64,000 bases of DNA from a virus. Under the pieces are notes generated by a model, which saw nothing but the letters and a program-made list of their open reading frames with translations, was not told the DNA's origin and made no database searches. Of the stretch, positions 1 to 64,000 are shown one piece after another (position 1 is the stretch's first letter; the number at the start of each line of letters is the position of its first letter). The stretch spans positions 1-64,000 of the IMG/VR virus record IMGVR_UViG_3300011116_000655; one strand, given 5' to 3'. A program made the position numbers and the translations under genes.

Positions 1-83
1 CTTCGCCCTCAATAAAGCATGAGCCAATAGGAATTGTCTCAAAAAGTTGCTTTGTTTCGTTATTTATTCTTTTAATTTTCATT

Positions 84-278
84 TTACTTTACCTCTACCT
101 TTTCGATTTCACATTCTTCATAACCGTAACTATCGCCCGTGTCAAGCCAACGAACTTTGTAATAAATAAGGTTGTTGTAGAAAGACTTATCTATCTGAAT
201 AATAACACCAAAGAAATTATCCTTTCCTGTCATATCACGGTCCTTGGCAAATCGAACAAGGTCACCGATTTGGAACAT
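84..278 (-). CDS. Small 'FxIGDLV' SH3/KOW-like phage protein
   Basis: MFQIGDLVRF...FGVII...YKVRW; start overlaps upstream stop (TAATG). Confidence 0.7.
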   Translation of the reverse strand: MFQIGDLVRFAKDRDMTGKDNFFGVIIQIDKSFYNNLIYYKVRWLDTGDSYGYEECEIEKVEVK

Positions 279-454
279 TATTGTACCTTCTTAAACATAT
301 CATCGTGATACCAAGCATCCCTAAAAATAGGATCAAAAAATTTAACTAAAAACATAGGATTATGTAAATGATCTTTTGAATTATCTTTTACAATAAATCC
401 AATCCTTCGTTTATCTCCTGCGATTTCGATTATGTCTCCTACTTTAAATTTCAT
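278..454 (-). CDS. Small 'FxVGD' SH3/KOW-like phage protein
   Basis: Start reassigned to MKFKVGDII (ATG at 454, overlapping upstream TGA). Confidence 0.7.
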   Translation of the reverse strand: MKFKVGDIIEIAGDKRRIGFIVKDNSKDHLHNPMFLVKFFDPIFRDAWYHDDMFKKVQ

Positions 455-627
455 TGAGACACCTTTTCGATAAAACCAAGACTTACCCAAAATGGTTCAT
501 CGCTCGTATGATTTAGTGGCTGAATTCTTACAACGTTAAAACTATTATAAGTTGTAGCCTCAATAACTACTCCAAGATAGCCATAAGACTTGTTTTTTAC
601 AATGTCACCTACTTGAAAGTTTGTCAA
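451..627 (-). CDS. Small 'FxVGD' SH3/KOW-like phage protein
   Basis: TTG start overlapping upstream TGA; NFQVGDIV...LGVVI. Confidence 0.6.
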   Translation of the reverse strand: MTNFQVGDIVKNKSYGYLGVVIEATTYNSFNVVRIQPLNHTSDEPFWVSLGFIEKVSQ

Positions 628-836
628 GATGCTTTCTCCCATTTCCAAGAATCATCAACCCAAGTAACAAGGTAGGATTCAATGTCATTACTATAATCAT
701 CATTAGTTAGAGGAAGCATATAATAATACATTCCATCAACGATGTCTGAAACAACAAAGTAAGAAGCAATAAAACATTTGCTATCATCAAATAGTGGATC
801 GTTATAGAGAGCAATATCACCAATTTGGAATTTCAT
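624..836 (-). CDS. Small 'FxIGD' phage protein
   Basis: MKFQIGDIA; coupled to neighbours. Confidence 0.7.
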   Translation of the reverse strand: MKFQIGDIALYNDPLFDDSKCFIASYFVVSDIVDGMYYYMLPLTNDDYSNDIESYLVTWVDDSWKWEKAS

Positions 837-1036
837 TAGGATACCAGCACAAGAGAAGATGGTGCATAAGGAAAGTCAGATGGTGGCGGATAACCGTTAT
901 CAATAACATTTTGGTAATTAAACCAACATACATAATGAAAGTTACCTTTATTAAAGTTATCAATACCTGTAATAAATCCATAAACTCTTTTATTACCACG
1001 AAGCCTAACAAGGTCACCAATCTTAAAGTTGTTCAT
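836..1036 (-). CDS. Small 'FxIGDLV' SH3/KOW-like phage protein
   Basis: MNNFKIGDLVRL...YGFI; ATG at 1036 in TAATG overlap. Confidence 0.7.
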   Translation of the reverse strand: MNNFKIGDLVRLRGNKRVYGFITGIDNFNKGNFHYVCWFNYQNVIDNGYPPPSDFPYAPSSLVLVS

Positions 1037-1197
1037 TACGACACCTTCTGATAATAGCCATGCCTTACATTTAGTAAAGTAGACAAAACACATTCTCTTC
1101 CACTATTAAAATTCATAATGGTATAAGTAGCGTATGTCTTATCTACTACCAAATAGTATTCATTTTCTCTAACAAGAATGTCGCCAATTTGAAACAT
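1036..1197 (-). CDS. Small 'FxIGD' phage protein (53 aa, below ORF-track cutoff)
   Basis: Hand translation MFQIGDILVRENEYYLVVD...YYQKVS; TAATG coupling. Confidence 0.65.
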   Translation of the reverse strand: MFQIGDILVRENEYYLVVDKTYATYTIMNFNSGRECVLSTLLNVRHGYYQKVS

Positions 1198-1249
1198 TAT
1201 TTCACCTTTTTAAGCATATCATCGTGATACCAAGCACTTTTAATAATGT

Positions 1250-1576
1250 TTATTCGTTTACCCTTCTAACGATACGGAAAGCTTCACACGAATAAGCACC
1301 CCATTTACCATTAGCAATAACTCTATATTTCCCATCATCAAGTCGCTGGGTCATCCATTCAAGCCAACGACCGTTAATAGAACTTCCCTGCGAAGGTCCG
1401 CTGACAACGATTGCCTCAACATCATCGTGCCAAATGGCTTGCGTTTCTTTAATCCACGGAACTTCGGAGTGAGGTTGCGTTTCTTCAATCCACGAAACTT
1501 CGGAGTGAGGTTGTGGTTCTACACGATTATAACGAAGCATAACAATATCTCCAATTTCAACAATATCATTTAGCAT
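1250..1576 (-). CDS. 'EIGDIV' family phage protein with internal 12-aa duplication
   Basis: GGAGG RBS; QPHSEVSWIEET/QPHSEVPWIKET repeat. Confidence 0.7.
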   Translation of the reverse strand: MLNDIVEIGDIVMLRYNRVEPQPHSEVSWIEETQPHSEVPWIKETQAIWHDDVEAIVVSGPSQGSSINGRWLEWMTQRLDDGKYRVIANGKWGAYSCEAFRIVRRVNE

Positions 1577-1588
1577 TATTTCCTCCGA

Positions 1589-1816
1589 TTAGGGAACCCA
1601 CTTTTGACTACCGCTTTCAACCAATAGGATATCGCCCCTCTCGTTCACCGTCAAGGTATCAATTGAAAAGAACTTTCTATCCTTAATAATCTTTTGTGTA
1701 AGAACCTTTACCTTTTCGTTAGGATTAAAATTAAAGCTTTCAATAGCTCCAAACTTTCCAAAAATCACGGAAGTTTCATCAGTAATATGACTATCAAGAT
1801 ATTCTGTCAACTTCAT
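1589..1816 (-). CDS. Hypothetical protein
   Basis: 75-aa ORF, GAGG RBS, coupled to upstream ORF. Confidence 0.6.
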   Translation of the reverse strand: MKLTEYLDSHITDETSVIFGKFGAIESFNFNPNEKVKVLTQKIIKDRKFFSIDTLTVNERGDILLVESGSQKWVP

Positions 1817-1998
1817 TTTACTTCCTCATAACTACGGTTCTCCTCGCCGCAGGTGCAACGGTCATTGAAACCTGCCAGCCTCTCGATCTCGCGCCATGCC
1901 TCGGTGATGTGAGGCGGATCGCGCCAGTCGATCGCTGGGTTGTAGTAGAACTTGTAGAGATGCCTTAGGGTCTCGATTGGGATCTCGATGGACGGCAT
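1813..1998 (-). CDS. Hypothetical protein, locally GC-rich
   Basis: AAGGAG RBS; upstream sigma70-like promoter at about 2057-2084. Confidence 0.6.
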   Translation of the reverse strand: MPSIEIPIETLRHLYKFYYNPAIDWRDPPHITEAWREIERLAGFNDRCTCGEENRSYEEVK

Positions 1999-2096
1999 TA
2001 CTTCTCCTTCGTGTCATCGAACACATTGTAAGGTGGGTTCGTTCGTCATACTTGAATCGTATCATCAATAAAAATAAGGTCAAGAGGGATAAAAAG

Positions 2097-2125
2097 AAAA
2101 ACCCCCAATTAAGGGGGTTTGTTTT
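2097..2125 (-). terminator. Intrinsic terminator closing the tRNA operon
   Basis: AAACCCCC/GGGGGTTT inverted repeat with T-run directly after the tRNA-Asn CCA. Confidence 0.7.
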
Positions 2126-2128
2126 AAA

Positions 2129-2202
2129 TGGCTGGCCGTGCAAGAATCAAACTTGCGTAAAAAGATTAACAGTCTTTCATTCTATCATTGAATTAACGGC
2201 CA
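2129..2202 (-). tRNA. tRNA-Asn(GTT)
   Basis: Cloverleaf TGGCCGT/ACGGCCA, anticodon loop CTGTTAA, encoded CCA; atypical T-loop TTTGATT. Confidence 0.8.
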
Positions 2203-2212
2203 ATAAAATGTG

Positions 2213-2294
2213 TGGGAGCAGTTGGACTCGAACCAACGAAACCTAAAGGTGTCAGATTTACAGTCTAATGCAATTGCCGCTATGCGATGCTCCC
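2213..2294 (-). tRNA. tRNA-Tyr(GTA)
   Basis: Anticodon loop CTGTAAA, long variable arm, GTTCGAGTC T-arm. Confidence 0.9.
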
Positions 2295-2300
2295 TAAGAG

Positions 2301-2372
2301 TAGTCCCAACGAGAATTGAACTCGTATCTCAGCCTTGAAAGGGCCGCGTCATAACCACTAGACTATGGGACC
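2301..2372 (-). tRNA. tRNA-Glu(TTC)
   Basis: GGTCCCA acceptor, loop CTTTCAA, GTTCAATTC T-arm. Confidence 0.9.
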
Positions 2373-2377
2373 ATGTG

Positions 2378-2449
2378 AGCCAAAAGTCGGATTTGAACCG
2401 ACGACCTACGCATTACAAAAGCGTTGCACTACCCCTGTGCTATTTTGGC
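2378..2449 (-). tRNA. tRNA-Thr(TGT)
   Basis: GCCAAAA/TTTTGGC acceptor, loop TTTGTAA, GTTCAAATC T-arm. Confidence 0.88.
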
Positions 2450-2895
2450 GTATTTATTAAATATTTGTGCGTAAACCAACCTTGATCAATTGAAGTTTTT
2501 CGTCTATGACAATTAGCACACCTTACATCACACTTATTAATTTCTTCTTCAATTTTTTCAATTGATGTGACTGATTTTACTAAGTCTGATATGTTTGCTA
2601 CCTTATTTCCTCTATGATCAAATTCTAATACTCTTGGATCTGTTTCACCACAATCAATACAAGGATTTTGTGTTAGATAATTAAAAACAAACTTTCTGTT
2701 TCTATCTTTTCTTTCTCTTCTTCCTCTATTGATTGCAATCATTTGCGACTCTTTATTGTCTTTGTAGTAGGTTGTGTTTTTCTTTCTACTACAAACTTTA
2801 CAATAAGTCTGTAATCCGTCTTTTCTCTTGTTGTGTTTATTATATTCTGTAAGAGATTTAATTTCAGAACATTTAGAACATTTTTTAGTTTCCAT
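2440..2895 (-). CDS. HNH endonuclease with N-terminal Zn-finger
   Basis: CxxC pairs; CIDCGE...LEFDH...RCANCHRRKT; AGGAG RBS. Confidence 0.85.
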   Translation of the reverse strand: METKKCSKCSEIKSLTEYNKHNKRKDGLQTYCKVCSRKKNTTYYKDNKESQMIAINRGRRERKDRNRKFVFNYLTQNPCIDCGETDPRVLEFDHRGNKVANISDLVKSVTSIEKIEEEINKCDVRCANCHRRKTSIDQGWFTHKYLINTPK

Positions 2896-2896
2896 T

Positions 2897-2926
2897 GTTT
2901 CTCCTACAGTAAATAGTAGGAGAAAC
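2897..2926 (-). promoter_or_regulatory. RBS-sequestering hairpin overlapping the ACTATTTA late-promoter candidate
   Basis: 11-bp perfect stem GTTTCTCCTAC/GTAGGAGAAAC with 8-nt loop; SD lies in the 3' arm. Confidence 0.7.
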
Positions 2927-2954
2927 TATTAAACACCCGTTGGTTAATTAAAAG

Positions 2955-3028
2955 TGGTAGGGGTAGATGGAATCGAACCATCATCAAGAGATTAAAAGTC
3001 TCACGCTAGACCTTCCAGCTATACCCCC
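2955..3028 (-). tRNA. tRNA-Lys(TTT)
   Basis: Loop CTTTTAA, GTTCGATTC T-arm, encoded CCA. Confidence 0.88.
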
Positions 3029-3033
3029 AAAAG

Positions 3034-3118
3034 TGGTGGGAAGAAAGGGACTTGAACCCTTACGCTCTAAGAGCAAAGCATTTTGAGTGCTTCGTGGCTA
3101 CCATTACACCATCTTCCC
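3034..3118 (-). tRNA. tRNA-Leu(CAA)
   Basis: Loop CTCAAAA, long variable arm, encoded CCA. Confidence 0.9.
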
Positions 3119-3127
3119 AAATTAAAG

Positions 3128-3212
3128 TGGTGGCTCCTGCGAGAGTTGAACTCGCAAGCCCAAAGGGCGGCAGATTTTAAGTCTGCTGTGTATACCATTC
3201 CACCAAGGAGCC
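3128..3212 (-). tRNA. tRNA-Leu(TAA)
   Basis: Loop CTTAAAA, long variable arm, encoded CCA. Confidence 0.9.
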
Positions 3213-3250
3213 TTAGCCCTGTCTTTCCAGAGAGTCTTTCTTACATTCTT

Positions 3251-3279
3251 ATCTTAACTACTCACTTCATAGTTGTCAA
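3251..3279 (-). promoter_or_regulatory. sigma70-type promoter for the left part of the tRNA array
   Basis: TTGACA-N17-TAAGAT. Confidence 0.75.
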
Positions 3280-3346
3280 GAACTAATTTCAGTTTCTTTT
3301 GCTTTTTGGTTTGCTTAGAACTACTTATTAATAAGGAGACTAAGAA

Positions 3347-3835
3347 ATGCCAAACAAACCAAAATTAATTCAAACTAATTGTACTGTATGTTCAAATGAA
3401 TTTACTACGACATTAAGTAATCTCAAAAGAGGATACGGTAGTTATTGTTCATCTGATTGTCGATACAAAAACAAAAGAGAAACATTTAAATGCTCTTATT
3501 GTTCAACTGAATTTATCAGTATGAAATCACGAATAAGAAAAAGTAAAACCAATAATCATTTTTGTTCAAATGACTGTAAGTACAAAGCCGCTTCTTCTTT
3601 GTCTTGCGATTATGCCACAGGGCCAAAACCAAAGGAGATTGGGCTTTCTACTTACAGAAATAGAGCATTAATTATGCTAAAGAACGAGTGTGTTCGATGC
3701 GGCTACCATGAACACGTTGAATTATTAGATGTTGACCACATTGATTCAAACAGACAGAACAACGACATTTCTAATCTTCAAATCCTGTGTGTTATGTGTC
3801 ATGCTATCAAAACCAGATTACCGCACCTTTTGTAA
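3347..3835 (+). CDS. HNH endonuclease with repeated Zn-binding N-terminus
   Basis: CxxC...(F/Y)CSxxC repeats; DVDHIDSNRQNNDISNLQILCVMCH; AAGGAG RBS; ACTACTTA upstream. Confidence 0.88.
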   Translation: MPNKPKLIQTNCTVCSNEFTTTLSNLKRGYGSYCSSDCRYKNKRETFKCSYCSTEFISMKSRIRKSKTNNHFCSNDCKYKAASSLSCDYATGPKPKEIGLSTYRNRALIMLKNECVRCGYHEHVELLDVDHIDSNRQNNDISNLQILCVMCHAIKTRLPHLL

Positions 3836-3841
3836 AAACCG

Positions 3842-3915
3842 TTGGCCTGGTGGGAGTTGCACCCACGACTTCGGCTTTATAAGAACCGCACTCTGACTAA
3901 CTGAGTTACAGGCCA
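3842..3915 (-). tRNA. tRNA-Ile(TAT)
   Basis: TGGCCTG/CAGGCCA acceptor, loop CTTATAA, T-loop TGCAACT. Confidence 0.82.
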
Positions 3916-3978
3916 ATAATCGGTTCCCGTTAGTCTTTTATTGAGTGTCTTATGTTCGTGAAGCCTACATCACTAAAG

Positions 3979-4055
3979 TGGCGTGAAGTGAGGGACTCGA
4001 ACCCCCAATCTACGGAGTAGAAATCCGTGGCATTGTCCAATTATGCTAACTTCAC
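3979..4055 (-). tRNA. tRNA-Arg(TCT)
   Basis: GTGAAGT/ACTTCAC acceptor, loop TTTCTAC, GTTCGAGTC, encoded CCA. Confidence 0.88.
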
Positions 4056-4104
4056 ATTCAACGAGAGGGCTTCAACCTCTCTGCTTTCTTCCCCTCACCC
4101 TCTT

Positions 4105-4133
4105 AATGTACCCTCTTCGTTCTGAACCGTCAA
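4105..4133 (-). promoter_or_regulatory. sigma70-type promoter at the head of the tRNA array
   Basis: TTGACG-N17-TACATT. Confidence 0.6.
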
Positions 4134-4312
4134 GGGTTTTCTTCAACTTTCTTTTTCTGTTCTCTTTCCCAATGTTGACAATTTAAACAACCAATCCCAG
4201 GAATAATTGCGTTCCAAGCACATCCACTACAATACTGTAAGGAATGTTGATTGAGAATAAGATACTTCTTGTAAAGTTTCTTGTATTTCTTTTTCCATTG
4301 TTTCTTTTTCAT
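4130..4312 (-). CDS. Basic Zn-ribbon hypothetical protein
   Basis: CSGC...CLNC; coupled to upstream ORF (ATGA). Confidence 0.55.
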   Translation of the reverse strand: MKKKQWKKKYKKLYKKYLILNQHSLQYCSGCAWNAIIPGIGCLNCQHWEREQKKKVEENP

Positions 4313-4497
4313 TCTTCAACCCATTCTGCCCAATGAAGAGCAATAAATTCTTGAATAGCCTCATAACTATCAGCATAAGAATAACCATGTTGATAAGCAT
4401 AGTCTTTCATCTGTTTTACTGCATCGGCTGGATAAACACGCACAATCTTAACGTTGTTGTGTGCATCGGGTTCGTAGTATTGAAGCATCTTGTTCAT
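4309..4497 (-). CDS. Hypothetical protein, probably leaderless
   Basis: ATG 6 nt downstream of a TTGACA-N17-TAAGAT promoter (4504-4532). Confidence 0.65.
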   Translation of the reverse strand: MNKMLQYYEPDAHNNVKIVRVYPADAVKQMKDYAYQHGYSYADSYEAIQEFIALHWAEWVEE

Positions 4498-4528
4498 GTT
4501 TCTATCTTAACCTCGGGTGTTTTGGTTG

Positions 4529-4747
4529 TCAACTTGGAATCGACCAATACTTTGAGAATTCATTATCAAAAATCTCACAAAGATGTGGTTCGTCAAAAGA
4601 ATGATACTTGTGATTTATCCAACGAATTGCTGTATAATGATTGCGTTTGTTGTTAACTCTAAAAGTATCAACAATTCCATAATAATCAACAATTTCGGTA
4701 GTGTACCTTACAAGCATTCCCTCTTTTAGTTCATGCTTCAAAATCAT
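4529..4747 (-). CDS. Small SH3/KOW-like phage protein
   Basis: LKEGMLVRY...YGIV...IRW. Confidence 0.65.
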   Translation of the reverse strand: MILKHELKEGMLVRYTTEIVDYYGIVDTFRVNNKRNHYTAIRWINHKYHSFDEPHLCEIFDNEFSKYWSIPS

Positions 4748-4910
4748 TTATGGTGACCTTTCTAATCTCATACGAAGAACAATTGGAAGGTTCGTCGTCA
4801 CTAAAAAACTGAACAAGCATAACGTCTGATTCTTGATGATACTCAATAACATAACCATAAACGTTATGCCCGATAATCTTAACAAGTTCACCAACCTTGA
4901 AGCGATTCAT
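4731..4910 (-). CDS. Small 'FKVGELV' phage protein (59 aa, below cutoff)
   Basis: Hand translation MNRFKVGELVKIIGHNVYGYVIE...; AAGGA RBS. Confidence 0.65.
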   Translation of the reverse strand: MNRFKVGELVKIIGHNVYGYVIEYHQESDVMLVQFFSDDEPSNCSSYEIRKVTINDFEA

Positions 4911-4918
4911 TTTAATCC

Positions 4919-5143
4919 TTAGTCGATAGGTTCTGCTCCATCCTCATAATAGGAAAGGTCGTCAATTTCAAGGGCTTCAAGGTTATTTTCAGTATTCATC
5001 TTCTCGATAATTTCCTCTGCCCTCTCTTGAATAGTCTCGTACACACTATCATCCTCAATAGAGTCAACACCATCAACCTCTACTTCAAAATCATGCTTCT
5101 CGTAGGTGGTCTTGGTGTAATAAACAGTAGCGTGAAACTTCAT
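4919..5143 (-). CDS. Acidic hypothetical protein
   Basis: 74-aa ORF, GAGG RBS. Confidence 0.65.
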   Translation of the reverse strand: MKFHATVYYTKTTYEKHDFEVEVDGVDSIEDDSVYETIQERAEEIIEKMNTENNLEALEIDDLSYYEDGAEPID

Positions 5144-5145
5144 GG

Positions 5146-5499
5146 TTATTGGTCCTCTTGGATGCTCTTAATGTATTCGTCTAGTTGTTCTTCGTCAAGG
5201 TCATCTATAAAACCAAGATGACCAGCATAATCTTCTTCTTCCTTCTCGTAAGGTCCATCTTCATCAAATGGTTCGGGAAAATTAGTTATGTCATTAATCA
5301 TTCTGTTCAACTGAATTAGAAGATTCTCTTGTGGATTATTCTCTTCATCTGCTTCTGTAAAGGGATTAACAGGGTCAGAGCAATAATAAATCTTGGTTGG
5401 ATCATCTTTATAATAAAGTTCTCCGATACCAAAAAACCTATGGTCGGGACTATCGCGAAGTCTAAAGTTAACAATACCGTATCGCCATTTACCAATCAT
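5146..5499 (-). CDS. Acidic hypothetical protein
   Basis: WRYGIV...GIGELYY; GGAG RBS. Confidence 0.65.
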   Translation of the reverse strand: MIGKWRYGIVNFRLRDSPDHRFFGIGELYYKDDPTKIYYCSDPVNPFTEADEENNPQENLLIQLNRMINDITNFPEPFDEDGPYEKEEEDYAGHLGFIDDLDEEQLDEYIKSIQEDQ

Positions 5500-5759
5500 A
5501 AGTTTTCTCCAAGTGATAAAATCTCAAATTCTTCTTCCATTTGAGCAGTTGTAAAAATGTCGTAATCATCTTCGTGAATAAAAAATACTTTGTATCCGTT
5601 TGGTTTTTCAGCAAACAATCTAACATGCTCGATAATGATACCATCTCTTGGTTGTAATCCATAGAAAGGGTCAACTAACATATGTCTAACATAACTTGAG
5701 ATGGGTAATAATTTCATAGTAAAGTGGAGTATGTTTTTTCCAATTATCCTCAGAAACAT
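5496..5759 (-). CDS. Hypothetical protein (start uncertain)
   Basis: ORF in operon orientation. Confidence 0.45.
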   Translation of the reverse strand: MFLRIIGKNILHFTMKLLPISSYVRHMLVDPFYGLQPRDGIIIEHVRLFAEKPNGYKVFFIHEDDYDIFTTAQMEEEFEILSLGENL

Positions 5760-5840
5760 ACAGAGAAAACTGCGCCAACATACGATTTGGGGGGCAATTG
5801 CTATCAGAGTATCCCCATCTTCGGTCCCATGTACTAGGGC

Positions 5841-6068
5841 TTATAAAGGTCTGAGGTTTCTGTCAAAGCATGTAATCACAGTACCCGTCAAAAGAACATG
5901 AATTGAATACTTGGTATTATTCCTTTCTTTTTCTTTATTGTCTACAACTATGCAAGCACCGCTAATGTCATACTTGTCCAAGAACATATCGTGAGTCCAA
6001 TTTAGCAACTCACCAACTTGGTACTTAGGGCTTCCAACATTTACGGCATCGGGCTTCATAGGTTCCAT
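5841..6068 (-). CDS. 'YQVGEL' SH3/KOW-like phage protein
   Basis: AGGAG RBS; family motif. Confidence 0.6.
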   Translation of the reverse strand: MEPMKPDAVNVGSPKYQVGELLNWTHDMFLDKYDISGACIVVDNKEKERNNTKYSIHVLLTGTVITCFDRNLRPL

Positions 6069-6555
6069 TTGCTCCTACCATAACCTGTTCTGTACTACTG
6101 ACAAGTCTTTGAGAACGTGTAGCGTCAGCACCACACTTCATACATACTGCTGAAACCTTCGTAACCTTGTCTGCCATAGCAAGCAAGTGAGGCATACTAC
6201 CAAAAGGATTACCAGCACTATCAAGGTCAAGCCCTGCTACATAAACTTCCTTAATTGCTGAAAGTCTATCTACAAGTTCAGAAAAACCTTCACCAAAGAA
6301 TTGTGCTTCATCAAAACCAATTACTTCTGGTTCATCATGCTCCAAAAGATACACAGCAATTTCTTGTACGCTCGTAACTGCAATAGATTTAAATGTTTGA
6401 CCCGAATGTGAAGCAATTTCGGATACAGAGTAACGGTTATCAATTGCTGGTTTAAACGCTATAATCTTCTTTTTAGCGTATGATGCTCTCTTCAAACGAT
6501 GGATAAGCAATTCAGACTTACCAGCAAACATTCCACCGCAAATAACTTCTAGCAT
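6025..6555 (-). CDS. tdk: Thymidine kinase (type II)
   Basis: GGMFAGKSELL Walker A, GFDEAQF, CxxC...YEARCRKC Zn site. Confidence 0.95.
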   Translation of the reverse strand: MLEVICGGMFAGKSELLIHRLKRASYAKKKIIAFKPAIDNRYSVSEIASHSGQTFKSIAVTSVQEIAVYLLEHDEPEVIGFDEAQFFGEGFSELVDRLSAIKEVYVAGLDLDSAGNPFGSMPHLLAMADKVTKVSAVCMKCGADATRSQRLVSSTEQVMVGANGTYEARCRKCWKP

Positions 6556-6565
6556 AAATCACCAT

Positions 6566-6781
6566 AAAAAAAAAGATTAGAGAGGGGTGACAATCTTTCG
6601 CTATGTCACGGACTATCTGCATTTTAATTTCTGCACCATCCTTTAATAGCCAGTTTGGTCTGTGCTTCGTTCAGTACGCGACTTCCTCCCACACAGCAGT
6701 TCTATTATCGGGGTGCTAGGTTGTGTAGCAGCATACAACCTACCCAAAGATGTATTAGATTTTAACCCAGTCTAATCTTAG
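6566..6781 (-). ncRNA. Candidate structured non-coding RNA or tdk leader
   Basis: Own TTGTCA-N17-TAAGAT promoter (6788-6816); 9-bp 5'/3' closing stem; internal hairpins; U9 tail; no ORF. Confidence 0.55.
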
Positions 6782-6932
6782 ATAAGTATCTTAACGCATT
6801 AAAATTGATATGACAAGGTAGAAAAAAATAATCAATGAAGTTTTAATTATAGTATCTAATACAAAGTTCATCCATGCCCCGATAGTAGAAGAAAAGGAGC
6901 AATTAGTAAGAAAAATACAATCTTCATAAACA

Positions 6933-7400
6933 TTATTTCACCACCTTGTTTAGATTTCTACCTTCTGTTGGCAATAGACGTTTCTGTTCTACTGCATAAA
7001 TCATCGAATCACCATAAAAGTTATCACGATCCGCAAGAGCATTAAGATCATAAATCCAACCAAACTGTGGGTCAAGTCTTTTATCTATGACCAATCCTAC
7101 TATACGAATGCGCTTTTTTGCCAAAAGGCTATAGGTCTTTGTAGTTACCAAATCTCCAACCTCATAACGAGCAGGAGCAGTAATAAAATTATAATACTTC
7201 TGAAAGTATTTATTGTTTGTGAATAGGTTGTATTCGCTTTCAGTTGGAATAGAGTTATCGCGATTATCATACTTATCGCGAATGTAATCAATAATCTTGG
7301 ACTTATTACGATTACTATAACGTCCAAAAAAATCAAGGGCCATGTTAAACATGATGCGCTTATCATTATCGAAAGATTTAATCCATTCGTTGCGATTCAT
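6933..7400 (-). CDS. Hypothetical protein with C-terminal 'YEVGDLV' module, probably leaderless
   Basis: ATG 6 nt after TTGACA-N17-TATGTT promoter. Confidence 0.7.
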   Translation of the reverse strand: MNRNEWIKSFDNDKRIMFNMALDFFGRYSNRNKSKIIDYIRDKYDNRDNSIPTESEYNLFTNNKYFQKYYNFITAPARYEVGDLVTTKTYSLLAKKRIRIVGLVIDKRLDPQFGWIYDLNALADRDNFYGDSMIYAVEQKRLLPTEGRNLNKVVK

Positions 7401-7435
7401 GTGTATAACATAGCCTCTTGATTGTTGGGTGTCAA

Positions 7436-7573
7436 CTACTTCTTTGTAGTATCCTTATTTTCCTTGATTGTTACTGCCTTCTTGACGACAATAACTTCGG
7501 GTGGAGGATGGGACTTGACAAACCCACCATCAATGTAAGAAACGTTGCTCTCTGCCTTGTTTGGCTTGCTCAT
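7436..7573 (-). CDS. Small basic protein (45 aa, below cutoff)
   Basis: GGAG RBS; MSKPNKAESNVSYIDGGF...KK. Confidence 0.5.
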   Translation of the reverse strand: MSKPNKAESNVSYIDGGFVKSHPPPEVIVVKKAVTIKENKDTTKK

Positions 7574-7592
7574 AATTACTCCGTGTTAGATT

Positions 7593-7760
7593 TTATTCTT
7601 CGTTTCGGTTGGTGCTTCTGCACTCGTTACGATTTGCTTCCTTTCGACGGTCTTTGAATCGCTTGGAGGAACCACGCCACATAGCGGGAGTACCACCTCT
7701 TTCAAAGTGTTCACGACGAGCAGAAGCCTTTTCCATATGCCTAGTCTTAACTGGTTCCAT
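7593..7760 (-). CDS. Small Arg-rich protein (55 aa, below cutoff), probably leaderless
   Basis: ATG 6 nt after TTGACA-N17-TATGAT; MEPVKTRHMEKASARREHF...FKDRRKEANRNECR. Confidence 0.55.
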   Translation of the reverse strand: MEPVKTRHMEKASARREHFERGGTPAMWRGSSKRFKDRRKEANRNECRSTNRNEE

Positions 7761-7796
7761 ACTTCTATCATAACCCTTCCGTTTATGGTGTCAAGA

Positions 7797-8117
7797 TCAA
7801 ACTTTATTCAAATCGCTTTCGTATTCCCATCTGTACTTTTCTACTCCATGCCAAAAAACACGGCATATTGATGTTTTTACTACTTGCTTGTTCTTATCTA
7901 CTTTCATCTTATACGATACATATTCTGGGTCAAGGTCAGAATCGTATTCAAACACAACATTTTTTTCATGAGGATAAAGGAAAAGTTCTGTCAAAATTTC
8001 AACAATTGTACCTACTCCCAATTCTTCGGGGCTTTCAGTATAACGTGGTGGCCTCATGTTCTTTCTTTTCTTTAGGCACACTACGTCACCAATAGATACA
8101 AACTCCTTTTTGGACAA
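7797..8117 (-). CDS. 'IGDVV' SH3-like hypothetical protein
   Basis: ORF; ACTATTTA motif at 8143-8150 upstream. Confidence 0.6.
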   Translation of the reverse strand: MSKKEFVSIGDVVCLKKRKNMRPPRYTESPEELGVGTIVEILTELFLYPHEKNVVFEYDSDLDPEYVSYKMKVDKNKQVVKTSICRVFWHGVEKYRWEYESDLNKV

Positions 8118-8150
8118 GACATATTTACCTCTACCATATTAGTAAATAGT

Positions 8151-8333
8151 CTATGCATCCCCAATAGGTTTCATCTGCTTTGTAACATAATCGTCAACAG
8201 CAATTTGAATTTCTTTCATAAGAGCTTTTTCACTTTCTCTTACTTCATCAAGATAATCCCACAACATATCATTTTCTTCTTGCAATTCTTTTACAAGTTC
8301 TTCAAGTTGTTTGATTTTCTTATCTTTATCCAT
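8151..8333 (-). CDS. Small coiled-coil protein
   Basis: Heptad-like pattern; coupled start. Confidence 0.6.
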   Translation of the reverse strand: MDKDKKIKQLEELVKELQEENDMLWDYLDEVRESEKALMKEIQIAVDDYVTKQMKPIGDA

Positions 8334-9169
8334 TAGTGCTGGCCTGTGTATTTTATCCTTATGTTTCTTCCACCTTTTCTGAATCTTCCAGTTGGTTCGC
8401 GAAGTCCAAAATTAGCAATCATAGTTTCAATGTTTTTCTTATCGTCGTCAGAGAAACCAATTTTTATCTTGGTTCCTTTAACAGCATGTTTTTTTACTCT
8501 TTTTGCTTCTTTGTTGACGTATTCAATAAAGTTATTTAATGCTTCAACTTTTAATTTTTCTGGCGAAGCAGCACTACCTTGACCAAACGAAACAGGTTCA
8601 AACTTACACATCCCAAGATAATCATCTATTAATTGATCTTCATTGTCTGTTGTTTGAACGTTGAATAGTTGTTTGTATTTTTTGATACTTTCCAAAACTT
8701 TAACTGTGCTTATTCCACCGAATCCAGATTGTATGTATCTTTTACAAGCTTGTTTAAGTGTATCTGGGTGGTGTCCTCTTGCAGTAATAATAGCAAAAAT
8801 TGATGCTCCTTCAACACATTCTTTAAAATCATTAAAAGATGGACCTATTTCTGCTTGTGGTAAATCATTTAAAAATTGTTGATCTCCTTCAACTCTAAAA
8901 TTTCTAAAAGGATTTGGAGCATAATCTTTTATTTTATGTCCTTCATAATCAAATTCTTCTTTTCCAATTAAATGTCTGTATTGTGCAAATGCATGTGTTG
9001 ACATACCAACTTCTTCACCATTTACATCAACAAGCATAATCTTTGTAGGCATGAATACTATGTTATCATCCCAATCAAATGCATAGTATTTTAGATCTGG
9101 TGTTCCTTCTTCGGTAAAACCTTCGTTGACGAAACCTCTCCAGTTTTTTAAGATACCTTCCATTATCAT
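8333..9169 (-). CDS. HAD-superfamily phosphatase-like protein
   Basis: Motif I FDWDDN, motif II ITARG, motif III K, motif IV GFSDDD; N-terminal 'NWRGFVNE' tag. Confidence 0.7.
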   Translation of the reverse strand: MIMEGILKNWRGFVNEGFTEEGTPDLKYYAFDWDDNIVFMPTKIMLVDVNGEEVGMSTHAFAQYRHLIGKEEFDYEGHKIKDYAPNPFRNFRVEGDQQFLNDLPQAEIGPSFNDFKECVEGASIFAIITARGHHPDTLKQACKRYIQSGFGGISTVKVLESIKKYKQLFNVQTTDNEDQLIDDYLGMCKFEPVSFGQGSAASPEKLKVEALNNFIEYVNKEAKRVKKHAVKGTKIKIGFSDDDKKNIETMIANFGLREPTGRFRKGGRNIRIKYTGQH

Positions 9170-12100
9170 TTTTTAATGTTCCTTAATAAACGTTTAAATC
9201 TTTCGTTAATAACTAGTCTCTTAGTTTTGTTTTCGGGCAATCTTTGATCTTTATACATTGGATTACCAGAAAACAATGGTCCTTCTGCTGGTGGTACAAG
9301 TGGTTGTTTTTCGTTTGGTGATGCAACAGAGGCTTGAATTCCTTGTGCAACTCTTTGTCTTTGTCTATCGTAAATAGAAACTACTTCTCCAGGTTGTACC
9401 GATAATTTTTCTTTTACTGTTTTATTAACTGCATCAGAACAAATCTTAATCATCTTTTGATAATTTTCTTCTTTACCTATTTTTTCAATAAAGTTTGTAG
9501 CATTAATTATCTGTTGTTCAGTTGTAAAGTTTTGGCTAATTTTAGCAGTTATTTTTGCTCTAACATTAAGATAATCTGCACCTTCTAATGCTCTTTGTAC
9601 ATCTGGTTCAATAACCATAATTCTAATTTCAAAACCTTCGTCTACTTGTGGTGTAATGTCTACGTTTTTTGTTTTTAATGGGTCTGGAGTTTGTACGCTT
9701 ATACCTTGTGGAGATCTGTTGTATGCATTTAAAATGTCTCTTTCTGCTCTCGATATGTTAATGGTAGAAAAGAGAGGTTTTTGTTTATTATCATATCGAT
9801 TAGCATTTAGGTTACTATCTCCAAATTCTTTATCAAATTCTTTATGTAACTCAAAAACATCAATAGTTCTCATTGTATCTACGATTTGCCTAATCATATC
9901 TCTTTTAAGTGCAAAATCTGAAATATGTACTCTTGCTGTGTTTACTGTTGTTGCTGGTTGCTCTTGGCTTGGTTTTGGTGTAGGAATTTTAGCTACAATA
10001 GGATAATTTGTTTCTACTGTTTCTCTTGCAGGATTCTCAACAATAATAAATTGGTCCCACTTACCTTCATCTGATTCAAGCCAAGCAGCATGACTTCCTG
10101 TAGATGATAAATCTTCTACAAATTTTTGAATCATATCTTGTACTTCTGGTTTTGAAATTGGTGGTTGGACAATAATACCAATGTTTCTAAAATGATTTAC
10201 AAATGCATCCCTAATGTCGTCTGTATAATCTAATTTATTTAATGATTCTCTTGCACCAACTAAATGCATTTCTATTGCACCAGAAGATGCGTGAGTATCC
10301 ATTATTAAAATTTGTATGTAGATTTGTGGTCCATTAAATAATTGAACATTTACATCAATTTCAGAAGAAGTAAATGCTGCTCTATCATCAACATTTCTCA
10401 ACATTGAATCAAATAAATACTTGAATTTTTCTACTACTTCTTGTTTTAAATACTCCGTTCCAAACACTTCATTCATTCTATCTTGATTAAATTGTATACC
10501 ATCATCTCTACGGTCAATTTGTATTTCAATAGTAATTTGTGAGGTTATTACATCGATTTCAAAATCATCATCGTCACATCGAACGTCTACAGTAACAGTT
10601 GCAAAATTGGCTCTTCTATCGAAGTATGACACTATCTGGTCTACATCATCTATAGCTGTTCTACAGGGCGCAGTTGCTTCATCTTGATCTTCATGACCTG
10701 TATAAGAAAGACCATAACTACTAAAACTGGCCTCCAAATTATCAACCGTTGCACTTAAATAATCTTTTTCTTCATTAGATTGAGAAATAAGTTTTGAAGC
10801 TTTGTCGATAGTTCTAATTAAACTCATACCAAGACCACGCATACCAGAATCACTATAAGAACCACCTCTTAGTTCAAGAGAATCTGCTTCATATGGTATG
10901 TAAAATTTTCCTTCATCATACTTTGCTTGTGGATCATTCATAAGTATTTTTGCTGTTTGTTGTGTTACCCACTTATTGACTGTATCAACAAATGAAACTT
11001 TGGCTTTACCATAAGTTCTTGTTTCTGGAGCCATGAAGTCAACATTTGTTTGATTATCAACAACTCTTCTAAGTCTCATTCTTGCTTCTGGTACAATACC
11101 TTGAATACCTCTTTGTGGGTCTGCGAAGATTTCTGTTGCATTTAAATCAACTTTATTTATGTCCTCAGTATTTACCAAATAAGCAATTGCTCCTTGGTTT
11201 CTGGCTTCTGCGAGGGCACAGTAAAAGTATTCACCACCTTCACGATGGCAAGAAGTCATACCTTTTGAAGCAAAGTCAGACATTCTAAGTACGTCGATAG
11301 GGGCACGAGAAATAAGAATTGATAAACTATTTGCTTGTGTATCTGTAACCTCGTTGAATCTTTGTTTAAGGTAATCTAACTCTTCATCTGCTTGAAACCA
11401 ATCCTTTTCTATCAATTCTTTAGCACCTTCAACAGCATCTTTGTCTTGTGAAAACTTTAATTGATTTTGTTGCCACCAATCAAAAAGTTCTTTTTCTTTA
11501 AACTTTTGTAATACTTGGCCTATTGTTGCTGTATAGCTTTTAACTGTGAAAGAACCATTGCCCCACCTGTCTGGATTTTCTTGTAAGAATTTTTCAATAA
11601 ATTCTTGCCCCATCATTGGATTGAGTGGTGTTTTAACTGTGTATTCAATTACAGGTTCATAATAAGTAACATCTTTTTCTTGAGGAGGACCACCACCAAG
11701 AGGAGTGAATTTTTGTTTAACAACATTTTGTCTTATGTTCAATGTATCAACGTTAAGAACTGGATAATTAAGCATACCATAACTATTCTTCATGTAAGAA
11801 GGTATTTTTTTTAAAAATTCTTCTGATTCTGCTTGTGACAGTTTACTAAAATCAAAATTTGGATCTTTGGTAAGGGATTTAAAAAGTCTTGTTCTATAAG
11901 CTCCTATTTTTTCAGTTGATTTTACATCTTGAAACAATAAGCTGGCACAAACTCTAATAAGTGCCGCAAGCTTTATCATTTTTGATTCATCATAAGGAAT
12001 AACTATTCTATCCCCTTGGTCACCAAAAAACAATTTAAAGTTATCATTTTTTCTTTCGGTAGCGGCAATAACAGCAGGCATGACGGCATTTATCCATCGC

Positions 12101-12204
12101 TGATTCATTTCCTTTAATAGTTTTTTGTTCTTAGTTTCTTTTTTTGATAAATCAGTTTGAGAAATCCATTTCTGCCAGTTATAATGGCTTGTACCTTTAG
12201 ACAT
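9166..12204 (-). CDS. 1012-aa protein, paralog of the neighbour, possibly virion-internal
   Basis: Shared core ISRAPIDVLRMSDF...SCH..GG.YFYCALAEA.N.GAIA. Confidence 0.75.
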   Translation of the reverse strand: MSKGTSHYNWQKWISQTDLSKKETKNKKLLKEMNQRWINAVMPAVIAATERKNDNFKLFFGDQGDRIVIPYDESKMIKLAALIRVCASLLFQDVKSTEKIGAYRTRLFKSLTKDPNFDFSKLSQAESEEFLKKIPSYMKNSYGMLNYPVLNVDTLNIRQNVVKQKFTPLGGGPPQEKDVTYYEPVIEYTVKTPLNPMMGQEFIEKFLQENPDRWGNGSFTVKSYTATIGQVLQKFKEKELFDWWQQNQLKFSQDKDAVEGAKELIEKDWFQADEELDYLKQRFNEVTDTQANSLSILISRAPIDVLRMSDFASKGMTSCHREGGEYFYCALAEARNQGAIAYLVNTEDINKVDLNATEIFADPQRGIQGIVPEARMRLRRVVDNQTNVDFMAPETRTYGKAKVSFVDTVNKWVTQQTAKILMNDPQAKYDEGKFYIPYEADSLELRGGSYSDSGMRGLGMSLIRTIDKASKLISQSNEEKDYLSATVDNLEASFSSYGLSYTGHEDQDEATAPCRTAIDDVDQIVSYFDRRANFATVTVDVRCDDDDFEIDVITSQITIEIQIDRRDDGIQFNQDRMNEVFGTEYLKQEVVEKFKYLFDSMLRNVDDRAAFTSSEIDVNVQLFNGPQIYIQILIMDTHASSGAIEMHLVGARESLNKLDYTDDIRDAFVNHFRNIGIIVQPPISKPEVQDMIQKFVEDLSSTGSHAAWLESDEGKWDQFIIVENPARETVETNYPIVAKIPTPKPSQEQPATTVNTARVHISDFALKRDMIRQIVDTMRTIDVFELHKEFDKEFGDSNLNANRYDNKQKPLFSTINISRAERDILNAYNRSPQGISVQTPDPLKTKNVDITPQVDEGFEIRIMVIEPDVQRALEGADYLNVRAKITAKISQNFTTEQQIINATNFIEKIGKEENYQKMIKICSDAVNKTVKEKLSVQPGEVVSIYDRQRQRVAQGIQASVASPNEKQPLVPPAEGPLFSGNPMYKDQRLPENKTKRLVINERFKRLLRNIKK

Positions 12205-14948
12205 TATTTTCTTCCTTTATTCTTCTTATACCAATTCAACAGTCTTTCTTTAATAATTCTTTTCTTTGCTTCTGTCAAATTTGTTTCAGATTTTTGTTGT
12301 TCTTCTTGTTCTGCTTCGTATCTTGTTTGGTAACCTCTTTGCTCTGGGGTACTTTGCATTGTATTTGGATTTTTACCTATTTCTCTTCTTACAATTTCAG
12401 AAATTGCGTTTGCAACAGTTTGTGGATTTTGTTCCAATCCCTCAATAAATGTTGCCATTTGTTGTACTGAAATTTTATCTATGTCAAAGTGTATTTTTAC
12501 TTCAGCATAAAGCCAATCTGTTTTATCTGATCGGTCGTAACCATAACCAAGTGTGCCTTCTTTATAGCGGTCAACAAGAAGATTAATTTGAAAAGTAATT
12601 CCATCTTTTAATGAATAGTTTGATGATTCTAATGATGTACTAAATGTGCCAATCCCTTGACTTGTACCACTATGTTTTTTAAAAGGAAAATCAAATTGTT
12701 GTTGTGTTGCAGATGGAAATTTTATTCTACCAGCTTCATCTTGAGATTCAAAACTTTGTGATACACCTAATGTTTGGCTTTGAAGTAATGGTCTAAAATA
12801 CTTATTAAAAATTGGGTCATTTAATAAATCATCAGCAATACGAATTGCAAAAGAAACCGCATAACCTTTAAATGCTTCTGATTGGCTTTGTGTAAGTTTA
12901 GCTATTAACCAGCTTCTCTTACCATAGTTTGTGTAAGCATCACCAGAAGATGATCTTCTCTTATCTGGCATAAAATCAAGGTCAATAATCTTGCCTCTTT
13001 GTTGTGCTACGAAATGCTCTGTATTTTCGTTTGTCCATCTTATTAAAGTGGTACGTTTTTGTGCTTCTGTTTCTATGTCAGTTGATTTCATGTATCCTGC
13101 TTCAACTAAAATGCTTACTATTTCACCCTCTAATTCTTCTTTGGAGTGTTCACGGGCAAAACGAGCAAGATCTTGCATTTCGACTCTGAAGTTGTCTGCA
13201 TCTGTATGATCATTTACATAGTGTAAGTCGATAGTTACAACGCCACTTGATTTTGTAACAAAAACTTCTTGTAGTGGAGCATCTGGATAAACCAAATTTC
13301 CACCAGAATCTCTGAATAATTCTTTCAACAATTCATCTAAGTTTTGTTCTCTTTCGTTCAAAAAGGTTTCAGTAAATTCACTTTCATCAAATTTTACTTT
13401 GAAAGAAACATCAAGGTTCATATCAGCATAACCTTCACCATACTGCCATTCAAAATTACAGGAGTGAGATAAATAACTGTTTACTACCGCACGAACACCT
13501 CTTAAGTATTCGTTTTCTGCTTCTTCTCTGGCAAATTCATCTTCATCATCATCGTCGTCACCTGTGTATTGTTTGTATTCTCTTTCTCTACCAGCATACT
13601 TAGGTCTATTATAGCCTGCTAATTGTTTAAATAATTCTTGTTGTTCTTCGGTTGGTTCTACACTTTCTTCTTTTTGTATTTGCTTAAACATTTGAAGTAG
13701 AGATTGACCAATAGGATTATCAAAATAAGAACCACCAAGAGTACTTAAATTATCAAAACGAGATGTAATGTTCAATTCTTTTGTACCATCATCGTTTGTT
13801 TTTACAAGAAGATCTTTTTGCATTTCGGTAACTGCTTTAAATACTTCTTGTTGAAAACCATTAAGTCTTTGGCTTGGATAAGTTCTTTTTTCTGGTACGC
13901 CAATAATAGTATCTTTATCATTATCTTTGAGTGCCCTAATACGAACTCTTTGTAGTGGTGTAATACCTTCAACCCCTTCTTGTTGATCAGCAAAGACTTC
14001 TGGTTTATTTAAGTCAAGACCTTGTAAATCTTCTGTTCGTACAGCAAACGCAATAGCACCTTCATTCTGTGCTTCTGCAAGGGCACAATAAAAATAGCTT
14101 CCACCAGATGAATGACAAGATTCTATGTCTTCTTCTGGGAAGTCTGACATTCTTAATACATCAATAGGGGCACGGGAAAGAACAATAGAATAATCATTGT
14201 TTTTTTCGCCTAATGTGGAATCATCTTCTGTTCCAAATTCTGTCCAACTACCATTTGTAAATCTGGTATTTCCTAATGTTGTTGCAAACTTAATAAGTTC
14301 TACGTCTTGAATAAGTTTTGATTGGTTTTTCTGCCACCAATCTGCCATTTTAGTTATTACATCAATTCTTTGTTTGGCATTTACTATTCTGGATTCATTT
14401 AACTCAATGTCCCACTTCATTGATTGTTTTTTAGACTCTTCGGTTTCTGAATCTCTTGCAGCGTTCAAAGCAGCTAATTTTGTTTCATGCTCTCGTAATT
14501 CTTGTTTTGTTACTACACCCAATTTTCTTAATGCATTTGCAACTGTTGTACTTGATTGCTTTAGTTGGTACTCGTAAGTTTTAGGATTTTGGATAGATTG
14601 TGTATAGGTTACAACAAAGTCAGCTATTTCTTGTGTTGTGTCTCTACCAGCTACTTTTGCTCTTACTTGTTTTACTTGATCTGTAATTTCTACACTTGTA
14701 CCCGCTGGTTGCATGTTATAAATAAAATCAAGTATTGTTTGTACTTTACCAATGTTTTTCTGAATAAATGGTATAGCAACTCTTAATTTATCACCAAAAA
14801 TGTCACTAAATGGTAATACTGATGGGTTCCTTGTAGCAACTTGGGTAGCATTATTAATCAATCTTCTGTAATGTTGCTCCATTTCGTTGATTTTTTGCTT
14901 GCCAACGAAATCTTTCCAATTGCCATAAAATAAATTTTTGTTGCTCAT
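12204..14948 (-). CDS. ~914-aa protein, paralog of the neighbour, possibly virion-internal
   Basis: Start reassigned to MSNKNL (AAGGA RBS, ACTAATTA upstream); same conserved core. Confidence 0.75.
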   Translation of the reverse strand: MSNKNLFYGNWKDFVGKQKINEMEQHYRRLINNATQVATRNPSVLPFSDIFGDKLRVAIPFIQKNIGKVQTILDFIYNMQPAGTSVEITDQVKQVRAKVAGRDTTQEIADFVVTYTQSIQNPKTYEYQLKQSSTTVANALRKLGVVTKQELREHETKLAALNAARDSETEESKKQSMKWDIELNESRIVNAKQRIDVITKMADWWQKNQSKLIQDVELIKFATTLGNTRFTNGSWTEFGTEDDSTLGEKNNDYSIVLSRAPIDVLRMSDFPEEDIESCHSSGGSYFYCALAEAQNEGAIAFAVRTEDLQGLDLNKPEVFADQQEGVEGITPLQRVRIRALKDNDKDTIIGVPEKRTYPSQRLNGFQQEVFKAVTEMQKDLLVKTNDDGTKELNITSRFDNLSTLGGSYFDNPIGQSLLQMFKQIQKEESVEPTEEQQELFKQLAGYNRPKYAGREREYKQYTGDDDDDEDEFAREEAENEYLRGVRAVVNSYLSHSCNFEWQYGEGYADMNLDVSFKVKFDESEFTETFLNEREQNLDELLKELFRDSGGNLVYPDAPLQEVFVTKSSGVVTIDLHYVNDHTDADNFRVEMQDLARFAREHSKEELEGEIVSILVEAGYMKSTDIETEAQKRTTLIRWTNENTEHFVAQQRGKIIDLDFMPDKRRSSSGDAYTNYGKRSWLIAKLTQSQSEAFKGYAVSFAIRIADDLLNDPIFNKYFRPLLQSQTLGVSQSFESQDEAGRIKFPSATQQQFDFPFKKHSGTSQGIGTFSTSLESSNYSLKDGITFQINLLVDRYKEGTLGYGYDRSDKTDWLYAEVKIHFDIDKISVQQMATFIEGLEQNPQTVANAISEIVRREIGKNPNTMQSTPEQRGYQTRYEAEQEEQQKSETNLTEAKKRIIKERLLNWYKKNKGRK

Positions 14949-14988
14949 TGTGTTTTCCTTATCGCAAGTAATTAGTTTTAGATACAAG

Positions 14989-15018
14989 AAAACCGCCAAG
15001 ACTTAACATCTTGGCGGC
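14989..15018 (-). terminator. Intrinsic terminator
   Basis: CCGCCAAGA/TCTTGGCGG stem followed by TTTTCTT. Confidence 0.75.
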
Positions 15019-15037
15019 TTATTTTATGTCTTTTAGA

Positions 15038-15409
15038 CTAATTAACAGTTATTGTAGTTGCAGTATCCGATGGTCTTGAAACTGTAACCTTAACAGTCAA
15101 TACCCCATCAACATAGTCAGCAGTAGATTCACCGACCTCTACACGACCCATACTAAAATTATAGGTAAATGGCTTACATCGATAGCCTTCTGACCCTGCA
15201 TAAGAAACAGAAAGATTACCGTTCTTCATAACCCTTACACTAAACTTTGACTTATCCGCACCAGCAGCATCAATGGTAGCTGTATACAAATTATCCTTGA
15301 AAGTAAAATCTACATTATTGATGTAGTTTCTTGGTGGAGGATAAGTAGAAAGTAAGTCTCTCGTTAACATATCAAATGCGTTCATATTTAAGTTCTCCTT
15401 AAGGCTCAA
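15038..15409 (-). CDS. Small heat-shock protein (Hsp20/alpha-crystallin family)
   Basis: IDAAGADK...F...ADYVDGVLTVKV. Confidence 0.8.
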   Translation of the reverse strand: MSLKENLNMNAFDMLTRDLLSTYPPPRNYINNVDFTFKDNLYTATIDAAGADKSKFSVRVMKNGNLSVSYAGSEGYRCKPFTYNFSMGRVEVGESTADYVDGVLTVKVTVSRPSDTATTITVN

Positions 15410-15693
15410 CCAGCCTCACGCATATTCATAAACACCATTGAAGAACCGTCAACTGCTTCCTCAAGATTTTCATTTAGAAAATTACGAAGTGCCTTAGCCT
15501 CACGAATAGTAAGGTGGAATGTGCTTTCACTACGCCCATCGGGAATAGTTACAGATACACGGTTTGAGAGCCTACGCTTGCTAGTGTTATTACGAACAAT
15601 ACGAACACCAAAGCTTGAATACGAACGGTTTACATCAACATCGATGTTATCCTCAATGTCGGTAGTCTCGATAGCGTTACGGGCAAATGTCAT
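15406..15693 (-). CDS. Hypothetical protein, possibly nucleic-acid binding
   Basis: Beta-rich N-terminus followed by helix LTIREAKALRNFL. Confidence 0.6.
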   Translation of the reverse strand: MTFARNAIETTDIEDNIDVDVNRSYSSFGVRIVRNNTSKRRLSNRVSVTIPDGRSESTFHLTIREAKALRNFLNENLEEAVDGSSMVFMNMREAG

Positions 15694-16073
15694 TCTGACT
15701 CCTTTGTGTTTTCTACACGGTTATAATCATCTTCAAGGCGCACAACATCATCAAGTTGTGGGGTAGATACTTCCATTAGGTCAACAGGATAAAACCCTGC
15801 TGCAAAACGGTGAATCTGATTTGGCATGATGTGGAAGGCTTCTCCATAGTGGAGAGTGATCTTCTTTGTCTCTGTATCATCCTGTGAGCGTTTCGTCCAT
15901 ACGATTGCTTCCTCTGAGAGACAATAGATAGTCTCCATCTTCTGCGTATGGTATTGCAACGATAGTCGTTTTCCTGGGTTAATGTGAAGATGCTTAAAAG
16001 CATAACTCTCATTCACTTGAATAATCTCTTCGTATCCCCAAGGTTTATCTACTCTTTCTTTAACGCATTTCAT
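15690..16073 (-). CDS. Cupin, mannose-6-phosphate isomerase C-terminal-like
   Basis: KPWG, RLSLQYH, IHRF, EVSTPQLDDVVRLEDDY. Confidence 0.85.
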   Translation of the reverse strand: MKCVKERVDKPWGYEEIIQVNESYAFKHLHINPGKRLSLQYHTQKMETIYCLSEEAIVWTKRSQDDTETKKITLHYGEAFHIMPNQIHRFAAGFYPVDLMEVSTPQLDDVVRLEDDYNRVENTKESE

Positions 16074-16669
16074 CTAATAACTCCTTCACTCCAAAAGTGT
16101 TTGTTCTTTCTATCATCTGTTACAAAAGTTGCAACAATCCTTTCATCTTTAATTGAAAAAGTGTATGGCATAAGATTACCGTACTTCTTTTTCTTGCCTG
16201 CTGTTATGCCAGAAAGATAGTTAATGCAACCAGCATAGATTGTCTTATCATCATAACCTGCTTGGCGGTACTTATCAAGGTCTGTTGTGATGTAAGCCAA
16301 AACAGGCCAAACATTTTGATTACAACCCTTCACAGGATAGTGAGAACCAGAATAACGACCACCTCTGGTTTCAGAACCTGTCTCTGGAATAATACCCATC
16401 CATTGAGTTAGTTCTACAAATTGACATTCAAACTTTTCAATAGTGATTGGGATAAATGGGTCAAGCGTATTTTCATCAAGAATACGACGCCTTTCAGCAG
16501 CATCTTCATCTACATAAACAGGCTTATCATCTTCTTTCTGTTTAGATGCCTTAGTGATTCTTGGCTTACGCTCTTTTTTAGGTGTTTCCTCTTTTGCTTC
16601 TACTTTAACTTCTGCGACAGTTGTATCTTCTGTCTTTTTCTTTCTTGGAACGCCTTTAGGCCACGCCAT
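16070..16669 (-). CDS. Hypothetical protein with basic N-terminal tail
   Basis: MAWPKGVPRKKK...KKERKPR; AGGAG RBS. Confidence 0.7.
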   Translation of the reverse strand: MAWPKGVPRKKKTEDTTVAEVKVEAKEETPKKERKPRITKASKQKEDDKPVYVDEDAAERRRILDENTLDPFIPITIEKFECQFVELTQWMGIIPETGSETRGGRYSGSHYPVKGCNQNVWPVLAYITTDLDKYRQAGYDDKTIYAGCINYLSGITAGKKKKYGNLMPYTFSIKDERIVATFVTDDRKNKHFWSEGVIR

Positions 16670-16677
16670 AAATACTC

Positions 16678-16878
16678 CTATGGTTCATAAATGTATGTGG
16701 AAGTTACATGATTACCAGCAACAACAGCAATTACTTTTACATTAGTTTTAGAAAGCTTTAGTAGTCTAATTGCATCTTCAAGTGCCATTTTAGCATTGTG
16801 AGAGCCGTAAAATGTATTCAGATATGGTACGCTCTCAATCCCTTCCATACTCTGATATCCTATTACTGTCCAAAGCAT
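16678..16878 (-). CDS. Hypothetical protein
   Basis: ORF in operon. Confidence 0.55.
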   Translation of the reverse strand: MLWTVIGYQSMEGIESVPYLNTFYGSHNAKMALEDAIRLLKLSKTNVKVIAVVAGNHVTSTYIYEP

Positions 16879-16881
16879 CTG

Positions 16882-17169
16882 TCAACCCTTAAGAAGTGGT
16901 TTGATAGAATTCTGAATCTTCTCGTAAACAATCTCGATAGGACCAAGAACAGTAATGTCATAATTACCATTAGAGCCACCACGCATAGTAACCCTAGTAA
17001 AATGCATGTTACGTTCAATACCTAGATTACTAAGTTTACCCTCGTTTAGATAATTTGTAAACTTATTATCCTCTCGCACCATTACAACATGACTTGGATT
17101 TACAAAAACTGATCTAACAGAAAAATCATTAGCCATACTTTGCTCTACAATCTCAGTAAGTTTAACCAT
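16882..17169 (-). CDS. Hypothetical protein (FlbD-like pattern)
   Basis: MVKLT...VFVNPSHVVMV; GGAG RBS. Confidence 0.6.
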   Translation of the reverse strand: MVKLTEIVEQSMANDFSVRSVFVNPSHVVMVREDNKFTNYLNEGKLSNLGIERNMHFTRVTMRGGSNGNYDITVLGPIEIVYEKIQNSIKPLLKG

Positions 17170-17392
17170 TTAGTTCTCCGTATGTATAAATGTTAAGTTT
17201 ATCGGTATCCCAAACAATGTTGTCATTAGTCAACACTTTGATATGGGTGTAATTATCTTCTACAACCCATCCTATCTCGGGAGCTTTTGTTTGTCTATAG
17301 TTATCAGCAGAAGAAATCGATGGATGAAATAACTCGACAGAAGCTGGAATCTTTACAGGTTCACCTACTTCATACTTATTCTTTCGATACAT
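17162..17392 (-). CDS. SH3-like hypothetical protein
   Basis: YEVGEPV...GWVV. Confidence 0.6.
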   Translation of the reverse strand: MYRKNKYEVGEPVKIPASVELFHPSISSADNYRQTKAPEIGWVVEDNYTHIKVLTNDNIVWDTDKLNIYTYGELNG

Positions 17393-17714
17393 CTTCTTCC
17401 GTCTGTCTGTTACTACTGTATCGTGCCTTCATGTACCCGTCAAGGATAGATTGTGCATCATCTAACTTAAGATCTAATTTAGCTAAATCTCTTCTAAAGA
17501 AGTCTATGTCCTCTAATGCACCTTGGATGTTACCTTCACGAATTAAATCTATAATACCTTTGTACACTTCATCTAAAGATAAAGGAAATTTATCTGACAA
17601 ATGCTTAGAAACTTGATTTGGTACTTCATCAAGTTCTACTGTATAAGAAATTTTTACTTTCACGGATTCCTCACTATTTGAGTATAAGTAAATCCCATAG
17701 TTGTTTAGCGGCAA
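17376..17714 (-). CDS. Hypothetical protein (true start probably GTG near 17663)
   Basis: GAGG before VKVKISYTV. Confidence 0.6.
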   Translation of the reverse strand: MPLNNYGIYLYSNSEESVKVKISYTVELDEVPNQVSKHLSDKFPLSLDEVYKGIIDLIREGNIQGALEDIDFFRRDLAKLDLKLDDAQSILDGYMKARYSSNRQTEEDVSKE

Positions 17715-18072
17715 GACCTATAATAGCAGTAATAGCAATCCAACTTACTTTTGACTGATTATCTTTCCAAGTTTCAAGTGTTGTAATCTTCAACAAATTA
17801 GCTGTGTTCGTGTCTTTAAGTGTTTGGATTTCTTTATCTAAATCAGAGTGCTTTCTTTCGTACTCTGCATGTTTTTTACTGTGCGTTTCAAGGTCTTTGA
17901 TTCTTGCATACAATCCGTCTTGAGGGTGGTAAACAGCATCTTTTATCTTAGTTATGTCTTTTGCTACATCATCGTTACGTTCTTTTAGATTGTTGATAAT
18001 GTTCATCATTCGATCTACTTTTTTGTCTATCGCAACGATGTAATCCTTTAACTCACTAAGCTCTGTTGACAT
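17674..18072 (-). CDS. Coiled-coil protein with C-terminal TM helix (holin-like?)
   Basis: Heptads then WIAITAIIGLAA; GGAGG RBS; ACTATTTA upstream. Confidence 0.55.
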   Translation of the reverse strand: MSTELSELKDYIVAIDKKVDRMMNIINNLKERNDDVAKDITKIKDAVYHPQDGLYARIKDLETHSKKHAEYERKHSDLDKEIQTLKDTNTANLLKITTLETWKDNQSKVSWIAITAIIGLAAKQLWDLLILK

Positions 18073-18111
18073 TTACCAATCCCTCCAAGACAGCACTACA
18101 AATAAATAGTG

Positions 18112-19677
18112 TTATTGCTGAACAATGGAATAATTAGTTGTTATTAAAGTTCCTGCCGCTGATGCTGCATTTTGTATTGCACACCTTGTAACTTTAACGG
18201 GGTCGATAACACCAGCGTCCATCATCATAATAATTTTACGATGTAGGAAATCATAACCAGCATCAAATACTTCTGATTTAACCATAGATACAATAATGTC
18301 GGGAGATTCACCAGCATTTAGTGCCATTTGTCTAATTGGCTCTTCTGCTGCCCTAAGTACAATCTTGACTCCTAAAGCCTGTTCCTCGTTGTCTGTAGTC
18401 ACTTCTAGACCTTCTGTGGCTCTAATAAGTGCTACGCCACCACCTGGGACTATACCCTCTTGTTGGGCACTACGGACGGCTTCTAGGGCATCTTCAATAC
18501 GATGCTTCTTCTCAATCATTTCGACTTCTGTTGCAGCACCTACACGAATAATGCCAATACCAGAAGCAAGACGAGTAATACGCTCCTGTAAACGTTCACA
18601 TTCATACATATTCTCCGTCTGTTGTAGTTCTGCTTTGATGATATCGATTTGTCTATCAACTTCTTCCATACCACCATGACCGCCAACAATTGTAGTTAAA
18701 GACTTAGCAATCTCAATTTTCTTGGCTCTACCAAAATCCTTAAGTTTAACGTCAGACATTTTTGTGCCATTTTCTGTTGCAATAAAGTTTGCACCTACAG
18801 AGATAGCAAGATCTTTCATGATGTTTCTACGCTCTTCACCATAACGAGGAGCTTTAACTGCTGCAACCTTCATTGTGCCTCTCATAGCATTCATGATAAG
18901 CGCAGCAAGGGCTTGACCTTCAATTTCATCTGCAACAATTACAAATGGTTTTCCTTCTCTTGCAATAAGTTCAAGAACAGGTAGCATATCTTGTACAGAA
19001 TCAAATTTACGATCTGTTACAAGAATGTAGGGATCTTCATATTTAACTACACCCCTTCTTTCATCATTGATAAATGCTGATGCGAGATAGCCCGAATCGA
19101 AACGAAAACCCTCAACAATATCAAGAGAAGTATCGACAGAGCGTGCTTCTTCAATAGTAATCGAACCATCTTTACCTACCTTGTCTACAGCAGTAGCAAT
19201 TAATTTGCCAATTGTTCTATCGTTATTAGCAGAGATAGAAGCAACGTGTTCAATATCTTCTTCTGAAGAAATTGGTTTTGCAATCTGAGCCAAACGTGTG
19301 ACAACAGATTCTACTGCTTTATCAATACCTCGCTTTAGCTCAATAGGAGATACACCAGCAGTTAGGTATCGTTGAGCTTCACGAAGAATAGCTCGCGAAA
19401 GAACAACAGATGTAGTAGTACCATCACCAGCAAGTGTGGCTGTTTGTTGTGAGGCTTGTTTGATTACTTGCGCCCCTAGATTCTCAAATGGGTCAGACAA
19501 CTCAACAAAATTAGCTACAGTTACACCATCTTTTGTAATGATTGGTGTTTTGCCTTTCTCTTGAAGAATTACATTTCTGCCTCTTGGGCCTAATGTTGAA
19601 GATACATTATCTGCCAATACATTAGCACCCTTCAATAATGCTTCGGACAAAGTACGTCCATCACAATACTGTTTCAT
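18112..19677 (-). CDS. groL: Chaperonin GroEL
   Basis: TLGPRGRNV, ITKDGVTVA, AGDGTTT, GIVPGGG, VIDPVKV; no GGM tail. Confidence 0.97.
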   Translation of the reverse strand: MKQYCDGRTLSEALLKGANVLADNVSSTLGPRGRNVILQEKGKTPIITKDGVTVANFVELSDPFENLGAQVIKQASQQTATLAGDGTTTSVVLSRAILREAQRYLTAGVSPIELKRGIDKAVESVVTRLAQIAKPISSEEDIEHVASISANNDRTIGKLIATAVDKVGKDGSITIEEARSVDTSLDIVEGFRFDSGYLASAFINDERRGVVKYEDPYILVTDRKFDSVQDMLPVLELIAREGKPFVIVADEIEGQALAALIMNAMRGTMKVAAVKAPRYGEERRNIMKDLAISVGANFIATENGTKMSDVKLKDFGRAKKIEIAKSLTTIVGGHGGMEEVDRQIDIIKAELQQTENMYECERLQERITRLASGIGIIRVGAATEVEMIEKKHRIEDALEAVRSAQQEGIVPGGGVALIRATEGLEVTTDNEEQALGVKIVLRAAEEPIRQMALNAGESPDIIVSMVKSEVFDAGYDFLHRKIIMMMDAGVIDPVKVTRCAIQNAASAAGTLITTNYSIVQQ

Positions 19678-19721
19678 AAAAACTCCGTGTAAATGTTAAT
19701 GTAATCTTATTTTATTAAGTG

Positions 19722-20933
19722 TCAAGACTTTTTTTGATCTGACACAGCAGAAGTCATTTCCACTAGTGTATCTTTGATTCTTCCTGCTGTGTCTGATGCG
19801 TCTTTACCAGAAACTGCATCATTATTGATTAAAAATGTTTTTGTTTTAAAATAAACATCATCAACGTCAACTAATAATTCTTTCATTTTTTCTCTAAAAA
19901 TTTGGATTTCGTGAGCTTGAGCAGAACAAATAGTTGCTACATCTTCTTGTGTAAGAGACAATTCAAATTTACTAAGTGTTCTTGCTTTATTAAAAAATAT
20001 GTCTTTTGGTATAGCAAATGATGTTATTTTTTCTGTATCGCTAACACCATAATCTCTCATTAAATCAATTTTTTCTTGTTCGCCTTTTGTTTCTTTGAAT
20101 TCATAAAATAACTGTAATTGTCCATTTGGTTCATTTATTGCAATCTGAGGATTATGATTAGAAGGAAATGATAAAAATATATCTAAACTAATAAAAGATA
20201 TATTAAATTGTAGCGTTGTTTCTGAGGTTTTTGTAACTATAAGAAACCATAATTTGTCACTTTTACCAGTTTGGCTTCTTGATATTATGTTATTGTAGTC
20301 AAAGAAAGCCAACATATTTTGTAAAGAACCTTTGACAGAAGTAGATGGAGCCGTTAATTTTAAAGACCAATATTCACCATCATCATCAATAAGGTCATAA
20401 ATTGAATATTGATGTGGAGAAATTGTAACATTTTTTCCACCCAAAAATTCAATAAATGTTTCAAAAAATGTTCCCGCTGTTTGAGAACTGTAATTTTTTA
20501 TCATTGTAAAAATAGATGATGCAAACATAATATAAGACAAAGAGCTTGAAAAAGATTTTATTTTATTTTCTTTTATAAGATCTAATGCTTTTACAAAGTT
20601 TTCTAATCTTGTTTGTAAATTTGAACCTCTTGAAATTTTTTGTCTTAAAGTATCATAAAATACTTGTTGAGCTTCTGGTGTCTCTAGCTCTTGTGGCTTA
20701 CCTCTAGCTAATTTCTTTACAAAATATTCAATTGGAAGTTGGGAAGCATGTGATAGTTCACCTCTGCTTACTGGTTTTGGTCTATCTGCTAAATCGTCAA
20801 CCTCGTTAAGTAATTGCTTAGTTTTTTCCATACTTTCAAATAGAGCAAAAAGCTCTTTAAGATCCATAGCTTTTGATTGTTGCTTTGGACTTAAAAAGCT
20901 TTCTACTAAATTATCTAATTCGTTATTGTTCAT
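19722..20933 (-). CDS. Hypothetical protein with PD-(D/E)xK-like motif
   Basis: GTFFE...IYDL...WSLKL; ACTATTTA 5 nt upstream of ATG. Confidence 0.55.
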   Translation of the reverse strand: MNNNELDNLVESFLSPKQQSKAMDLKELFALFESMEKTKQLLNEVDDLADRPKPVSRGELSHASQLPIEYFVKKLARGKPQELETPEAQQVFYDTLRQKISRGSNLQTRLENFVKALDLIKENKIKSFSSSLSYIMFASSIFTMIKNYSSQTAGTFFETFIEFLGGKNVTISPHQYSIYDLIDDDGEYWSLKLTAPSTSVKGSLQNMLAFFDYNNIISRSQTGKSDKLWFLIVTKTSETTLQFNISFISLDIFLSFPSNHNPQIAINEPNGQLQLFYEFKETKGEQEKIDLMRDYGVSDTEKITSFAIPKDIFFNKARTLSKFELSLTQEDVATICSAQAHEIQIFREKMKELLVDVDDVYFKTKTFLINNDAVSGKDASDTAGRIKDTLVEMTSAVSDQKKS

Positions 20934-20951
20934 GATACTAAATAGTCGAAG

Positions 20952-21647
20952 TTATACAATAATGTCAGCAATACCAAGTTTTACTGCTTCTTCCGCTGAA
21001 AGATAGACGTTTACTTTCTTATCAATCATTTTCTTAAGTTGGCGGAATGACATATTGGTTTCTGCTGCAAGTGCTTTTAGATAAGCATTTTGAATGTATC
21101 GAATTTCATCCATTTCATTTTCAAGATTGTGAAGTGGACCAGCGTTACCACCAATTACTGAATGAATCATTACACGACAGTTCTTTCCAATTCTACGCTC
21201 ACCTTTAGTACCAGCAGCAAGAAGAAGAACACCAGCGGACATTACTTTACCAACACCAAATGTAATAATGTCACATTTGTTTTTGATAACTCGCATAATG
21301 TCATAAAGCGCAAACATATCATCTGCACTACCACCTGGGGTATTGATAATAAACTCAATAGGTTCGTTCTCTGTTAGAATCTCAGAATTTGGATCATCTG
21401 GATTTGCTGGATACTCTGCTTCACAATTTTCGGCAAGATCAAGCATTACACCAACAATCTGAGAAATCTTGGCTTCCTCTACTTCACCAAACAGACCAAT
21501 CGTTCTTGATTCATCTTTGGCACCAGCAGGAGGCATAAAAAGCGTCATTGGCATTGTAGGTTTAGCAGTTTTTTCCTCTGCTTCATCTACCTCTTCATCG
21601 TGGTCATGTTCACCTTCGACTTTCTTACGAGATTTATTGAATAGCAT
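20952..21647 (-). CDS. clpP: ClpP-family protease subunit
   Basis: INTPGG, MSAGVLLLAAG, VMIH, YLSAEEAVKLGIAD. Confidence 0.9.
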   Translation of the reverse strand: MLFNKSRKKVEGEHDHDEEVDEAEEKTAKPTMPMTLFMPPAGAKDESRTIGLFGEVEEAKISQIVGVMLDLAENCEAEYPANPDDPNSEILTENEPIEFIINTPGGSADDMFALYDIMRVIKNKCDIITFGVGKVMSAGVLLLAAGTKGERRIGKNCRVMIHSVIGGNAGPLHNLENEMDEIRYIQNAYLKALAAETNMSFRQLKKMIDKKVNVYLSAEEAVKLGIADIIV

Positions 21648-21660
21648 TTATACCTCTTTG

Positions 21661-22044
21661 TTAGATTCTTTTTTCTTTGATTAGCTTCTCAGCGTACTTG
21701 GTAGCAGTATCCCAATTATAAAATTGTAAGTCTTTTTTCAAAGGTTGTGGATAGCTGCTGACATAATGTATGATAACCGATTCTTTCCAAGTTGTAAACC
21801 ACTTGTCGAAAAGAGCTAACTGAAAAGTTATTTGCTCTTCTGTGGCACCTTTTTCTTTTAAGATAATGATTCTCATTTCTCTTAAGTATTCTAACTGCTC
21901 TGCCATCATTATCAAGGATACTAAAATTCTATCTGAAAGTTTCCTTGTAAACTCTGTTGCAATTCCAATGTCAAAAATAAATGAAAAGATTCTGGAAAAG
22001 ATTATACCAGCAACAAAAAATAAAACCCATGATAAATAAGTCAT
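21661..22044 (-). CDS. Membrane-anchored hypothetical protein
   Basis: N-terminal TM helix; GAGG RBS. Confidence 0.65.
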   Translation of the reverse strand: MTYLSWVLFFVAGIIFSRIFSFIFDIGIATEFTRKLSDRILVSLIMMAEQLEYLREMRIIILKEKGATEEQITFQLALFDKWFTTWKESVIIHYVSSYPQPLKKDLQFYNWDTATKYAEKLIKEKRI

Positions 22045-22055
22045 GTTACCTCAAA

Positions 22056-22104
22056 CAAAAAACTACGCAGGATCATTATAACCCTGCGTAGTCAAAAGAG
22101 CAAC
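22056..22104 (-). terminator. Terminator hairpin overlapping a sigma70-type promoter
   Basis: ACTACGCAGG/CCTGCGTAGT stem plus T-run; TTGCTC-N17-TATAAT with the -10 in the loop. Confidence 0.65.
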
Positions 22105-22126
22105 CTTTATTAATTTATTTTATTTA

Positions 22127-22696
22127 TCAGACTAATCTACGAATAACACGTTTGAGGACTTCATTTATAACTTCATCATCTGTGAGGATTTCAATACCTT
22201 CTTCAAGTTTTTCATCCTCTTCGGCGGGTTCGGCAGGTTCATCACCCCCTTCATCGCCTCCCTCCATGCCGAGATCCATTTCCTCTTCTTCGCCTTCGCC
22301 ACCCATTTCATCAGCTAATCCAAGGTCTTGAAGGGCATCCATTACTGCATCTTTAATAACACTTTTTAAATCTTCAACTGAATCAAACTCTACTTCACCT
22401 TCGCCTTCCATACCTTCTTCTGGTTCCATGACAGAAGGCTCTTCCATATCCATATCTGCACCATCACCCATTTCGCCCATGCCCATGCCCATGCCTTCTG
22501 GTTCTTCCATTGCGTCCATACCCATTTCTTGAGGTTCGTCTTTACGGGCATAACTGGCACCGCCATACATTTCTTTTAATACTTTTTTACTTTTCTTATT
22601 TTCTGTAAGGAAATTTTCTGTTGCATTTTTGTCAATGTTAGCAAGTTTCATCCACTTTGCTACTTGACTTTCTGATAATAAAGGTTTCTTGCTCAT
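22127..22696 (-). CDS. Acidic Met/Gly/Glu-rich protein, scaffold or internal-head-like
   Basis: LLSESQVAKWMKLANI N-terminus; acidic low-complexity core; amphipathic C-terminal helix; late motif upstream. Confidence 0.6.
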   Translation of the reverse strand: MSKKPLLSESQVAKWMKLANIDKNATENFLTENKKSKKVLKEMYGGASYARKDEPQEMGMDAMEEPEGMGMGMGEMGDGADMDMEEPSVMEPEEGMEGEGEVEFDSVEDLKSVIKDAVMDALQDLGLADEMGGEGEEEEMDLGMEGGDEGGDEPAEPAEEDEKLEEGIEILTDDEVINEVLKRVIRRLV

Positions 22697-22754
22697 TTGT
22701 ATTGCTCCTACACGAATAAATAGTGTCTAAATTATAAAAATACTTTTTTTTTGA

Positions 22755-23072
22755 TTAATCTTCAATATTTTCTAATATATCAAAAATATTTTCTATTTCA
22801 TCCTTATTAAGAGCAAAGTCTTTTTCAAGTTCTTTGCCTTCTTTAATTAGTTTAATTCTTCCTTTTAACCTAATTTTTGGATAATTTATAGTTTTTTTAT
22901 ACTCAAACCACCATTTCATAAATTCATCGTTATCGTCTAAATAAGCATCCACTACTGTTCTAAGGAATTTAGCACCATTAGTTTGGTCATACCTTAATTT
23001 AGCAACAAGTTGCGCTGCCTTTGCAGTTGGCATACGAAACGATAATTTAGTTAATTCGTCTTTAGGTTCCAT
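22755..23072 (-). CDS. Ribbon-helix-helix-like protein
   Basis: KLSFRM...AKFLRTVVDAYL. Confidence 0.5.
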   Translation of the reverse strand: MEPKDELTKLSFRMPTAKAAQLVAKLRYDQTNGAKFLRTVVDAYLDDNDEFMKWWFEYKKTINYPKIRLKGRIKLIKEGKELEKDFALNKDEIENIFDILENIED

Positions 23073-24103
23073 TAGTTTCTGTGTAGGATATGTGTGTCGG
23101 ATTCTCTAGTTCCAGCAGAAGTTTGTTTAATGAATTTTGCTTTGGCCCACAGTTCGCGAATACTTCTAGCTCCAGAGTAAGATAAGCCAGAACGAATACC
23201 GTTTTCAAGTTGATCGATAATCTCTGATGTGCTTCCTTTGTATGGAATAGTAGTAGAGATTCCTTCAAGTGATGAAGTTTTACCTCTCCAATCAATTTGT
23301 GCATCTTTTGAAGCCATGCCACGATAAACTTTGCGTTGTTTACCATCTTCTGAAACAAGAATTTGCCCTGGCGTATCAGAGCTTCCAGCGAGAACTGAAC
23401 CAAGCATAGCAAAATCACAGCCCACGCCAAGAGCTTTAACAATGTCACCAGAATTTCTAATACCGCCGTCCGCAATAACCGTAACATTTTTAAAAGTTTT
23501 AGAACACTCCATTACACTATCCAATGAAGGAACTCCGTGACCAGTTTGAATACGAGTAGAGCAAATGCTGCCCCCACCAATACCAACACGAATTGAATTA
23601 GCTCCCCAATCAGCCAAATGCTCAATTCCTTCAAGAGTTGCAACATTTCCAGCCATAAAGTGGGGTCCATTTCCAAGTTTCTCCCTAAGAGTAATTAGGG
23701 CTTTCTTCATCAAAATGTGGTCACCATGAGCAACATCTAAACAAAGAATTTTAACACCACCTTCTACAAGGGCTTCTGCTCTTTCAAGATAATCACCTGT
23801 AATACCAATAGCACAACCAAATTTATGATTATAGATTTCTTGTGATACTGCTTCTGCTATTTCACATTGTCTTTGAATTGTGTTGTATCTGTGAATAATA
23901 CCAAGACCACCCATTTTGCCAATTGTGATAGCCATTTTATCTTCACAGACAGTATCCATAGGCGATGCAATAAGAGGCAGGTTAAACCAAAAACCTCTTT
24001 CTTCATCTAACCAATTACCTATACTTACTTCTTTGCGTGATTCAATATCACTATACTGTGGAACAAGTAATACATCATCGTATGTAAGAGCTTCACGAAA
24101 CAT
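23072..24103 (-). CDS. IMP dehydrogenase/GMP reductase family enzyme lacking CBS domains
   Basis: ALTYDDVLLVP, SPMDTV, GIGGGSICSTR, IADGGI, YRGMAS. Confidence 0.92.
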   Translation of the reverse strand: MFREALTYDDVLLVPQYSDIESRKEVSIGNWLDEERGFWFNLPLIASPMDTVCEDKMAITIGKMGGLGIIHRYNTIQRQCEIAEAVSQEIYNHKFGCAIGITGDYLERAEALVEGGVKILCLDVAHGDHILMKKALITLREKLGNGPHFMAGNVATLEGIEHLADWGANSIRVGIGGGSICSTRIQTGHGVPSLDSVMECSKTFKNVTVIADGGIRNSGDIVKALGVGCDFAMLGSVLAGSSDTPGQILVSEDGKQRKVYRGMASKDAQIDWRGKTSSLEGISTTIPYKGSTSEIIDQLENGIRSGLSYSGARSIRELWAKAKFIKQTSAGTRESDTHILHRN

Positions 24104-24291
24104 TAATCCTCCACTTCATTTACAAGCTTTACAAGATAATCCATTACTTGCTTATCTGCAACATAATAGTTATCACCAGCTTTAAATCCGTTACCCAATA
24201 ATTGCATAAGTCTAAGATCTGGATTTCTTTTCCACGCAATAGAAAGAAACTCTAGCATGTTATTAATTTCAATAAGTCTATCTATTTTCAT
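24103..24291 (-). CDS. Hypothetical protein
   Basis: W...PDLRLMQLL motif. Confidence 0.6.
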   Translation of the reverse strand: MKIDRLIEINNMLEFLSIAWKRNPDLRLMQLLGNGFKAGDNYYVADKQVMDYLVKLVNEVED

Positions 24292-24655
24292 TTAGAAAGT
24301 TCTCCAAATTTTGAATTATGTACTCTTTTGAATAACCAGAATCTGGATCTGCATTTGTTTCTGGGTATTGAACGTTATAAATGTCGTCTTTATAAATGAT
24401 AAAGATTTCTGGTACTCCATCAATGTTAAACAATTTAAACAACTTTCTTTGAGTTTTTGAATTTATGTTACCAAAATAAAAATTATCTTTGTATTGCTCT
24501 GCTATTTCATTAAAGATTGGCTTTAAAGCCTTACATAAATAACAAGTATTGCTTGTAAATTTAATCACATAAGGTTTATCAGATTTAGTGATTTCGTTAA
24601 AATCTTCTAAACCTAATTCTTTAACGATAGAATTATTTTTTATTACTATTTTCAT
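24278..24655 (-). CDS. Thioredoxin-family protein
   Basis: KF...CYLC...LKP...IDGVP. Confidence 0.8.
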   Translation of the reverse strand: MKIVIKNNSIVKELGLEDFNEITKSDKPYVIKFTSNTCYLCKALKPIFNEIAEQYKDNFYFGNINSKTQRKLFKLFNIDGVPEIFIIYKDDIYNVQYPETNADPDSGYSKEYIIQNLENFLNENR

Positions 24656-24947
24656 AATAAGTTATCAACCTTTCTGTGTACCATTTAATTTTTTTAAGGT
24701 CTTCTAGTGGAGTACCTTTATGTTTATAACGCATAATGTATTTAATTATATTAGCGGTACAAAAAGCTTCACCCAATCCTTGATCTTCAATAACTGTAAT
24801 TGCCTCAAGCTCACCAATATTGTAATGTTTTGGATGATCAACCATTTCTGTTTTGTTATTAGATAACTTTTTTAATTGGTCTTTATCCATAGCAGAACAA
24901 ACATTTAAGTAGTTTACCGTTCTTGGAAAATATTCATAATCACTCAT
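24633..24947 (-). CDS. DUF3310-like protein
   Basis: VDHPKHY...NIIKYIMRYKHKG...EDLKK..WY; start reassigned to MSDYEY. Confidence 0.8.
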   Translation of the reverse strand: MSDYEYFPRTVNYLNVCSAMDKDQLKKLSNNKTEMVDHPKHYNIGELEAITVIEDQGLGEAFCTANIIKYIMRYKHKGTPLEDLKKIKWYTERLITYYENSNKK

Positions 24948-25188
24948 TTTCAGCCTCCTTAATTGTATCCTCTGCCCATGCTTGAACATCTTTATAGCAA
25001 GTAGGACAGAAAAGCTTGACCTGTTTGCTTTCATTAAACACCATAACAGACCATGAAAAGGCTTGTTCTCTATTATTTTTATCATATGACGAATTACAAC
25101 CAGTACACTTCTGGGGTAATGCATCAAATAACATAGTTTTTTCTTGAATTAATTTGTTTTGCTTTCTAATTTTGCGTGCTGAACTCAT
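24940..25188 (-). CDS. Zn-ribbon hypothetical protein
   Basis: CTGC...LFCPTC. Confidence 0.65.
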   Translation of the reverse strand: MSSARKIRKQNKLIQEKTMLFDALPQKCTGCNSSYDKNNREQAFSWSVMVFNESKQVKLFCPTCYKDVQAWAEDTIKEAENE

Positions 25189-26207
25189 ACTTCAAATCCT
25201 TCAATAGTTTCTGGGTTTCCACTAAAGTAGATATACTCTAGCAAATCAGAACTATTATAACAAACAAAATCAATAAAGTCTTGTAATTTACCAAATGTTT
25301 CAAATTCAATTAGTTTGCCCTCATGGTATGCTTTAAATTGTCCAACTTCTTTTAAAATATCACACTTGTTAATAATTAAGTGTGTTGCTCCACCAATTTT
25401 AATTGCTTCGCATAGTTTATCAAGATTAAGCCAATTTACTTTTCTTCGCCTTCCTGTAGTTACACCATATTCTTTTCCTAAATCTCCAATCTTCATTAAA
25501 ATTGGATCTTCAAGTAAAGTTTCTGGGAACAAAGGGTCAGTACCAGAACGAGTATCATAAATCTTAGCACAAGCAAAGACTTTATTAATTTTTTGTGGAG
25601 CAAACCCTAGTGAACAAGCTGCATAAGGTAAGCACTCGCTAGAGGTAACAAATGGATAATTGCCATAATTAATATCAAGGTGATAACCCTGTGCGCCCTC
25701 ACAAAGAATATTCCCGTATAACTCTTCTTCTAATAGGAAGGTTTTATTTATTGTGCTATCTTTGGCAAGTAAACCCTTTCTGGCGGCTTTGTCTCGATAT
25801 GCTGGTGCTATACCTTGTGAAGTTGTGCCAAGGTGCCCTAGAGTAGATTTATCTTCTGCAATATGTTCGTCCGTAACAATGTGAGCTAAAGGATGAATTT
25901 TTACAAGAGAGGTATCTAAGCCACCCATAGCTAAGTCTGCTATTTCTTTATAGAAGGAGTTTAGGTTTACAACACAGTTTGGTCCAATAACAGATTTAAT
26001 ACCAAAGAAAATACCAGATGGAACAATGTGTGTAGCGTACTTTTTGCCATTATGGTAAATTGTATGACCAGCATTACTTCCACCATTCCAACGACATACA
26101 AAGTTATAATGGTTTGGTTTTGACGCTAAGAAATGCGTAATTTTTCCTTTGCCTTCATCACCCCATGAAGCACCATAAACAATGTCAACATCTTTAATAA
26201 TTCCCAT
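25185..26207 (-). CDS. purA: Adenylosuccinate synthetase (short form)
   Basis: WGDEGKGK, NAGHT, EGAQG, YPFVTSS, TTGRRR; start reassigned to MGIIK. Confidence 0.93.
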   Translation of the reverse strand: MGIIKDVDIVYGASWGDEGKGKITHFLASKPNHYNFVCRWNGGSNAGHTIYHNGKKYATHIVPSGIFFGIKSVIGPNCVVNLNSFYKEIADLAMGGLDTSLVKIHPLAHIVTDEHIAEDKSTLGHLGTTSQGIAPAYRDKAARKGLLAKDSTINKTFLLEEELYGNILCEGAQGYHLDINYGNYPFVTSSECLPYAACSLGFAPQKINKVFACAKIYDTRSGTDPLFPETLLEDPILMKIGDLGKEYGVTTGRRRKVNWLNLDKLCEAIKIGGATHLIINKCDILKEVGQFKAYHEGKLIEFETFGKLQDFIDFVCYNSSDLLEYIYFSGNPETIEGFEV

Positions 26208-26442
26208 CTTTAATAACTCCAAGTAGTTCAAAGGCAAAGAAACGTTCCAAGTATCCTGTTTCAAACACAAATACTTCGTGGAATTCCACAGACTCTGAAA
26301 CGTCAAAACCTCTATCATCATAAAGGTTTCCAAAATACATGCCGTCAATAATCATATTATCAACAGCATATCTAACAATGTCACCTTCTTGTGGCTTAGC
26401 GTCCTGTAGAACCGAAACCACCACTTCCTCTATCAGTCTCAC
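26194..26442 (-). CDS. Hypothetical protein (start uncertain)
   Basis: PQEGDIV motif; fills gap between dut and purA. Confidence 0.5.
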   Translation of the reverse strand: MRLIEEVVVSVLQDAKPQEGDIVRYAVDNMIIDGMYFGNLYDDRGFDVSESVEFHEVFVFETGYLERFFAFELLGVIKDGNY

Positions 26443-26821
26443 TCAATGACTCCACAAACTCAAATTGGTCAGTAGAAATCTTCTCTGGGATTGCTTGTGC
26501 TACCCTATCACCAATCTCCCAATCAAAATGAAGCTTAGAAGTATTGTGAAGAATCACTTTCCATTCTCCTCTGTAACTAGAGTCTACAACCCCTGCAAGT
26601 ACATTAATACCAGCTTTAGCAGCAAGTCCAGAACGTGGTGCAATTCGCATGTAATACTCTGGACTAAAAGATGTACAAATACCTACTGGCACAATTGCAC
26701 GTTCTCCTGGGCCTATTGAACCTTCTTCTGTAGCATAAAGATCAAATCCAGCGTTACCCTCTGCTCTTTGAGTAAGGTTGATAAATCCATTCATTTTAAT
26801 AACTTTTAGGTTAAGACTCAT
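26396..26821 (-). CDS. dut: dUTPase (trimeric)
   Basis: AGFDL, PRSGLA, GVVDSSYRGE, GDRVAQ, RGSGGFGSTG. Confidence 0.97.
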   Translation of the reverse strand: MSLNLKVIKMNGFINLTQRAEGNAGFDLYATEEGSIGPGERAIVPVGICTSFSPEYYMRIAPRSGLAAKAGINVLAGVVDSSYRGEWKVILHNTSKLHFDWEIGDRVAQAIPEKISTDQFEFVESLSETDRGSGGFGSTGR

Positions 26822-26832
26822 TTTTTCCTCTT

Positions 26833-27462
26833 TTAAATTTCAATAGTTAGTGGAGCATTATTTGGTTTATACGCTCTATCGCAAGTAGATGCATTAATGT
26901 AACACGTATCTCCAATAGTTTCAATTCCATATCCTTCATGAATGTGACCAAATGCATGATACTTTGGTTTGATGCGATGCACTACTTCGTCTAGCAGTAT
27001 AGGGCAACCAGCATTAATGTTTTCATAAGTTACATCACGAATCGTGCTTGGTGGTCCATGAGTAATTAAAAGATCAATGTTATCTGGTATTTGTTTCCAA
27101 TACTCTTTTAGTTGGTCATCATCTGCATTAAAAGCCCAATTATAAAAGCGAGGTTGCCAAGGAGAACCATAAATTCTAAGTCCTCCAACAGACATCATAC
27201 TATCTTGAAGATACCAAATGTCTTTGTGTTGTCCAAGCAACATACGGGCTTCATCTTGTCTTTTATAAAAAAGCCAATCGTGATTACCAGCAATCATAAT
27301 TTTAGTTTTTGCTGGTTGTCTGCTAAACCATTCAAGTACACGACTTACTTCAACAAAAGAGCCATGTGAAGTCATATCCCCACAATGAATCAAAACATCA
27401 GTAGGCTCAATCTTCACAAGATCGTGCCTATTGTGTGTATCAGAAATAAAAGTAATTTTCAT
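26833..27462 (-). CDS. Calcineurin-like metallophosphoesterase
   Basis: SDTH, GD, GNHD, THGPP, GHIHE; start MKITF. Confidence 0.92.
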   Translation of the reverse strand: MKITFISDTHNRHDLVKIEPTDVLIHCGDMTSHGSFVEVSRVLEWFSRQPAKTKIMIAGNHDWLFYKRQDEARMLLGQHKDIWYLQDSMMSVGGLRIYGSPWQPRFYNWAFNADDDQLKEYWKQIPDNIDLLITHGPPSTIRDVTYENINAGCPILLDEVVHRIKPKYHAFGHIHEGYGIETIGDTCYINASTCDRAYKPNNAPLTIEI

Positions 27463-28334
27463 TAGATTCCTGTAACAGTTGTAGCTGAACCTCTCCAATT
27501 TATTTCACAGATAGGTTCATAAAGCCCTTCGCTATTAATGTTTGATGTATCTGTCCATTCAAGAACACCACCAACATAAATGTTTACGGTAACATCATTT
27601 CTTCCATTATAAACAGAACCAGGATAATCATGAACATAAACAGTATAGATTCCTGCATATGGTGAATCAATGTTGATGTTTTCTGGTCCTGTTCCTGGGA
27701 TATCGTCAAGGTCAAGAATTGGATTATCAGAAGGACCAGAAGAACCCCATTCTAATCCACTTGTACAATTTGCATAGTAACAATCTGTAAAGTAGTCAGT
27801 TAGTGTACCAAATGGTGCTAAAAGATGCAAGTCCATATCGTCACCAGAATTAGTCCAGAACATTTCAATCCATAGACCATCACCAGCAAGTGCATTTAAA
27901 GTTGCATAACAAGGTTCAGAGACTTGTCCAATCTCATTAGTAACAATTAATTGACCTACATACTCTCCTGCTAAATCTGGCGTAAACGAACGTCGGTTAG
28001 CACTACCCGCTGGCATATCAATTAAATTACCTGCTGGTGCTGAATATAAAGTCCATTCATAATTTGTAATTGCATAACCAGCAGTATCGTATGAAGTATT
28101 GCCGATCCAATCTGCTGAACCGTAAATTGCATCAATGTTTGCAGGGTCCACAGAACAAACAGCAATTGGTTGTCCTAATGGCGGTGCGGTATCCTCAATA
28201 GCAGTATCAATAATTGCAGTATCGGCAGTATCATCTGGAATAATAGATGTATCTACAAACCCACTATCGTATGGATCTGGTTTTTTGTTAACCTCATACT
28301 CAGTACAGGCTAACATAAGTAAAGTTGTAATCAT
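27462..28334 (-). CDS. Lipoprotein with PKD-like and YfaP/DUF2135-like domains
   Basis: Lipobox LLMLAC, DT-rich linker, DMDLH and LDLDD..GTGPENI motifs. Confidence 0.7.
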   Translation of the reverse strand: MITTLLMLACTEYEVNKKPDPYDSGFVDTSIIPDDTADTAIIDTAIEDTAPPLGQPIAVCSVDPANIDAIYGSADWIGNTSYDTAGYAITNYEWTLYSAPAGNLIDMPAGSANRRSFTPDLAGEYVGQLIVTNEIGQVSEPCYATLNALAGDGLWIEMFWTNSGDDMDLHLLAPFGTLTDYFTDCYYANCTSGLEWGSSGPSDNPILDLDDIPGTGPENINIDSPYAGIYTVYVHDYPGSVYNGRNDVTVNIYVGGVLEWTDTSNINSEGLYEPICEINWRGSATTVTGI

Positions 28335-28351
28335 TTGTAAACTCCCAAGTA

Positions 28352-29269
28352 CTAAATAGAGTGCAATTCACGATACTTGAATAGTGCAAGCTCTTTCATT
28401 TTTGCTTCAATCATAATGTCTACATCGTGACCATAAGTGTCAATATAACGATAAACATAGTCAGAATGTGCCTGTACAGGACACTTAATCTTCTGTTCCT
28501 CGCAACGAGACTCAGAATAGTGAACAACAGGCTTTACATCACCCCAAGTAGATACGGCAATAGCAAGCGCATCAGAATGAGACATACCCCCACTATGAAG
28601 TGAATGGTGGTGATAATCAAAAACAATCGGAATTGAGGTTCGCTTGAAAATGAAATTGTATAGTTCTTCCACCGTGTATAGAGAAGGCTTATCGTCATTT
28701 TCAAGAGTGAACCTACACTTGATGTTCTCTGGAACAATCTCCCAATTACGGAGAAACTGCTCAATAGCTGCTGTCTTATTCTTGTAAGTTGCGCCAACAT
28801 GGATGTTAATTTTGTTGTAATGTGTGTTAGAAAGCCCCATCAAATCCATAATTTCTGCGTGAACAGTCAAATCCTTGATAGTATTTGTAGTTACTGCCTC
28901 ATTAGAAGAAGTAAGTTTGTTGAACGGGCCAGGATGAAAGCTAAGTCGTTGGTTATTAGCAATAGCATAATCACCACACTTACGGAGCAAAGCAGAAACG
29001 GTTTGAATGTTTGGAAGATTTCTGATACCGTATTCAGATGCCCAAGGGAACATATCGGAAGACATACGGTAAAAGTTAATACCGTTTTGTGTATTCCATT
29101 CAAGAATAGTATAAAGGTCTTTTAGATTCTGCTCAATAAGTTCAGCAGCATAATTGATACCCTTTGCATCAAAAGTCTTACGAATCATTGTACGATTCGT
29201 TGTAACACGGGTCTTGGTAGATTCAGAAAGACCCAAATTAATGCAAGCATAGCCAAGGTTAGTAGACAA
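28352..29269 (-). CDS. uvsE: UV-damage endonuclease (UvsE/UVDE)
   Basis: LGYAC, YRMSS, RLSFHP, INIHVG, LENDD, VFDYHH, HYSE, AHSD, IEAK.KE. Confidence 0.93.
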   Translation of the reverse strand: MSTNLGYACINLGLSESTKTRVTTNRTMIRKTFDAKGINYAAELIEQNLKDLYTILEWNTQNGINFYRMSSDMFPWASEYGIRNLPNIQTVSALLRKCGDYAIANNQRLSFHPGPFNKLTSSNEAVTTNTIKDLTVHAEIMDLMGLSNTHYNKINIHVGATYKNKTAAIEQFLRNWEIVPENIKCRFTLENDDKPSLYTVEELYNFIFKRTSIPIVFDYHHHSLHSGGMSHSDALAIAVSTWGDVKPVVHYSESRCEEQKIKCPVQAHSDYVYRYIDTYGHDVDIMIEAKMKELALFKYRELHSI

Positions 29270-29312
29270 GAGAAACCCTCCAAGGACATACTATCCAAGG
29301 AGGGTCATAGTG

Positions 29313-30101
29313 TCAATGGTTTCTTTTCTTATTTTCTCTCATACCTTTATCAAGTGCAAGCGTTCCGTATTGTTGTCCACCTATTCTTGCTCGTAATGCA
29401 TCCATACCAGCATCTTGAGAAACTGGGCCTAAAGATGCTTGCTGAGAACGACTTGATTGTGTAGAAGCCACATTTTGTGGATTTGTTGGTTCTGGAACTT
29501 TTATGTTCAATACATTTTCGTATTTTTGAATTTCACTTCTATCTAATGTAGGACCAGAAACTTTTCTCATTTCGTGCGCCTCAGAAGAAAATTGTTGTCC
29601 TTTTTCTGCTCTTTTTATAGAAAGAGGAAATACTTCTATAGTATACCCTTTATCATATCTTTTAGCATGGTTGTAGTAAAAGACTATTACTTTTTTTGTT
29701 TTCATTTCAGAAATGTATGTTTCTAATCTTTGTATAGCTAGTTGTTTATTTTCATCATTTTTTGCAATTTTTATTTTGTTGTTGTAGTCATCTAAATCAA
29801 ACTCATAATCTATTAAAAATTCTCTTAATGGTAAAGGAATTAAGTTTGCTTGTTTTTTTTGAATCATTTCTCTAAATTTTGGAAAAAGATTTATAATTTG
29901 AGCACCTGTTACGGATAACAATTCTTCTTTTTCTCCAAGTTCTGAACCTGCTTCACTTACTTCGACTTCCGTATCTATAACTGGTTGGTTTCTTGGTGAT
30001 CCATAAATTGGACCTCTTTCAAAAGGGCTAATTTCATTTAGCAATCCAACAAGTTCTTCTCTAATAACTTGTCTAAGTTGTGATTCTGTTAATCTTTTCA
30101 T
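29313..30101 (-). CDS. Hypothetical protein with 'LTESQLR' N-terminal tag
   Basis: MKRLTESQLRQVIREEL; late motif upstream. Confidence 0.7.
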   Translation of the reverse strand: MKRLTESQLRQVIREELVGLLNEISPFERGPIYGSPRNQPVIDTEVEVSEAGSELGEKEELLSVTGAQIINLFPKFREMIQKKQANLIPLPLREFLIDYEFDLDDYNNKIKIAKNDENKQLAIQRLETYISEMKTKKVIVFYYNHAKRYDKGYTIEVFPLSIKRAEKGQQFSSEAHEMRKVSGPTLDRSEIQKYENVLNIKVPEPTNPQNVASTQSSRSQQASLGPVSQDAGMDALRARIGGQQYGTLALDKGMRENKKRNH

Positions 30102-30139
30102 AAAAATGGGTTCCTTACCAATTAAATAGTAAGGAACCC
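30102..30139 (-). terminator. dnaE terminator-like hairpin overlapping the ACTATTTA late motif
   Basis: GGGTTCCTTAC/GTAAGGAACCC 11-bp stem followed by ATTTTT. Confidence 0.7.
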
Positions 30140-30143
30140 TTAA

Positions 30144-33100
30144 TTATGCCAACAATCTAAGTTGTTTTGCTACGTTGTTGATACTAAATCCCCAATCATC
30201 ATGATTTGGTTTTACCATGTAAGGACGATTGGTAAACACAACATCTTTCTCTTTTATACCCCAACACTTGATTTTAACTTCTGTGTTGGTACTATCGATT
30301 GCGTTTAATACCCAATAATCTTTACCTGTTGCAGTTTTCTTCTTTTCAATCTCGCGGACAACAAACCAAGCAAGTCCAAGTTCTTCATCGTATTCAGAAA
30401 TTGGTGGAATCATCTTCTCTTGAAGTCTAATCATAATTTCTGGAGATACAACAAGGTTCATTGGGTATACACCTGTAAGTTGTGTAAGATACTCAATTTT
30501 CTCTTCGTTTGAAAACTCACCTTCTGGTTTATAAGTCTCAATGTTTTCCAGTAAGTTCTTAAGCTTACGAGGTCTATCTACTGCTACCGCTGACCAGAAG
30601 TGTTTTGCTCCTGTAAATCTGTTGTCAATAAGACAATTACAAGCACCAGAACGAATCAATACATCAAGGGCTTTTTTATTCAACTTGCTGTATACGATGT
30701 TTTCGTTGAAGATAAAATCTTCTACTGTTTTGAATGGACGATTGTTGAAGATTTGTTGGATAGCTACTTCACCAAGACCTTTAATCGAAGAAAGAGGTTG
30801 GATTAGAGTTTCACCATCTTCCGAAATCTCCCATACCATACCAGAAGTATTAAGGTTTAGAGGTTCAATTTTGAAACCCATAGATTTTGCAAGATTAATT
30901 GCATACTCTTTGTTTTTTGCATCCTCTTTATCAAGGAATGCTGCTATCCATTCTGCCTTGTAGTAAGTCAAAAGCCAAGCACATTGATACGAAAGGATTG
31001 AATAGCAAACGGCATGAGACTTATTGAAGCCGTAACCCGAAAAATACTCAAATGTTTCCCAAAGTTTCTGGGCTTCTTTTTGCTCAATACCTTTTTCAAC
31101 ACAACCTTCGATAAATTTGTGGTGAATTTTATCTTTCTCTTCAAATCCTTTTCCAGTTCCTTTCTTTGTTAGAAGTTTACGAAGTTTATTACCTTCATCG
31201 AGATCAACATTTTTGCCAAGTTTATGAGCAAGAATAGCAATCTGTTCTTGGAAGATCAAAAAGCCATAAGTTTGCTTTGTAACTTCTTTAATTATTGGAT
31301 GAATGTATTTAATACTTTCTGGATCTTCAACTGCTGCAACATAGAGTTTGTCTACATCTGCTCCAAGAGGGCCAGGACGATAAATAGAAGTAATTGCAGA
31401 TACATCGATGATGTTTCTTGGTTTTACTTTCTTACAAAACTCTTGAACAGGTGCTTCAGTAAATTGGAAGACACCAGCAAAGTTACCTTTTTCAAATACG
31501 TTCTTGTAAACCTTCTTATCATTTAGGTTCATTTTGTCTGGATGAAGATGCTCATTATAGAATGCTTTTACATCTTCAAATGTAGGATCTTTAATGCCCT
31601 TATGACGCTTAAGAACATGCCTAATTGCACCTTCAATCATTCTCAAAGAAGCAATACCTAGAATGTCAAACTTAATGAAACCCATTGGCTCCAAGTGACG
31701 AACGTTTTGACCCTCTGACCAAGGAGTTTGACGTACACCATCGGAATTAATGAGAGGCATGTATTGATCAAGGTTTTCACCAACCACAACACCACCAGCA
31801 TGACGGGAACAACTACGAACCTGTCCATAAAGTGCGTTAATGTGTTCTGCAATGTGAGGATACTTTCTCAAAAATCCTTGAAGAGTTGAAGAATACTCTT
31901 TTACCTCTTCAAATGTTGGCGTATAAACACCAGATTTAATGCCATGCTTCTGCTTTGCAAGAGGGGTTGCCTCAAGCATCATTTTACTGGTTACTTCATT
32001 TACTTCTTTAAACTCAATGTTGTAGAATTTACTAATGTCTTTTACAAGAGACTTTAGCTGTAGAGTATTCCAGTTAGAAATAGGAACAACTGTTGTATCA
32101 CCCCACTCTTTGATTAGTATGTCTTTCAAAACCATTGGGTCTGCAACGTCATAATCAATGTCTGGGAATCCATCTTGATTCTTTGTCATGAAACGCTCAA
32201 ACAGAAGCCCATGTTTGATTGGGTCTACTTGAGTAATTCCAAGAACATACGAGACAAGAGAACCAGCAGCAGAGCCACGACCTGGACCTACTAGCTGCAT
32301 TGTTTGTGCTTTGTCAGAAATAGCCTTCATTGTAAGGAAGTATTTGCTAAACCCTCTATCTTCAATAATTTCAAGTTCTTGGTCAAGTTGCTTAATGTAA
32401 TTTATTTTGTCAAGAAGTCCAAGATTACGCATACCTTCCATAGAATAATGACGAAGAGCCTCACCAGCAGTAAACCCAGCAGGTACTACAAAGTTTGGAA
32501 GTCTAACTGTTGTATCTGGCATGAAGTTTTCAATACGTTTGTGAGCAATTTCATAACTATTTGTAATGCTCTTCATAACCAAACTGTCTTGATAATGAAC
32601 GTTTCCTTCCTTGGAATACTTTTTGTAAGCATCCCACATCTGTTCACCATTCTTTGGATAAAGTTCGTATCCAATTTCATCTACACCAGCAGGAAGCTCA
32701 GAATTACCTTCTGCCCACTCTGGTCTGCCTTTGCCAAGCCAACCAAGACGCTTATAAAGCTCACGGTCTTTCCAAGCATTAGGATTTGGATAATGGCTAT
32801 CACAAGTAGATACAAGTTGAATGTCAAATTCCTCTTGCATCTTGATAATGTACTTATTTAGAATGTGCTGCTCTGGTACATTATTCCATTGTAGTTCGCC
32901 ATACCAACGGTCACCAAAAATGGAAACCATTCGCTTAGTTACTGTACGAAATGAATCAAGAATAGCTTCCTCACCCTTATCCTTATTCTCCCAATAACAG
33001 CCAGCATAAACTCCACCAAGGCAAGCAGAGAGAGCAATTATACCCTCGTTATACTTCTCCAACATCGCATAATCCATACGAGGATAGCGATAATAATTTT

Positions 33101-33563
33101 CAGTCTTATAACTTTCAGAAACAAGCTTGAAAATGTTGTTTAGACCTTGCTGATTTTGTGCAAGAAGAACAAGGTGTCGTCGGCGATTAAGAATAGACTT
33201 AATCTCCTTTTTAGAAGCCCCTTCATCTTCTACAATTGCACCCGTAACAGATTCATCATCTGCTGTTTTATTCTTTTTATCTTCTTTTTGTTTATCATAT
33301 TCTGTTCGCCATTCATCAAGAGAAGAAATGAAATAAGCTTCAACACCAAAGATTGGCTTGAACTCTTTACCTTCTTTCTTCATCTTTTTAGCATGAAGAA
33401 CCTGCCAAGAAAGACCATTCATGTTTCCGTGGTCAGTCAAAGCAAGTGCATCCATACCATTTGAATAAGCAAAATCCATGTGGTCTGGTGGGTAACCCAT
33501 ACCATCAAAAATAGAACCTGCTACAGAATGTGCGTGCAATCCAACAAATGGAATCGTATTCAT
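30144..33563 (-). CDS. dnaE: DNA polymerase III alpha subunit (family C)
   Basis: PHP domain (LHAHS, TDHG, DSHY), GRGSAAGSLV, PDIDYD, KFDILG, FNKSHA. Confidence 0.97.
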   Translation of the reverse strand: MNTIPFVGLHAHSVAGSIFDGMGYPPDHMDFAYSNGMDALALTDHGNMNGLSWQVLHAKKMKKEGKEFKPIFGVEAYFISSLDEWRTEYDKQKEDKKNKTADDESVTGAIVEDEGASKKEIKSILNRRRHLVLLAQNQQGLNNIFKLVSESYKTENYYRYPRMDYAMLEKYNEGIIALSACLGGVYAGCYWENKDKGEEAILDSFRTVTKRMVSIFGDRWYGELQWNNVPEQHILNKYIIKMQEEFDIQLVSTCDSHYPNPNAWKDRELYKRLGWLGKGRPEWAEGNSELPAGVDEIGYELYPKNGEQMWDAYKKYSKEGNVHYQDSLVMKSITNSYEIAHKRIENFMPDTTVRLPNFVVPAGFTAGEALRHYSMEGMRNLGLLDKINYIKQLDQELEIIEDRGFSKYFLTMKAISDKAQTMQLVGPGRGSAAGSLVSYVLGITQVDPIKHGLLFERFMTKNQDGFPDIDYDVADPMVLKDILIKEWGDTTVVPISNWNTLQLKSLVKDISKFYNIEFKEVNEVTSKMMLEATPLAKQKHGIKSGVYTPTFEEVKEYSSTLQGFLRKYPHIAEHINALYGQVRSCSRHAGGVVVGENLDQYMPLINSDGVRQTPWSEGQNVRHLEPMGFIKFDILGIASLRMIEGAIRHVLKRHKGIKDPTFEDVKAFYNEHLHPDKMNLNDKKVYKNVFEKGNFAGVFQFTEAPVQEFCKKVKPRNIIDVSAITSIYRPGPLGADVDKLYVAAVEDPESIKYIHPIIKEVTKQTYGFLIFQEQIAILAHKLGKNVDLDEGNKLRKLLTKKGTGKGFEEKDKIHHKFIEGCVEKGIEQKEAQKLWETFEYFSGYGFNKSHAVCYSILSYQCAWLLTYYKAEWIAAFLDKEDAKNKEYAINLAKSMGFKIEPLNLNTSGMVWEISEDGETLIQPLSSIKGLGEVAIQQIFNNRPFKTVEDFIFNENIVYSKLNKKALDVLIRSGACNCLIDNRFTGAKHFWSAVAVDRPRKLKNLLENIETYKPEGEFSNEEKIEYLTQLTGVYPMNLVVSPEIMIRLQEKMIPPISEYDEELGLAWFVVREIEKKKTATGKDYWVLNAIDSTNTEVKIKCWGIKEKDVVFTNRPYMVKPNHDDWGFSINNVAKQLRLLA

Positions 33564-34010
33564 TTATCCCTCGTAGTCGTCATAGTCTGGTTCTGGAGTA
33601 TAACTGTCTCCCTTCCAGTAAGCAACTACTTCTTCTGTATCGTCTTGACAGTCTTCGTTTAGACTACCGCTAATAGGCATTGTATCTGTATCGTGTGGTA
33701 CAAAAATGCTTTGCATAAGCTCTCCATCTGTAAATTTAAGTTTCCAAGTTGTATAAGCACCATACATTTCAAACCACCCATGATGGTTTGTATCTACTGT
33801 TTCTTGTTCAACAGCACGAAAAATACCAAAAACAGGATGCTTTCTTTCGCTTTCTGGTACAATTTCAATTCTACGCTTAATAAGCCAAAGTCTCTTATCT
33901 TTAATAAAGTAATTATCTAGATAAGAACCAAGATCTTTAGTTTGGTACTCTCCAGCATCTGGTCCGTTTTCTATACTTTCCACAACTTCAATTGTATCAA
34001 ACATCCCCAT
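33564..34010 (-). CDS. Hypothetical phage protein
   Basis: MGMFDTI...YQTKDL...KFTDG. Confidence 0.7.
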   Translation of the reverse strand: MGMFDTIEVVESIENGPDAGEYQTKDLGSYLDNYFIKDKRLWLIKRRIEIVPESERKHPVFGIFRAVEQETVDTNHHGWFEMYGAYTTWKLKFTDGELMQSIFVPHDTDTMPISGSLNEDCQDDTEEVVAYWKGDSYTPEPDYDDYEG

Positions 34011-34887
34011 CTTGTTCTTCCTCCTCTTCGTCTAACATACCGTATAACGTGTATGGTGTCTTTGTAAAGTACTTTTTTATAGTAGATTGATTGTAGTATT
34101 TAGTTTCTGATGAACCCAAAAAACTACAATAATTTTTCCAACTATCAATTCTGTGGTATGAATGAAGCTTGTTAGGTTTATAGTCTGTTATTATACTACT
34201 ATTAAAAACGTCGTCAATGGTGTATTCAATCCAAGGTTTATCTAACTTTCTTTTGTTGATTATGTCTCTAAACATTTTAAATTGTTTTCTTGAAAAAGTA
34301 AATCCTAAGTATTCACCATCTAAAACAGTTTTTCCATCTTTTGTAGAATGAAGATAATTTTCGTATGTACTAAACCTTTCTCTATTTTTAGCAATTTGCC
34401 TTGGAGCATAAACTCCATAAGGAAAAGCTACATAATACATTGCAGGTAACAACCATTTAGACATTTTATAACTTGTATAGTATGCATAATAAGCACCTTG
34501 TACAACAGAAAATGGAAGACTTGTTTTATACCTTTTATTTTGTAAAATTGGTACGTAATAAATTGGTATCTTTTTAAACATTACAGTATTAAAACCTTCT
34601 GGGGTTTTATGCTTAAAATAACTTCTAACTGGGTCGTATACAAACTCACCAATTTTATTTTTAAGTACTCTGCTTATGTCTTGATTGCATACTACCCAAA
34701 TAGTTTCACAACCAGCCCAAGCACATTCAAGTATAGCTCTTTCAACTGCCGTATAGTTTTGTGCTATAGGCATCATAGCATCGGGCCAAGGCATGTTAAA
34801 ATCTAAACTTTTACCTGCGATTGGGACGATACCTGCCAAGTGCGAGATCTTCGACGTTGTAAGCTGATCTTCATTAATTTGTTGCAT
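33997..34887 (-). CDS. Divergent nucleotidyltransferase-like (GT-A) protein
   Basis: AGIVPIAG...P.AMMPI...ECAWAGCETIWVV resembles the NTP_transferase N-terminus. Confidence 0.55.
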   Translation of the reverse strand: MQQINEDQLTTSKISHLAGIVPIAGKSLDFNMPWPDAMMPIAQNYTAVERAILECAWAGCETIWVVCNQDISRVLKNKIGEFVYDPVRSYFKHKTPEGFNTVMFKKIPIYYVPILQNKRYKTSLPFSVVQGAYYAYYTSYKMSKWLLPAMYYVAFPYGVYAPRQIAKNRERFSTYENYLHSTKDGKTVLDGEYLGFTFSRKQFKMFRDIINKRKLDKPWIEYTIDDVFNSSIITDYKPNKLHSYHRIDSWKNYCSFLGSSETKYYNQSTIKKYFTKTPYTLYGMLDEEEEEQDGDV

Positions 34888-35753
34888 AAGACATACTCCA
34901 GTATAGGCAATCTACCAAACATTCCAATTACTTCATCTGCCGTCAAGGACATAAATTTAATGTTGTCCGTATCTCTAAACACGTTTGGTTTTTCTTTTTC
35001 TATTACTCTGCTAACAAACGAATAAAGAACTGGTCTGTATTTTTGCGTTCCACTTTTATGAAATCCGTTTTCACAGCCTTTCATGTTGTATTTTTCAAAC
35101 TGTTCTTTCAAAATAAATTTAATGTTGTAATCTGTAAGACCATCTTGAACATCTCGTAAGGAGTGACAATAAGAAATTAAACAACCATCTTTTGCTCTTT
35201 TTTCGTTTGAGGGTGGAAGAAACCAAATTTGATTTACATAATCATAATCTGTATAAATTACATCATACGACTTATCCATAAATTTTAATTTATTAAATTG
35301 TACAAAGTCTTTAACTATGTATTTGTCATTAACAACAATTGGATCTGGTAGACCTTCCACACCTTGATCATCAAAAACTAAAATTTCTTCTGCTTCTATT
35401 TTTATTAGTCTTGAATTTTGCGTAGATAATTTAACTAATCCATCATCTATTCTTATTGATTGTAGGTTAGTAGCTGGCAATAAGCCACGAAGCGATAAAA
35501 CAAAAACTAACCGACCCCAAAGTATTTCTTTTTGAGGTCTGGTTAGTATTGTTCCTTTATTAGTATCCAACTCATGTAGTTCTGGAAACACATGGAGAAA
35601 CCTGTAGTCTTGTCCTACTGTTAAACTATCAAAAACAGTAGGTACTTTTGGTACTACATAGAATACTGGTGTTTTAGTATAAAGTGCATATAATAGTGAT
35701 TCAAGTGTCGCACCTATTATAATTCTTTTATGCTTGTGTATGGTTCCTTTCAT
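34803..35753 (-). CDS. Hypothetical protein with a degenerate Rossmann-like start
   Basis: RIIIGATLESLLYA. Confidence 0.55.
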   Translation of the reverse strand: MKGTIHKHKRIIIGATLESLLYALYTKTPVFYVVPKVPTVFDSLTVGQDYRFLHVFPELHELDTNKGTILTRPQKEILWGRLVFVLSLRGLLPATNLQSIRIDDGLVKLSTQNSRLIKIEAEEILVFDDQGVEGLPDPIVVNDKYIVKDFVQFNKLKFMDKSYDVIYTDYDYVNQIWFLPPSNEKRAKDGCLISYCHSLRDVQDGLTDYNIKFILKEQFEKYNMKGCENGFHKSGTQKYRPVLYSFVSRVIEKEKPNVFRDTDNIKFMSLTADEVIGMFGRLPILEYVLCNKLMKISLQRRRSRTWQVSSQSQVKV

Positions 35754-36444
35754 CTACAATTCTTCTATAAGCTGCTACAGTCTTTGGATACAGTTCACTT
35801 GCAATTTCTAAGCAAGCCTCTGCAACTTTTTGGATTTCCCATTGTGCCCCTTCATGACTTCTAAGATCAATAAATTTTAGAAGATTAGAAAGATTAACTG
35901 TTCCATAATACTCTGTATACATGGCTTGTGGAAGAACCATTCTTGCTTGTTCTCTACAAACACCGTTATCAATTAATTTATTAAACAGAGTAAGAGAGTG
36001 CTTGAAGTGTCCAGCAACAATTGATGATGCAGGGTGTTGAATTCCAAAACCCTCATTGTGGAACATAGGATCGAATGTCTCATTGGTCGAAGCCTGTCTA
36101 TTAGAAGCATGTTGTTTACGGTATCCTTTTGGCTCATAGAATTCGATGTTAAAGTCTGTGTATCTACGACTAATTTCATTATAAGACCAAGTACGGTGCC
36201 TGTGATGTTGTGAGCGTACAAACAGAGGTACTTTGAATCTAAAAGTAATTAGGTTGTGTTCTAATACAGAAGTATGTCTATGACGGATAAGATAATCAAT
36301 AAGCTTTTCATCTTTATCATCTAACTCTTCCTTGTGTTTACCAAACGAAACACGGGCTGAGTTGACCACAGTAAGGTCAGAACCCATATAATCTACAAGT
36401 TCTACCTTACCAATACCATCACCATATAGATCAATAGATTTCAT
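35728..36444 (-). CDS. thyX: Flavin-dependent thymidylate synthase
   Basis: ARVSF, HTSVLEH, RHRTWSYNEISRRY, AQWEI. Confidence 0.96.
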   Translation of the reverse strand: MKSIDLYGDGIGKVELVDYMGSDLTVVNSARVSFGKHKEELDDKDEKLIDYLIRHRHTSVLEHNLITFRFKVPLFVRSQHHRHRTWSYNEISRRYTDFNIEFYEPKGYRKQHASNRQASTNETFDPMFHNEGFGIQHPASSIVAGHFKHSLTLFNKLIDNGVCREQARMVLPQAMYTEYYGTVNLSNLLKFIDLRSHEGAQWEIQKVAEACLEIASELYPKTVAAYRRIVDERNHTQA

Positions 36445-36927
36445 TTATTCCTCTTCTTTGTGAAGTGGTCCATCCTTTGGTGGTTGTGCTTTAGTACCAA
36501 AGTAATAAGCAAATACCATTAAACAAGTTTGCTGAATAAATTCAAGTATCTTCATTGATTCGTTACCATGAAGAAGTTGAGTAGAAGGACCAGCTACAAT
36601 CTTATCAGCTACGAAAATACCTGCAATAAGCGCAAACATTGTAGTTACAAACTGTGTCAAAGCTGAATGGTCAGACGCTGCCTTTCTATAAATGTACTGA
36701 ACAACACCGATTACTGCTGTTACAATAGCAACTGCAAAAAATACAGCAATCATTGTTGACCCATAAGTGTCATAAAGACTTGGGTATTGTCTCTGACCGT
36801 TTAGCACAGCAGGAAGGTCAGCTAAATCTTCAGTTGTTGTGGTAGCTTGTACTGTTACAGGTTCATCTGCAAATGGTGCTTCTTCCTCGTTTGCAATTAC
36901 TGGTGCATTTTCTTCTAATGGTTCCAT
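36445..36927 (-). CDS. Membrane protein with 3 TM helices (holin-like?)
   Basis: Three hydrophobic segments ending VFAYYFGT. Confidence 0.55.
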   Translation of the reverse strand: MEPLEENAPVIANEEEAPFADEPVTVQATTTTEDLADLPAVLNGQRQYPSLYDTYGSTMIAVFFAVAIVTAVIGVVQYIYRKAASDHSALTQFVTTMFALIAGIFVADKIVAGPSTQLLHGNESMKILEFIQQTCLMVFAYYFGTKAQPPKDGPLHKEEE

Positions 36928-36929
36928 TT

Positions 36930-37187
36930 TTATTCCTCGCTAATTACGGCTTTACTTACAAGTGCGTTATGACTTTCTACAAGTTCATCAATGTTAATTT
37001 TTGCCTTTGACAGTCTATAAGCCTTAACTGCCATTTTAATATCTTCCTTTGTAAGCCAAGCGTTATCTACATAGTCTTGTCGAAGCTCTTTCATCTGTTC
37101 TTTGAAAGGCGTAATACATTCTTCAATCGAGGCAAGACTACGAATGTAATTCGCAATGTGTTCCTCACGACTTAGTGCATCAGACAT
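36930..37187 (-). CDS. GapR / T4 DsbA-like DNA-binding protein
   Basis: YIRSL..IE...KEQMKELR...IKMAVKAYR helical pattern. Confidence 0.55.
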   Translation of the reverse strand: MSDALSREEHIANYIRSLASIEECITPFKEQMKELRQDYVDNAWLTKEDIKMAVKAYRLSKAKINIDELVESHNALVSKAVISEE

Positions 37188-37468
37188 TAATCCTCCTTAG
37201 TTACGGTTGCTAAAACATGATTTTCTTGAATTAGATAATGTGTTTGATTATCTATTTCTATTTCTTCCAACATATGTGTAGGAACCAAAATTAAGCTTTC
37301 TGGTTCATACTTCTCTGTCGAATCCTCTATAACACGGACAACCTTGTATGGCTTCTCTTTTTCTTTATAATCTGTTGGTAGAACGAAAGCGTGTTGTGGT
37401 TGCAATACTGCTTTAACCGCTAGTTGTTCAACAAGCAAGTATTTATTTCTTGGAGACAAATAATACAT
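37187..37468 (-). CDS. groS: Co-chaperonin GroES-like protein
   Basis: LSPRNKYLLVE...FVLP...VVRV...YLIQENHVLA. Confidence 0.7.
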   Translation of the reverse strand: MYYLSPRNKYLLVEQLAVKAVLQPQHAFVLPTDYKEKEKPYKVVRVIEDSTEKYEPESLILVPTHMLEEIEIDNQTHYLIQENHVLATVTKED

Positions 37469-37692
37469 TATACACCTAATACCTTTTTGTGAGTTTCATA
37501 TTCTTCTTTTGATAAGAAATTTGTTGTTCTTGCATTACAATACTTACAATAAAAATCTACCTGTATAGAATTGTTAAATTTTGTTTCTATATTTCCTGTT
37601 GGTAACCAATAATGAGTTCTACTATCTGGTGAAGGGAAACATTTTTTATCTTGTTCTTGTCTTGCAACTAAATGATTACATTTTGTAGACAT
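37468..37692 (-). CDS. Small Cys/His hypothetical protein
   Basis: Start MSTKC after AGGAGG; FYCKYC. Confidence 0.6.
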   Translation of the reverse strand: MSTKCNHLVARQEQDKKCFPSPDSRTHYWLPTGNIETKFNNSIQVDFYCKYCNARTTNFLSKEEYETHKKVLGV

Positions 37693-37756
37693 AAAAAACC
37701 TCCTAATCAATTATTATTAAAATAATCAATTAGGAGGCTTATGTCAAGTTATTTTA

Positions 37757-40162
37757 TCAGCCGCACTTGCTATTTCCACAGTCTGCACAAGTAACGCATC
37801 CATCTTGGTAAATCAAGTTAGTTGAACCACAATCTGTACAACTTTTTTGTCCTGTTGCTTTTGTTCCATCTGGTACATATTGCTTCAAAACTCTTGCAAT
37901 AGAACGTGCAAATGAGAACATATCTGAATCTTGTTCTTTCTGTAACTGCTCCACAACATAGTTAATTGGCGCACCATGACGAAGTGAAAGAGAAAGTAGT
38001 CTGGTAAATGCTGAATGATTTGCATTATCAAATACCTTAACAACATCACGAATAGTTAAATCATCTACAATTAAATCATAGCGTGATTGTGTCTTAGAAA
38101 CAGATGTTTTGTATAGAGATCCTTTCTTTGCGTTCTTTGGAAGGTCCACAAGTTTGTTTGCACCACCAAGGATTTCGTATGGTTTACCATCCATAAGACC
38201 AACAAGGATAGTCCACTTCTCACCTTTAATTGAAAGATTGTGGATTTCTGCTTCTAGTGTTTCTGGGCGTTTTGGCGCATTGTATTGTGGGAATACGTCT
38301 TTCTTGGTTTCTGTAATAAGCACACCATCACGGGAACCATCAACATAAACTGTAATACCTTTAAGACCAAGCTTCCAGCCAAGTCTGTAAAGTTCAGAAA
38401 CTACATCTGGACTTGTACCTTTTGGTAGATTGATTGTAGAAGAAATAGAATGGTCAATGTGTTTTTGAATAACACCTTGAATTTCTACACGACGCTTCCA
38501 ATCAATCTTATCTGATTCAGTAAAGAACGCAGGAATTTCTTCAGTCTCATACTCTTTCAAATAATCTTGTACGTTTTGGTGGTAAACCTTGTATTCTGTC
38601 CATTTATCTCCCATAACGTCTACAAAGGCAGCAGCTTGATCTTGCTCGTTGTGAGAAAGTTTACGACGACGAATGTAGAAATTACGGAATACTGGCTCAA
38701 GACCAGAAGAAGTCTGTGACATAATTGAAACAGAGCCAGTAGGAGCATTTGTTAGAATACTAATGTTTCTACGACCATGAGTTTTAATTGCGTTTTGAAT
38801 ACTTGTTGGAAGTGATTTGATAAACTCATTATCTTTTTCAAGTTCCCAATTAAATACATTAAATGATCCACGTTCTTTTGCAAGCCATACTGACTCTGTA
38901 TAAGCTGATTCTTTGAGAGTACGATAGATTTTATCAATCATTACAAGACCATCAGCAGAATCGTATGGCATCTTCAAACAAGCAAGAGCATCTGCAAGAC
39001 CGTGAGTACCAAGACCTGTTCTACGACCATCTACACAAGCACGAAGAAGATTTAACCAAAGTTCTTTTTCATCTGGTGTGTCACAAGAAGCAACAATTTT
39101 TGTAAGCTTCTCAATTTCAAGCTCTACCAAATCATCTGAAAGTCTCATTGCACGCTTAACAACGCCTTCAAACTTCTCAAAATGGAAGTAAGCATTGTCT
39201 TTGAATGGATTAACAACAAATGACTTTAGATTTACAGAAATAAGACGGCATGAGTCATAAGCAGAAAGTGGAATTTCTCCACATGGGTTTGTTGTAAGGG
39301 TTTTAAACCCATGATCTTTATAGCTTTCTGCTGGCAAGAACTTCTCAATGTTGCCCCACATCAAGAGTCCTGGTTCTGCCGTTTTTGTCGCAGAATCAAC
39401 GACACTTTTCCATACCTCTCTGGCTCTAACAGTTTTAGAATAACTAGGATTATCGGAATCAACAGGAAATCTAAGAGTAAAATCCTTGTCTTGTTCCACA
39501 GCTTCCATGAAATCGTCTGTAATTCTGATTGAGACATTTGCACCTGTAACCTTTGTTAAATCATGCTTCATTGTAACAAACTTTTCAACGTCTGGGTGTC
39601 TTACATCAATAGAAATCATAAGGGCACCACGACGACCATTCTGACCGATCATTCTACATACATAAGAATAAAAGTCAGCAAATGACCAAGCACCAGTTGT
39701 AGTACCAGCAGAGTTATTTACTCCCATTCCTTCTGGTCTAAGATTTGAAATGTCAAGACCTACACCACAACGACGCTTAAATAAGTTTGCAAGGTGTTTA
39801 CCAGAGTCAACAATAGAAGAAACATTATCTTCTGGTGAAGCTACAACAACACAATTTGACAATGAAGCTAGGGTTTCGTTATTACCAATTCCATACATAG
39901 GAGAACCCTGTGGAACAATGTATTTGAAATCCTTAATGTCTTCATAAATTGTATCATAACTTAGTGCAGATTCACCACCAAACTTTGCCTCAATACGTGC
40001 AAACTCAGCAGCAATACGCTTATGCATTTGATCTGGATTATTCTCCAGATACTTACCATTCTTAGTTTTAAGGGCATATTTTGTAGTAAATACATTTGCA
40101 GCAAGTTCATCACCCTTAAAGTATTGTAAACTTTCTGCATTTACTTCTTCTCTGTTATACAT
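37757..40162 (-). CDS. nrdJ: Class II (B12-dependent) ribonucleotide reductase
   Basis: SNC, TNPCGE, APTGS, GLKGITVY; C-terminal Zn ribbon; no beta subunit adjacent. Confidence 0.92.
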   Translation of the reverse strand: MYNREEVNAESLQYFKGDELAANVFTTKYALKTKNGKYLENNPDQMHKRIAAEFARIEAKFGGESALSYDTIYEDIKDFKYIVPQGSPMYGIGNNETLASLSNCVVVASPEDNVSSIVDSGKHLANLFKRRCGVGLDISNLRPEGMGVNNSAGTTTGAWSFADFYSYVCRMIGQNGRRGALMISIDVRHPDVEKFVTMKHDLTKVTGANVSIRITDDFMEAVEQDKDFTLRFPVDSDNPSYSKTVRAREVWKSVVDSATKTAEPGLLMWGNIEKFLPAESYKDHGFKTLTTNPCGEIPLSAYDSCRLISVNLKSFVVNPFKDNAYFHFEKFEGVVKRAMRLSDDLVELEIEKLTKIVASCDTPDEKELWLNLLRACVDGRRTGLGTHGLADALACLKMPYDSADGLVMIDKIYRTLKESAYTESVWLAKERGSFNVFNWELEKDNEFIKSLPTSIQNAIKTHGRRNISILTNAPTGSVSIMSQTSSGLEPVFRNFYIRRRKLSHNEQDQAAAFVDVMGDKWTEYKVYHQNVQDYLKEYETEEIPAFFTESDKIDWKRRVEIQGVIQKHIDHSISSTINLPKGTSPDVVSELYRLGWKLGLKGITVYVDGSRDGVLITETKKDVFPQYNAPKRPETLEAEIHNLSIKGEKWTILVGLMDGKPYEILGGANKLVDLPKNAKKGSLYKTSVSKTQSRYDLIVDDLTIRDVVKVFDNANHSAFTRLLSLSLRHGAPINYVVEQLQKEQDSDMFSFARSIARVLKQYVPDGTKATGQKSCTDCGSTNLIYQDGCVTCADCGNSKCG

Positions 40163-41546
40163 TTATTTCATCCTTTGTTTTCTTTTTATAGTTCTTGTAT
40201 TTCTTTTTTAGATTGTCTTCCTGCTCTTTAGAGGAACGTACCATTATGTCCGATGGAGTCTCACCTGTCGAGGGCAAAACTTTTATTTTTACATTAGATG
40301 TATCCATGAAGATTGGAAAGACAAGACCATCTGGTCCATTACGATTTTTAGCTACAAAGATACGTCCAGAATTAGATGCTTTATCCTCTACAGTTCTTGA
40401 CACGGAACAAATAAAGTCTGCTACGAAACATTTGTTGAACGCTTCGCTAATACTTTCCATAGTAATAACTTCCGCATTTAGACCAGATCGATTCGTTTGT
40501 GATGCTGTCCAAACAGGGCAAGTATATTCTTGAGACAATCCTCGTAGTTCTTCATAAATAGTCTCAAGCTCCTGTCTCTTCTCTTTCTGATTAGAAATAG
40601 GTTTCAACAAATCACCATAGTCAACAATAATCATATCTGGCTTAATGCCTTTCACTTTTAATTTTTCAAGATGAAGTTTAAGTGTATTGGTAGAAGCTGA
40701 TTTTGTTGGATACTCTTTTACAATTAATTTACCAGGAAGGTTTTGAACAGATTCATAAATTTGTTCTTTATAAGAATACAAATCTTTCAACTCAATACCT
40801 GTTAGACAACTATCATAACGTGAAGCAACAACAGAATCTGCAAGCTCCAAAGTATAATGCACTACAGTTTTACCTGCTTTCAAAGCCTCAGTACCAAGAT
40901 GAACAAGTACCATCGATTTACCAGCACCTGTAGGAGCGATTACAACACCAAGTTCACCAGTACCAAGACCACCCTTACAAATACTGTCAATCTCGTTCCA
41001 ACCCATAGAGATAGGATTGCGAGACTTAATTTGGAATCGCTTCTCAAAGTCTACAAGGTAATCGTAACCAAAATCAGATGTAGTACCAAGCTTTAGTGCT
41101 TCATTGATGGTTTTGGAGATTTCATCAAAAGAAGCATTTTGTAGAAGTTTGACAGACTTCAACATAGCTTCTTTCAACTTCTGTTTCTTACAAAAGTCAA
41201 GTGATGTTTCTTTGATAAATTGTGCGCCATCTGGTTCTGCTTCTGGCATACGAGCAAAATAGTCACGCACTTGCTTCTGTACTGTCTCATTTTGATCTTC
41301 AAGACCTGTACGAAGAAGTGTGGTCATAATTTCAAATGTAGGATGAATCTTGTATTTATCTTTGTAATTAAATACAAGAGTCACGAAAGATTGAAGGTAT
41401 TTTAGCTCAAGAAACTCAATAGCAAAAACCTCACGAATCTGGTCACAAAATGGACGATCCATGAGCATTAATTGTACTAGACTCTCTTGAAAGCTTTTTC
41501 CAAAACGAGAGAAGTCACCCCTCTCGCTGGTAGAGGCTGTTGTCAT
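40155..41546 (-). CDS. Replicative DnaB/gp41-like helicase
   Basis: APTGAGKS, YTLEL, IIVDYGDL, TASQTNR, KNRNG. Confidence 0.92.
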   Translation of the reverse strand: MTTASTSERGDFSRFGKSFQESLVQLMLMDRPFCDQIREVFAIEFLELKYLQSFVTLVFNYKDKYKIHPTFEIMTTLLRTGLEDQNETVQKQVRDYFARMPEAEPDGAQFIKETSLDFCKKQKLKEAMLKSVKLLQNASFDEISKTINEALKLGTTSDFGYDYLVDFEKRFQIKSRNPISMGWNEIDSICKGGLGTGELGVVIAPTGAGKSMVLVHLGTEALKAGKTVVHYTLELADSVVASRYDSCLTGIELKDLYSYKEQIYESVQNLPGKLIVKEYPTKSASTNTLKLHLEKLKVKGIKPDMIIVDYGDLLKPISNQKEKRQELETIYEELRGLSQEYTCPVWTASQTNRSGLNAEVITMESISEAFNKCFVADFICSVSRTVEDKASNSGRIFVAKNRNGPDGLVFPIFMDTSNVKIKVLPSTGETPSDIMVRSSKEQEDNLKKKYKNYKKKTKDEINV

Positions 41547-41581
41547 GTTAGCACCTGTTAGTGATTAAAGGATAATACGGT

Positions 41582-42598
41582 TTACCAAGCTCTGCAAGAC
41601 CAATAACGAGCTTTTGTTTTTGGTCCTGGGTTATCGCAATTATGTCTTGCTCTAAAAGATTTACGTCTTCCTGGTATGTTCTTTTTAATCTTCATGTTCT
41701 TATCGCCAAAGTTTACTTTTTTAACATTACCAGTTTTTGGATCTCGTACATAAACTTTGGATTTTTTAACATCACCTTTCATTGGTTTATTAAGGGTTAC
41801 TGTGCGACCTTGGTATTTTGCTTCTTGAATTATTGTTCTCTGACTTTCCAATAACTCTTGAAGGCAACCAGCGCAAACAAGTGTTCCATCGTCTAAATGG
41901 GCATCATCGTATTCTGTTGATTCAGAAACTACTTGCGCTCCGCTTTGTTGTAGTTCTTGACCAGTATCTGTAATAAACTTTGTTAAATCTCCTACTTTTG
42001 CTAAAGTAAGAGAATTTTTTAAATGTGTTACAAGTTCAAGTGCGTCTTTAAGTGAAACTAAGTTATTAGTCATACGTGCATTTGCTAAATTTGCTAAAAT
42101 CATACTAGACAAAACAATAGTAGCAGATGCACCAGTAAATCTATTAAAACCTTTTGTTAAATCACCACCACCTAATTTAGTAAGACCTTTTTGTGCCGCA
42201 GACAAAACAGCTTCAGTTGTTTTATAAATTGGTCCTGGTTTTTTTGCCTCTTGAATTTGAGTAAGCAATAATTTAGCATTTTGTGCAGCTTCAATTGGAT
42301 CATCATCTTGTAATACATTTTTCAACAAATAATCTATTGCTGCATCAATTTCTTTTTTAGAAATAAATGCTTGTAACTGACGGATAACACTTGGGTCACT
42401 AATAGACTTTCTTGTGTTATCAGATGGTCCTGGTTTCACAACTTTTTGGTTACTGAGAGCAATAATTTTTTGGATTGGGGTTTGTTGAGGAGCAACAGCT
42501 TGTGGTTGTTGTTGTGGGGCGGCTTGTTGTTCATTTAAATAAGTTCTCCAACCTTCCATTAAAAGTTGTTGATTTTGAAATGATGAAAATTTAGTCAT
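41582..42598 (-). CDS. Tagged late protein with C-terminal basic module
   Basis: LMEGWRTYLNE N-terminus; KKVNFG...RRKSFRARHNC...ARYWSC. Confidence 0.75.
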   Translation of the reverse strand: MTKFSSFQNQQLLMEGWRTYLNEQQAAPQQQPQAVAPQQTPIQKIIALSNQKVVKPGPSDNTRKSISDPSVIRQLQAFISKKEIDAAIDYLLKNVLQDDDPIEAAQNAKLLLTQIQEAKKPGPIYKTTEAVLSAAQKGLTKLGGGDLTKGFNRFTGASATIVLSSMILANLANARMTNNLVSLKDALELVTHLKNSLTLAKVGDLTKFITDTGQELQQSGAQVVSESTEYDDAHLDDGTLVCAGCLQELLESQRTIIQEAKYQGRTVTLNKPMKGDVKKSKVYVRDPKTGNVKKVNFGDKNMKIKKNIPGRRKSFRARHNCDNPGPKTKARYWSCRAW

Positions 42599-42605
42599 AA
42601 CTTAA

Positions 42606-43478
42606 TTAGTCCTTTTTCTTCTTTTTAGTCCATGAAATTGGCTTAGATGATTGTTTTTTTCTTAATGGACCTTTACCAGCAGATTTACATTGTGCTTTTG
42701 TTGGTCTACAAGCTGGATACTTGCCACCACTATCTGCGGAGCTTCTACCACATGGACCACCAGTTCTACAATTTATCCAACCTTTTCCTTTATTACGAGC
42801 AAACCAACCATGAAGTCCTTGTTCTTTTTCTTTAGAGAAGTTTGGTTTGTATGGCTTTTTCTTTTTGGCTTCATCTAATTCTTCTTCAATTATTTCTATG
42901 TCACCAAGGTCTATTTCTTCATTCTTTTTTTTTCTGCCTTGACAATGTGCCCTTTGAGAAAAACCTTTTGGATTTTTGCAATTGATAGAACGTTTGTACT
43001 TTTCAGACCATTCTTCTTCAAGTACCTCTATTTCTTCTAAAACTAGTTGTTGATCTATTTCTTCATCTGTTGCATTCTCAGAAATACCTTTCCAGATCTT
43101 TCCTTGACGGCATTTAACAACAGCACCAGAAGCATAAGCAGAAGGCCAAACATCATATTTACGTTTGGCAATTCTTGTGCAACGATCACCACTTTTTTTC
43201 TTTTTTGCTTCTTGAAGATTTGAAAGAAATTGTTGTATTTTTGGTTTAATGTCAGCAGCAGTAATGCCTTTTTGTTTAGCACTTGCAACAACATTTTTTA
43301 TGTCATTTTCTATTGCATCAACTGCTATCTGTATTTCATTATCTTTTTTTTCTGCTGGAGATAAATCTTCTGGCTTTACTTTAGCTTGTTGATTTGTGTT
43401 TGTAGTTTGTTGTACAGAAGCTGTATCTGCTTCTTGCAAAAATTGTTTCCAACTCTCTAAAATTAAATTATATTTCAT
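42606..43478 (-). CDS. Tagged late protein built of small basic Cys modules
   Basis: Start reassigned to MKYNLILESWKQFLQE; WPSAYAS, CKNPKGFSQRAHC and PCGR...YPACRP modules. Confidence 0.75.
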   Translation of the reverse strand: MKYNLILESWKQFLQEADTASVQQTTNTNQQAKVKPEDLSPAEKKDNEIQIAVDAIENDIKNVVASAKQKGITAADIKPKIQQFLSNLQEAKKKKSGDRCTRIAKRKYDVWPSAYASGAVVKCRQGKIWKGISENATDEEIDQQLVLEEIEVLEEEWSEKYKRSINCKNPKGFSQRAHCQGRKKKNEEIDLGDIEIIEEELDEAKKKKPYKPNFSKEKEQGLHGWFARNKGKGWINCRTGGPCGRSSADSGGKYPACRPTKAQCKSAGKGPLRKKQSSKPISWTKKKKKD

Positions 43479-43482
43479 ACCT

Positions 43483-44439
43483 CTAAGTAGTATTGTTAGC
43501 CACAATTTTCTTAAAACAAGTCATTAAAGATGAAAAATCTACAACACCAAAACCATCTTGCATTGACATACGCCTAAATTCAAGTTGGTTTAACTGTGGT
43601 TCAAAGTTCTCAACAAGTTCATCAATCTGTTGTTTTGTTTGATAGGAGATTTGTGGAGAGGAAAGCTGCATGATGCGATAGTTATCTCTAATCACCTCAA
43701 AAGATGATGCGATACTTTCAAAAGCTTTACCTTCCTTATCTTTACAAAATTCTGTAACATCATTAGGAAGATAAGACTTCTCTTCAACAAGCATAGGAAT
43801 TTTCTTAGCTATTGTAGCCATTCCAACACCTTTAACACCTTTAAGATTATCGCTATCATCACCAGCTATTGCTCTTGCTAAAGCAAAGTTGTTAGGATGA
43901 ACACCATACTTTTCAATAATTTTAGATACATTCAGCAGTTCTTCTTGAATAGGACGATAAAGAATTGTTTTACCATCAATAAGCTGAATAAAATCTTTGT
44001 CTGATGACACAATTACCTTTTGCCAACGCTTATAATGTTGATGGTTCACAACATAAGAAATAAGATCATCTGCTTCAATGTTTGGATACAGTAGTTGAAT
44101 CACAGGCATTTGATTAAAATACTCTGCAACTCTTGTTTGTTGCCAAATTCTATTAGCAATCTCTTCGTTCTCTGTAAGATTACGAACATCACGATTAAGA
44201 CGAAGAGGGTTTCTACCATCTTTGTAATTTGAATTCATAATTTTACGTTTTTTGGAACCACCTTCACCATCCCAACAAACATATATAAGATCTGGGTTTA
44301 TAGTATTGCATAGCTTCTGCATAATTTTAAGAAAGCCAACAACACCACCTACAGGTTGACCGTTTGGTGAAAGAGTAGGATTTGTTATGTATGCACGCAA
44401 ATATTGATTGTTTGCGTCTACCACCATCATTCTTGGCAT
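43483..44439 (-). CDS. 5'-3' exonuclease / flap endonuclease (T4 RNase H-like)
   Basis: VVDANN, WDG, YKDGR, EADD, SSDKDF, GDDSDNLKGV; start MPRMM inferred. Confidence 0.92.
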   Translation of the reverse strand: MPRMMVVDANNQYLRAYITNPTLSPNGQPVGGVVGFLKIMQKLCNTINPDLIYVCWDGEGGSKKRKIMNSNYKDGRNPLRLNRDVRNLTENEEIANRIWQQTRVAEYFNQMPVIQLLYPNIEADDLISYVVNHQHYKRWQKVIVSSDKDFIQLIDGKTILYRPIQEELLNVSKIIEKYGVHPNNFALARAIAGDDSDNLKGVKGVGMATIAKKIPMLVEEKSYLPNDVTEFCKDKEGKAFESIASSFEVIRDNYRIMQLSSPQISYQTKQQIDELVENFEPQLNQLEFRRMSMQDGFGVVDFSSLMTCFKKIVANNTT

Positions 44440-44657
44440 TTTAAATCCTCCATTAGAAAATAATGACATTGCTCGTCTTCCATAGTCCAAACATAGCACA
44501 ATTCTGGGTATGCTGTTACAACAACACCCAGAATACTAAATTCAGAGATTAATGATAATTGATTATTTTTACGATGAATAATAAGTTGTGAAGTATAAGA
44601 CTTTGCGTACCTATTTATCCATACCAAATCGCCTTCTTGTGGTTGAGTGTTCATCAC
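44427..44657 (-). CDS. 'QEGDLV' SH3-like hypothetical protein
   Basis: Family motif. Confidence 0.55.
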   Translation of the reverse strand: MMNTQPQEGDLVWINRYAKSYTSQLIIHRKNNQLSLISEFSILGVVVTAYPELCYVWTMEDEQCHYFLMEDLKCQE

Positions 44658-44997
44658 ATGCTGTCTCTATGTTATAGCCCCACTTTGAAACTTTTGCAGG
44701 GGCACCGCAAAACTCACAAATAGTATAAGACATTTTCTCTGCGTCTGCAATTATACTATAAACATAATTAACATCAGTAGGATCTATCTCTTCAATAGAG
44801 ATGTAATAGCGAAGACCACCAAACTTTTGCTTAACTTGAACAGCATGGATATAGCTAGATTCTGGGTACTTGTTGTTTATTACTTCAATCTTTGCAGAAA
44901 CATCATCAATAAGATGCTTCCAACCTTCATTGCATTCAAAATAGCCAAGAACTTTAAAAGTCTTAGGATACTTTTCCAGTATTTCAGTTTCCCACAT
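44611..44997 (-). CDS. Hypothetical phage protein
   Basis: GW...QVKQKFGGLRYY...CEFCG; AAGGAG before MWETE. Confidence 0.7.
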   Translation of the reverse strand: MWETEILEKYPKTFKVLGYFECNEGWKHLIDDVSAKIEVINNKYPESSYIHAVQVKQKFGGLRYYISIEEIDPTDVNYVYSIIADAEKMSYTICEFCGAPAKVSKWGYNIETACDEHSTTRRRFGMDK

Positions 44998-45292
44998 TTT
45001 GTTTCTCCTTAAGCACAATATCGCCTACTGCTTTAATTGTGTTTAGTGCAATGTCGCTAATAGAAAATGGCTTACCACTATTTTGCAGTTCAAAAATAGT
45101 ATTCATCATAACATCGTAAGATACAGCCATAGCATAATGAAAAGCACCAAGTTCTTCATTAGCTTGAGTTTGATTTACTTTACGAGTTGAAGTAGATCCG
45201 TTTTTCTTGTATACAACCCAAAAACCACTTTCTGCATTTTCCCAAGGATAACGGAATTCTTCGTATGTGTATGGCTTATAGCTATTACTCAT
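44984..45292 (-). CDS. Hypothetical protein
   Basis: GAGG RBS, coupled. Confidence 0.6.
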   Translation of the reverse strand: MSNSYKPYTYEEFRYPWENAESGFWVVYKKNGSTSTRKVNQTQANEELGAFHYAMAVSYDVMMNTIFELQNSGKPFSISDIALNTIKAVGDIVLKEKQNVGN

Positions 45293-45708
45293 TGTAAATC
45301 CTCATGGACTCAATCTCACCGTTCTCGTTAGAGTATACTACCTTCTTAACACCAACAAACTGCATAGCAGCCTCGCACATAGGACAAGGCTTAGAGTTAC
45401 GAAGGCAACCATCACGACCAACGCGAACAACATAAATAGTTGCACCCTCAGTAATAGAACGATCAAGACCAAGGATAGCACCAATCTCAGCATGAACAGT
45501 AGCATGACCACGCTGCTTCTTACTATCGCGGAATCGATTAGCCCAAGCCTTATACTTGTTCTTATTACAAGAAGTGTTCAAAACAGTACCACCGCGAACA
45601 AGCACGGCACCATGCTTATACTCCTTAAAATCGGTCTGCATAGCAATTCGTGCAGCAAGATCAATGTAACGCTGCTTCTTCTTGGACAACTTCGGGTCAG
45701 ACTCCATG
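45285..45708 (-). CDS. Cytidine/dCMP deaminase-family Zn enzyme
   Basis: HGAVL, HAE, PCPMC; start MESDP after GGAG inferred. Confidence 0.88.
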
Positions 45709-45791
45709 ATGTTCTTCTCTCCAACACATAGATAGTAACAAAGCCCCATAGGGAAGTCAACCCTATGGAGCCTGTTTCTTTTTACTTACTT

Positions 45792-46916
45792 TTAGTCTTC
45801 GCTTTCTATGTTGTAATAATTTGAAGCGTTACCAGTTTGCTTATCAAATTTGGTAATAAGTTCTTCTTCCACAATACTTAAAACTGCCTTTCTAAAATCT
45901 TCGTTATTTAATTCGTTAGGAAAGTCTGCTGATCTAAATCTCTTTTCTGTCCCATCAAGAAGTGTAATTGTCCACCATGCACCACTTGAAGCTCTATCAG
46001 ATTTAGAAAGAATGTCAAGCCAAGCTTCATGATCTGATACTTCTACTCTCTCACCACCCCATAGTAGTTTAAGTGAGCATTCTCTACCCTCTGTTCCAAA
46101 ACGTGATTTTTTAAGAACACATTTAGTTTCTGAACCAATTCTAAATCCTGTTGGTGATACAACATAACTTGCTTTACTTTTCTTTGGAGTAAGCCAAATT
46201 CTAAGTGAATAAGCGTATGAGAGTGCTTTACCGCCTGGAGTTATAAATGGGTTTACAAGCATTTCTGTGTGTGCTGTTGGACCCATTACAATGTTTTGTT
46301 TTAACTGATTCAAAACAAGGAAAGAACTTCTTTTGTTTGCAATTGGTTGAATAAGCTTTGCAAGACCCTTTGACATAATTCTTGGTTTTACAGCCATTGA
46401 AGATTGTGGATTAAAGTCACCTTCAAGGTCTGCAAGCGATGGAGTAAATGCAAATGAGTCAAGAATGAATAGAAATCTATCACCTTCTCCAAGAAGTTGT
46501 TCGATAGTTTCAAGAACAAACTCAATATTAATTGCTTGTGTGTAAATAATCTCACCTACATTACATCCTGCTTTTGCAAGAAAGGATGGATCTAGAGCAG
46601 ATTCTGAGTCAAAGTAAACTACAGTCATGCCCATTTTCTGGGCATTAGCAGCAATCTGAGCAGCAAAGTAAGATTTACCAGAAGCTTCAATACCAGCTAG
46701 TTCTGTAATACGACCTACAGGAATACCAGCTTTCTTACCTCTACAAATAATTGAATCTAATACGTCAGAACCTGTTGGAATCCATTCAACTACTTCTGAT
46801 GGGTTTTGTTCAAGAAGATCAAAAGATACTTCAATACCTGCTTTTTTGTTAATTGCATCTCTCATTTGTGCAATAGATAATTTACCATTTGTTGTTGTTT
46901 GAGTTTTTTTAGCCAT
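45792..46916 (-). CDS. RecA/UvsX recombinase
   Basis: IPTG, GIEASGKS, DSESALD, LNQL, TPGGKAL; start MAKK inferred. Confidence 0.92.
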   Translation of the reverse strand: MAKKTQTTTNGKLSIAQMRDAINKKAGIEVSFDLLEQNPSEVVEWIPTGSDVLDSIICRGKKAGIPVGRITELAGIEASGKSYFAAQIAANAQKMGMTVVYFDSESALDPSFLAKAGCNVGEIIYTQAINIEFVLETIEQLLGEGDRFLFILDSFAFTPSLADLEGDFNPQSSMAVKPRIMSKGLAKLIQPIANKRSSFLVLNQLKQNIVMGPTAHTEMLVNPFITPGGKALSYAYSLRIWLTPKKSKASYVVSPTGFRIGSETKCVLKKSRFGTEGRECSLKLLWGGERVEVSDHEAWLDILSKSDRASSGAWWTITLLDGTEKRFRSADFPNELNNEDFRKAVLSIVEEELITKFDKQTGNASNYYNIESED

Positions 46917-46986
46917 TTGTATCCTTATGTTAAATGAAAACGGGTGTACCATAAAGATACACCCGTTCTGTTATTTAGTCAACAGA

Positions 46987-47781
46987 TTAGTCGTCTGTTC
47001 CTGTGAAATCACCAAACGCTTCATCTACAGAAGAGCTAGATTTCTTGGCTTTTGTACCACCCTTGACGATTTCGCGTGAATCAGCTTCTGCACTCTCGTC
47101 AGAAGAAAGTGCTGCGTCAAGAATACGCTGGACTTCCTGTGTGCTTTGACGAGGATAAAGTGTGGAGAAATCTGGAATGGTATCAAGAATCTCCTTGCAC
47201 TTAGCTGGACCACCGTATTCTGGAGAACAAAGTGGTGAAGATTTACGACGAGGAGTAATCTTAGTCTCTGGGAACTGATCTTTTGCACCAGCAGGAGGCT
47301 TAGTGTAATCAATTACAAGGTCAAGACCATCCTGTGGGTCAGTAATGTCACCATACTCTGGGTTAAGTACAAGTCCTACCATAGTCTCATAAGCACGCTT
47401 ACCGTATTCCCAAACCTGTACACCTTTTGCTTCTTCTCCACGAACAAGTACGGGAGACATAAAACGCTGCTTGGGGAAAAGCTCTTTTGCCATTTTCTGG
47501 CTTGACTTGTCCTCATTAGCTGTTCCTTCCTTCCAAAGCTGTGAAGCAAAGTTACAGACAGGACATTCATCGCCAAAGTTCTTCTTGGGACAAAGAACAG
47601 TCTTACCACCTACCTTATAATGGAAGAAAAGCTCCTTGAATGGATCGCCGTCTTCAGTTGGAACAATACGAATAGAGTGTTGTCCCTCTTCCATCTTCCA
47701 CTTTACAGATGTGGAAGCCTCTTTACCGTTGTTGGCAAGTTTATCAAGTTTTGCCTTCATTTTGCTCATATCAATAGCCAT
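46987..47781 (-). CDS. gp32-like single-stranded DNA-binding protein
   Basis: IRIVP, HY...CP...CPVC Zn site, YGDITDP..G.D, acidic tail. Confidence 0.85.
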   Translation of the reverse strand: MAIDMSKMKAKLDKLANNGKEASTSVKWKMEEGQHSIRIVPTEDGDPFKELFFHYKVGGKTVLCPKKNFGDECPVCNFASQLWKEGTANEDKSSQKMAKELFPKQRFMSPVLVRGEEAKGVQVWEYGKRAYETMVGLVLNPEYGDITDPQDGLDLVIDYTKPPAGAKDQFPETKITPRRKSSPLCSPEYGGPAKCKEILDTIPDFSTLYPRQSTQEVQRILDAALSSDESAEADSREIVKGGTKAKKSSSSVDEAFGDFTGTDD

Positions 47782-47848
47782 TTTATTGTCTCCTTAGTTG
47801 TTTGTTAAGTACGATTGAACAAATCTCTTCAATCGCCGCATTCTTATT

Positions 47849-48100
47849 CTATTCACTCAATACGCTTTCGTCAAGGTCTGTTTCCAGAATCTCTCCTACT
47901 AGCGTTTTATGATTGAAGATTCGGAATTCCTTACTCTCCAGATCATAAACCATTTCTGACCCATCGGGAAGTGTTCTAACTTTCCCTGTGCCCTTCACCA
48001 TTCCTTCTAACATGGTTCTTGGTAGGTCTGCAACCTTCATAAAAGACATTGTTCTTTGAGAACCGTCTTTCTTTATAAATGTACCTTTATACGACTTCAT
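47849..48100 (-). CDS. WYL-like SH3 beta-barrel protein
   Basis: FIKKDGSQRTM...VYDLE...FRIF. Confidence 0.65.
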   Translation of the reverse strand: MKSYKGTFIKKDGSQRTMSFMKVADLPRTMLEGMVKGTGKVRTLPDGSEMVYDLESKEFRIFNHKTLVGEILETDLDESVLSE

Positions 48101-48897
48101 TAGTGCCTCTGTATGTGTGGTGACTTTTTAACAATGTAACAATAATTTACATCAAATGAAGTTGAATAAACACCAAAACTATTCTTTACAAATTCTTCCG
48201 TTTTAGTGTCCATTTGTTTTACCAGCTTATCAAACAGGTCACCATCTGTTTGAAGTTGTTTTTCATTAATACAGTAATAGTATCTCTTCTCTCTACACTC
48301 GTCAAGGTTGAAAAACAAACTTTCATTACCGTTATCAACATCCATTATACCTATAGTATTTATACAATAAGTTGGTAGTGATTCTAATTCATTACCTAAA
48401 ACTGGTTCATTATGGTCAAGAAAATTTATCATATGTATTGTATCTGCAATAACTGTATTTAATTTATCGTAATACCCAACAATAGGTATTTTACCAACCA
48501 TCTTCGCAACATCTTCATAAGTTATTATAAACATTGAATCAAATCTTTTTGATCTTGTATACTCTTGAAGAACATTATAAACAATTTTATCTGTTGTTTT
48601 TTGAAGATCTGTTAAAAATTTTGTACTTGGTTTAACATAAAAAATTCTTATGTTACTATCCTTATACTTTTCTAAAACTCTTAACGAAGCGGAACAAACT
48701 ATTTCATCACCACTTACAATAAAATCAATGTCAGTATCATCACTATTAAAAATAATAGGCTCATGATTTGTTTTTTCATCGTATTTCTCTGGGTGATCTT
48801 GTTGCTCAACTACTACCTTATAGATTTTGTATTGTGGGTACTTGCTAAATTTATCTGCTATGTTGTGTGCTGTTTTACCTAACGCAAGAATGTTCAT
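48100..48897 (-). CDS. Degenerate tubulin/FtsZ (PhuZ)-like protein
   Basis: N-terminal ILALGKTAHNIA resembles T1 (IGxGxAGxNIA); later LN..IA helix; glycine signature lost. Confidence 0.5.
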   Translation of the reverse strand: MNILALGKTAHNIADKFSKYPQYKIYKVVVEQQDHPEKYDEKTNHEPIIFNSDDTDIDFIVSGDEIVCSASLRVLEKYKDSNIRIFYVKPSTKFLTDLQKTTDKIVYNVLQEYTRSKRFDSMFIITYEDVAKMVGKIPIVGYYDKLNTVIADTIHMINFLDHNEPVLGNELESLPTYCINTIGIMDVDNGNESLFFNLDECREKRYYYCINEKQLQTDGDLFDKLVKQMDTKTEEFVKNSFGVYSTSFDVNYCYIVKKSPHIQRH

Positions 48898-49298
48898 TCA
48901 TAACCCATAGGAATCTGTAATGCAGTAGCAATAATTTCTTTAACGTATGGAGTTTTATTTTCTAAATCATCTAAATCCTTATACTCAACCCATTTATGAT
49001 CACAATGTTCATAATTAAGTTTTATATCACCTTGTACATCATCACAACGATAAATAAACATTTTACCACTTTTAGCTTTACGAACACCACAGTATTTAAT
49101 TCTACCATCTAGTTCTGTTTCTTCTTTAAGCTCTCTTCTAGCAGCTTTATAGGGTGCTTCACCTTTTTCTACATGACCACCTGGAAATGACCAATGTAAT
49201 GGTTTCCATGTATCTGTTTTGGATCTTTTAATTAAGAGAATTTTATTTTTATCTATTACAACAACTACAACTGAATCTTCGGTATCTTTTTCTTCCAT
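48894..49298 (-). CDS. NUDIX hydrolase
   Basis: PGGHVEKGEAPYKAARRELKEET Nudix box. Confidence 0.93.
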   Translation of the reverse strand: MEEKDTEDSVVVVVIDKNKILLIKRSKTDTWKPLHWSFPGGHVEKGEAPYKAARRELKEETELDGRIKYCGVRKAKSGKMFIYRCDDVQGDIKLNYEHCDHKWVEYKDLDDLENKTPYVKEIIATALQIPMGYE

Positions 49299-49305
49299 TT
49301 TGATC

Positions 49306-49674
49306 CTACTTTAGTAATTCTTTAATAACCTCTTTTACAATTTCTTCAAGAAGGTTTTCTTTCATGTGTTTAAAGTATTGTACTTGTTTTTCTCTTTTTT
49401 CTGCACCTTTTCTAGAATCATAACAGCCAAGATTCTTACCACTCTTTTTTGATTTCAAACAATACTTAGAACCTTGTTTAACAATGTGTTCACCAATAGG
49501 AGGAGCAGATTTAGAACGTTCCATAGATGGTTTTTCACTATAAGGGGCACCAGCGGGTTGATTGCCATGACCAATAACTCTTTTCTTTTTACGACTGTGC
49601 CCTGCCTTCATCTTTCTCTGAAAAGGCTCTGTCTGTTCTAATAAGTCTCTAAGTTGTTGTACTAAAGGGTCCAT
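49306..49674 (-). CDS. Basic modular protein with C-terminal amphipathic tag
   Basis: SKKSGKNLGCY..R..AEKRE.QV.YFKH; LLEEIVKEVIKELLK. Confidence 0.65.
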   Translation of the reverse strand: MDPLVQQLRDLLEQTEPFQRKMKAGHSRKKKRVIGHGNQPAGAPYSEKPSMERSKSAPPIGEHIVKQGSKYCLKSKKSGKNLGCYDSRKGAEKREKQVQYFKHMKENLLEEIVKEVIKELLK

Positions 49675-50030
49675 TATTTAAGTGTTAATAGGTATTTAAG
49701 TTTGTTAAACTCGCCAAGTATTTCATCGCGAATGTTTAAAAGATCTGTATCTTTTTGTTGGTCAAGAATATCTGTCATTCCAATAAGAGTTTCAATGTAT
49801 CCATCTACAATTTGTTCTACATCACCACCAAGGTTTTGTAGTTCAATTGGACCAGTAACACGTACTCTCCCGTTTCTTCCCATCCAAGCTTCTGTAAAAG
49901 TATCTATAAGATCACCAAGAGTTCCATAGATTCCACCAAAAGCTGAATGTCTGGCAAACGATTTTGTTTGCCAATGAAAGATTCTCATTTGTTGTTCCAT
50001 TTGAACAAGTTGCATTACTATTTGGTCCAT
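49674..50030 (-). CDS. Ferritin/Dps-like four-helix protein
   Basis: HWQT..FARH, DTFTE, LNIRDE...KYLLTL. Confidence 0.75.
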   Translation of the reverse strand: MDQIVMQLVQMEQQMRIFHWQTKSFARHSAFGGIYGTLGDLIDTFTEAWMGRNGRVRVTGPIELQNLGGDVEQIVDGYIETLIGMTDILDQQKDTDLLNIRDEILGEFNKLKYLLTLK

Positions 50031-50031
50031 T

Positions 50032-50664
50032 TTATCTCCTATCTTTTGTTGTTATGTCAGCACCATGAACCGCTGTAATCAACGCCAAAGTAAGACACAT
50101 AAGAGCAATAGCTAAACTTAGATTTTGTTTGTCTTGAGCTTTTACTGCTTTATTTAATTCTTGGTTTTTTTCAATATATAATTCTATATCATTTTTAAAT
50201 TTTTGACCTTCTGGCGATCTCATAAATTTATCTACTTCACTTGATTTACCACTTGGATCAAGACTGACAAACCTTTTTGCTTGTTCTATTAAACTGTTAT
50301 CTATTGTGGTTTTAATGCCTTTATAAATTAATTGTTTATTATCAACATCAAATTTAATATTTGGGCTTAAGCTTTCAATGTATTTTTTAGATAATACTGG
50401 AAGCTGCTCTTTATCTACTTGAGATGCACCAATTGTCCTGGCTACTTGAGCTATCGCTGGACCTCCAGATAATGCTTCATCAGATTGGTTTATAGCTGTA
50501 CCTAATGAAGCTCCACCACCAAATGCAACAGCTAATGGAAAAGCAAATTTAGCAAATAATTGTCCAAGTCTTCCTTCGTTTAAAAGATCTGGATTATTTT
50601 CACTTAATACTTCTAAAAGTTCTTGTCTAACTATAAGTCTTAATTGTGATTCTGTTATAATCAT
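50032..50664 (-). CDS. 'ITESQLR'-tagged protein with two hydrophobic segments
   Basis: MIITESQLRLIVRQEL; late motif upstream. Confidence 0.7.
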   Translation of the reverse strand: MIITESQLRLIVRQELLEVLSENNPDLLNEGRLGQLFAKFAFPLAVAFGGGASLGTAINQSDEALSGGPAIAQVARTIGASQVDKEQLPVLSKKYIESLSPNIKFDVDNKQLIYKGIKTTIDNSLIEQAKRFVSLDPSGKSSEVDKFMRSPEGQKFKNDIELYIEKNQELNKAVKAQDKQNLSLAIALMCLTLALITAVHGADITTKDRR

Positions 50665-50702
50665 TATAAAATTTTCCTTTAATTTACTTACACAATAAAT
50701 AG

Positions 50703-51845
50703 TTAAATCTTACGCATTTCACCGTAATTACTTCCTGCTTTCACGTTTACTTTAAACATCCCAAGGTCAGTATTGGAATAAATCTTCATAATTTTTTTTA
50801 GGTCTTTTTTATCTTCGTCTGCAAGATCAATCACAATGTTGTCATGAATAGTAAAAGCAATAAAAGATTTACGACCTTTTAGAAACTGAAACACTTTAAT
50901 CATCTGACGAAGAGCAAGCTGACCAAATGTAGACTGAACAATGTAAGAAAGAGCATGATGATTATCTGCTGAAATTTGTAAGCCGTAGAACGTAGTAACC
51001 TTTTCTCCATCCCAAAATCTATTAAGTACTTCTTCTTTATTGTAAATCGATTCAGCCTTTTCATTTTTAGTATCTCCATAAAGCCATGCAAGAAATGCTA
51101 CTTTTGCTTCATCCCTTGTTTTCTTGTTATCAAAAATGTGTTGATTATTCCAATCGTGAATATCTTCTTTGGGTTGTGGCTTTCCTGCAAGAGCAAGAAA
51201 CGTTCTAAGTTCTGCTCCGTTATAATCAAGCTCAACAAACCAATCATTTGTAGGATGGATAATAGAACGATGATTCTTATCCATCTGCATTATTGGGAAT
51301 GAACGTTTATGGGTTGATAGTCTACCTGTCTTTGTTCCAAAAATGTCATAGTTAATAAATCTACTAATGTTTGAATACTTTTGGATTATCTTTTTATCTT
51401 CCACACCATCCAACACAACATTCAATGGTCTACTTTTAATGTCCCAAAGAACTTCTGATAATTTAACGAGATAATCATAATCTTTTGGCTTTGCAACCGT
51501 ATTTAGAATGTGTTCAACAATTTTTGTTTTGACTTCATAATAAGTCATAAGAAACTTGTGTGGAATCATTTCAAATAAACAATTATCATCAAGATTAATT
51601 TTAGCATTTGAGAAAGATTTAAAATAAGCTTTCATCTTATCATTAACAAGTTTCCAATCATCTTTTGCATTATCTGGACAAAACTTATTAATTTCATCTT
51701 GGCAATACAAATAAGCATAATCACCACCATTAAAGGATGGATGATAACTCCAAGATTTTACATAATCTGGTAAATTTTGAATTATTTCATTTTGACAATA
51801 AAAGCCCACACACTCGCCTTTATTATCAAGAGGTTCAACAAACAT
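50703..51845 (-). CDS. Compact family-A DNA polymerase domain
   Basis: TGRLS, motif A LDYNGAELR, motif B R..AK...L..LYG, motif C IHD. Confidence 0.8.
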   Translation of the reverse strand: MFVEPLDNKGECVGFYCQNEIIQNLPDYVKSWSYHPSFNGGDYAYLYCQDEINKFCPDNAKDDWKLVNDKMKAYFKSFSNAKINLDDNCLFEMIPHKFLMTYYEVKTKIVEHILNTVAKPKDYDYLVKLSEVLWDIKSRPLNVVLDGVEDKKIIQKYSNISRFINYDIFGTKTGRLSTHKRSFPIMQMDKNHRSIIHPTNDWFVELDYNGAELRTFLALAGKPQPKEDIHDWNNQHIFDNKKTRDEAKVAFLAWLYGDTKNEKAESIYNKEEVLNRFWDGEKVTTFYGLQISADNHHALSYIVQSTFGQLALRQMIKVFQFLKGRKSFIAFTIHDNIVIDLADEDKKDLKKIMKIYSNTDLGMFKVNVKAGSNYGEMRKI

Positions 51846-51855
51846 TTTAGCCTCA

Positions 51856-53052
51856 TTAAAATTTATAAATAAAATTAGAAGACTTCATTTTCTTCTTCTT
51901 ACTTACTTCGATTACTTGAGCATAATCTGGATTTGTTCCACCGTCAAGGAATGGTTTTGTATCTTTATTGATGTATTGCAAAGTAGATAATTCTCCAGAT
52001 GCATTATAAATTGCGGTTAATGTATGTAATTTATTTTCAAATTGATTTTGATTAATTCTAAAATTTTCTTCTCTTAATCTAATAAAATAATACATTTTAA
52101 TCCAAAATAAATCATCATAAGTATTGCTATTAATTTGTTGTTTATTTATTGTTCTGTTTATAAGTTGTCCTTCATTATTTAAAATGGGACTTTGTATTTT
52201 GTTCTTTACAAATACATTGTCATTGTAGTATTGTATTAATGTATCTTTAATAATTTTCCAATCTGTTATGTATGTCGTAGTATAAGCGTTATCAAACATT
52301 TCATCAAGAGAATTAAAATTGTTTTGTTTCATTTTTTCTAATGCATAATTTGTTGAAAGATTGAATACTAATCTCCAGGGTGCATTCTTATCAACAAAAA
52401 AACTGTATTTTTCTGCTGTATTAATGAAAAATTTATAATTTGGATCATTTAAAAATTGATTAACTTTTAATTGATCGTCACCATTATTAAGATTAGATAA
52501 ATCAATTACTAATCCTGTAGTGGTTGGCGAAGCAATTCCGCTTGTCATAAAAGCTGTTTGAGAAATGTATAAACCAGTATTATTCATAAGATAACAAAAC
52601 TCATTAAGAAAATCATTTAAATTAGTTATAGAATTTCTTAATTTATTTTGATCAAATACTTTATCTAAAAATGTTCTTATTGTTTCATTATAGTTATTTT
52701 GTGGTATTGTTGTTGCTCTTACAATTTTTAATGGATTTAATTTTGATTTAGGAATTAAACTTAATTGATTTGCTCTTTGAAACTCAATAACCATTTCATT
52801 AAAGGCATCTGCAACGAAAGAAATAGCATAAAATTGATTTGCTTGGTTTATGTTGCTTGTTTTGAGAACTTTAAGATTATTAGTATTTAAAATAATTGAA
52901 TCTAAATCTCTATTAATCTTTCCATAAAGAATTGAATTTTTCCAGAAATCAATAATGTTTGTGTATTCTTTTGGATAATACACAACATCATAGTATTTTC
53001 TAAATGTAAATTGTTCTATAGATTTTTGATTATTTCTTGCTATTGTTGCCAT
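51856..53052 (-). CDS. Hypothetical protein, probably tail/baseplate
   Basis: Position in tail operon. Confidence 0.6.
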   Translation of the reverse strand: MATIARNNQKSIEQFTFRKYYDVVYYPKEYTNIIDFWKNSILYGKINRDLDSIILNTNNLKVLKTSNINQANQFYAISFVADAFNEMVIEFQRANQLSLIPKSKLNPLKIVRATTIPQNNYNETIRTFLDKVFDQNKLRNSITNLNDFLNEFCYLMNNTGLYISQTAFMTSGIASPTTTGLVIDLSNLNNGDDQLKVNQFLNDPNYKFFINTAEKYSFFVDKNAPWRLVFNLSTNYALEKMKQNNFNSLDEMFDNAYTTTYITDWKIIKDTLIQYYNDNVFVKNKIQSPILNNEGQLINRTINKQQINSNTYDDLFWIKMYYFIRLREENFRINQNQFENKLHTLTAIYNASGELSTLQYINKDTKPFLDGGTNPDYAQVIEVSKKKKMKSSNFIYKF

Positions 53053-53063
53053 TTTTATTCCTA

Positions 53064-55871
53064 TTAATCAAAAAAACTTTTAAGGTATTCTATTTCTGCT
53101 TCTAACGCAATTTGTGCTGCACGAGAAATTTCACCTTGTTGCATACTGATTTCAAGATCTTGTTGTAATTGTTGTAGTTTCTTTTCTCTATCTAATTCTT
53201 CTTTTTGCTCTGCCACATCGTCAACAATTTCTTTTAAGTTAGCAAGAATTAAACTCATTTCTGGTAGAACTTTTCCACTTGAGTCATAAAGACCAGCTTT
53301 TTCTAATTCTGTATAATTACAATCTTGTGATTCTGCTTCGCTTGGTTGTAAACCATCGTTGGAATGAAATACACAATCTAAAGTAGTTGTATACGCTTCG
53401 TCAGTTATTTCACTTGTAACTTTTGTAACAGTATAATAACCGCCTATACCAGTTAATTGTGCAAATGTAGGAGCAGATTTTACTGTTGAAATAACTCTTC
53501 CAAATTCAACATTAGGTTTTATAAACAACATCATGCCAGGGTAATAAATGTTATTGCCAATCATTTTTATTTCAGCATTATAAAGATCTCTAAATTGTCC
53601 AAGATAAATAGTTTTCTTTCCAACAGATTTTGATTCTCTTAAAAATGGTTGATCTATTTTTTTAAAGTTTATTGATTTTACTAAACCATAATCTTGTGCT
53701 AAAGTATAATGATAAATTCCTCGTTTTTCGTCAGCAACTTTATTCTCAACACCAGTAAAATCTTTATTAAATTTATCGTAAACAATAAAATAATTAAATG
53801 GAATTAATTTTGTATTAGATAAATTTGTTCTTGTTAAATAAAATGGTTTTAAATTTGTTTTATTAATTGATAATCCAAACTTTACTGCATTTGTATTTGG
53901 ATCAATAAAATCTGATAAAGGATGATTTTTTGGGTCTGTTGATCCTAATGAAATAATAGTACTAACTAACGAAGTATTTGAATACTTATTAACATTACCG
54001 TTATAAATTTCTCTCGATTCAAGTGATGGTTCTGCTGCTTTTATTGTTAAGTCTTTAATAAATTTAAATAAAGGGTATTCTTTAACTCCTTTTTCATACA
54101 ATTCATTATCTAAAAAATTAACAAAAAAATTAATTTCAATAGGTATGTCTGCAATTGAAAAGTTCTTTGGTTGGTTTGGTATTTGTACAACCTCAGAAAA
54201 AGTAGAAAATAAAATTTTATTTCTTTCAAGTTCTTTTAAATTTGAACCGTACTTATTTCTAATTATTGTTATAGCTGCGTCTATTAAGTAACCAAAAGTA
54301 GTAAACATAATTCTTTTAGAAGTTACAGATTCTTCTTCATTTCTTAATGTCTGCTGAGCTTCGCCAAAATCATCTGGATCTCCTTCTAACCACTCTAATC
54401 CATCGCTTGAAGTTCTTGCCAAATCAAGATTAGAAAGTTTTTTATCTAAAGCTGTCTCGTCTTGTGGTAAAATACTACCAGTTCTTGTTATTGAAAACTT
54501 TGGTTTACTAGCACTACCAATACCATTTTTCCAATTTAACCATTGTTTAACAAACGGAGCATCTACTGGTAAAAGAAAAATTTTATTTTTACCATTTGTT
54601 GTTTTAATTAATTCTTTTATTAATTGAGAATAATAAAATTGTTTTATTTCTACAGTTCTTGAATCAATTAAATTTTGTGCTAGATCAGCAGTAGCAGAAT
54701 AAGTTGTTAATAGTTCTTGTACTTTTTCCTGTGCTACACCAGTAGAATAATCTAAATCTGGTATCCCAAGGTTTGCTAAAGTTGCATTAGGACCAAGACA
54801 TAAATTTAATTCTGTTTTTAATTTTGAAAGATCATTACCATTTGATAAATAAGTTAAGAACTTTATTCTTCTTTCTAATTGAGTTATTGTTAAAGATTTT
54901 GATAATAATTCTACATCTGCTTTTTCATTAGATGTTTCTAGTTCAAAACCAGGAGTAACTGTTTGAAGATCAACAGCATCGTAAGGAGAATCTAGTGTTA
55001 AAACGTCTACATCTTTTAGTTTATCTAAACTTTCTTTTAATCCTTTTAATAAATCAAAATTTGTAGAAAATAAACTATTTTCTAAACTAGCAATGTAATT
55101 TGCTGTTAGTTTAATGCTGCCATCCTCATTGAAAGCAAAATTATGTTGTACAAGGTTTAGGTACATAACAAGATCAGAATCATAAAACTCTTCATTTATG
55201 TCTTGTTTACCTTTAAAAATTTCATTAAGTATTTCTGGTCTTAGTTGTTCCCATCCAACAATTGCTTTTATCCTAAATAAAGGACTTGAGTATTGATCTG
55301 GTAAAATAGATGGATGATAAATTAATGACCAATAGTTTGTAGTTTGTTTTGTTGTCGGATTATCAAATGGGCTTCTTAACAAACTTGGAGTTCTATTGTT
55401 CCAAAGTTTTAACATTTGGTCATAACTACCACCAGAAAAAGAATTAATAGAATCAAAATAAAATTCTATTTTTACTTCAATTGTTTTTTCTGATGATGCT
55501 GGATTTGTACCTGCCAAGATCCAATTGATGGACTTAATACCGCAATTATTTCCTACAAAATGATTTTCACTAAGATAATTGTATTTGTAATCTTTACTAA
55601 AAATAAACTCATACTCACTATCATCTTCTGAATTTACTCTAAATAATCTAATTTTTGGAATCAAAGAATTGTATTGATAGGCTTTTAAATTTGTTAATTT
55701 TAACCCATCAGTCTTACCTGTTAACAAAGCTATTGTTTCTGGAAGACTTTTTTCTGAAGTATCTAAAGTTAAGATGTTGTCATACGTAGGTTTTATTAAT
55801 TCAATTATTTCAGTTATGTAAGATGTAATAAAACCTTGATTATTAAACTTAACATCAGTTTTTGGTGGCAT
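53064..55871 (-). CDS. Baseplate hub-like large protein
   Basis: C-terminal MIGN..YYPG...GGYYTVTKV pattern; position after the LysM-like gene. Confidence 0.55.
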   Translation of the reverse strand: MPPKTDVKFNNQGFITSYITEIIELIKPTYDNILTLDTSEKSLPETIALLTGKTDGLKLTNLKAYQYNSLIPKIRLFRVNSEDDSEYEFIFSKDYKYNYLSENHFVGNNCGIKSINWILAGTNPASSEKTIEVKIEFYFDSINSFSGGSYDQMLKLWNNRTPSLLRSPFDNPTTKQTTNYWSLIYHPSILPDQYSSPLFRIKAIVGWEQLRPEILNEIFKGKQDINEEFYDSDLVMYLNLVQHNFAFNEDGSIKLTANYIASLENSLFSTNFDLLKGLKESLDKLKDVDVLTLDSPYDAVDLQTVTPGFELETSNEKADVELLSKSLTITQLERRIKFLTYLSNGNDLSKLKTELNLCLGPNATLANLGIPDLDYSTGVAQEKVQELLTTYSATADLAQNLIDSRTVEIKQFYYSQLIKELIKTTNGKNKIFLLPVDAPFVKQWLNWKNGIGSASKPKFSITRTGSILPQDETALDKKLSNLDLARTSSDGLEWLEGDPDDFGEAQQTLRNEEESVTSKRIMFTTFGYLIDAAITIIRNKYGSNLKELERNKILFSTFSEVVQIPNQPKNFSIADIPIEINFFVNFLDNELYEKGVKEYPLFKFIKDLTIKAAEPSLESREIYNGNVNKYSNTSLVSTIISLGSTDPKNHPLSDFIDPNTNAVKFGLSINKTNLKPFYLTRTNLSNTKLIPFNYFIVYDKFNKDFTGVENKVADEKRGIYHYTLAQDYGLVKSINFKKIDQPFLRESKSVGKKTIYLGQFRDLYNAEIKMIGNNIYYPGMMLFIKPNVEFGRVISTVKSAPTFAQLTGIGGYYTVTKVTSEITDEAYTTTLDCVFHSNDGLQPSEAESQDCNYTELEKAGLYDSSGKVLPEMSLILANLKEIVDDVAEQKEELDREKKLQQLQQDLEISMQQGEISRAAQIALEAEIEYLKSFFD

Positions 55872-55874
55872 TTT

Positions 55875-56216
55875 TTATCCTATCATTCCCAATAAATCAC
55901 CAAGAGGTTGTGGGATTTGTAAAACATCTCCAACAGCCAAAGAAGCCTCAATTGGCTTTTTGTTGTACCATGCAATTATCCACCAATACTTTGGATCACC
56001 ATAATAAGTAGATGATAACTTCCAATACTTATCACCAGCCTTCCAAATATGATTGGTAAAACTTAACATTTGTATTTGTTCAACTGTTGGATAAATCAAA
56101 TTAGCAGTTGAATAATGATCAATAAATTTTCTTCCTCTTGATTCAATAACTTGTTTTAATGAAGTATTGTCTGTGGAGGTGCTTTTTAAAACGTTTCCAG
56201 AGTATCTTGTAGCCAT
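55875..56216 (-). CDS. LysM/tail-X-like baseplate protein
   Basis: GDKYWKLSSTYYGDPKYWWIIAWYN...GDVLQIP. Confidence 0.8.
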   Translation of the reverse strand: MATRYSGNVLKSTSTDNTSLKQVIESRGRKFIDHYSTANLIYPTVEQIQMLSFTNHIWKAGDKYWKLSSTYYGDPKYWWIIAWYNKKPIEASLAVGDVLQIPQPLGDLLGMIG

Positions 56217-57010
56217 TATTTACCTCCTATAACCTTTGCAGCAGCAGCATCTTCTGGATTAGATGTGCCTTGGCTATTAGCATTTGTGTCTGGTGTTGCT
56301 GTTTCTGCTCCATCAGCGGCTGCATGAAATCCATCGTGACCACCAGCGGGACCATTAGTTGTACTAAAGTTGTAAAAATAACGTTTATTTAAAGTTCCTG
56401 TTACTATCACTCTACCGTCTGTATCAGTTACAAGATTTTCATTTAATACTGTAATACCTATTGTTATGTCAAAAGCTTTAGGATAAATACCTTGTGTAAG
56501 ATTACCTATTTTATTGTTTGAAGCTCCATCAGTTTTGTAAAATACAGCATTCTTTTCCATAACTGGATCTGCTTTTATTGTTGTAATGTAACATAATACA
56601 CCAGAATCATTTGTATTTTCTCCAGCTTGTATTAGATCGTGTTTTATTCTAAATAATGGTGGGGAGGTCATAACTTGACTTGAATTGTATCTTGGATAAC
56701 AAACTCTTTTTAAATGGTCTACACAATGTAATAAATCATCGTATGGAAGATAAGCAGTTCCATCTTTTAAATCTTCTTTTGCTCTTGCTTTAAAATTAAT
56801 GTTCATTGTTCTACCCATTCTTTTAAAACGAGCAATAGGGTCCATTCTACCAATAACAGATTCTTGATTCCATTCTGGTGTTAAACTTTCTGTAATTCTT
56901 AAATCGTAAGGAAGGAACTGAATTTCAGAATCATAGGTAATACTAAATACTTTTAGTAAACCTACTTTTACACCTTCAAAAATTCCAAAACCAGGATAAA
57001 TGTCAGCCAT
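56216..57010 (-). CDS. Baseplate/tail-tube initiator-like protein
   Basis: W....IGRMDPI..F....R, YPRY, SPPL.RI. Confidence 0.65.
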   Translation of the reverse strand: MADIYPGFGIFEGVKVGLLKVFSITYDSEIQFLPYDLRITESLTPEWNQESVIGRMDPIARFKRMGRTMNINFKARAKEDLKDGTAYLPYDDLLHCVDHLKRVCYPRYNSSQVMTSPPLFRIKHDLIQAGENTNDSGVLCYITTIKADPVMEKNAVFYKTDGASNNKIGNLTQGIYPKAFDITIGITVLNENLVTDTDGRVIVTGTLNKRYFYNFSTTNGPAGGHDGFHAAADGAETATPDTNANSQGTSNPEDAAAAKVIGGK

Positions 57011-57022
57011 TATTATTCTCCA

Positions 57023-59191
57023 TTATTTTAATGGTACTCCAAGTGCTTGTGGTGATAAATTAGAACCACCATTCATAACTTTATTAACAATACCTTTTAT
57101 TGGTTCGTTACCTAAATAAACTTTAACTTCTGGTGCAGGTTGGTTAATCATAGGTGATACGGTAACATTAGGTTGTTGTGGTGACATAATGCTAACAAGT
57201 TGATTTGCTTTTTCTGTATTTAGATTATTAATTGAATCAACAGATTGTTTAGTTGCATCAGTTATTTTACTTGTTACTTCCATACTTGTATTTAGTTTAT
57301 CAAGTTGAGGAGTTGTTACAGAAATACTATCTGGTAATGCTTCAAAGCTTGATGCAATACCTTTTACAGATCCTTCAAACTTATTCATGTTTCCTAGTGT
57401 TCTATTCATTTGACCATCTAAACCACTTAGAGAAGAAGTCATACCACCAAATACGCTAGGCATCTCATTTAAAACATCAAACAAAATTGGAGAATGTGGT
57501 TTTAAAATTATGTCATGTAGGTATTCAAACGCTAAACCTAGTGCATAAATTGCTGCTCCTAACCACCCTACAGGAGTAAAAATTAAACCAATAGCAAGAC
57601 CTATTTTAAGTAAAAATCCACCTATAGGATTATCAACCAACATTGTAAACATTGAAATCAATCCACTAACAGCATCAACAACTGGACCCATAACAATAGC
57701 TAAATTTGCCATTAGTAATTGTATTTTTTCTTGAATTGGTATTGATCTTTGAATTGCATCATTTAATAATTGTTGTTGATTTGCTCTTTCTGCGTCTGCC
57801 GCTGCTGCTCTTTCTGCTTCGGCATTTGTCATTGATAAAATACGACTTGCTTCTTCAACAGATTTGAAATTACCAGCATCTGCTATTAATTTCTTTTCAT
57901 AAAAAGACATTTGATTAAAAGCTAAACCTGCATCGTTTAATCTTGTTCTTAGTAAATCAATTGCTCTTGATGGGTCTTCTGCTGATGCTTCAAGAAGTTC
58001 CATAGCATTAACAAAACCACCACCAAGAGCAGCATTAAGCTTACCAGCAGCAGTAGCAGCACCTTCAAATGTTTGAAACTTTTCTGTTATTCTAAGAAGA
58101 TCATTAAGAGCAACACCAGTTCCTTTTGCTTGAATTTCAAGATTTTTAAATACATCAAGCATTTTGTCGCCATAACCACCCAATCTTTCAGAAGCAGCAG
58201 CAAAATCAGATGCAACTTGTGTTGGTGATCTTCCTATAGCCAAAGCAAATCCAGCAAGTTTCTCAGAAGTCTTTGCAGCTTGAGATTCTGTCATTCCCAT
58301 TATTTGAGTTAAACTAGCAATTTGTTTAGCACTTTGTTGAGATGAAATACCAAGCTTTTCTAATTTTGCAGTAGATACAACTAATTCTTCTTGAACTTTT
58401 TGATTAAGGTTTGAGAACGTATTTAGTTCTGTATACAAACCTTCAATTGCTTTACCAGCTTGTGCAAACGAAATACCATAAGCAGTTGCGCCTCTTGCTG
58501 TGTTGTTTAAAACAGATTGTAATTGTGCATTTGCTCCTGCTACTTTTGATAATGACGCAGCAGCTTGATCGTATTGTTTAAATGCCTCCATAGTTTGTTT
58601 TACAACTTCTTGTGCAAGTGTAATACCAATCATACTAAACGTGCCTTTAACACCACCACCAAACTTATCTATACTTTCACCAACTTGTCCAAATACTTGT
58701 TTTGGATTTTTGAACATTTGATAAACTAAATCGCTTTTTTTACTTTCATCAAATCCAAGAAGATTACCTAATTTATTACCAGCACCTTTTGCTCTACCAA
58801 AATCTTTTTCTGTTTCCACTATTTCATCTAGATCACCAGAAAGTTTCTTTAAATTTTCTAAATCATTCTCACTTATAGATCCATTATCTTTTTTTAGTTT
58901 GTTTATTCTTTGTAATTCATCAGCAATTTTTTTATTTATTTCTGCTTTTTTTAATTCATTCTCTATTTCAAGTTGTGCAAGAGATTCTGAATCATTATAA
59001 ATTGATTTAATAAACTGTTGTTGTAATTTTAATTTTTCAATTTCTTTATCTAGGTATTCTACTCTTGAAGCACTACCAATTATGTCAACCGACGAAACAG
59101 GCGTAGCAGTAGTACCACCAGATGTTTGTTGTACCTTTTGTGAAATTGCTGCTACTAAACTTTCAATAATAAGATTTATGTCGTCTGCCAT
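57023..59191 (-). CDS. Tail tape measure protein
   Basis: Long Ala-rich helical protein with a hydrophobic segment, downstream of tail chaperones. Confidence 0.8.
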   Translation of the reverse strand: MADDINLIIESLVAAISQKVQQTSGGTTATPVSSVDIIGSASRVEYLDKEIEKLKLQQQFIKSIYNDSESLAQLEIENELKKAEINKKIADELQRINKLKKDNGSISENDLENLKKLSGDLDEIVETEKDFGRAKGAGNKLGNLLGFDESKKSDLVYQMFKNPKQVFGQVGESIDKFGGGVKGTFSMIGITLAQEVVKQTMEAFKQYDQAAASLSKVAGANAQLQSVLNNTARGATAYGISFAQAGKAIEGLYTELNTFSNLNQKVQEELVVSTAKLEKLGISSQQSAKQIASLTQIMGMTESQAAKTSEKLAGFALAIGRSPTQVASDFAAASERLGGYGDKMLDVFKNLEIQAKGTGVALNDLLRITEKFQTFEGAATAAGKLNAALGGGFVNAMELLEASAEDPSRAIDLLRTRLNDAGLAFNQMSFYEKKLIADAGNFKSVEEASRILSMTNAEAERAAAADAERANQQQLLNDAIQRSIPIQEKIQLLMANLAIVMGPVVDAVSGLISMFTMLVDNPIGGFLLKIGLAIGLIFTPVGWLGAAIYALGLAFEYLHDIILKPHSPILFDVLNEMPSVFGGMTSSLSGLDGQMNRTLGNMNKFEGSVKGIASSFEALPDSISVTTPQLDKLNTSMEVTSKITDATKQSVDSINNLNTEKANQLVSIMSPQQPNVTVSPMINQPAPEVKVYLGNEPIKGIVNKVMNGGSNLSPQALGVPLK

Positions 59192-59193
59192 TT

Positions 59194-60336
59194 TTAAACC
59201 TCACTATTCTTTATGTTTGCTAAGACTTTCCAACGGTTTATAATTGATTCTGATAAATGGTCAGGTCTTTGCTCCCTTGATTTAGTATGTATTAATCTAA
59301 GTACTTCACTAGCTAAATTTTCTAATTGTCCAATTTTTTGCTTAAGTAAGTTTTTTTGTTTAAATAAATTAAGACTTGGTTTTTTAAATTCTTTTAAATC
59401 TGGTTCTAATTTATTTGTTATTAAAGTTTCAATGTCTGTATTTCCATCAATAATACTCTTGATTATAAGCAGTTTAATTTCTAATCCTAATAAAAATAAA
59501 TACTTACCCTCTGGTGTTTCATTTGATTTAGCTCTTAGTCTTTTATAATTTAATCCTCCAATAAGAGTACCTAGACTAATTGTACCTAAAAGGATAGATA
59601 AACCAGTAATTGGATCTAACACTTCAGACACAAGACCAGCAAGATCATTAGCAAGATCTTGTCTTCTTTGCTGTTTTCTTTGATCCATAAAAATCTTATC
59701 TGATAATTGTTGAATTTTATTTTCAATTTGTTCATAAACAGATTTAAAATTTTGGTTAGATTTTAAAAATTCAACTGTTTTTTCAACAAAATTTATAAGA
59801 TTGTTTTGATCTCTAAAATCAACATAATTTTGTACTTGAGACAATAAATCTACATAGTTAATTTCATCTGATACTTCCTCTACAGGTACTGGCGTTGCAG
59901 CCTCCTCTGTTGGTGCATCTTCTGGACCTAAAGGTACAGTTATTGCAGTTGTAGAAGTTGATTGACCTTTTTTCTTTTGTTCTTCGTTATAAGCTAAAGT
60001 ATTTAAAGTAGAAAAAATTGGTGATGTTTTAGGTATAGGTAAGCCTATACCATTAGGTAACCAGCCACCATTTGCATTTGCTTTGTATTTAACATCCTTT
60101 AATTGAATTTCTGTTCCTATTTCTGGTTTCCAGTTGGAAGGTACAGTACCTTTTGGTTTGGTTTCTTCTGGTTCTTGTTGTGATTGAGAAGATTCAGTAT
60201 CAGTAACAGGAGTTTCTTCTTTAGGTGATTTAGACTTTATTTTAGTTTGTGGGTTATAATAACTTCTAATTGCTTGCGTACCAGCAGCGGCAGTACCAGC
60301 TTTTGTTTTTTGTTCTTTTATTATTATCTTTATCAT
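59194..60336 (-). CDS. Tagged late protein inserted in the tail operon
   Basis: Own late motif 5 nt upstream; TM segment; C-terminal ESIINRWKVLANIK. Confidence 0.7.
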   Translation of the reverse strand: MIKIIIKEQKTKAGTAAAGTQAIRSYYNPQTKIKSKSPKEETPVTDTESSQSQQEPEETKPKGTVPSNWKPEIGTEIQLKDVKYKANANGGWLPNGIGLPIPKTSPIFSTLNTLAYNEEQKKKGQSTSTTAITVPLGPEDAPTEEAATPVPVEEVSDEINYVDLLSQVQNYVDFRDQNNLINFVEKTVEFLKSNQNFKSVYEQIENKIQQLSDKIFMDQRKQQRRQDLANDLAGLVSEVLDPITGLSILLGTISLGTLIGGLNYKRLRAKSNETPEGKYLFLLGLEIKLLIIKSIIDGNTDIETLITNKLEPDLKEFKKPSLNLFKQKNLLKQKIGQLENLASEVLRLIHTKSREQRPDHLSESIINRWKVLANIKNSEV

Positions 60337-60354
60337 GTTATTAAATAGTTTATT

Positions 60355-60381
60355 AAAAAATAAAGGGGCTGTTAACCCCTT
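60355..60381 (-). terminator. Intrinsic terminator
   Basis: AAGGGG/CCCCTT stem followed by TATTTTTT. Confidence 0.6.
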
Positions 60382-60384
60382 GTA

Positions 60385-60577
60385 TTATCTTTTCTTTGAA
60401 GCTTTTTCAATTGCTTCTGATTCATCTTTTAATTGTTTTGCAAGTCTTTCAACAAACCACATTCTAAGACCAACTGGTAGATTATAGGCTTCAATAAACG
60501 ACCATCCACCATGATACTTTAAAATAAAGAATTGTTCATAAACAACCTTTTGGTATTCTTCACTTAGGCCAAAAAAA
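60385..60577 (-). CDS. Tail-assembly chaperone frameshift extension (gpT-like)
   Basis: Open frame FFGLSEEY...GGWSF.EAYNLP..LR.WF begins at the T7 run; no good start of its own. Confidence 0.7.
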
Positions 60578-61408
60578 GTCCGATGTAAACGGAACCTCCA
60601 ACCTTGTTTCGTAAGAACAAGCTTTACATTCAAAATCATGAGATAAGTCAACATTTGGACTTATTATTTTATAAACTTCTCTTATTGCTCTTGAATCTTT
60701 TGCTGGAAGAAGAGCAGAAGCTTCTGTTATAACTTGTCTATCTTCTTTACCGTTTATTGATTTAATCATAACACTTAGTTGAAGAGTTAAAGAATCTAAT
60801 TCTTTCTTTAATTGTTGTGCTTCTCTTGTTTTTTGTGCTATGAAGTTTTCATCTCTTCCTGTCATTAATTTTAATTCAACTGGAACTTTAAGTATTGGAA
60901 GATTAAACATAAACGTACAGTTTTCTGTTCTTACAATGTTAGACTCATTCAATTCTTCATCGGATACTGGTTCTTTTATGTTAAGAGAATTTAAATCAAA
61001 CTCATACTCTTGTGATTTACCACATGATGGACAGGTTATTTTTGTTTGATAATCTGAACCATAAGCAGACTTTCTTGCTGCCACAATTATTGCATTTTTA
61101 TCACCAACAAGTAATTGTTCTGATCTTATTGATTTATCAAGAATAATGTCTTGCAATACTTTTTCTAATGCAAGACCTTTCTTAAGAAGAGATACGTTTG
61201 TCAAAGTATCTTCATCTTTTGCTGTCATGTATCTTATTTCAATTGTTTGTTTACCGTAAAGTGGGTGTCCTTCTGGATAATACAAACCTTTTGATGGAAG
61301 ATCTATAATTTCTGTTGGTACTACAAAATTTAATGCAGACGTAACAGGACCGTTATCGTCTTGTGGGCTTTTTGTATCCAAACCCAATCTTTCTAGGTTA
61401 TTTCTCAT
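60560..61408 (-). CDS. Tail/baseplate assembly chaperone (T4 gp26-like)
   Basis: LPSKG..YP, MTAKDEDTL, R..AYG, CPSC, CKAC, FFWP. Confidence 0.8.
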   Translation of the reverse strand: MRNNLERLGLDTKSPQDDNGPVTSALNFVVPTEIIDLPSKGLYYPEGHPLYGKQTIEIRYMTAKDEDTLTNVSLLKKGLALEKVLQDIILDKSIRSEQLLVGDKNAIIVAARKSAYGSDYQTKITCPSCGKSQEYEFDLNSLNIKEPVSDEELNESNIVRTENCTFMFNLPILKVPVELKLMTGRDENFIAQKTREAQQLKKELDSLTLQLSVMIKSINGKEDRQVITEASALLPAKDSRAIREVYKIISPNVDLSHDFECKACSYETRLEVPFTSDFFWPK

Positions 61409-61422
61409 TATTCACTCTATTG

Positions 61423-62013
61423 TTATTCTACGCTATACAATTCACACCATTCTGGTATAAATGTTACACTTAACTCATTTGATTCATCGGAAGAATAATC
61501 GTATGCACCAAATGAAATTTTAGTTATTCTTGGATTTAAAATTTTAAATTTTCTTTCTGATAAAATAGATAAATCTTTTATCTCAGTTGTTACTGGCTTT
61601 TCAACTGCAATCGATTGATAAGAACTAATTATTATTTCATTGCAGAAAATTGGTAAGTCTAACATACCAGTTCTATTTACACCATTAACAGTTGAAGAAG
61701 CCAAATAATCAGTAAACATTTTTTGCCAATTAGGAATTTGATCTTGTTGTTCTGTTACTGTATCTACAAATGTAACATTTATTGGCTCCCAATTAATTTC
61801 ACCTTGTTGAAAATAGTGAACATAATTTGAAGCCAAACCTCTTTCAAAATTAAGATTCATTGAAGGGGCATCAATCTTTTTTACAAATAACTTAATGTTT
61901 TGCTCATTTGCAATACCAGACCAACCACCTTTACCAAATTGATTTGTATTAGAAAACTCTGCAATAAATAAATGTTTTTTAGATAATTCAATTCCACGTT
62001 GGGACCAAAACAT
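61423..62013 (-). CDS. Tail tube paralog
   Basis: WEPINVTFVD...FGAYDYSSDE similar to the adjacent tube protein. Confidence 0.75.
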   Translation of the reverse strand: MFWSQRGIELSKKHLFIAEFSNTNQFGKGGWSGIANEQNIKLFVKKIDAPSMNLNFERGLASNYVHYFQQGEINWEPINVTFVDTVTEQQDQIPNWQKMFTDYLASSTVNGVNRTGMLDLPIFCNEIIISSYQSIAVEKPVTTEIKDLSILSERKFKILNPRITKISFGAYDYSSDESNELSVTFIPEWCELYSVE

Positions 62014-62028
62014 TTATTACTCCAATTA

Positions 62029-62646
62029 TTATGGTATTACAGATGAATCAAAACTGGTTTGGGTTATTTGTAGATCTGCCCAATCGTATCTGAATGTAAA
62101 TGAAATCTCATTAATGTCGTCTGATGAATAATCAAGACCACCAAAGTTTACTGATTTTAACCAAGCATTATTAAGAGTCCAAGTTTCAAGAGAATTACCA
62201 TTTGCATCAACTTGAATAATTTGAATTTGATCAAATTGTCTTGTTGCCGTACCTTTTGCCATTGTTCTTAAAGTAGAACCAGTAGCACCACCAGCAAGTG
62301 CAGAACCAGCAGCGGTAGGGGATTGATAACCAGCACGAAGAAGAACGTTATAAATAGAATCTGCTACGTCAGTTGTTGGACCGTTTGGAGTACGTGCATC
62401 ATCATCTCCACCACCAGCAGAACCAGCAGGATCTATTACAGTTGCTGTTACTTCTTTCCAAGTTACTCTACCTGGATAATAAAACTTATGACCAAAGAAA
62501 TCATGTATAGATTCTGTTACGTCAAACGATGGTTTATCGCATTTTTTTGCAATAAAACTTGGTAAATCATCAGATGCTGCTCCAAATCTAATTAAGAACT
62601 TAAACTTTCTTTTTGGTTCTAACGCTGCTTCATTCCAGAATGCCAT
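62029..62646 (-). CDS. Tail tube protein (gp19-like)
   Basis: EPKRKFKF, PGRVTW, WTLNNAW, FGGLDYSSD, FRYDWA. Confidence 0.88.
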   Translation of the reverse strand: MAFWNEAALEPKRKFKFLIRFGAASDDLPSFIAKKCDKPSFDVTESIHDFFGHKFYYPGRVTWKEVTATVIDPAGSAGGGDDDARTPNGPTTDVADSIYNVLLRAGYQSPTAAGSALAGGATGSTLRTMAKGTATRQFDQIQIIQVDANGNSLETWTLNNAWLKSVNFGGLDYSSDDINEISFTFRYDWADLQITQTSFDSSVIP

Positions 62647-62682
62647 TTAAATAATCCTCCAACCTTTTTTAATAAATAGTTA

Positions 62683-64000
62683 TTAATCTATAAATGACGC
62701 ACCAGAATCAGTTATTGTAAAGTCAATTGCAATGAATTCAATTGCTCTTGCTGGTTTCAAGAAGATTTTTGCGTACATTATGTTTCTGTCAACTAAGTCT
62801 GGTGTAGTTGTTGTCTTATCAAGAATTACACGGTAGTCGCTAAGACCCAATCTTGATTTAACTGTAGCAAGGAATGGATTTACTTGACCTGTGAATCTTG
62901 ACCAAGTTACATCTACGTTTTGATCAAACAATAGAGTTGAAGCAATTCTTGAAATTTCTCTCTTAACAAAGATCATCATTCTACGAACATTAATTCTATC
63001 AAGAGCAGATGGTGTAACTTGAAGTGTCTTTTGACCAAAGATTACAATACCTTCTGCTGGAAACTGTGCGATAGGATTGATGTTGGCTTCGTAAAGAGTA
63101 TCACGATCCTTAGAAGAAAGTTTCTCAGTAACACCTATTACTGGAATACCACCACGACCTTCAGTTAAACCACCTCTAGTAAATCCTGCTGGAGCAAACC
63201 AAAGTTCTTGTGTAGCTTGACCATAGGACATAGCACCAAGAGCTACAACAGATGGTGGTACAAATAAAGCTCTATTACTTACAGTATCAGTAACTTGTAC
63301 CCAAGGATAGTATGTTGCGCCGTAGCTGCTATTTAATCCTCTGCCTTTAAGAGCATTAGCAACAGCAGTAGCAGTACCTTGGTATCTACTTTGTCTAGTT
63401 GTTGCAGTACCTTCGGCCTCTGGTTTGTATACGTTTGGAAGGTCAATAATTGCAAGGGCATCTGCTCTAGCTTCGCAAGTAGAGATAAGATGATTTGTAA
63501 GACCTGTGTTTGTTAGACCTGGAACTGTGATTATGTCAGTTACTAATGTTTCTGGGTCTGAACAAGTATCGATTGCACGCTTGTATGTATTGTATACGTA
63601 GCTTGTTGTTTCAGTTGGTGTACCAGTACTTATTAATGAATTTCTTAATGGTTCAGATTCTGTAGCATCGAAGCCATCAAAACCGTTGAAGAGTGGCATT
63701 GTAAATCCATTATAACCTTCATTAAGCACTCCTCTAAATCCACTATTTACGGCTGTCAATGAAGTACCAGCTAGTCTTGATCCAGATACATAAACAGCAC
63801 CTATTGTACCTGCAACTGCGCCAGATACATCATCAAGTGTGAATACAAAAGAATCTTCAAGATAAGATTCACTTGTAAAGCTATAAGTTGAGTATTTGTT
63901 TGCTCTTGTTAAATCATAGTAAGCATTTGTAAATTCATTATTTGCTCCACCATCATCTGTTCTAATACCAAAGTAAACATTTGTTGGATCGCTAAGACCA
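62683..64000 (-). CDS. Contractile tail sheath protein (5' end lies beyond the window)
   Basis: YYPW, WFAPAGFTRG, INPI, GQKTLQ, LDRINVRR, IEFI.IDF. Confidence 0.95.
   Translation of the reverse strand, partial: GLSDPTNVYFGIRTDDGGANNEFTNAYYDLTRANKYSTYSFTSESYLEDSFVFTLDDVSGAVAGTIGAVYVSGSRLAGTSLTAVNSGFRGVLNEGYNGFTMPLFNGFDGFDATESEPLRNSLISTGTPTETTSYVYNTYKRAIDTCSDPETLVTDIITVPGLTNTGLTNHLISTCEARADALAIIDLPNVYKPEAEGTATTRQSRYQGTATAVANALKGRGLNSSYGATYYPWVQVTDTVSNRALFVPPSVVALGAMSYGQATQELWFAPAGFTRGGLTEGRGGIPVIGVTEKLSSKDRDTLYEANINPIAQFPAEGIVIFGQKTLQVTPSALDRINVRRMMIFVKREISRIASTLLFDQNVDVTWSRFTGQVNPFLATVKSRLGLSDYRVILDKTTTTPDLVDRNIMYAKIFLKPARAIEFIAIDFTITDSGASFID

Follow-up and report, generated by a model that had tools for sequence, protein, structure and literature searches.

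Three families of short terminal peptides, termed W, T and S, recur on unrelated proteins of an uncultured marine T4-like phage (a "Far-T4" myovirus), and they probably serve as clip-off address tags through which passenger proteins enter a T4-type prohead during its assembly. The window analysed here covers the first 64 kb of an IMG/VR contig that is 77.9 kb long and about 43% complete. Portability of the tags across unrelated cargo is strongly supported, and a link to head assembly is supported by the S tag copying the end of the scaffold, by the co-occurrence of the leaders with an S77 protease, and by a promoter-like motif common to tagged genes and virion genes. By analogy with phage T4, the tagged proteins would be expected to be packaged, cut after Glu and delivered at infection. 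The phage itself has a gp23-type MCP and a gp22-type scaffold. The S77 protease gene is absent from the 77.9-kb contig, probably because the contig stops about 2 kb before it; judging from relatives, the source phage presumably encodes it.

The three families were picked out by profiles made only from other contigs (Table 1; ORFs are named by their first coordinate). The W family, hLxxW(R/K)x(F/Y)(L/V)xE, is carried by ORFs 8333, 41582 and 42606 and the paralogs 9166 and 12204 have degenerate versions of it. The T family, M..(L/I)TESQLRxhhRxEL, is found on ORFs 29313 and 50032, while the S family, (R/K)(W/M)xxLA(G/N)I, marks 22127 at its N-terminus and 59194 at its C-terminus, both being weaker matches with LANI in place of LAGI. 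Each leader is a charged amphipathic helix with a protease motif at the end: the W, T and S leaders finish in hydrophobic-x-Glu, the cut site of T4 gp21. Hydrophobic-x-Glu is in itself a common tripeptide.

Table 1. Tagged genes and cargo in the window, with promoter-like motifs upstream
Feature	Position	Strand	Basis	Upstream motif
W-leader (MIMEGILKNWRGFVNE) of ORF 8333-9169	9122..9169	-	external W profile, E 0.005	
8333 cargo, predicted HAD-fold phosphatase	8333..9121	-	model and structure comparison	
Degenerate W-like start (..HYNWQKWISQ) of giant ORF 9166-12204	12157..12204	-	regular expression match, not profile	
Degenerate W-like start (MSNKNLFYGNWKDFV) of giant ORF 12204-14948	14898..14948	-	regular expression	ACTAATTA at 14969-14976
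S-like N-terminal module (..LLSESQVAKWMKLANIDKNATENFLTE) of acidic ORF 22127-22696	22601..22696	-	motif inspection; no profile match	ACTATTTA at 22717-22724
T-leader (MKRLTESQLRQVIREELVGLLNE) of ORF 29313-30101	30033..30101	-	external T profile, E 1.5e-7	ACTATTTA at 30123-30130
W-leader (..LLMEGWRTYLNE) of ORF 41582-42598, then Gln/Pro-rich linker	42530..42598	-	external W profile, E 0.002	ACTAATTA at 42603-42610
W-leader (MKYNLILESWKQFLQE) of ORF 42606-43478	43431..43478	-	external W profile, E 0.03	ACTACTTA at 43484-43491
Basic 122-aa protein, C-terminal amphipathic helix, operon of 50032	49306..49674	-	weak candidate; (L/I)xE z = 3.2	
T-leader (MIITESQLRLIVRQELLEVLSENNPDLLNE) of ORF 50032-50664	50575..50664	-	external T profile, E 1e-7	ACTATTTA at 50696-50703
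S-like C-terminal tag (HLSESIINRWKVLANIKNSEV) of ORF 59194-60336	59197..59259	-	second in scaffold-end profile, E 0.43, marginal	ACTATTTA at 60342-60349

The analysis confirmed the shared terminal motifs, which are strictly position-specific. The pattern W[RKQ]x[FYW][LIV] occurs five times in 24,428 aa, every time within the first 30 residues; shuffling gives an expectation of 0.18 in the N-terminal 35 aa, and five or more were reached in 0/300 shuffles. Similarly, all three occurrences of [LI][TS]ESQ lie at residues 3-7, a result matched by 0/300 shuffles. The external profiles were searched against all 1112 six-frame ORFs of the contig. A genome-wide profile search of protein termini had been suggested with the original prediction, and it separated the W and T ORFs cleanly from the remainder, the next best matches having E values of 7 (W) and 3.4 (T). 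The scaffold-end profile ranked the scaffold first (E 7.5e-5), ahead of the 59194 C-terminus. In the same search, the terminal motifs of ORFs 9166, 12204, 22127 and 49306 matched none of the tag profiles. Shuffling, external profiles and scans of IMG/VR exclude a chance origin for W, T and S.

Each motif quoted in the original prediction was found at the gene end named, on the minus strand, and the true start is the ATG at 43478 for ORF 42606 and the ATG at 14948 for ORF 12204. The grouping changed in several respects. Wxx(F/Y)xxE starts are borne out by profile for 8333, 41582 and 42606, but those of 9166 and 12204 end without the final Glu. The proposal that unrelated ORFs share tags holds for the W, T and S cargo, but 9166 and 12204 are paralogs of each other (39% identity over 241 aa); they had moreover been described as giant Cys proteins, and with 6/1012 and 4/931 Cys they are not Cys-rich. 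Of the (L/I)(T/S)ESQ class, 29313 and 50032 stay, whereas the 'LSESQ' of 22127 is assigned to the S module. This class and the C-terminal end of 59194, previously listed apart, belong together, since the Flavobacterium phage immuto carries a joined module, RMQxLAGI-ITESQ. The other C-terminal amphipathic ends that had been put forward (9166, 12204, 22127 and 49306) are generic-looking helices without statistical support as a class, and the membership of 49306 in the tagged set is tentative. These ends, and possibly the degenerate starts of 9166 and 12204, could be chance occurrences of a generic amphipathic helix cap: no profile matches the ends, the terminal patterns were defined after the fact, and when all pairs of termini are compared, chance is estimated to yield a few with 9/17 identity. 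Such an explanation is nevertheless very improbable, as it is excluded for the W, T and S tags, the giant proteins have a G001 homolog (1226 aa) that begins with a genuine W-leader, MTNFFKKWREYINE, and ends in a similar C-terminal helix, and the S77 proteases of the clade terminate in a similar helix too.

The claim that the tags are portable was confirmed far beyond the window, as hundreds of viral contigs, like the window, have the same leaders on unrelated cargo, in every case at the very end of the protein. The W-leader has 105 instances at 40 IMG/VR loci, where it begins 1-3 residues past a start codon; the cargo is 37-1226 aa long, and sequences diverge directly after the Glu. Complete relatives have arrays of adjacent W-tagged genes (11 in G001, 10 in G016) with only the W-leader in common, and the tagged cargo of G001 includes NUDIX and nucleotidyltransferase enzymes. 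Conversely, one cargo may carry several leaders. The 8333 family has 2022 homologs, and its members bear W, short basic or long leaders, at least three types within this family alone, nearly all ending Phi-x-E and then Gly. Of 77 distinct leaders in this family, 76 have a hydrophobic P3 and 67 have Glu at P1, with most of the remainder shifted by one; Gly comes next. Likewise, the C-terminal cargo domain of 41582 (phrog_7595) has other leaders in immuto and G006 and a W-leader in G016, and the basic Cys-bearing core of 42606 has homologs in immuto and G006 with different short leaders ending LSE or LDE. In the T family, the leader is the sole stretch common to 29313 and 50032 and ends LLxE, then Gly. 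The 50032 cargo has two TM-like segments; among the homologs of ORF 50032, residues 1-19 hardly vary and the remainder is 36-48% identical or unalignable.

In the AlphaFold model of 8333, the leader lies outside the globular domain with pLDDT below 50, and the cargo has a mean pLDDT of 86.7. On structure comparison (VIA-align, Z 10.8 to 5uj0 and 9.8 to 1ltq over 132 residues), the modelled cargo appears closest to the 3'-phosphatase domain of T4 polynucleotide kinase-phosphatase (Pnkp-like). Residues D32, D34, T129, K207, D241 and D242 are invariant in the family. No Pfam domain was found in this cargo, and neither it nor the W-leader was found in any cultured phage.

It might be argued that the shared gene starts merely reflect cassette shuffling, with recombination at conserved 5' ends, or a constraint on translation initiation, the peptide itself being functionless. 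The tagged genes are indeed dispersed inserts, each behind its own promoter-like motif, and mobile regulatory cassettes are on record in T4-type genomes (PMC2839356). However, where residues are identical, their codons agree in only 172 of 346 pairs, and no relationship is seen in the upstream DNA, which indicates selection at the level of the peptide. Furthermore, leaders are conserved far above their cargo, and the same peptide is also found at C-termini (scaffold, 59194 and the L008, L025 and L033 loci) and once internally, before a domain. This explanation is thus scarcely credible.

The S family supports a link between the tags and the head. Its motif is the extreme scaffold C-terminus in almost all of 80 related loci, it also ends the scaffolds of immuto, G006 and G016, and L358, A359 and G360 are invariant in a scaffold alignment that is 28% identical overall. 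The N-terminal form, ..RMQxLAGIITE(S/G), lies no more than 45 aa from the first start codon in 94/98 cases. L025 and L033 encode proteins with an S-type C-terminal end between protease and scaffold, and the S77 protease is present in every contig at least 90% complete with W or S leaders, as well as in 20 head-module loci. Additionally, LTE9-G, LLE34-G, LLE50 and LRE59 are invariant in the N-terminal region of the MCP. Within the window, gene 59194 is a variable insert between a tail chaperone and the tape-measure homolog 57023; the 595-aa ORF at the same position in L008 has only its last 16 residues in common with it (81% identity). A tape-measure role for 59194 itself was rejected, the homolog being the neighbouring 57023. 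The 22127 motif is flanked on both sides by Phi-x-E sites, and the syntenic G001 homolog starts ..LLNEATIRRFQKLANMNVLSE.

Gene 22127 lies two genes upstream of ClpP, and GroEL adjoins it as well and is found in all four genomes compared; together with the position of 59194 among tail genes, this could suggest that the peptides are docking helices for a partner outside the capsid interior, such as the phage GroEL, another assembly chaperone, a ClpP-like degradation machine or a host factor. This is unlikely, given that ClpP was not found in the complete S-leader genomes immuto and G006, that the S motif is a conserved scaffold end with S-tagged genes between protease and scaffold, that the charged amphipathic leaders end in a protease motif, and that the array layout matches T4 internal-protein genes. 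It is likewise unlikely that tagged proteins enter the prohead as auxiliary core or scaffold parts, like T4 gp67 and gp68, to be degraded and expelled at maturation instead of reaching the host as effectors. ORF 22127 does resemble T4 gp67, a helix with an acidic tail, in that a low-complexity region of extreme acidity follows its tag, and the gene is part of a conserved module that includes ClpP and GroEL. Moreover, 42606, 41582 and 49306 have numerous (L/I)xE sites, like T4 gp22; the excess is clear in 42606 (z = 3.5), 49306 and 41582 and was not found by the same count in 8333, 9166 and 59194. However, much of the cargo consists of folded enzymes, here the putative HAD phosphatase and in G001 the NUDIX and nucleotidyltransferase enzymes, which would be odd for a scaffold, and the variation of cargo sets between close relatives fits essential assembly parts poorly.

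The promoter-like motif points to head assembly as well. ACTA[TAC]TTA occurs 24 times on the coding strand vs 5 on the opposite strand and is also located upstream of scaffold, sheath, tube and neck genes. Its co-occurrence with the tags, suggested earlier as a check, is pronounced: it lies 12-50 nt upstream of 7/10 tagged vs 10/91 other genes (Fisher p = 1e-4).

The closest known counterpart is in T4, where IPI, IPII, IPIII and Alt carry a CTS removed by the prohead protease gp21 (Mullaney and Black 1996, reviewed in PMC9026906, PMC5694885). In the CTS MKTYQEFIAE, residues 4 and 7 are needed for targeting and 8 and 10 for processing. Both systems have a short N-terminal peptide common to unrelated, fast-evolving proteins, with aromatic-x-x-aromatic-hydrophobic-x-Glu, its Glu being the cut site, equal in spacing to W-x-x-(F/Y)-(L/V)-x-E. 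The genes often form variable arrays with only the leader in common, the gp23-type MCP, gp22-type scaffold and S77 protease (the last in relatives) are shared, and T4 gp23, cut at LTE65, is comparable to the MCP described above with its LTE, LLE and LRE sites. The likeness is one of pattern, with no detectable sequence homology of the leaders to MKTYQEFIAE. In contrast to T4, the W-leader has 14 residues, at least three leader families occur together in one phage, the S family copies the scaffold's own C-terminal end and is used at either terminus, the cargo includes ~1000-aa and TM-like proteins, and the system is known from sequence alone. Encapsulins, which work without scaffold, protease or DNA, load cargo by C-terminal peptides that dock inside an HK97-fold shell, whereas the tags here would belong to a DNA-packaging virus. 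P22 capsids are loaded by fusing cargo to the scaffold protein (PMC9962691). A short terminal peptide, scaffold-derived or shell-docking, thus suffices to bring foreign cargo inside, but the P22 system is engineered and the present tags would be natural and removable. The ejection proteins of SPN3US and phiKZ have N-terminal propeptides of 80-275 residues (PMC5694885); here too a gp21-like protease processes head-internal proteins at x-x-Glu, N-termini are conserved among paralogs and some mature proteins have TM segments, but the long propeptides are not common to unrelated proteins and the capsids have no recognised gp22 scaffold. Finally, PeSLs, mobile promoter-stem-loop cassettes of T4-type genomes (PMC2839356), also accompany small function-unknown genes that sit as insertions between conserved ones and have a regulatory element apiece. 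They are DNA-level repeats with early promoters, whereas here a peptide is the shared element and virion genes have the same promoter-like motif.

In the address-tag mechanism proposed here, the tag would be a short amphipathic helix that binds some part of the scaffold core or of the inner shell. Being a copy of the conserved C-terminus of the gp22-like scaffold, the S tag would dock on whatever site the scaffold tail uses. A hydrophobic-x-Glu site would join each tag to its cargo, and the gp21-type (S77) prohead protease would cut there at maturation, freeing the cargo inside the head. The proposed passengers are the Pnkp-like HAD phosphatase, two ~1000-aa proteins, two basic Cys-bearing proteins, two with TM-like segments and one acidic core-like protein. 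Once freed, such cargo may be ejected into the host.

Three families of short terminal peptides, W, T, and S, recur in the proteins of this phage. In 24,428 residues, the motif W[RKQ]x[FYW][LIV] occurs five times, always in the first 30 residues of a protein, and [LI][TS]ESQ three times, always at residues 3–7; the terminal counts of both motifs were reached by none of 300 shuffles. As the patterns had been picked after seeing the data, profiles made from other contigs alone were run against all 1112 six-frame ORFs of the contig. The W profile retrieved 41582 (E 0.002), 8333 (E 0.005), and 42606 (E 0.03), with the next best ORF at E 7, and the T profile retrieved 50032 (E 1e-7) and 29313 (E 1.5e-7), with the next best at E 3.4 (ORFs are named by their lower coordinate, the tagged ones all being on the minus strand). 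The scaffold-end (S) profile found the scaffold (E 7.5e-5) and, marginally, the C-terminus of 59194 (E 0.43; next best E 1.4). The profile scan suggested in the original prediction hence separates the W and T tags from the 1112 ORFs, and by shuffles and external profiles the shared terminal motifs are real for all three families. The tagged proteins of the window have only their tags in common, except for the paralogs 9166 and 12204, so that their description as unrelated ORFs stands for most and fails for this pair. These two giant ORFs, taken to be Cys proteins, are not Cys-rich, and their W motifs are only degenerate. The ORF starts of 42606 and 12204 are corrected to the ATGs at 43478 and 14948, respectively. 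The remaining C-terminal amphipathic ends lack statistical support as a class, and it is only for these helices that chance is a live explanation. None of the ten tagged ORFs was assigned to an informative family by Pfam or PHROGs.

The window covers the initial 64 kb of an IMG/VR contig of 77,869 bp, which is ~43% complete according to CheckV and has nearly all its genes on the minus strand. Its nearest cultured phages are the 'Far-T4' myoviruses Flavobacterium phage immuto, Microcystis phage Mel-JY01, and Rhodothermus phage RM378, with an identity of only ~49% in the major capsid protein (MCP), and megablast with 22 kb found no match among cultured phages; at least 598 closer relatives are present in IMG/VR. 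The contig also encodes sheath, tube, and baseplate genes. The partial family A polymerase ORF adjoins tail genes; the phage has a DnaE-type polymerase as well, and the PolA genes of immuto are likewise split. The tiny ORFs near the beginning of the window, with F(Q/K)(I/V)G(D/E) at or near their start, resemble small paralogous domains more than tags. The paralogs beyond the scaffold lie between it and the genes expected for protease and portal; the protease is much nearer to the scaffold in most relatives.

Locations of the main features on the contig (the window shares its numbering) and at relatives' loci
Feature	Location	Strand	Remarks
gp23-type MCP	contig 68360-70123 (L001:8360-10123)	-	PF07068
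Coiled-coil scaffold, gp22-type	contig 70142-71236		19 nt upstream of MCP
Tandem paralogs	contig 71516-77768 (L001:11516-17768)	-	3 of ~335 aa, 34-40% identical, then 3 ORFs with a common C-terminal domain
DnaE-type polymerase	contig 30144-33563		
Partial PolA ORF	window 50703-51845	-	380 aa; PF00476 (family A DNA polymerase) match limited to C-terminal part
Conserved module	window 18112-22696	-	22127 (acidic, S-tagged), 21661 (small TM), 20952 (ClpP homolog with acidic N-terminal extension), 19722 (403-aa unknown), 18112 (GroEL); syntenic in relatives G001 and G016
Tiny ORFs	window 84-1197 and 4731-4910	-	at least 7, 53-85 aa
730-aa ORF of G001	G001 22410-24602 (L096:2410-4602)	-	two W-leader copies
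immuto35A_203	L002:5582-6823		upstream of immuto MCP
Small gene right after the prohead protease	L087:959-1411	-	homologs in 23 loci

The W tag recurs in relatives. In the complete 185-kb genome G001, 11 adjacent genes at 22.4–33.2 kb all open with MKxL(F/L)ENW(R/K)x(F/Y)LxE and are divergent afterwards, and the complete genome G016 has 10 adjacent W-tagged genes. To these variable (hyperplastic) arrays corresponds the homologous cluster 8333-14948 of the window, the other tagged genes being dispersed, and the giant ORFs 9166 and 12204 match the W-tagged 1226-aa gene of G001. A restrictive back-translated W pattern was found in 40 IMG/VR stretches, against fewer than one estimated by chance; in these the W profile detected 105 tags, each 1–3 residues past the start codon and followed by a cargo (the remainder of the tagged protein) of 37–1226 aa. 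Cassette shuffling, in which the peptide itself has no role, is a rival explanation for such a distribution. Only 172 of 346 pairs of identical W-tag residues share a codon, and there is no relationship between the upstream DNA sequences; the conservation is therefore at the peptide level. The insensitive tblastn of a 24-aa W-leader against cultured phages gave no match.

The MCP propeptide (residues 1–60) contains a helix, ALLxKWExTGLLEG with invariant W27, whose hydrophobic register, like that of LLNKWKPLLE in T4 gp23, is as in the W-leader LLFENWRKYLxE. Homology of the W-leader to this N-terminal helix was considered for the same register and rejected, as the W profile gives the MCP no score; for this reason, imitation of the MCP propeptide by the W tag is only a lead.

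The tagged genes are also distinguished by their upstream regions. The motif ACTA[TAC]TTA, which we infer to be a late promoter, has 24 copies on the coding strand versus 5 on the other and precedes the scaffold, sheath, tube, and neck genes by 12–50 nt. At the same distance it precedes 7 of the 10 tagged genes versus 10 of 91 others (p = 1e-4), which upholds the proposed co-occurrence of motif and tag. The tagged genes with the motif include 41582, 42606, and 29313, which are embedded among replication genes.

The S tag matches the tail end of the scaffold, which is directly upstream of a gp23-type MCP, rich in coiled coil, and conserved at its C-terminal end, as a gp22-type scaffold should be; Pfam and PHROG searches gave no match for it. 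Among 80 related loci, nearly all have (D/E)R(M/W)xxLAGI(K) at the end of the ORF upstream of the MCP, behind residues that vary, and the phage's own scaffold ends with ..ERMQRLAGIKNK. An alignment of 39 scaffold sequences, 28% identical overall, has L358, A359, and G360 invariant and a conserved P-x-S-L-S-E-A site ~35 residues before this LAG. The immuto scaffold ends with ..SRWQKLAGIIK; the ORF in question, immuto35A_203, is annotated as 'DNA polymerase phi-like protein' and, from its position and conserved ..RWQKLAGIIK end, is probably a mis-annotated gp22-type scaffold. Two small immuto proteins, immuto35A_42 and immuto35A_187, start with ..QILSEQF(K/R)RMQxLAGIITES(Q/E). Since these starts contain both motifs, the (L/I)(T/S)ESQ class and the first of the C-terminal amphipathic ends, originally listed as separate, merge into one module. 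A back-translated M-x-x-LAGIITE pattern matched at least 120 viral stretches, and the motif lies at most 45 residues from the first start codon in 94 of 98 ORFs; among cultured phages, tblastn matches of the immuto S-leader protein were confined to immuto phages.

In the window, an S-type module LSESxxxxWxxLANI forms the start of the acidic protein 22127 and the end of 59194. Both are weaker LANI-type variants, and the 22127 copy was detected by no profile. They are supported by the syntenic G001 homolog of 22127, which opens with ..LLNEATIRRFQKLANMNVLSE, and by a close relative (L008) in which the place of 59194 is taken by another protein, of 595 aa, that has only the last 16 residues in common with it (81% identity). 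Between prohead protease and scaffold, loci L025 and L033 encode proteins (467 and 753 aa) whose C-terminal end is of the S type. The possibility that 59194 is the tape measure, which would count against a head role, was discarded, as the homolog of the tape measure is ORF 57023, and 59194 represents a variable insert. Complex prediction with the MCP (alignment A1) and the C-terminal 69 residues of the scaffold (A2) gave a score of 0.00, which was counted neither for nor against binding. According to a rival explanation, the peptides dock to another shared partner, e.g., GroEL, and homologs of GroEL and ClpP are both encoded on the contig.

The T tag, M(K/R)ITESQLRxIIREEL, was found at 16 IMG/VR loci, in each case at the extreme N-terminus, and several of these loci have a scaffold with an S-type end; LTESQ and ITESQ are also present in T4 gp22 and gp21. 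Homologs of 50032 are virtually invariant over their first 19 residues, and the remainder is 36–48% identical or unalignable, the leader ending with LLxE before a Gly at ~residue 30. The W leader ends with VNE in 8333, LNE in 41582, and LQE in 42606, such an end being absent in 9166 and 12204, and every W leader of G001 and G016 ends with a hydrophobic residue, any residue, and Glu. The 8333 family comprises 2022 uncharacterised proteins. Its 77 distinct leaders (W-type, short basic, and long) have a hydrophobic residue at P3 in 76 cases and Glu at P1, directly before the presumed cut, in 67, followed by Gly; most of those without Glu at P1 are shifted by one position. In G016, the cores of the 42606 and 41582 cargo stand behind a W-leader, and in immuto and the relative G006 behind other short leaders ending with LSE, LDE, LKE, or LQE. 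Invariant sites in the MCP propeptide region are LTE9-G, LLE34-G, LLE50, and LRE59, and the cut site of T4 gp23 is LTE65. Judged from sequence, a candidate prohead-protease site, (L/I)-x-Glu, ends the tag peptide except in 9166 and 12204. A general enrichment of (L/I)xE across all tagged proteins proved only partly true: in a composition-corrected comparison of 72 proteins, the MCP, 42606, 49306, 41582, and the scaffold are within the top six, and 8333, 9166, and 59194 have no excess.

The gp21-type (Peptidase_S77) prohead protease is absent from the phage's own incomplete contig. It is present in genomes G001–G004, in 20 head-module loci at 3–9 kb upstream of the MCP, and in every contig of at least 90% completeness bearing W or S leaders. 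In L008 the gene after the protease is 8.6 kb upstream of the MCP, and from this spacing and synteny the phage's own protease is expected just past the contig end. S77 proteases end in a DRINRALNEIL-type helix resembling the scaffold end. The small gene right after the protease starts with MKKxELKxxLKPLIKxCIKEVLxEE and then Gly, a T-like helix with the same hydrophobic-x-Glu-Gly junction as in the tags. ClpP was rejected as the head protease, as it forms a separate module and relatives have both proteases, with S77 located in the head module. The S tag as a ClpP degron was likewise rejected, as immuto and G006 have S leaders without ClpP.

Regarding cargo, Pfam gave no match for 8333, tblastn with the protein matched only uncultured huge phages, and Foldseek with its model against the PDB gave nothing at E <= 0.001, so that a wider VIA search was needed. 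The modelled core has a mean pLDDT of 86.7, and the tag (pLDDT <50) lies outside the domain. With VIA-align, Pnkp-type 3'-phosphatase domains came first (Z scores of 10.8, 9.9, and 9.8), ahead of numerous HAD enzymes; the best matches belong to T4 polynucleotide kinase-phosphatase and Pnkp1. There is no variation at the catalytic residues D32-x-D34, T129, K207, and D241-D242; position five of motif I is Asn, not Thr or Val. With a Rossmannoid fold and four catalytic motifs, the 8333 cargo is a predicted HAD-superfamily phosphatase, as had been proposed. The W-tagged cargo of G001 includes a NUDIX hydrolase and a nucleotidyltransferase domain (PF01909, phrog_36119). The latter directly follows a second, internal W-leader copy (residue ~477) of the 730-aa ORF, which also has an N-terminal W-leader and represents either two tagged genes that have fused or a polyprotein that the prohead protease cuts. 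Segments resembling TM segments are present in 50032 and 59194, and TM segments have been reported for a giant-phage ejection protein. In a rival explanation, the tagged proteins would serve as auxiliary components of the core, without delivery to the host.

Internal proteins of T4 have a capsid targeting sequence (CTS) that is clipped by gp21 (Mullaney and Black 1996; reviewed in PMC9026906 and PMC5694885). In this peptide, MKTYQEFIAE, targeting depends on residues 4 and 7 and processing on residues 8 and 10; a change of Glu to Asp prevents trimming in T4 and leaves loading intact. The W tag has equal spacing (aromatic-x-x-aromatic-hydrophobic-x-Glu), but the likeness is limited to the spacing of residues 4, 7, 8, and 10, since ten residues allow no alignment statistic, and homology cannot be claimed. 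One feature of the CTS system, a short terminal peptide common to otherwise unrelated proteins, is found in the window and in relatives. By analogy, a CTS-like system with several address peptides is the most economical reading. A protease site would join each address peptide to its cargo, the S peptide would borrow the scaffold's own docking end, and the tagged proteins would be packaged, cleaved, and ejected. Engineered P22 scaffold fusions and encapsulin loading peptides are among the closest analogues of such a tag system. Literature searches found no paper describing W, T, or S leaders: concept searches gave work on T4, SPN3US, P1, and P22, and motif-string searches only noise. Similarly, no virion proteome of a cultured carrier was found in the searchable literature. 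As a cultured carrier exists in Flavobacterium phage immuto (MW353176), the prediction is directly testable.

A bolder proposal, which we consider possible but rather doubtful, is that marine and freshwater T4-like phages use a natural modular packaging code of interchangeable address peptides, with a multi-enzyme load injected with the DNA as a counter-defence arsenal. One address peptide may copy the scaffold tail and one may have the register of the MCP propeptide helix (LLxKW..LLE). At least a dozen enzymes could be carried per virion, including nucleic-acid 3'-phosphatase, NUDIX, nucleotidyltransferase, and membrane-active proteins. Such an arsenal would be first-strike and fast-evolving. 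Any new gene could be recruited simply by exchanging a leader of 15 residues. If the leaders are head-loading tags, they would provide natural, ready-made tags for capsid cargo loading and a pointer to the scaffold-shell contact site in T4-type proheads. Moreover, a simple sequence rule could predict virion-internal, probably injected proteins among unknown phage genes, and the proteins so predicted would be prime candidates for anti-defence effectors. The CTS principle of T4 would then not be peculiar to T-even coliphages; it would represent an ancient, widespread, and diversified system of environmental T4-type phages, with one of its tags derived from the scaffold.
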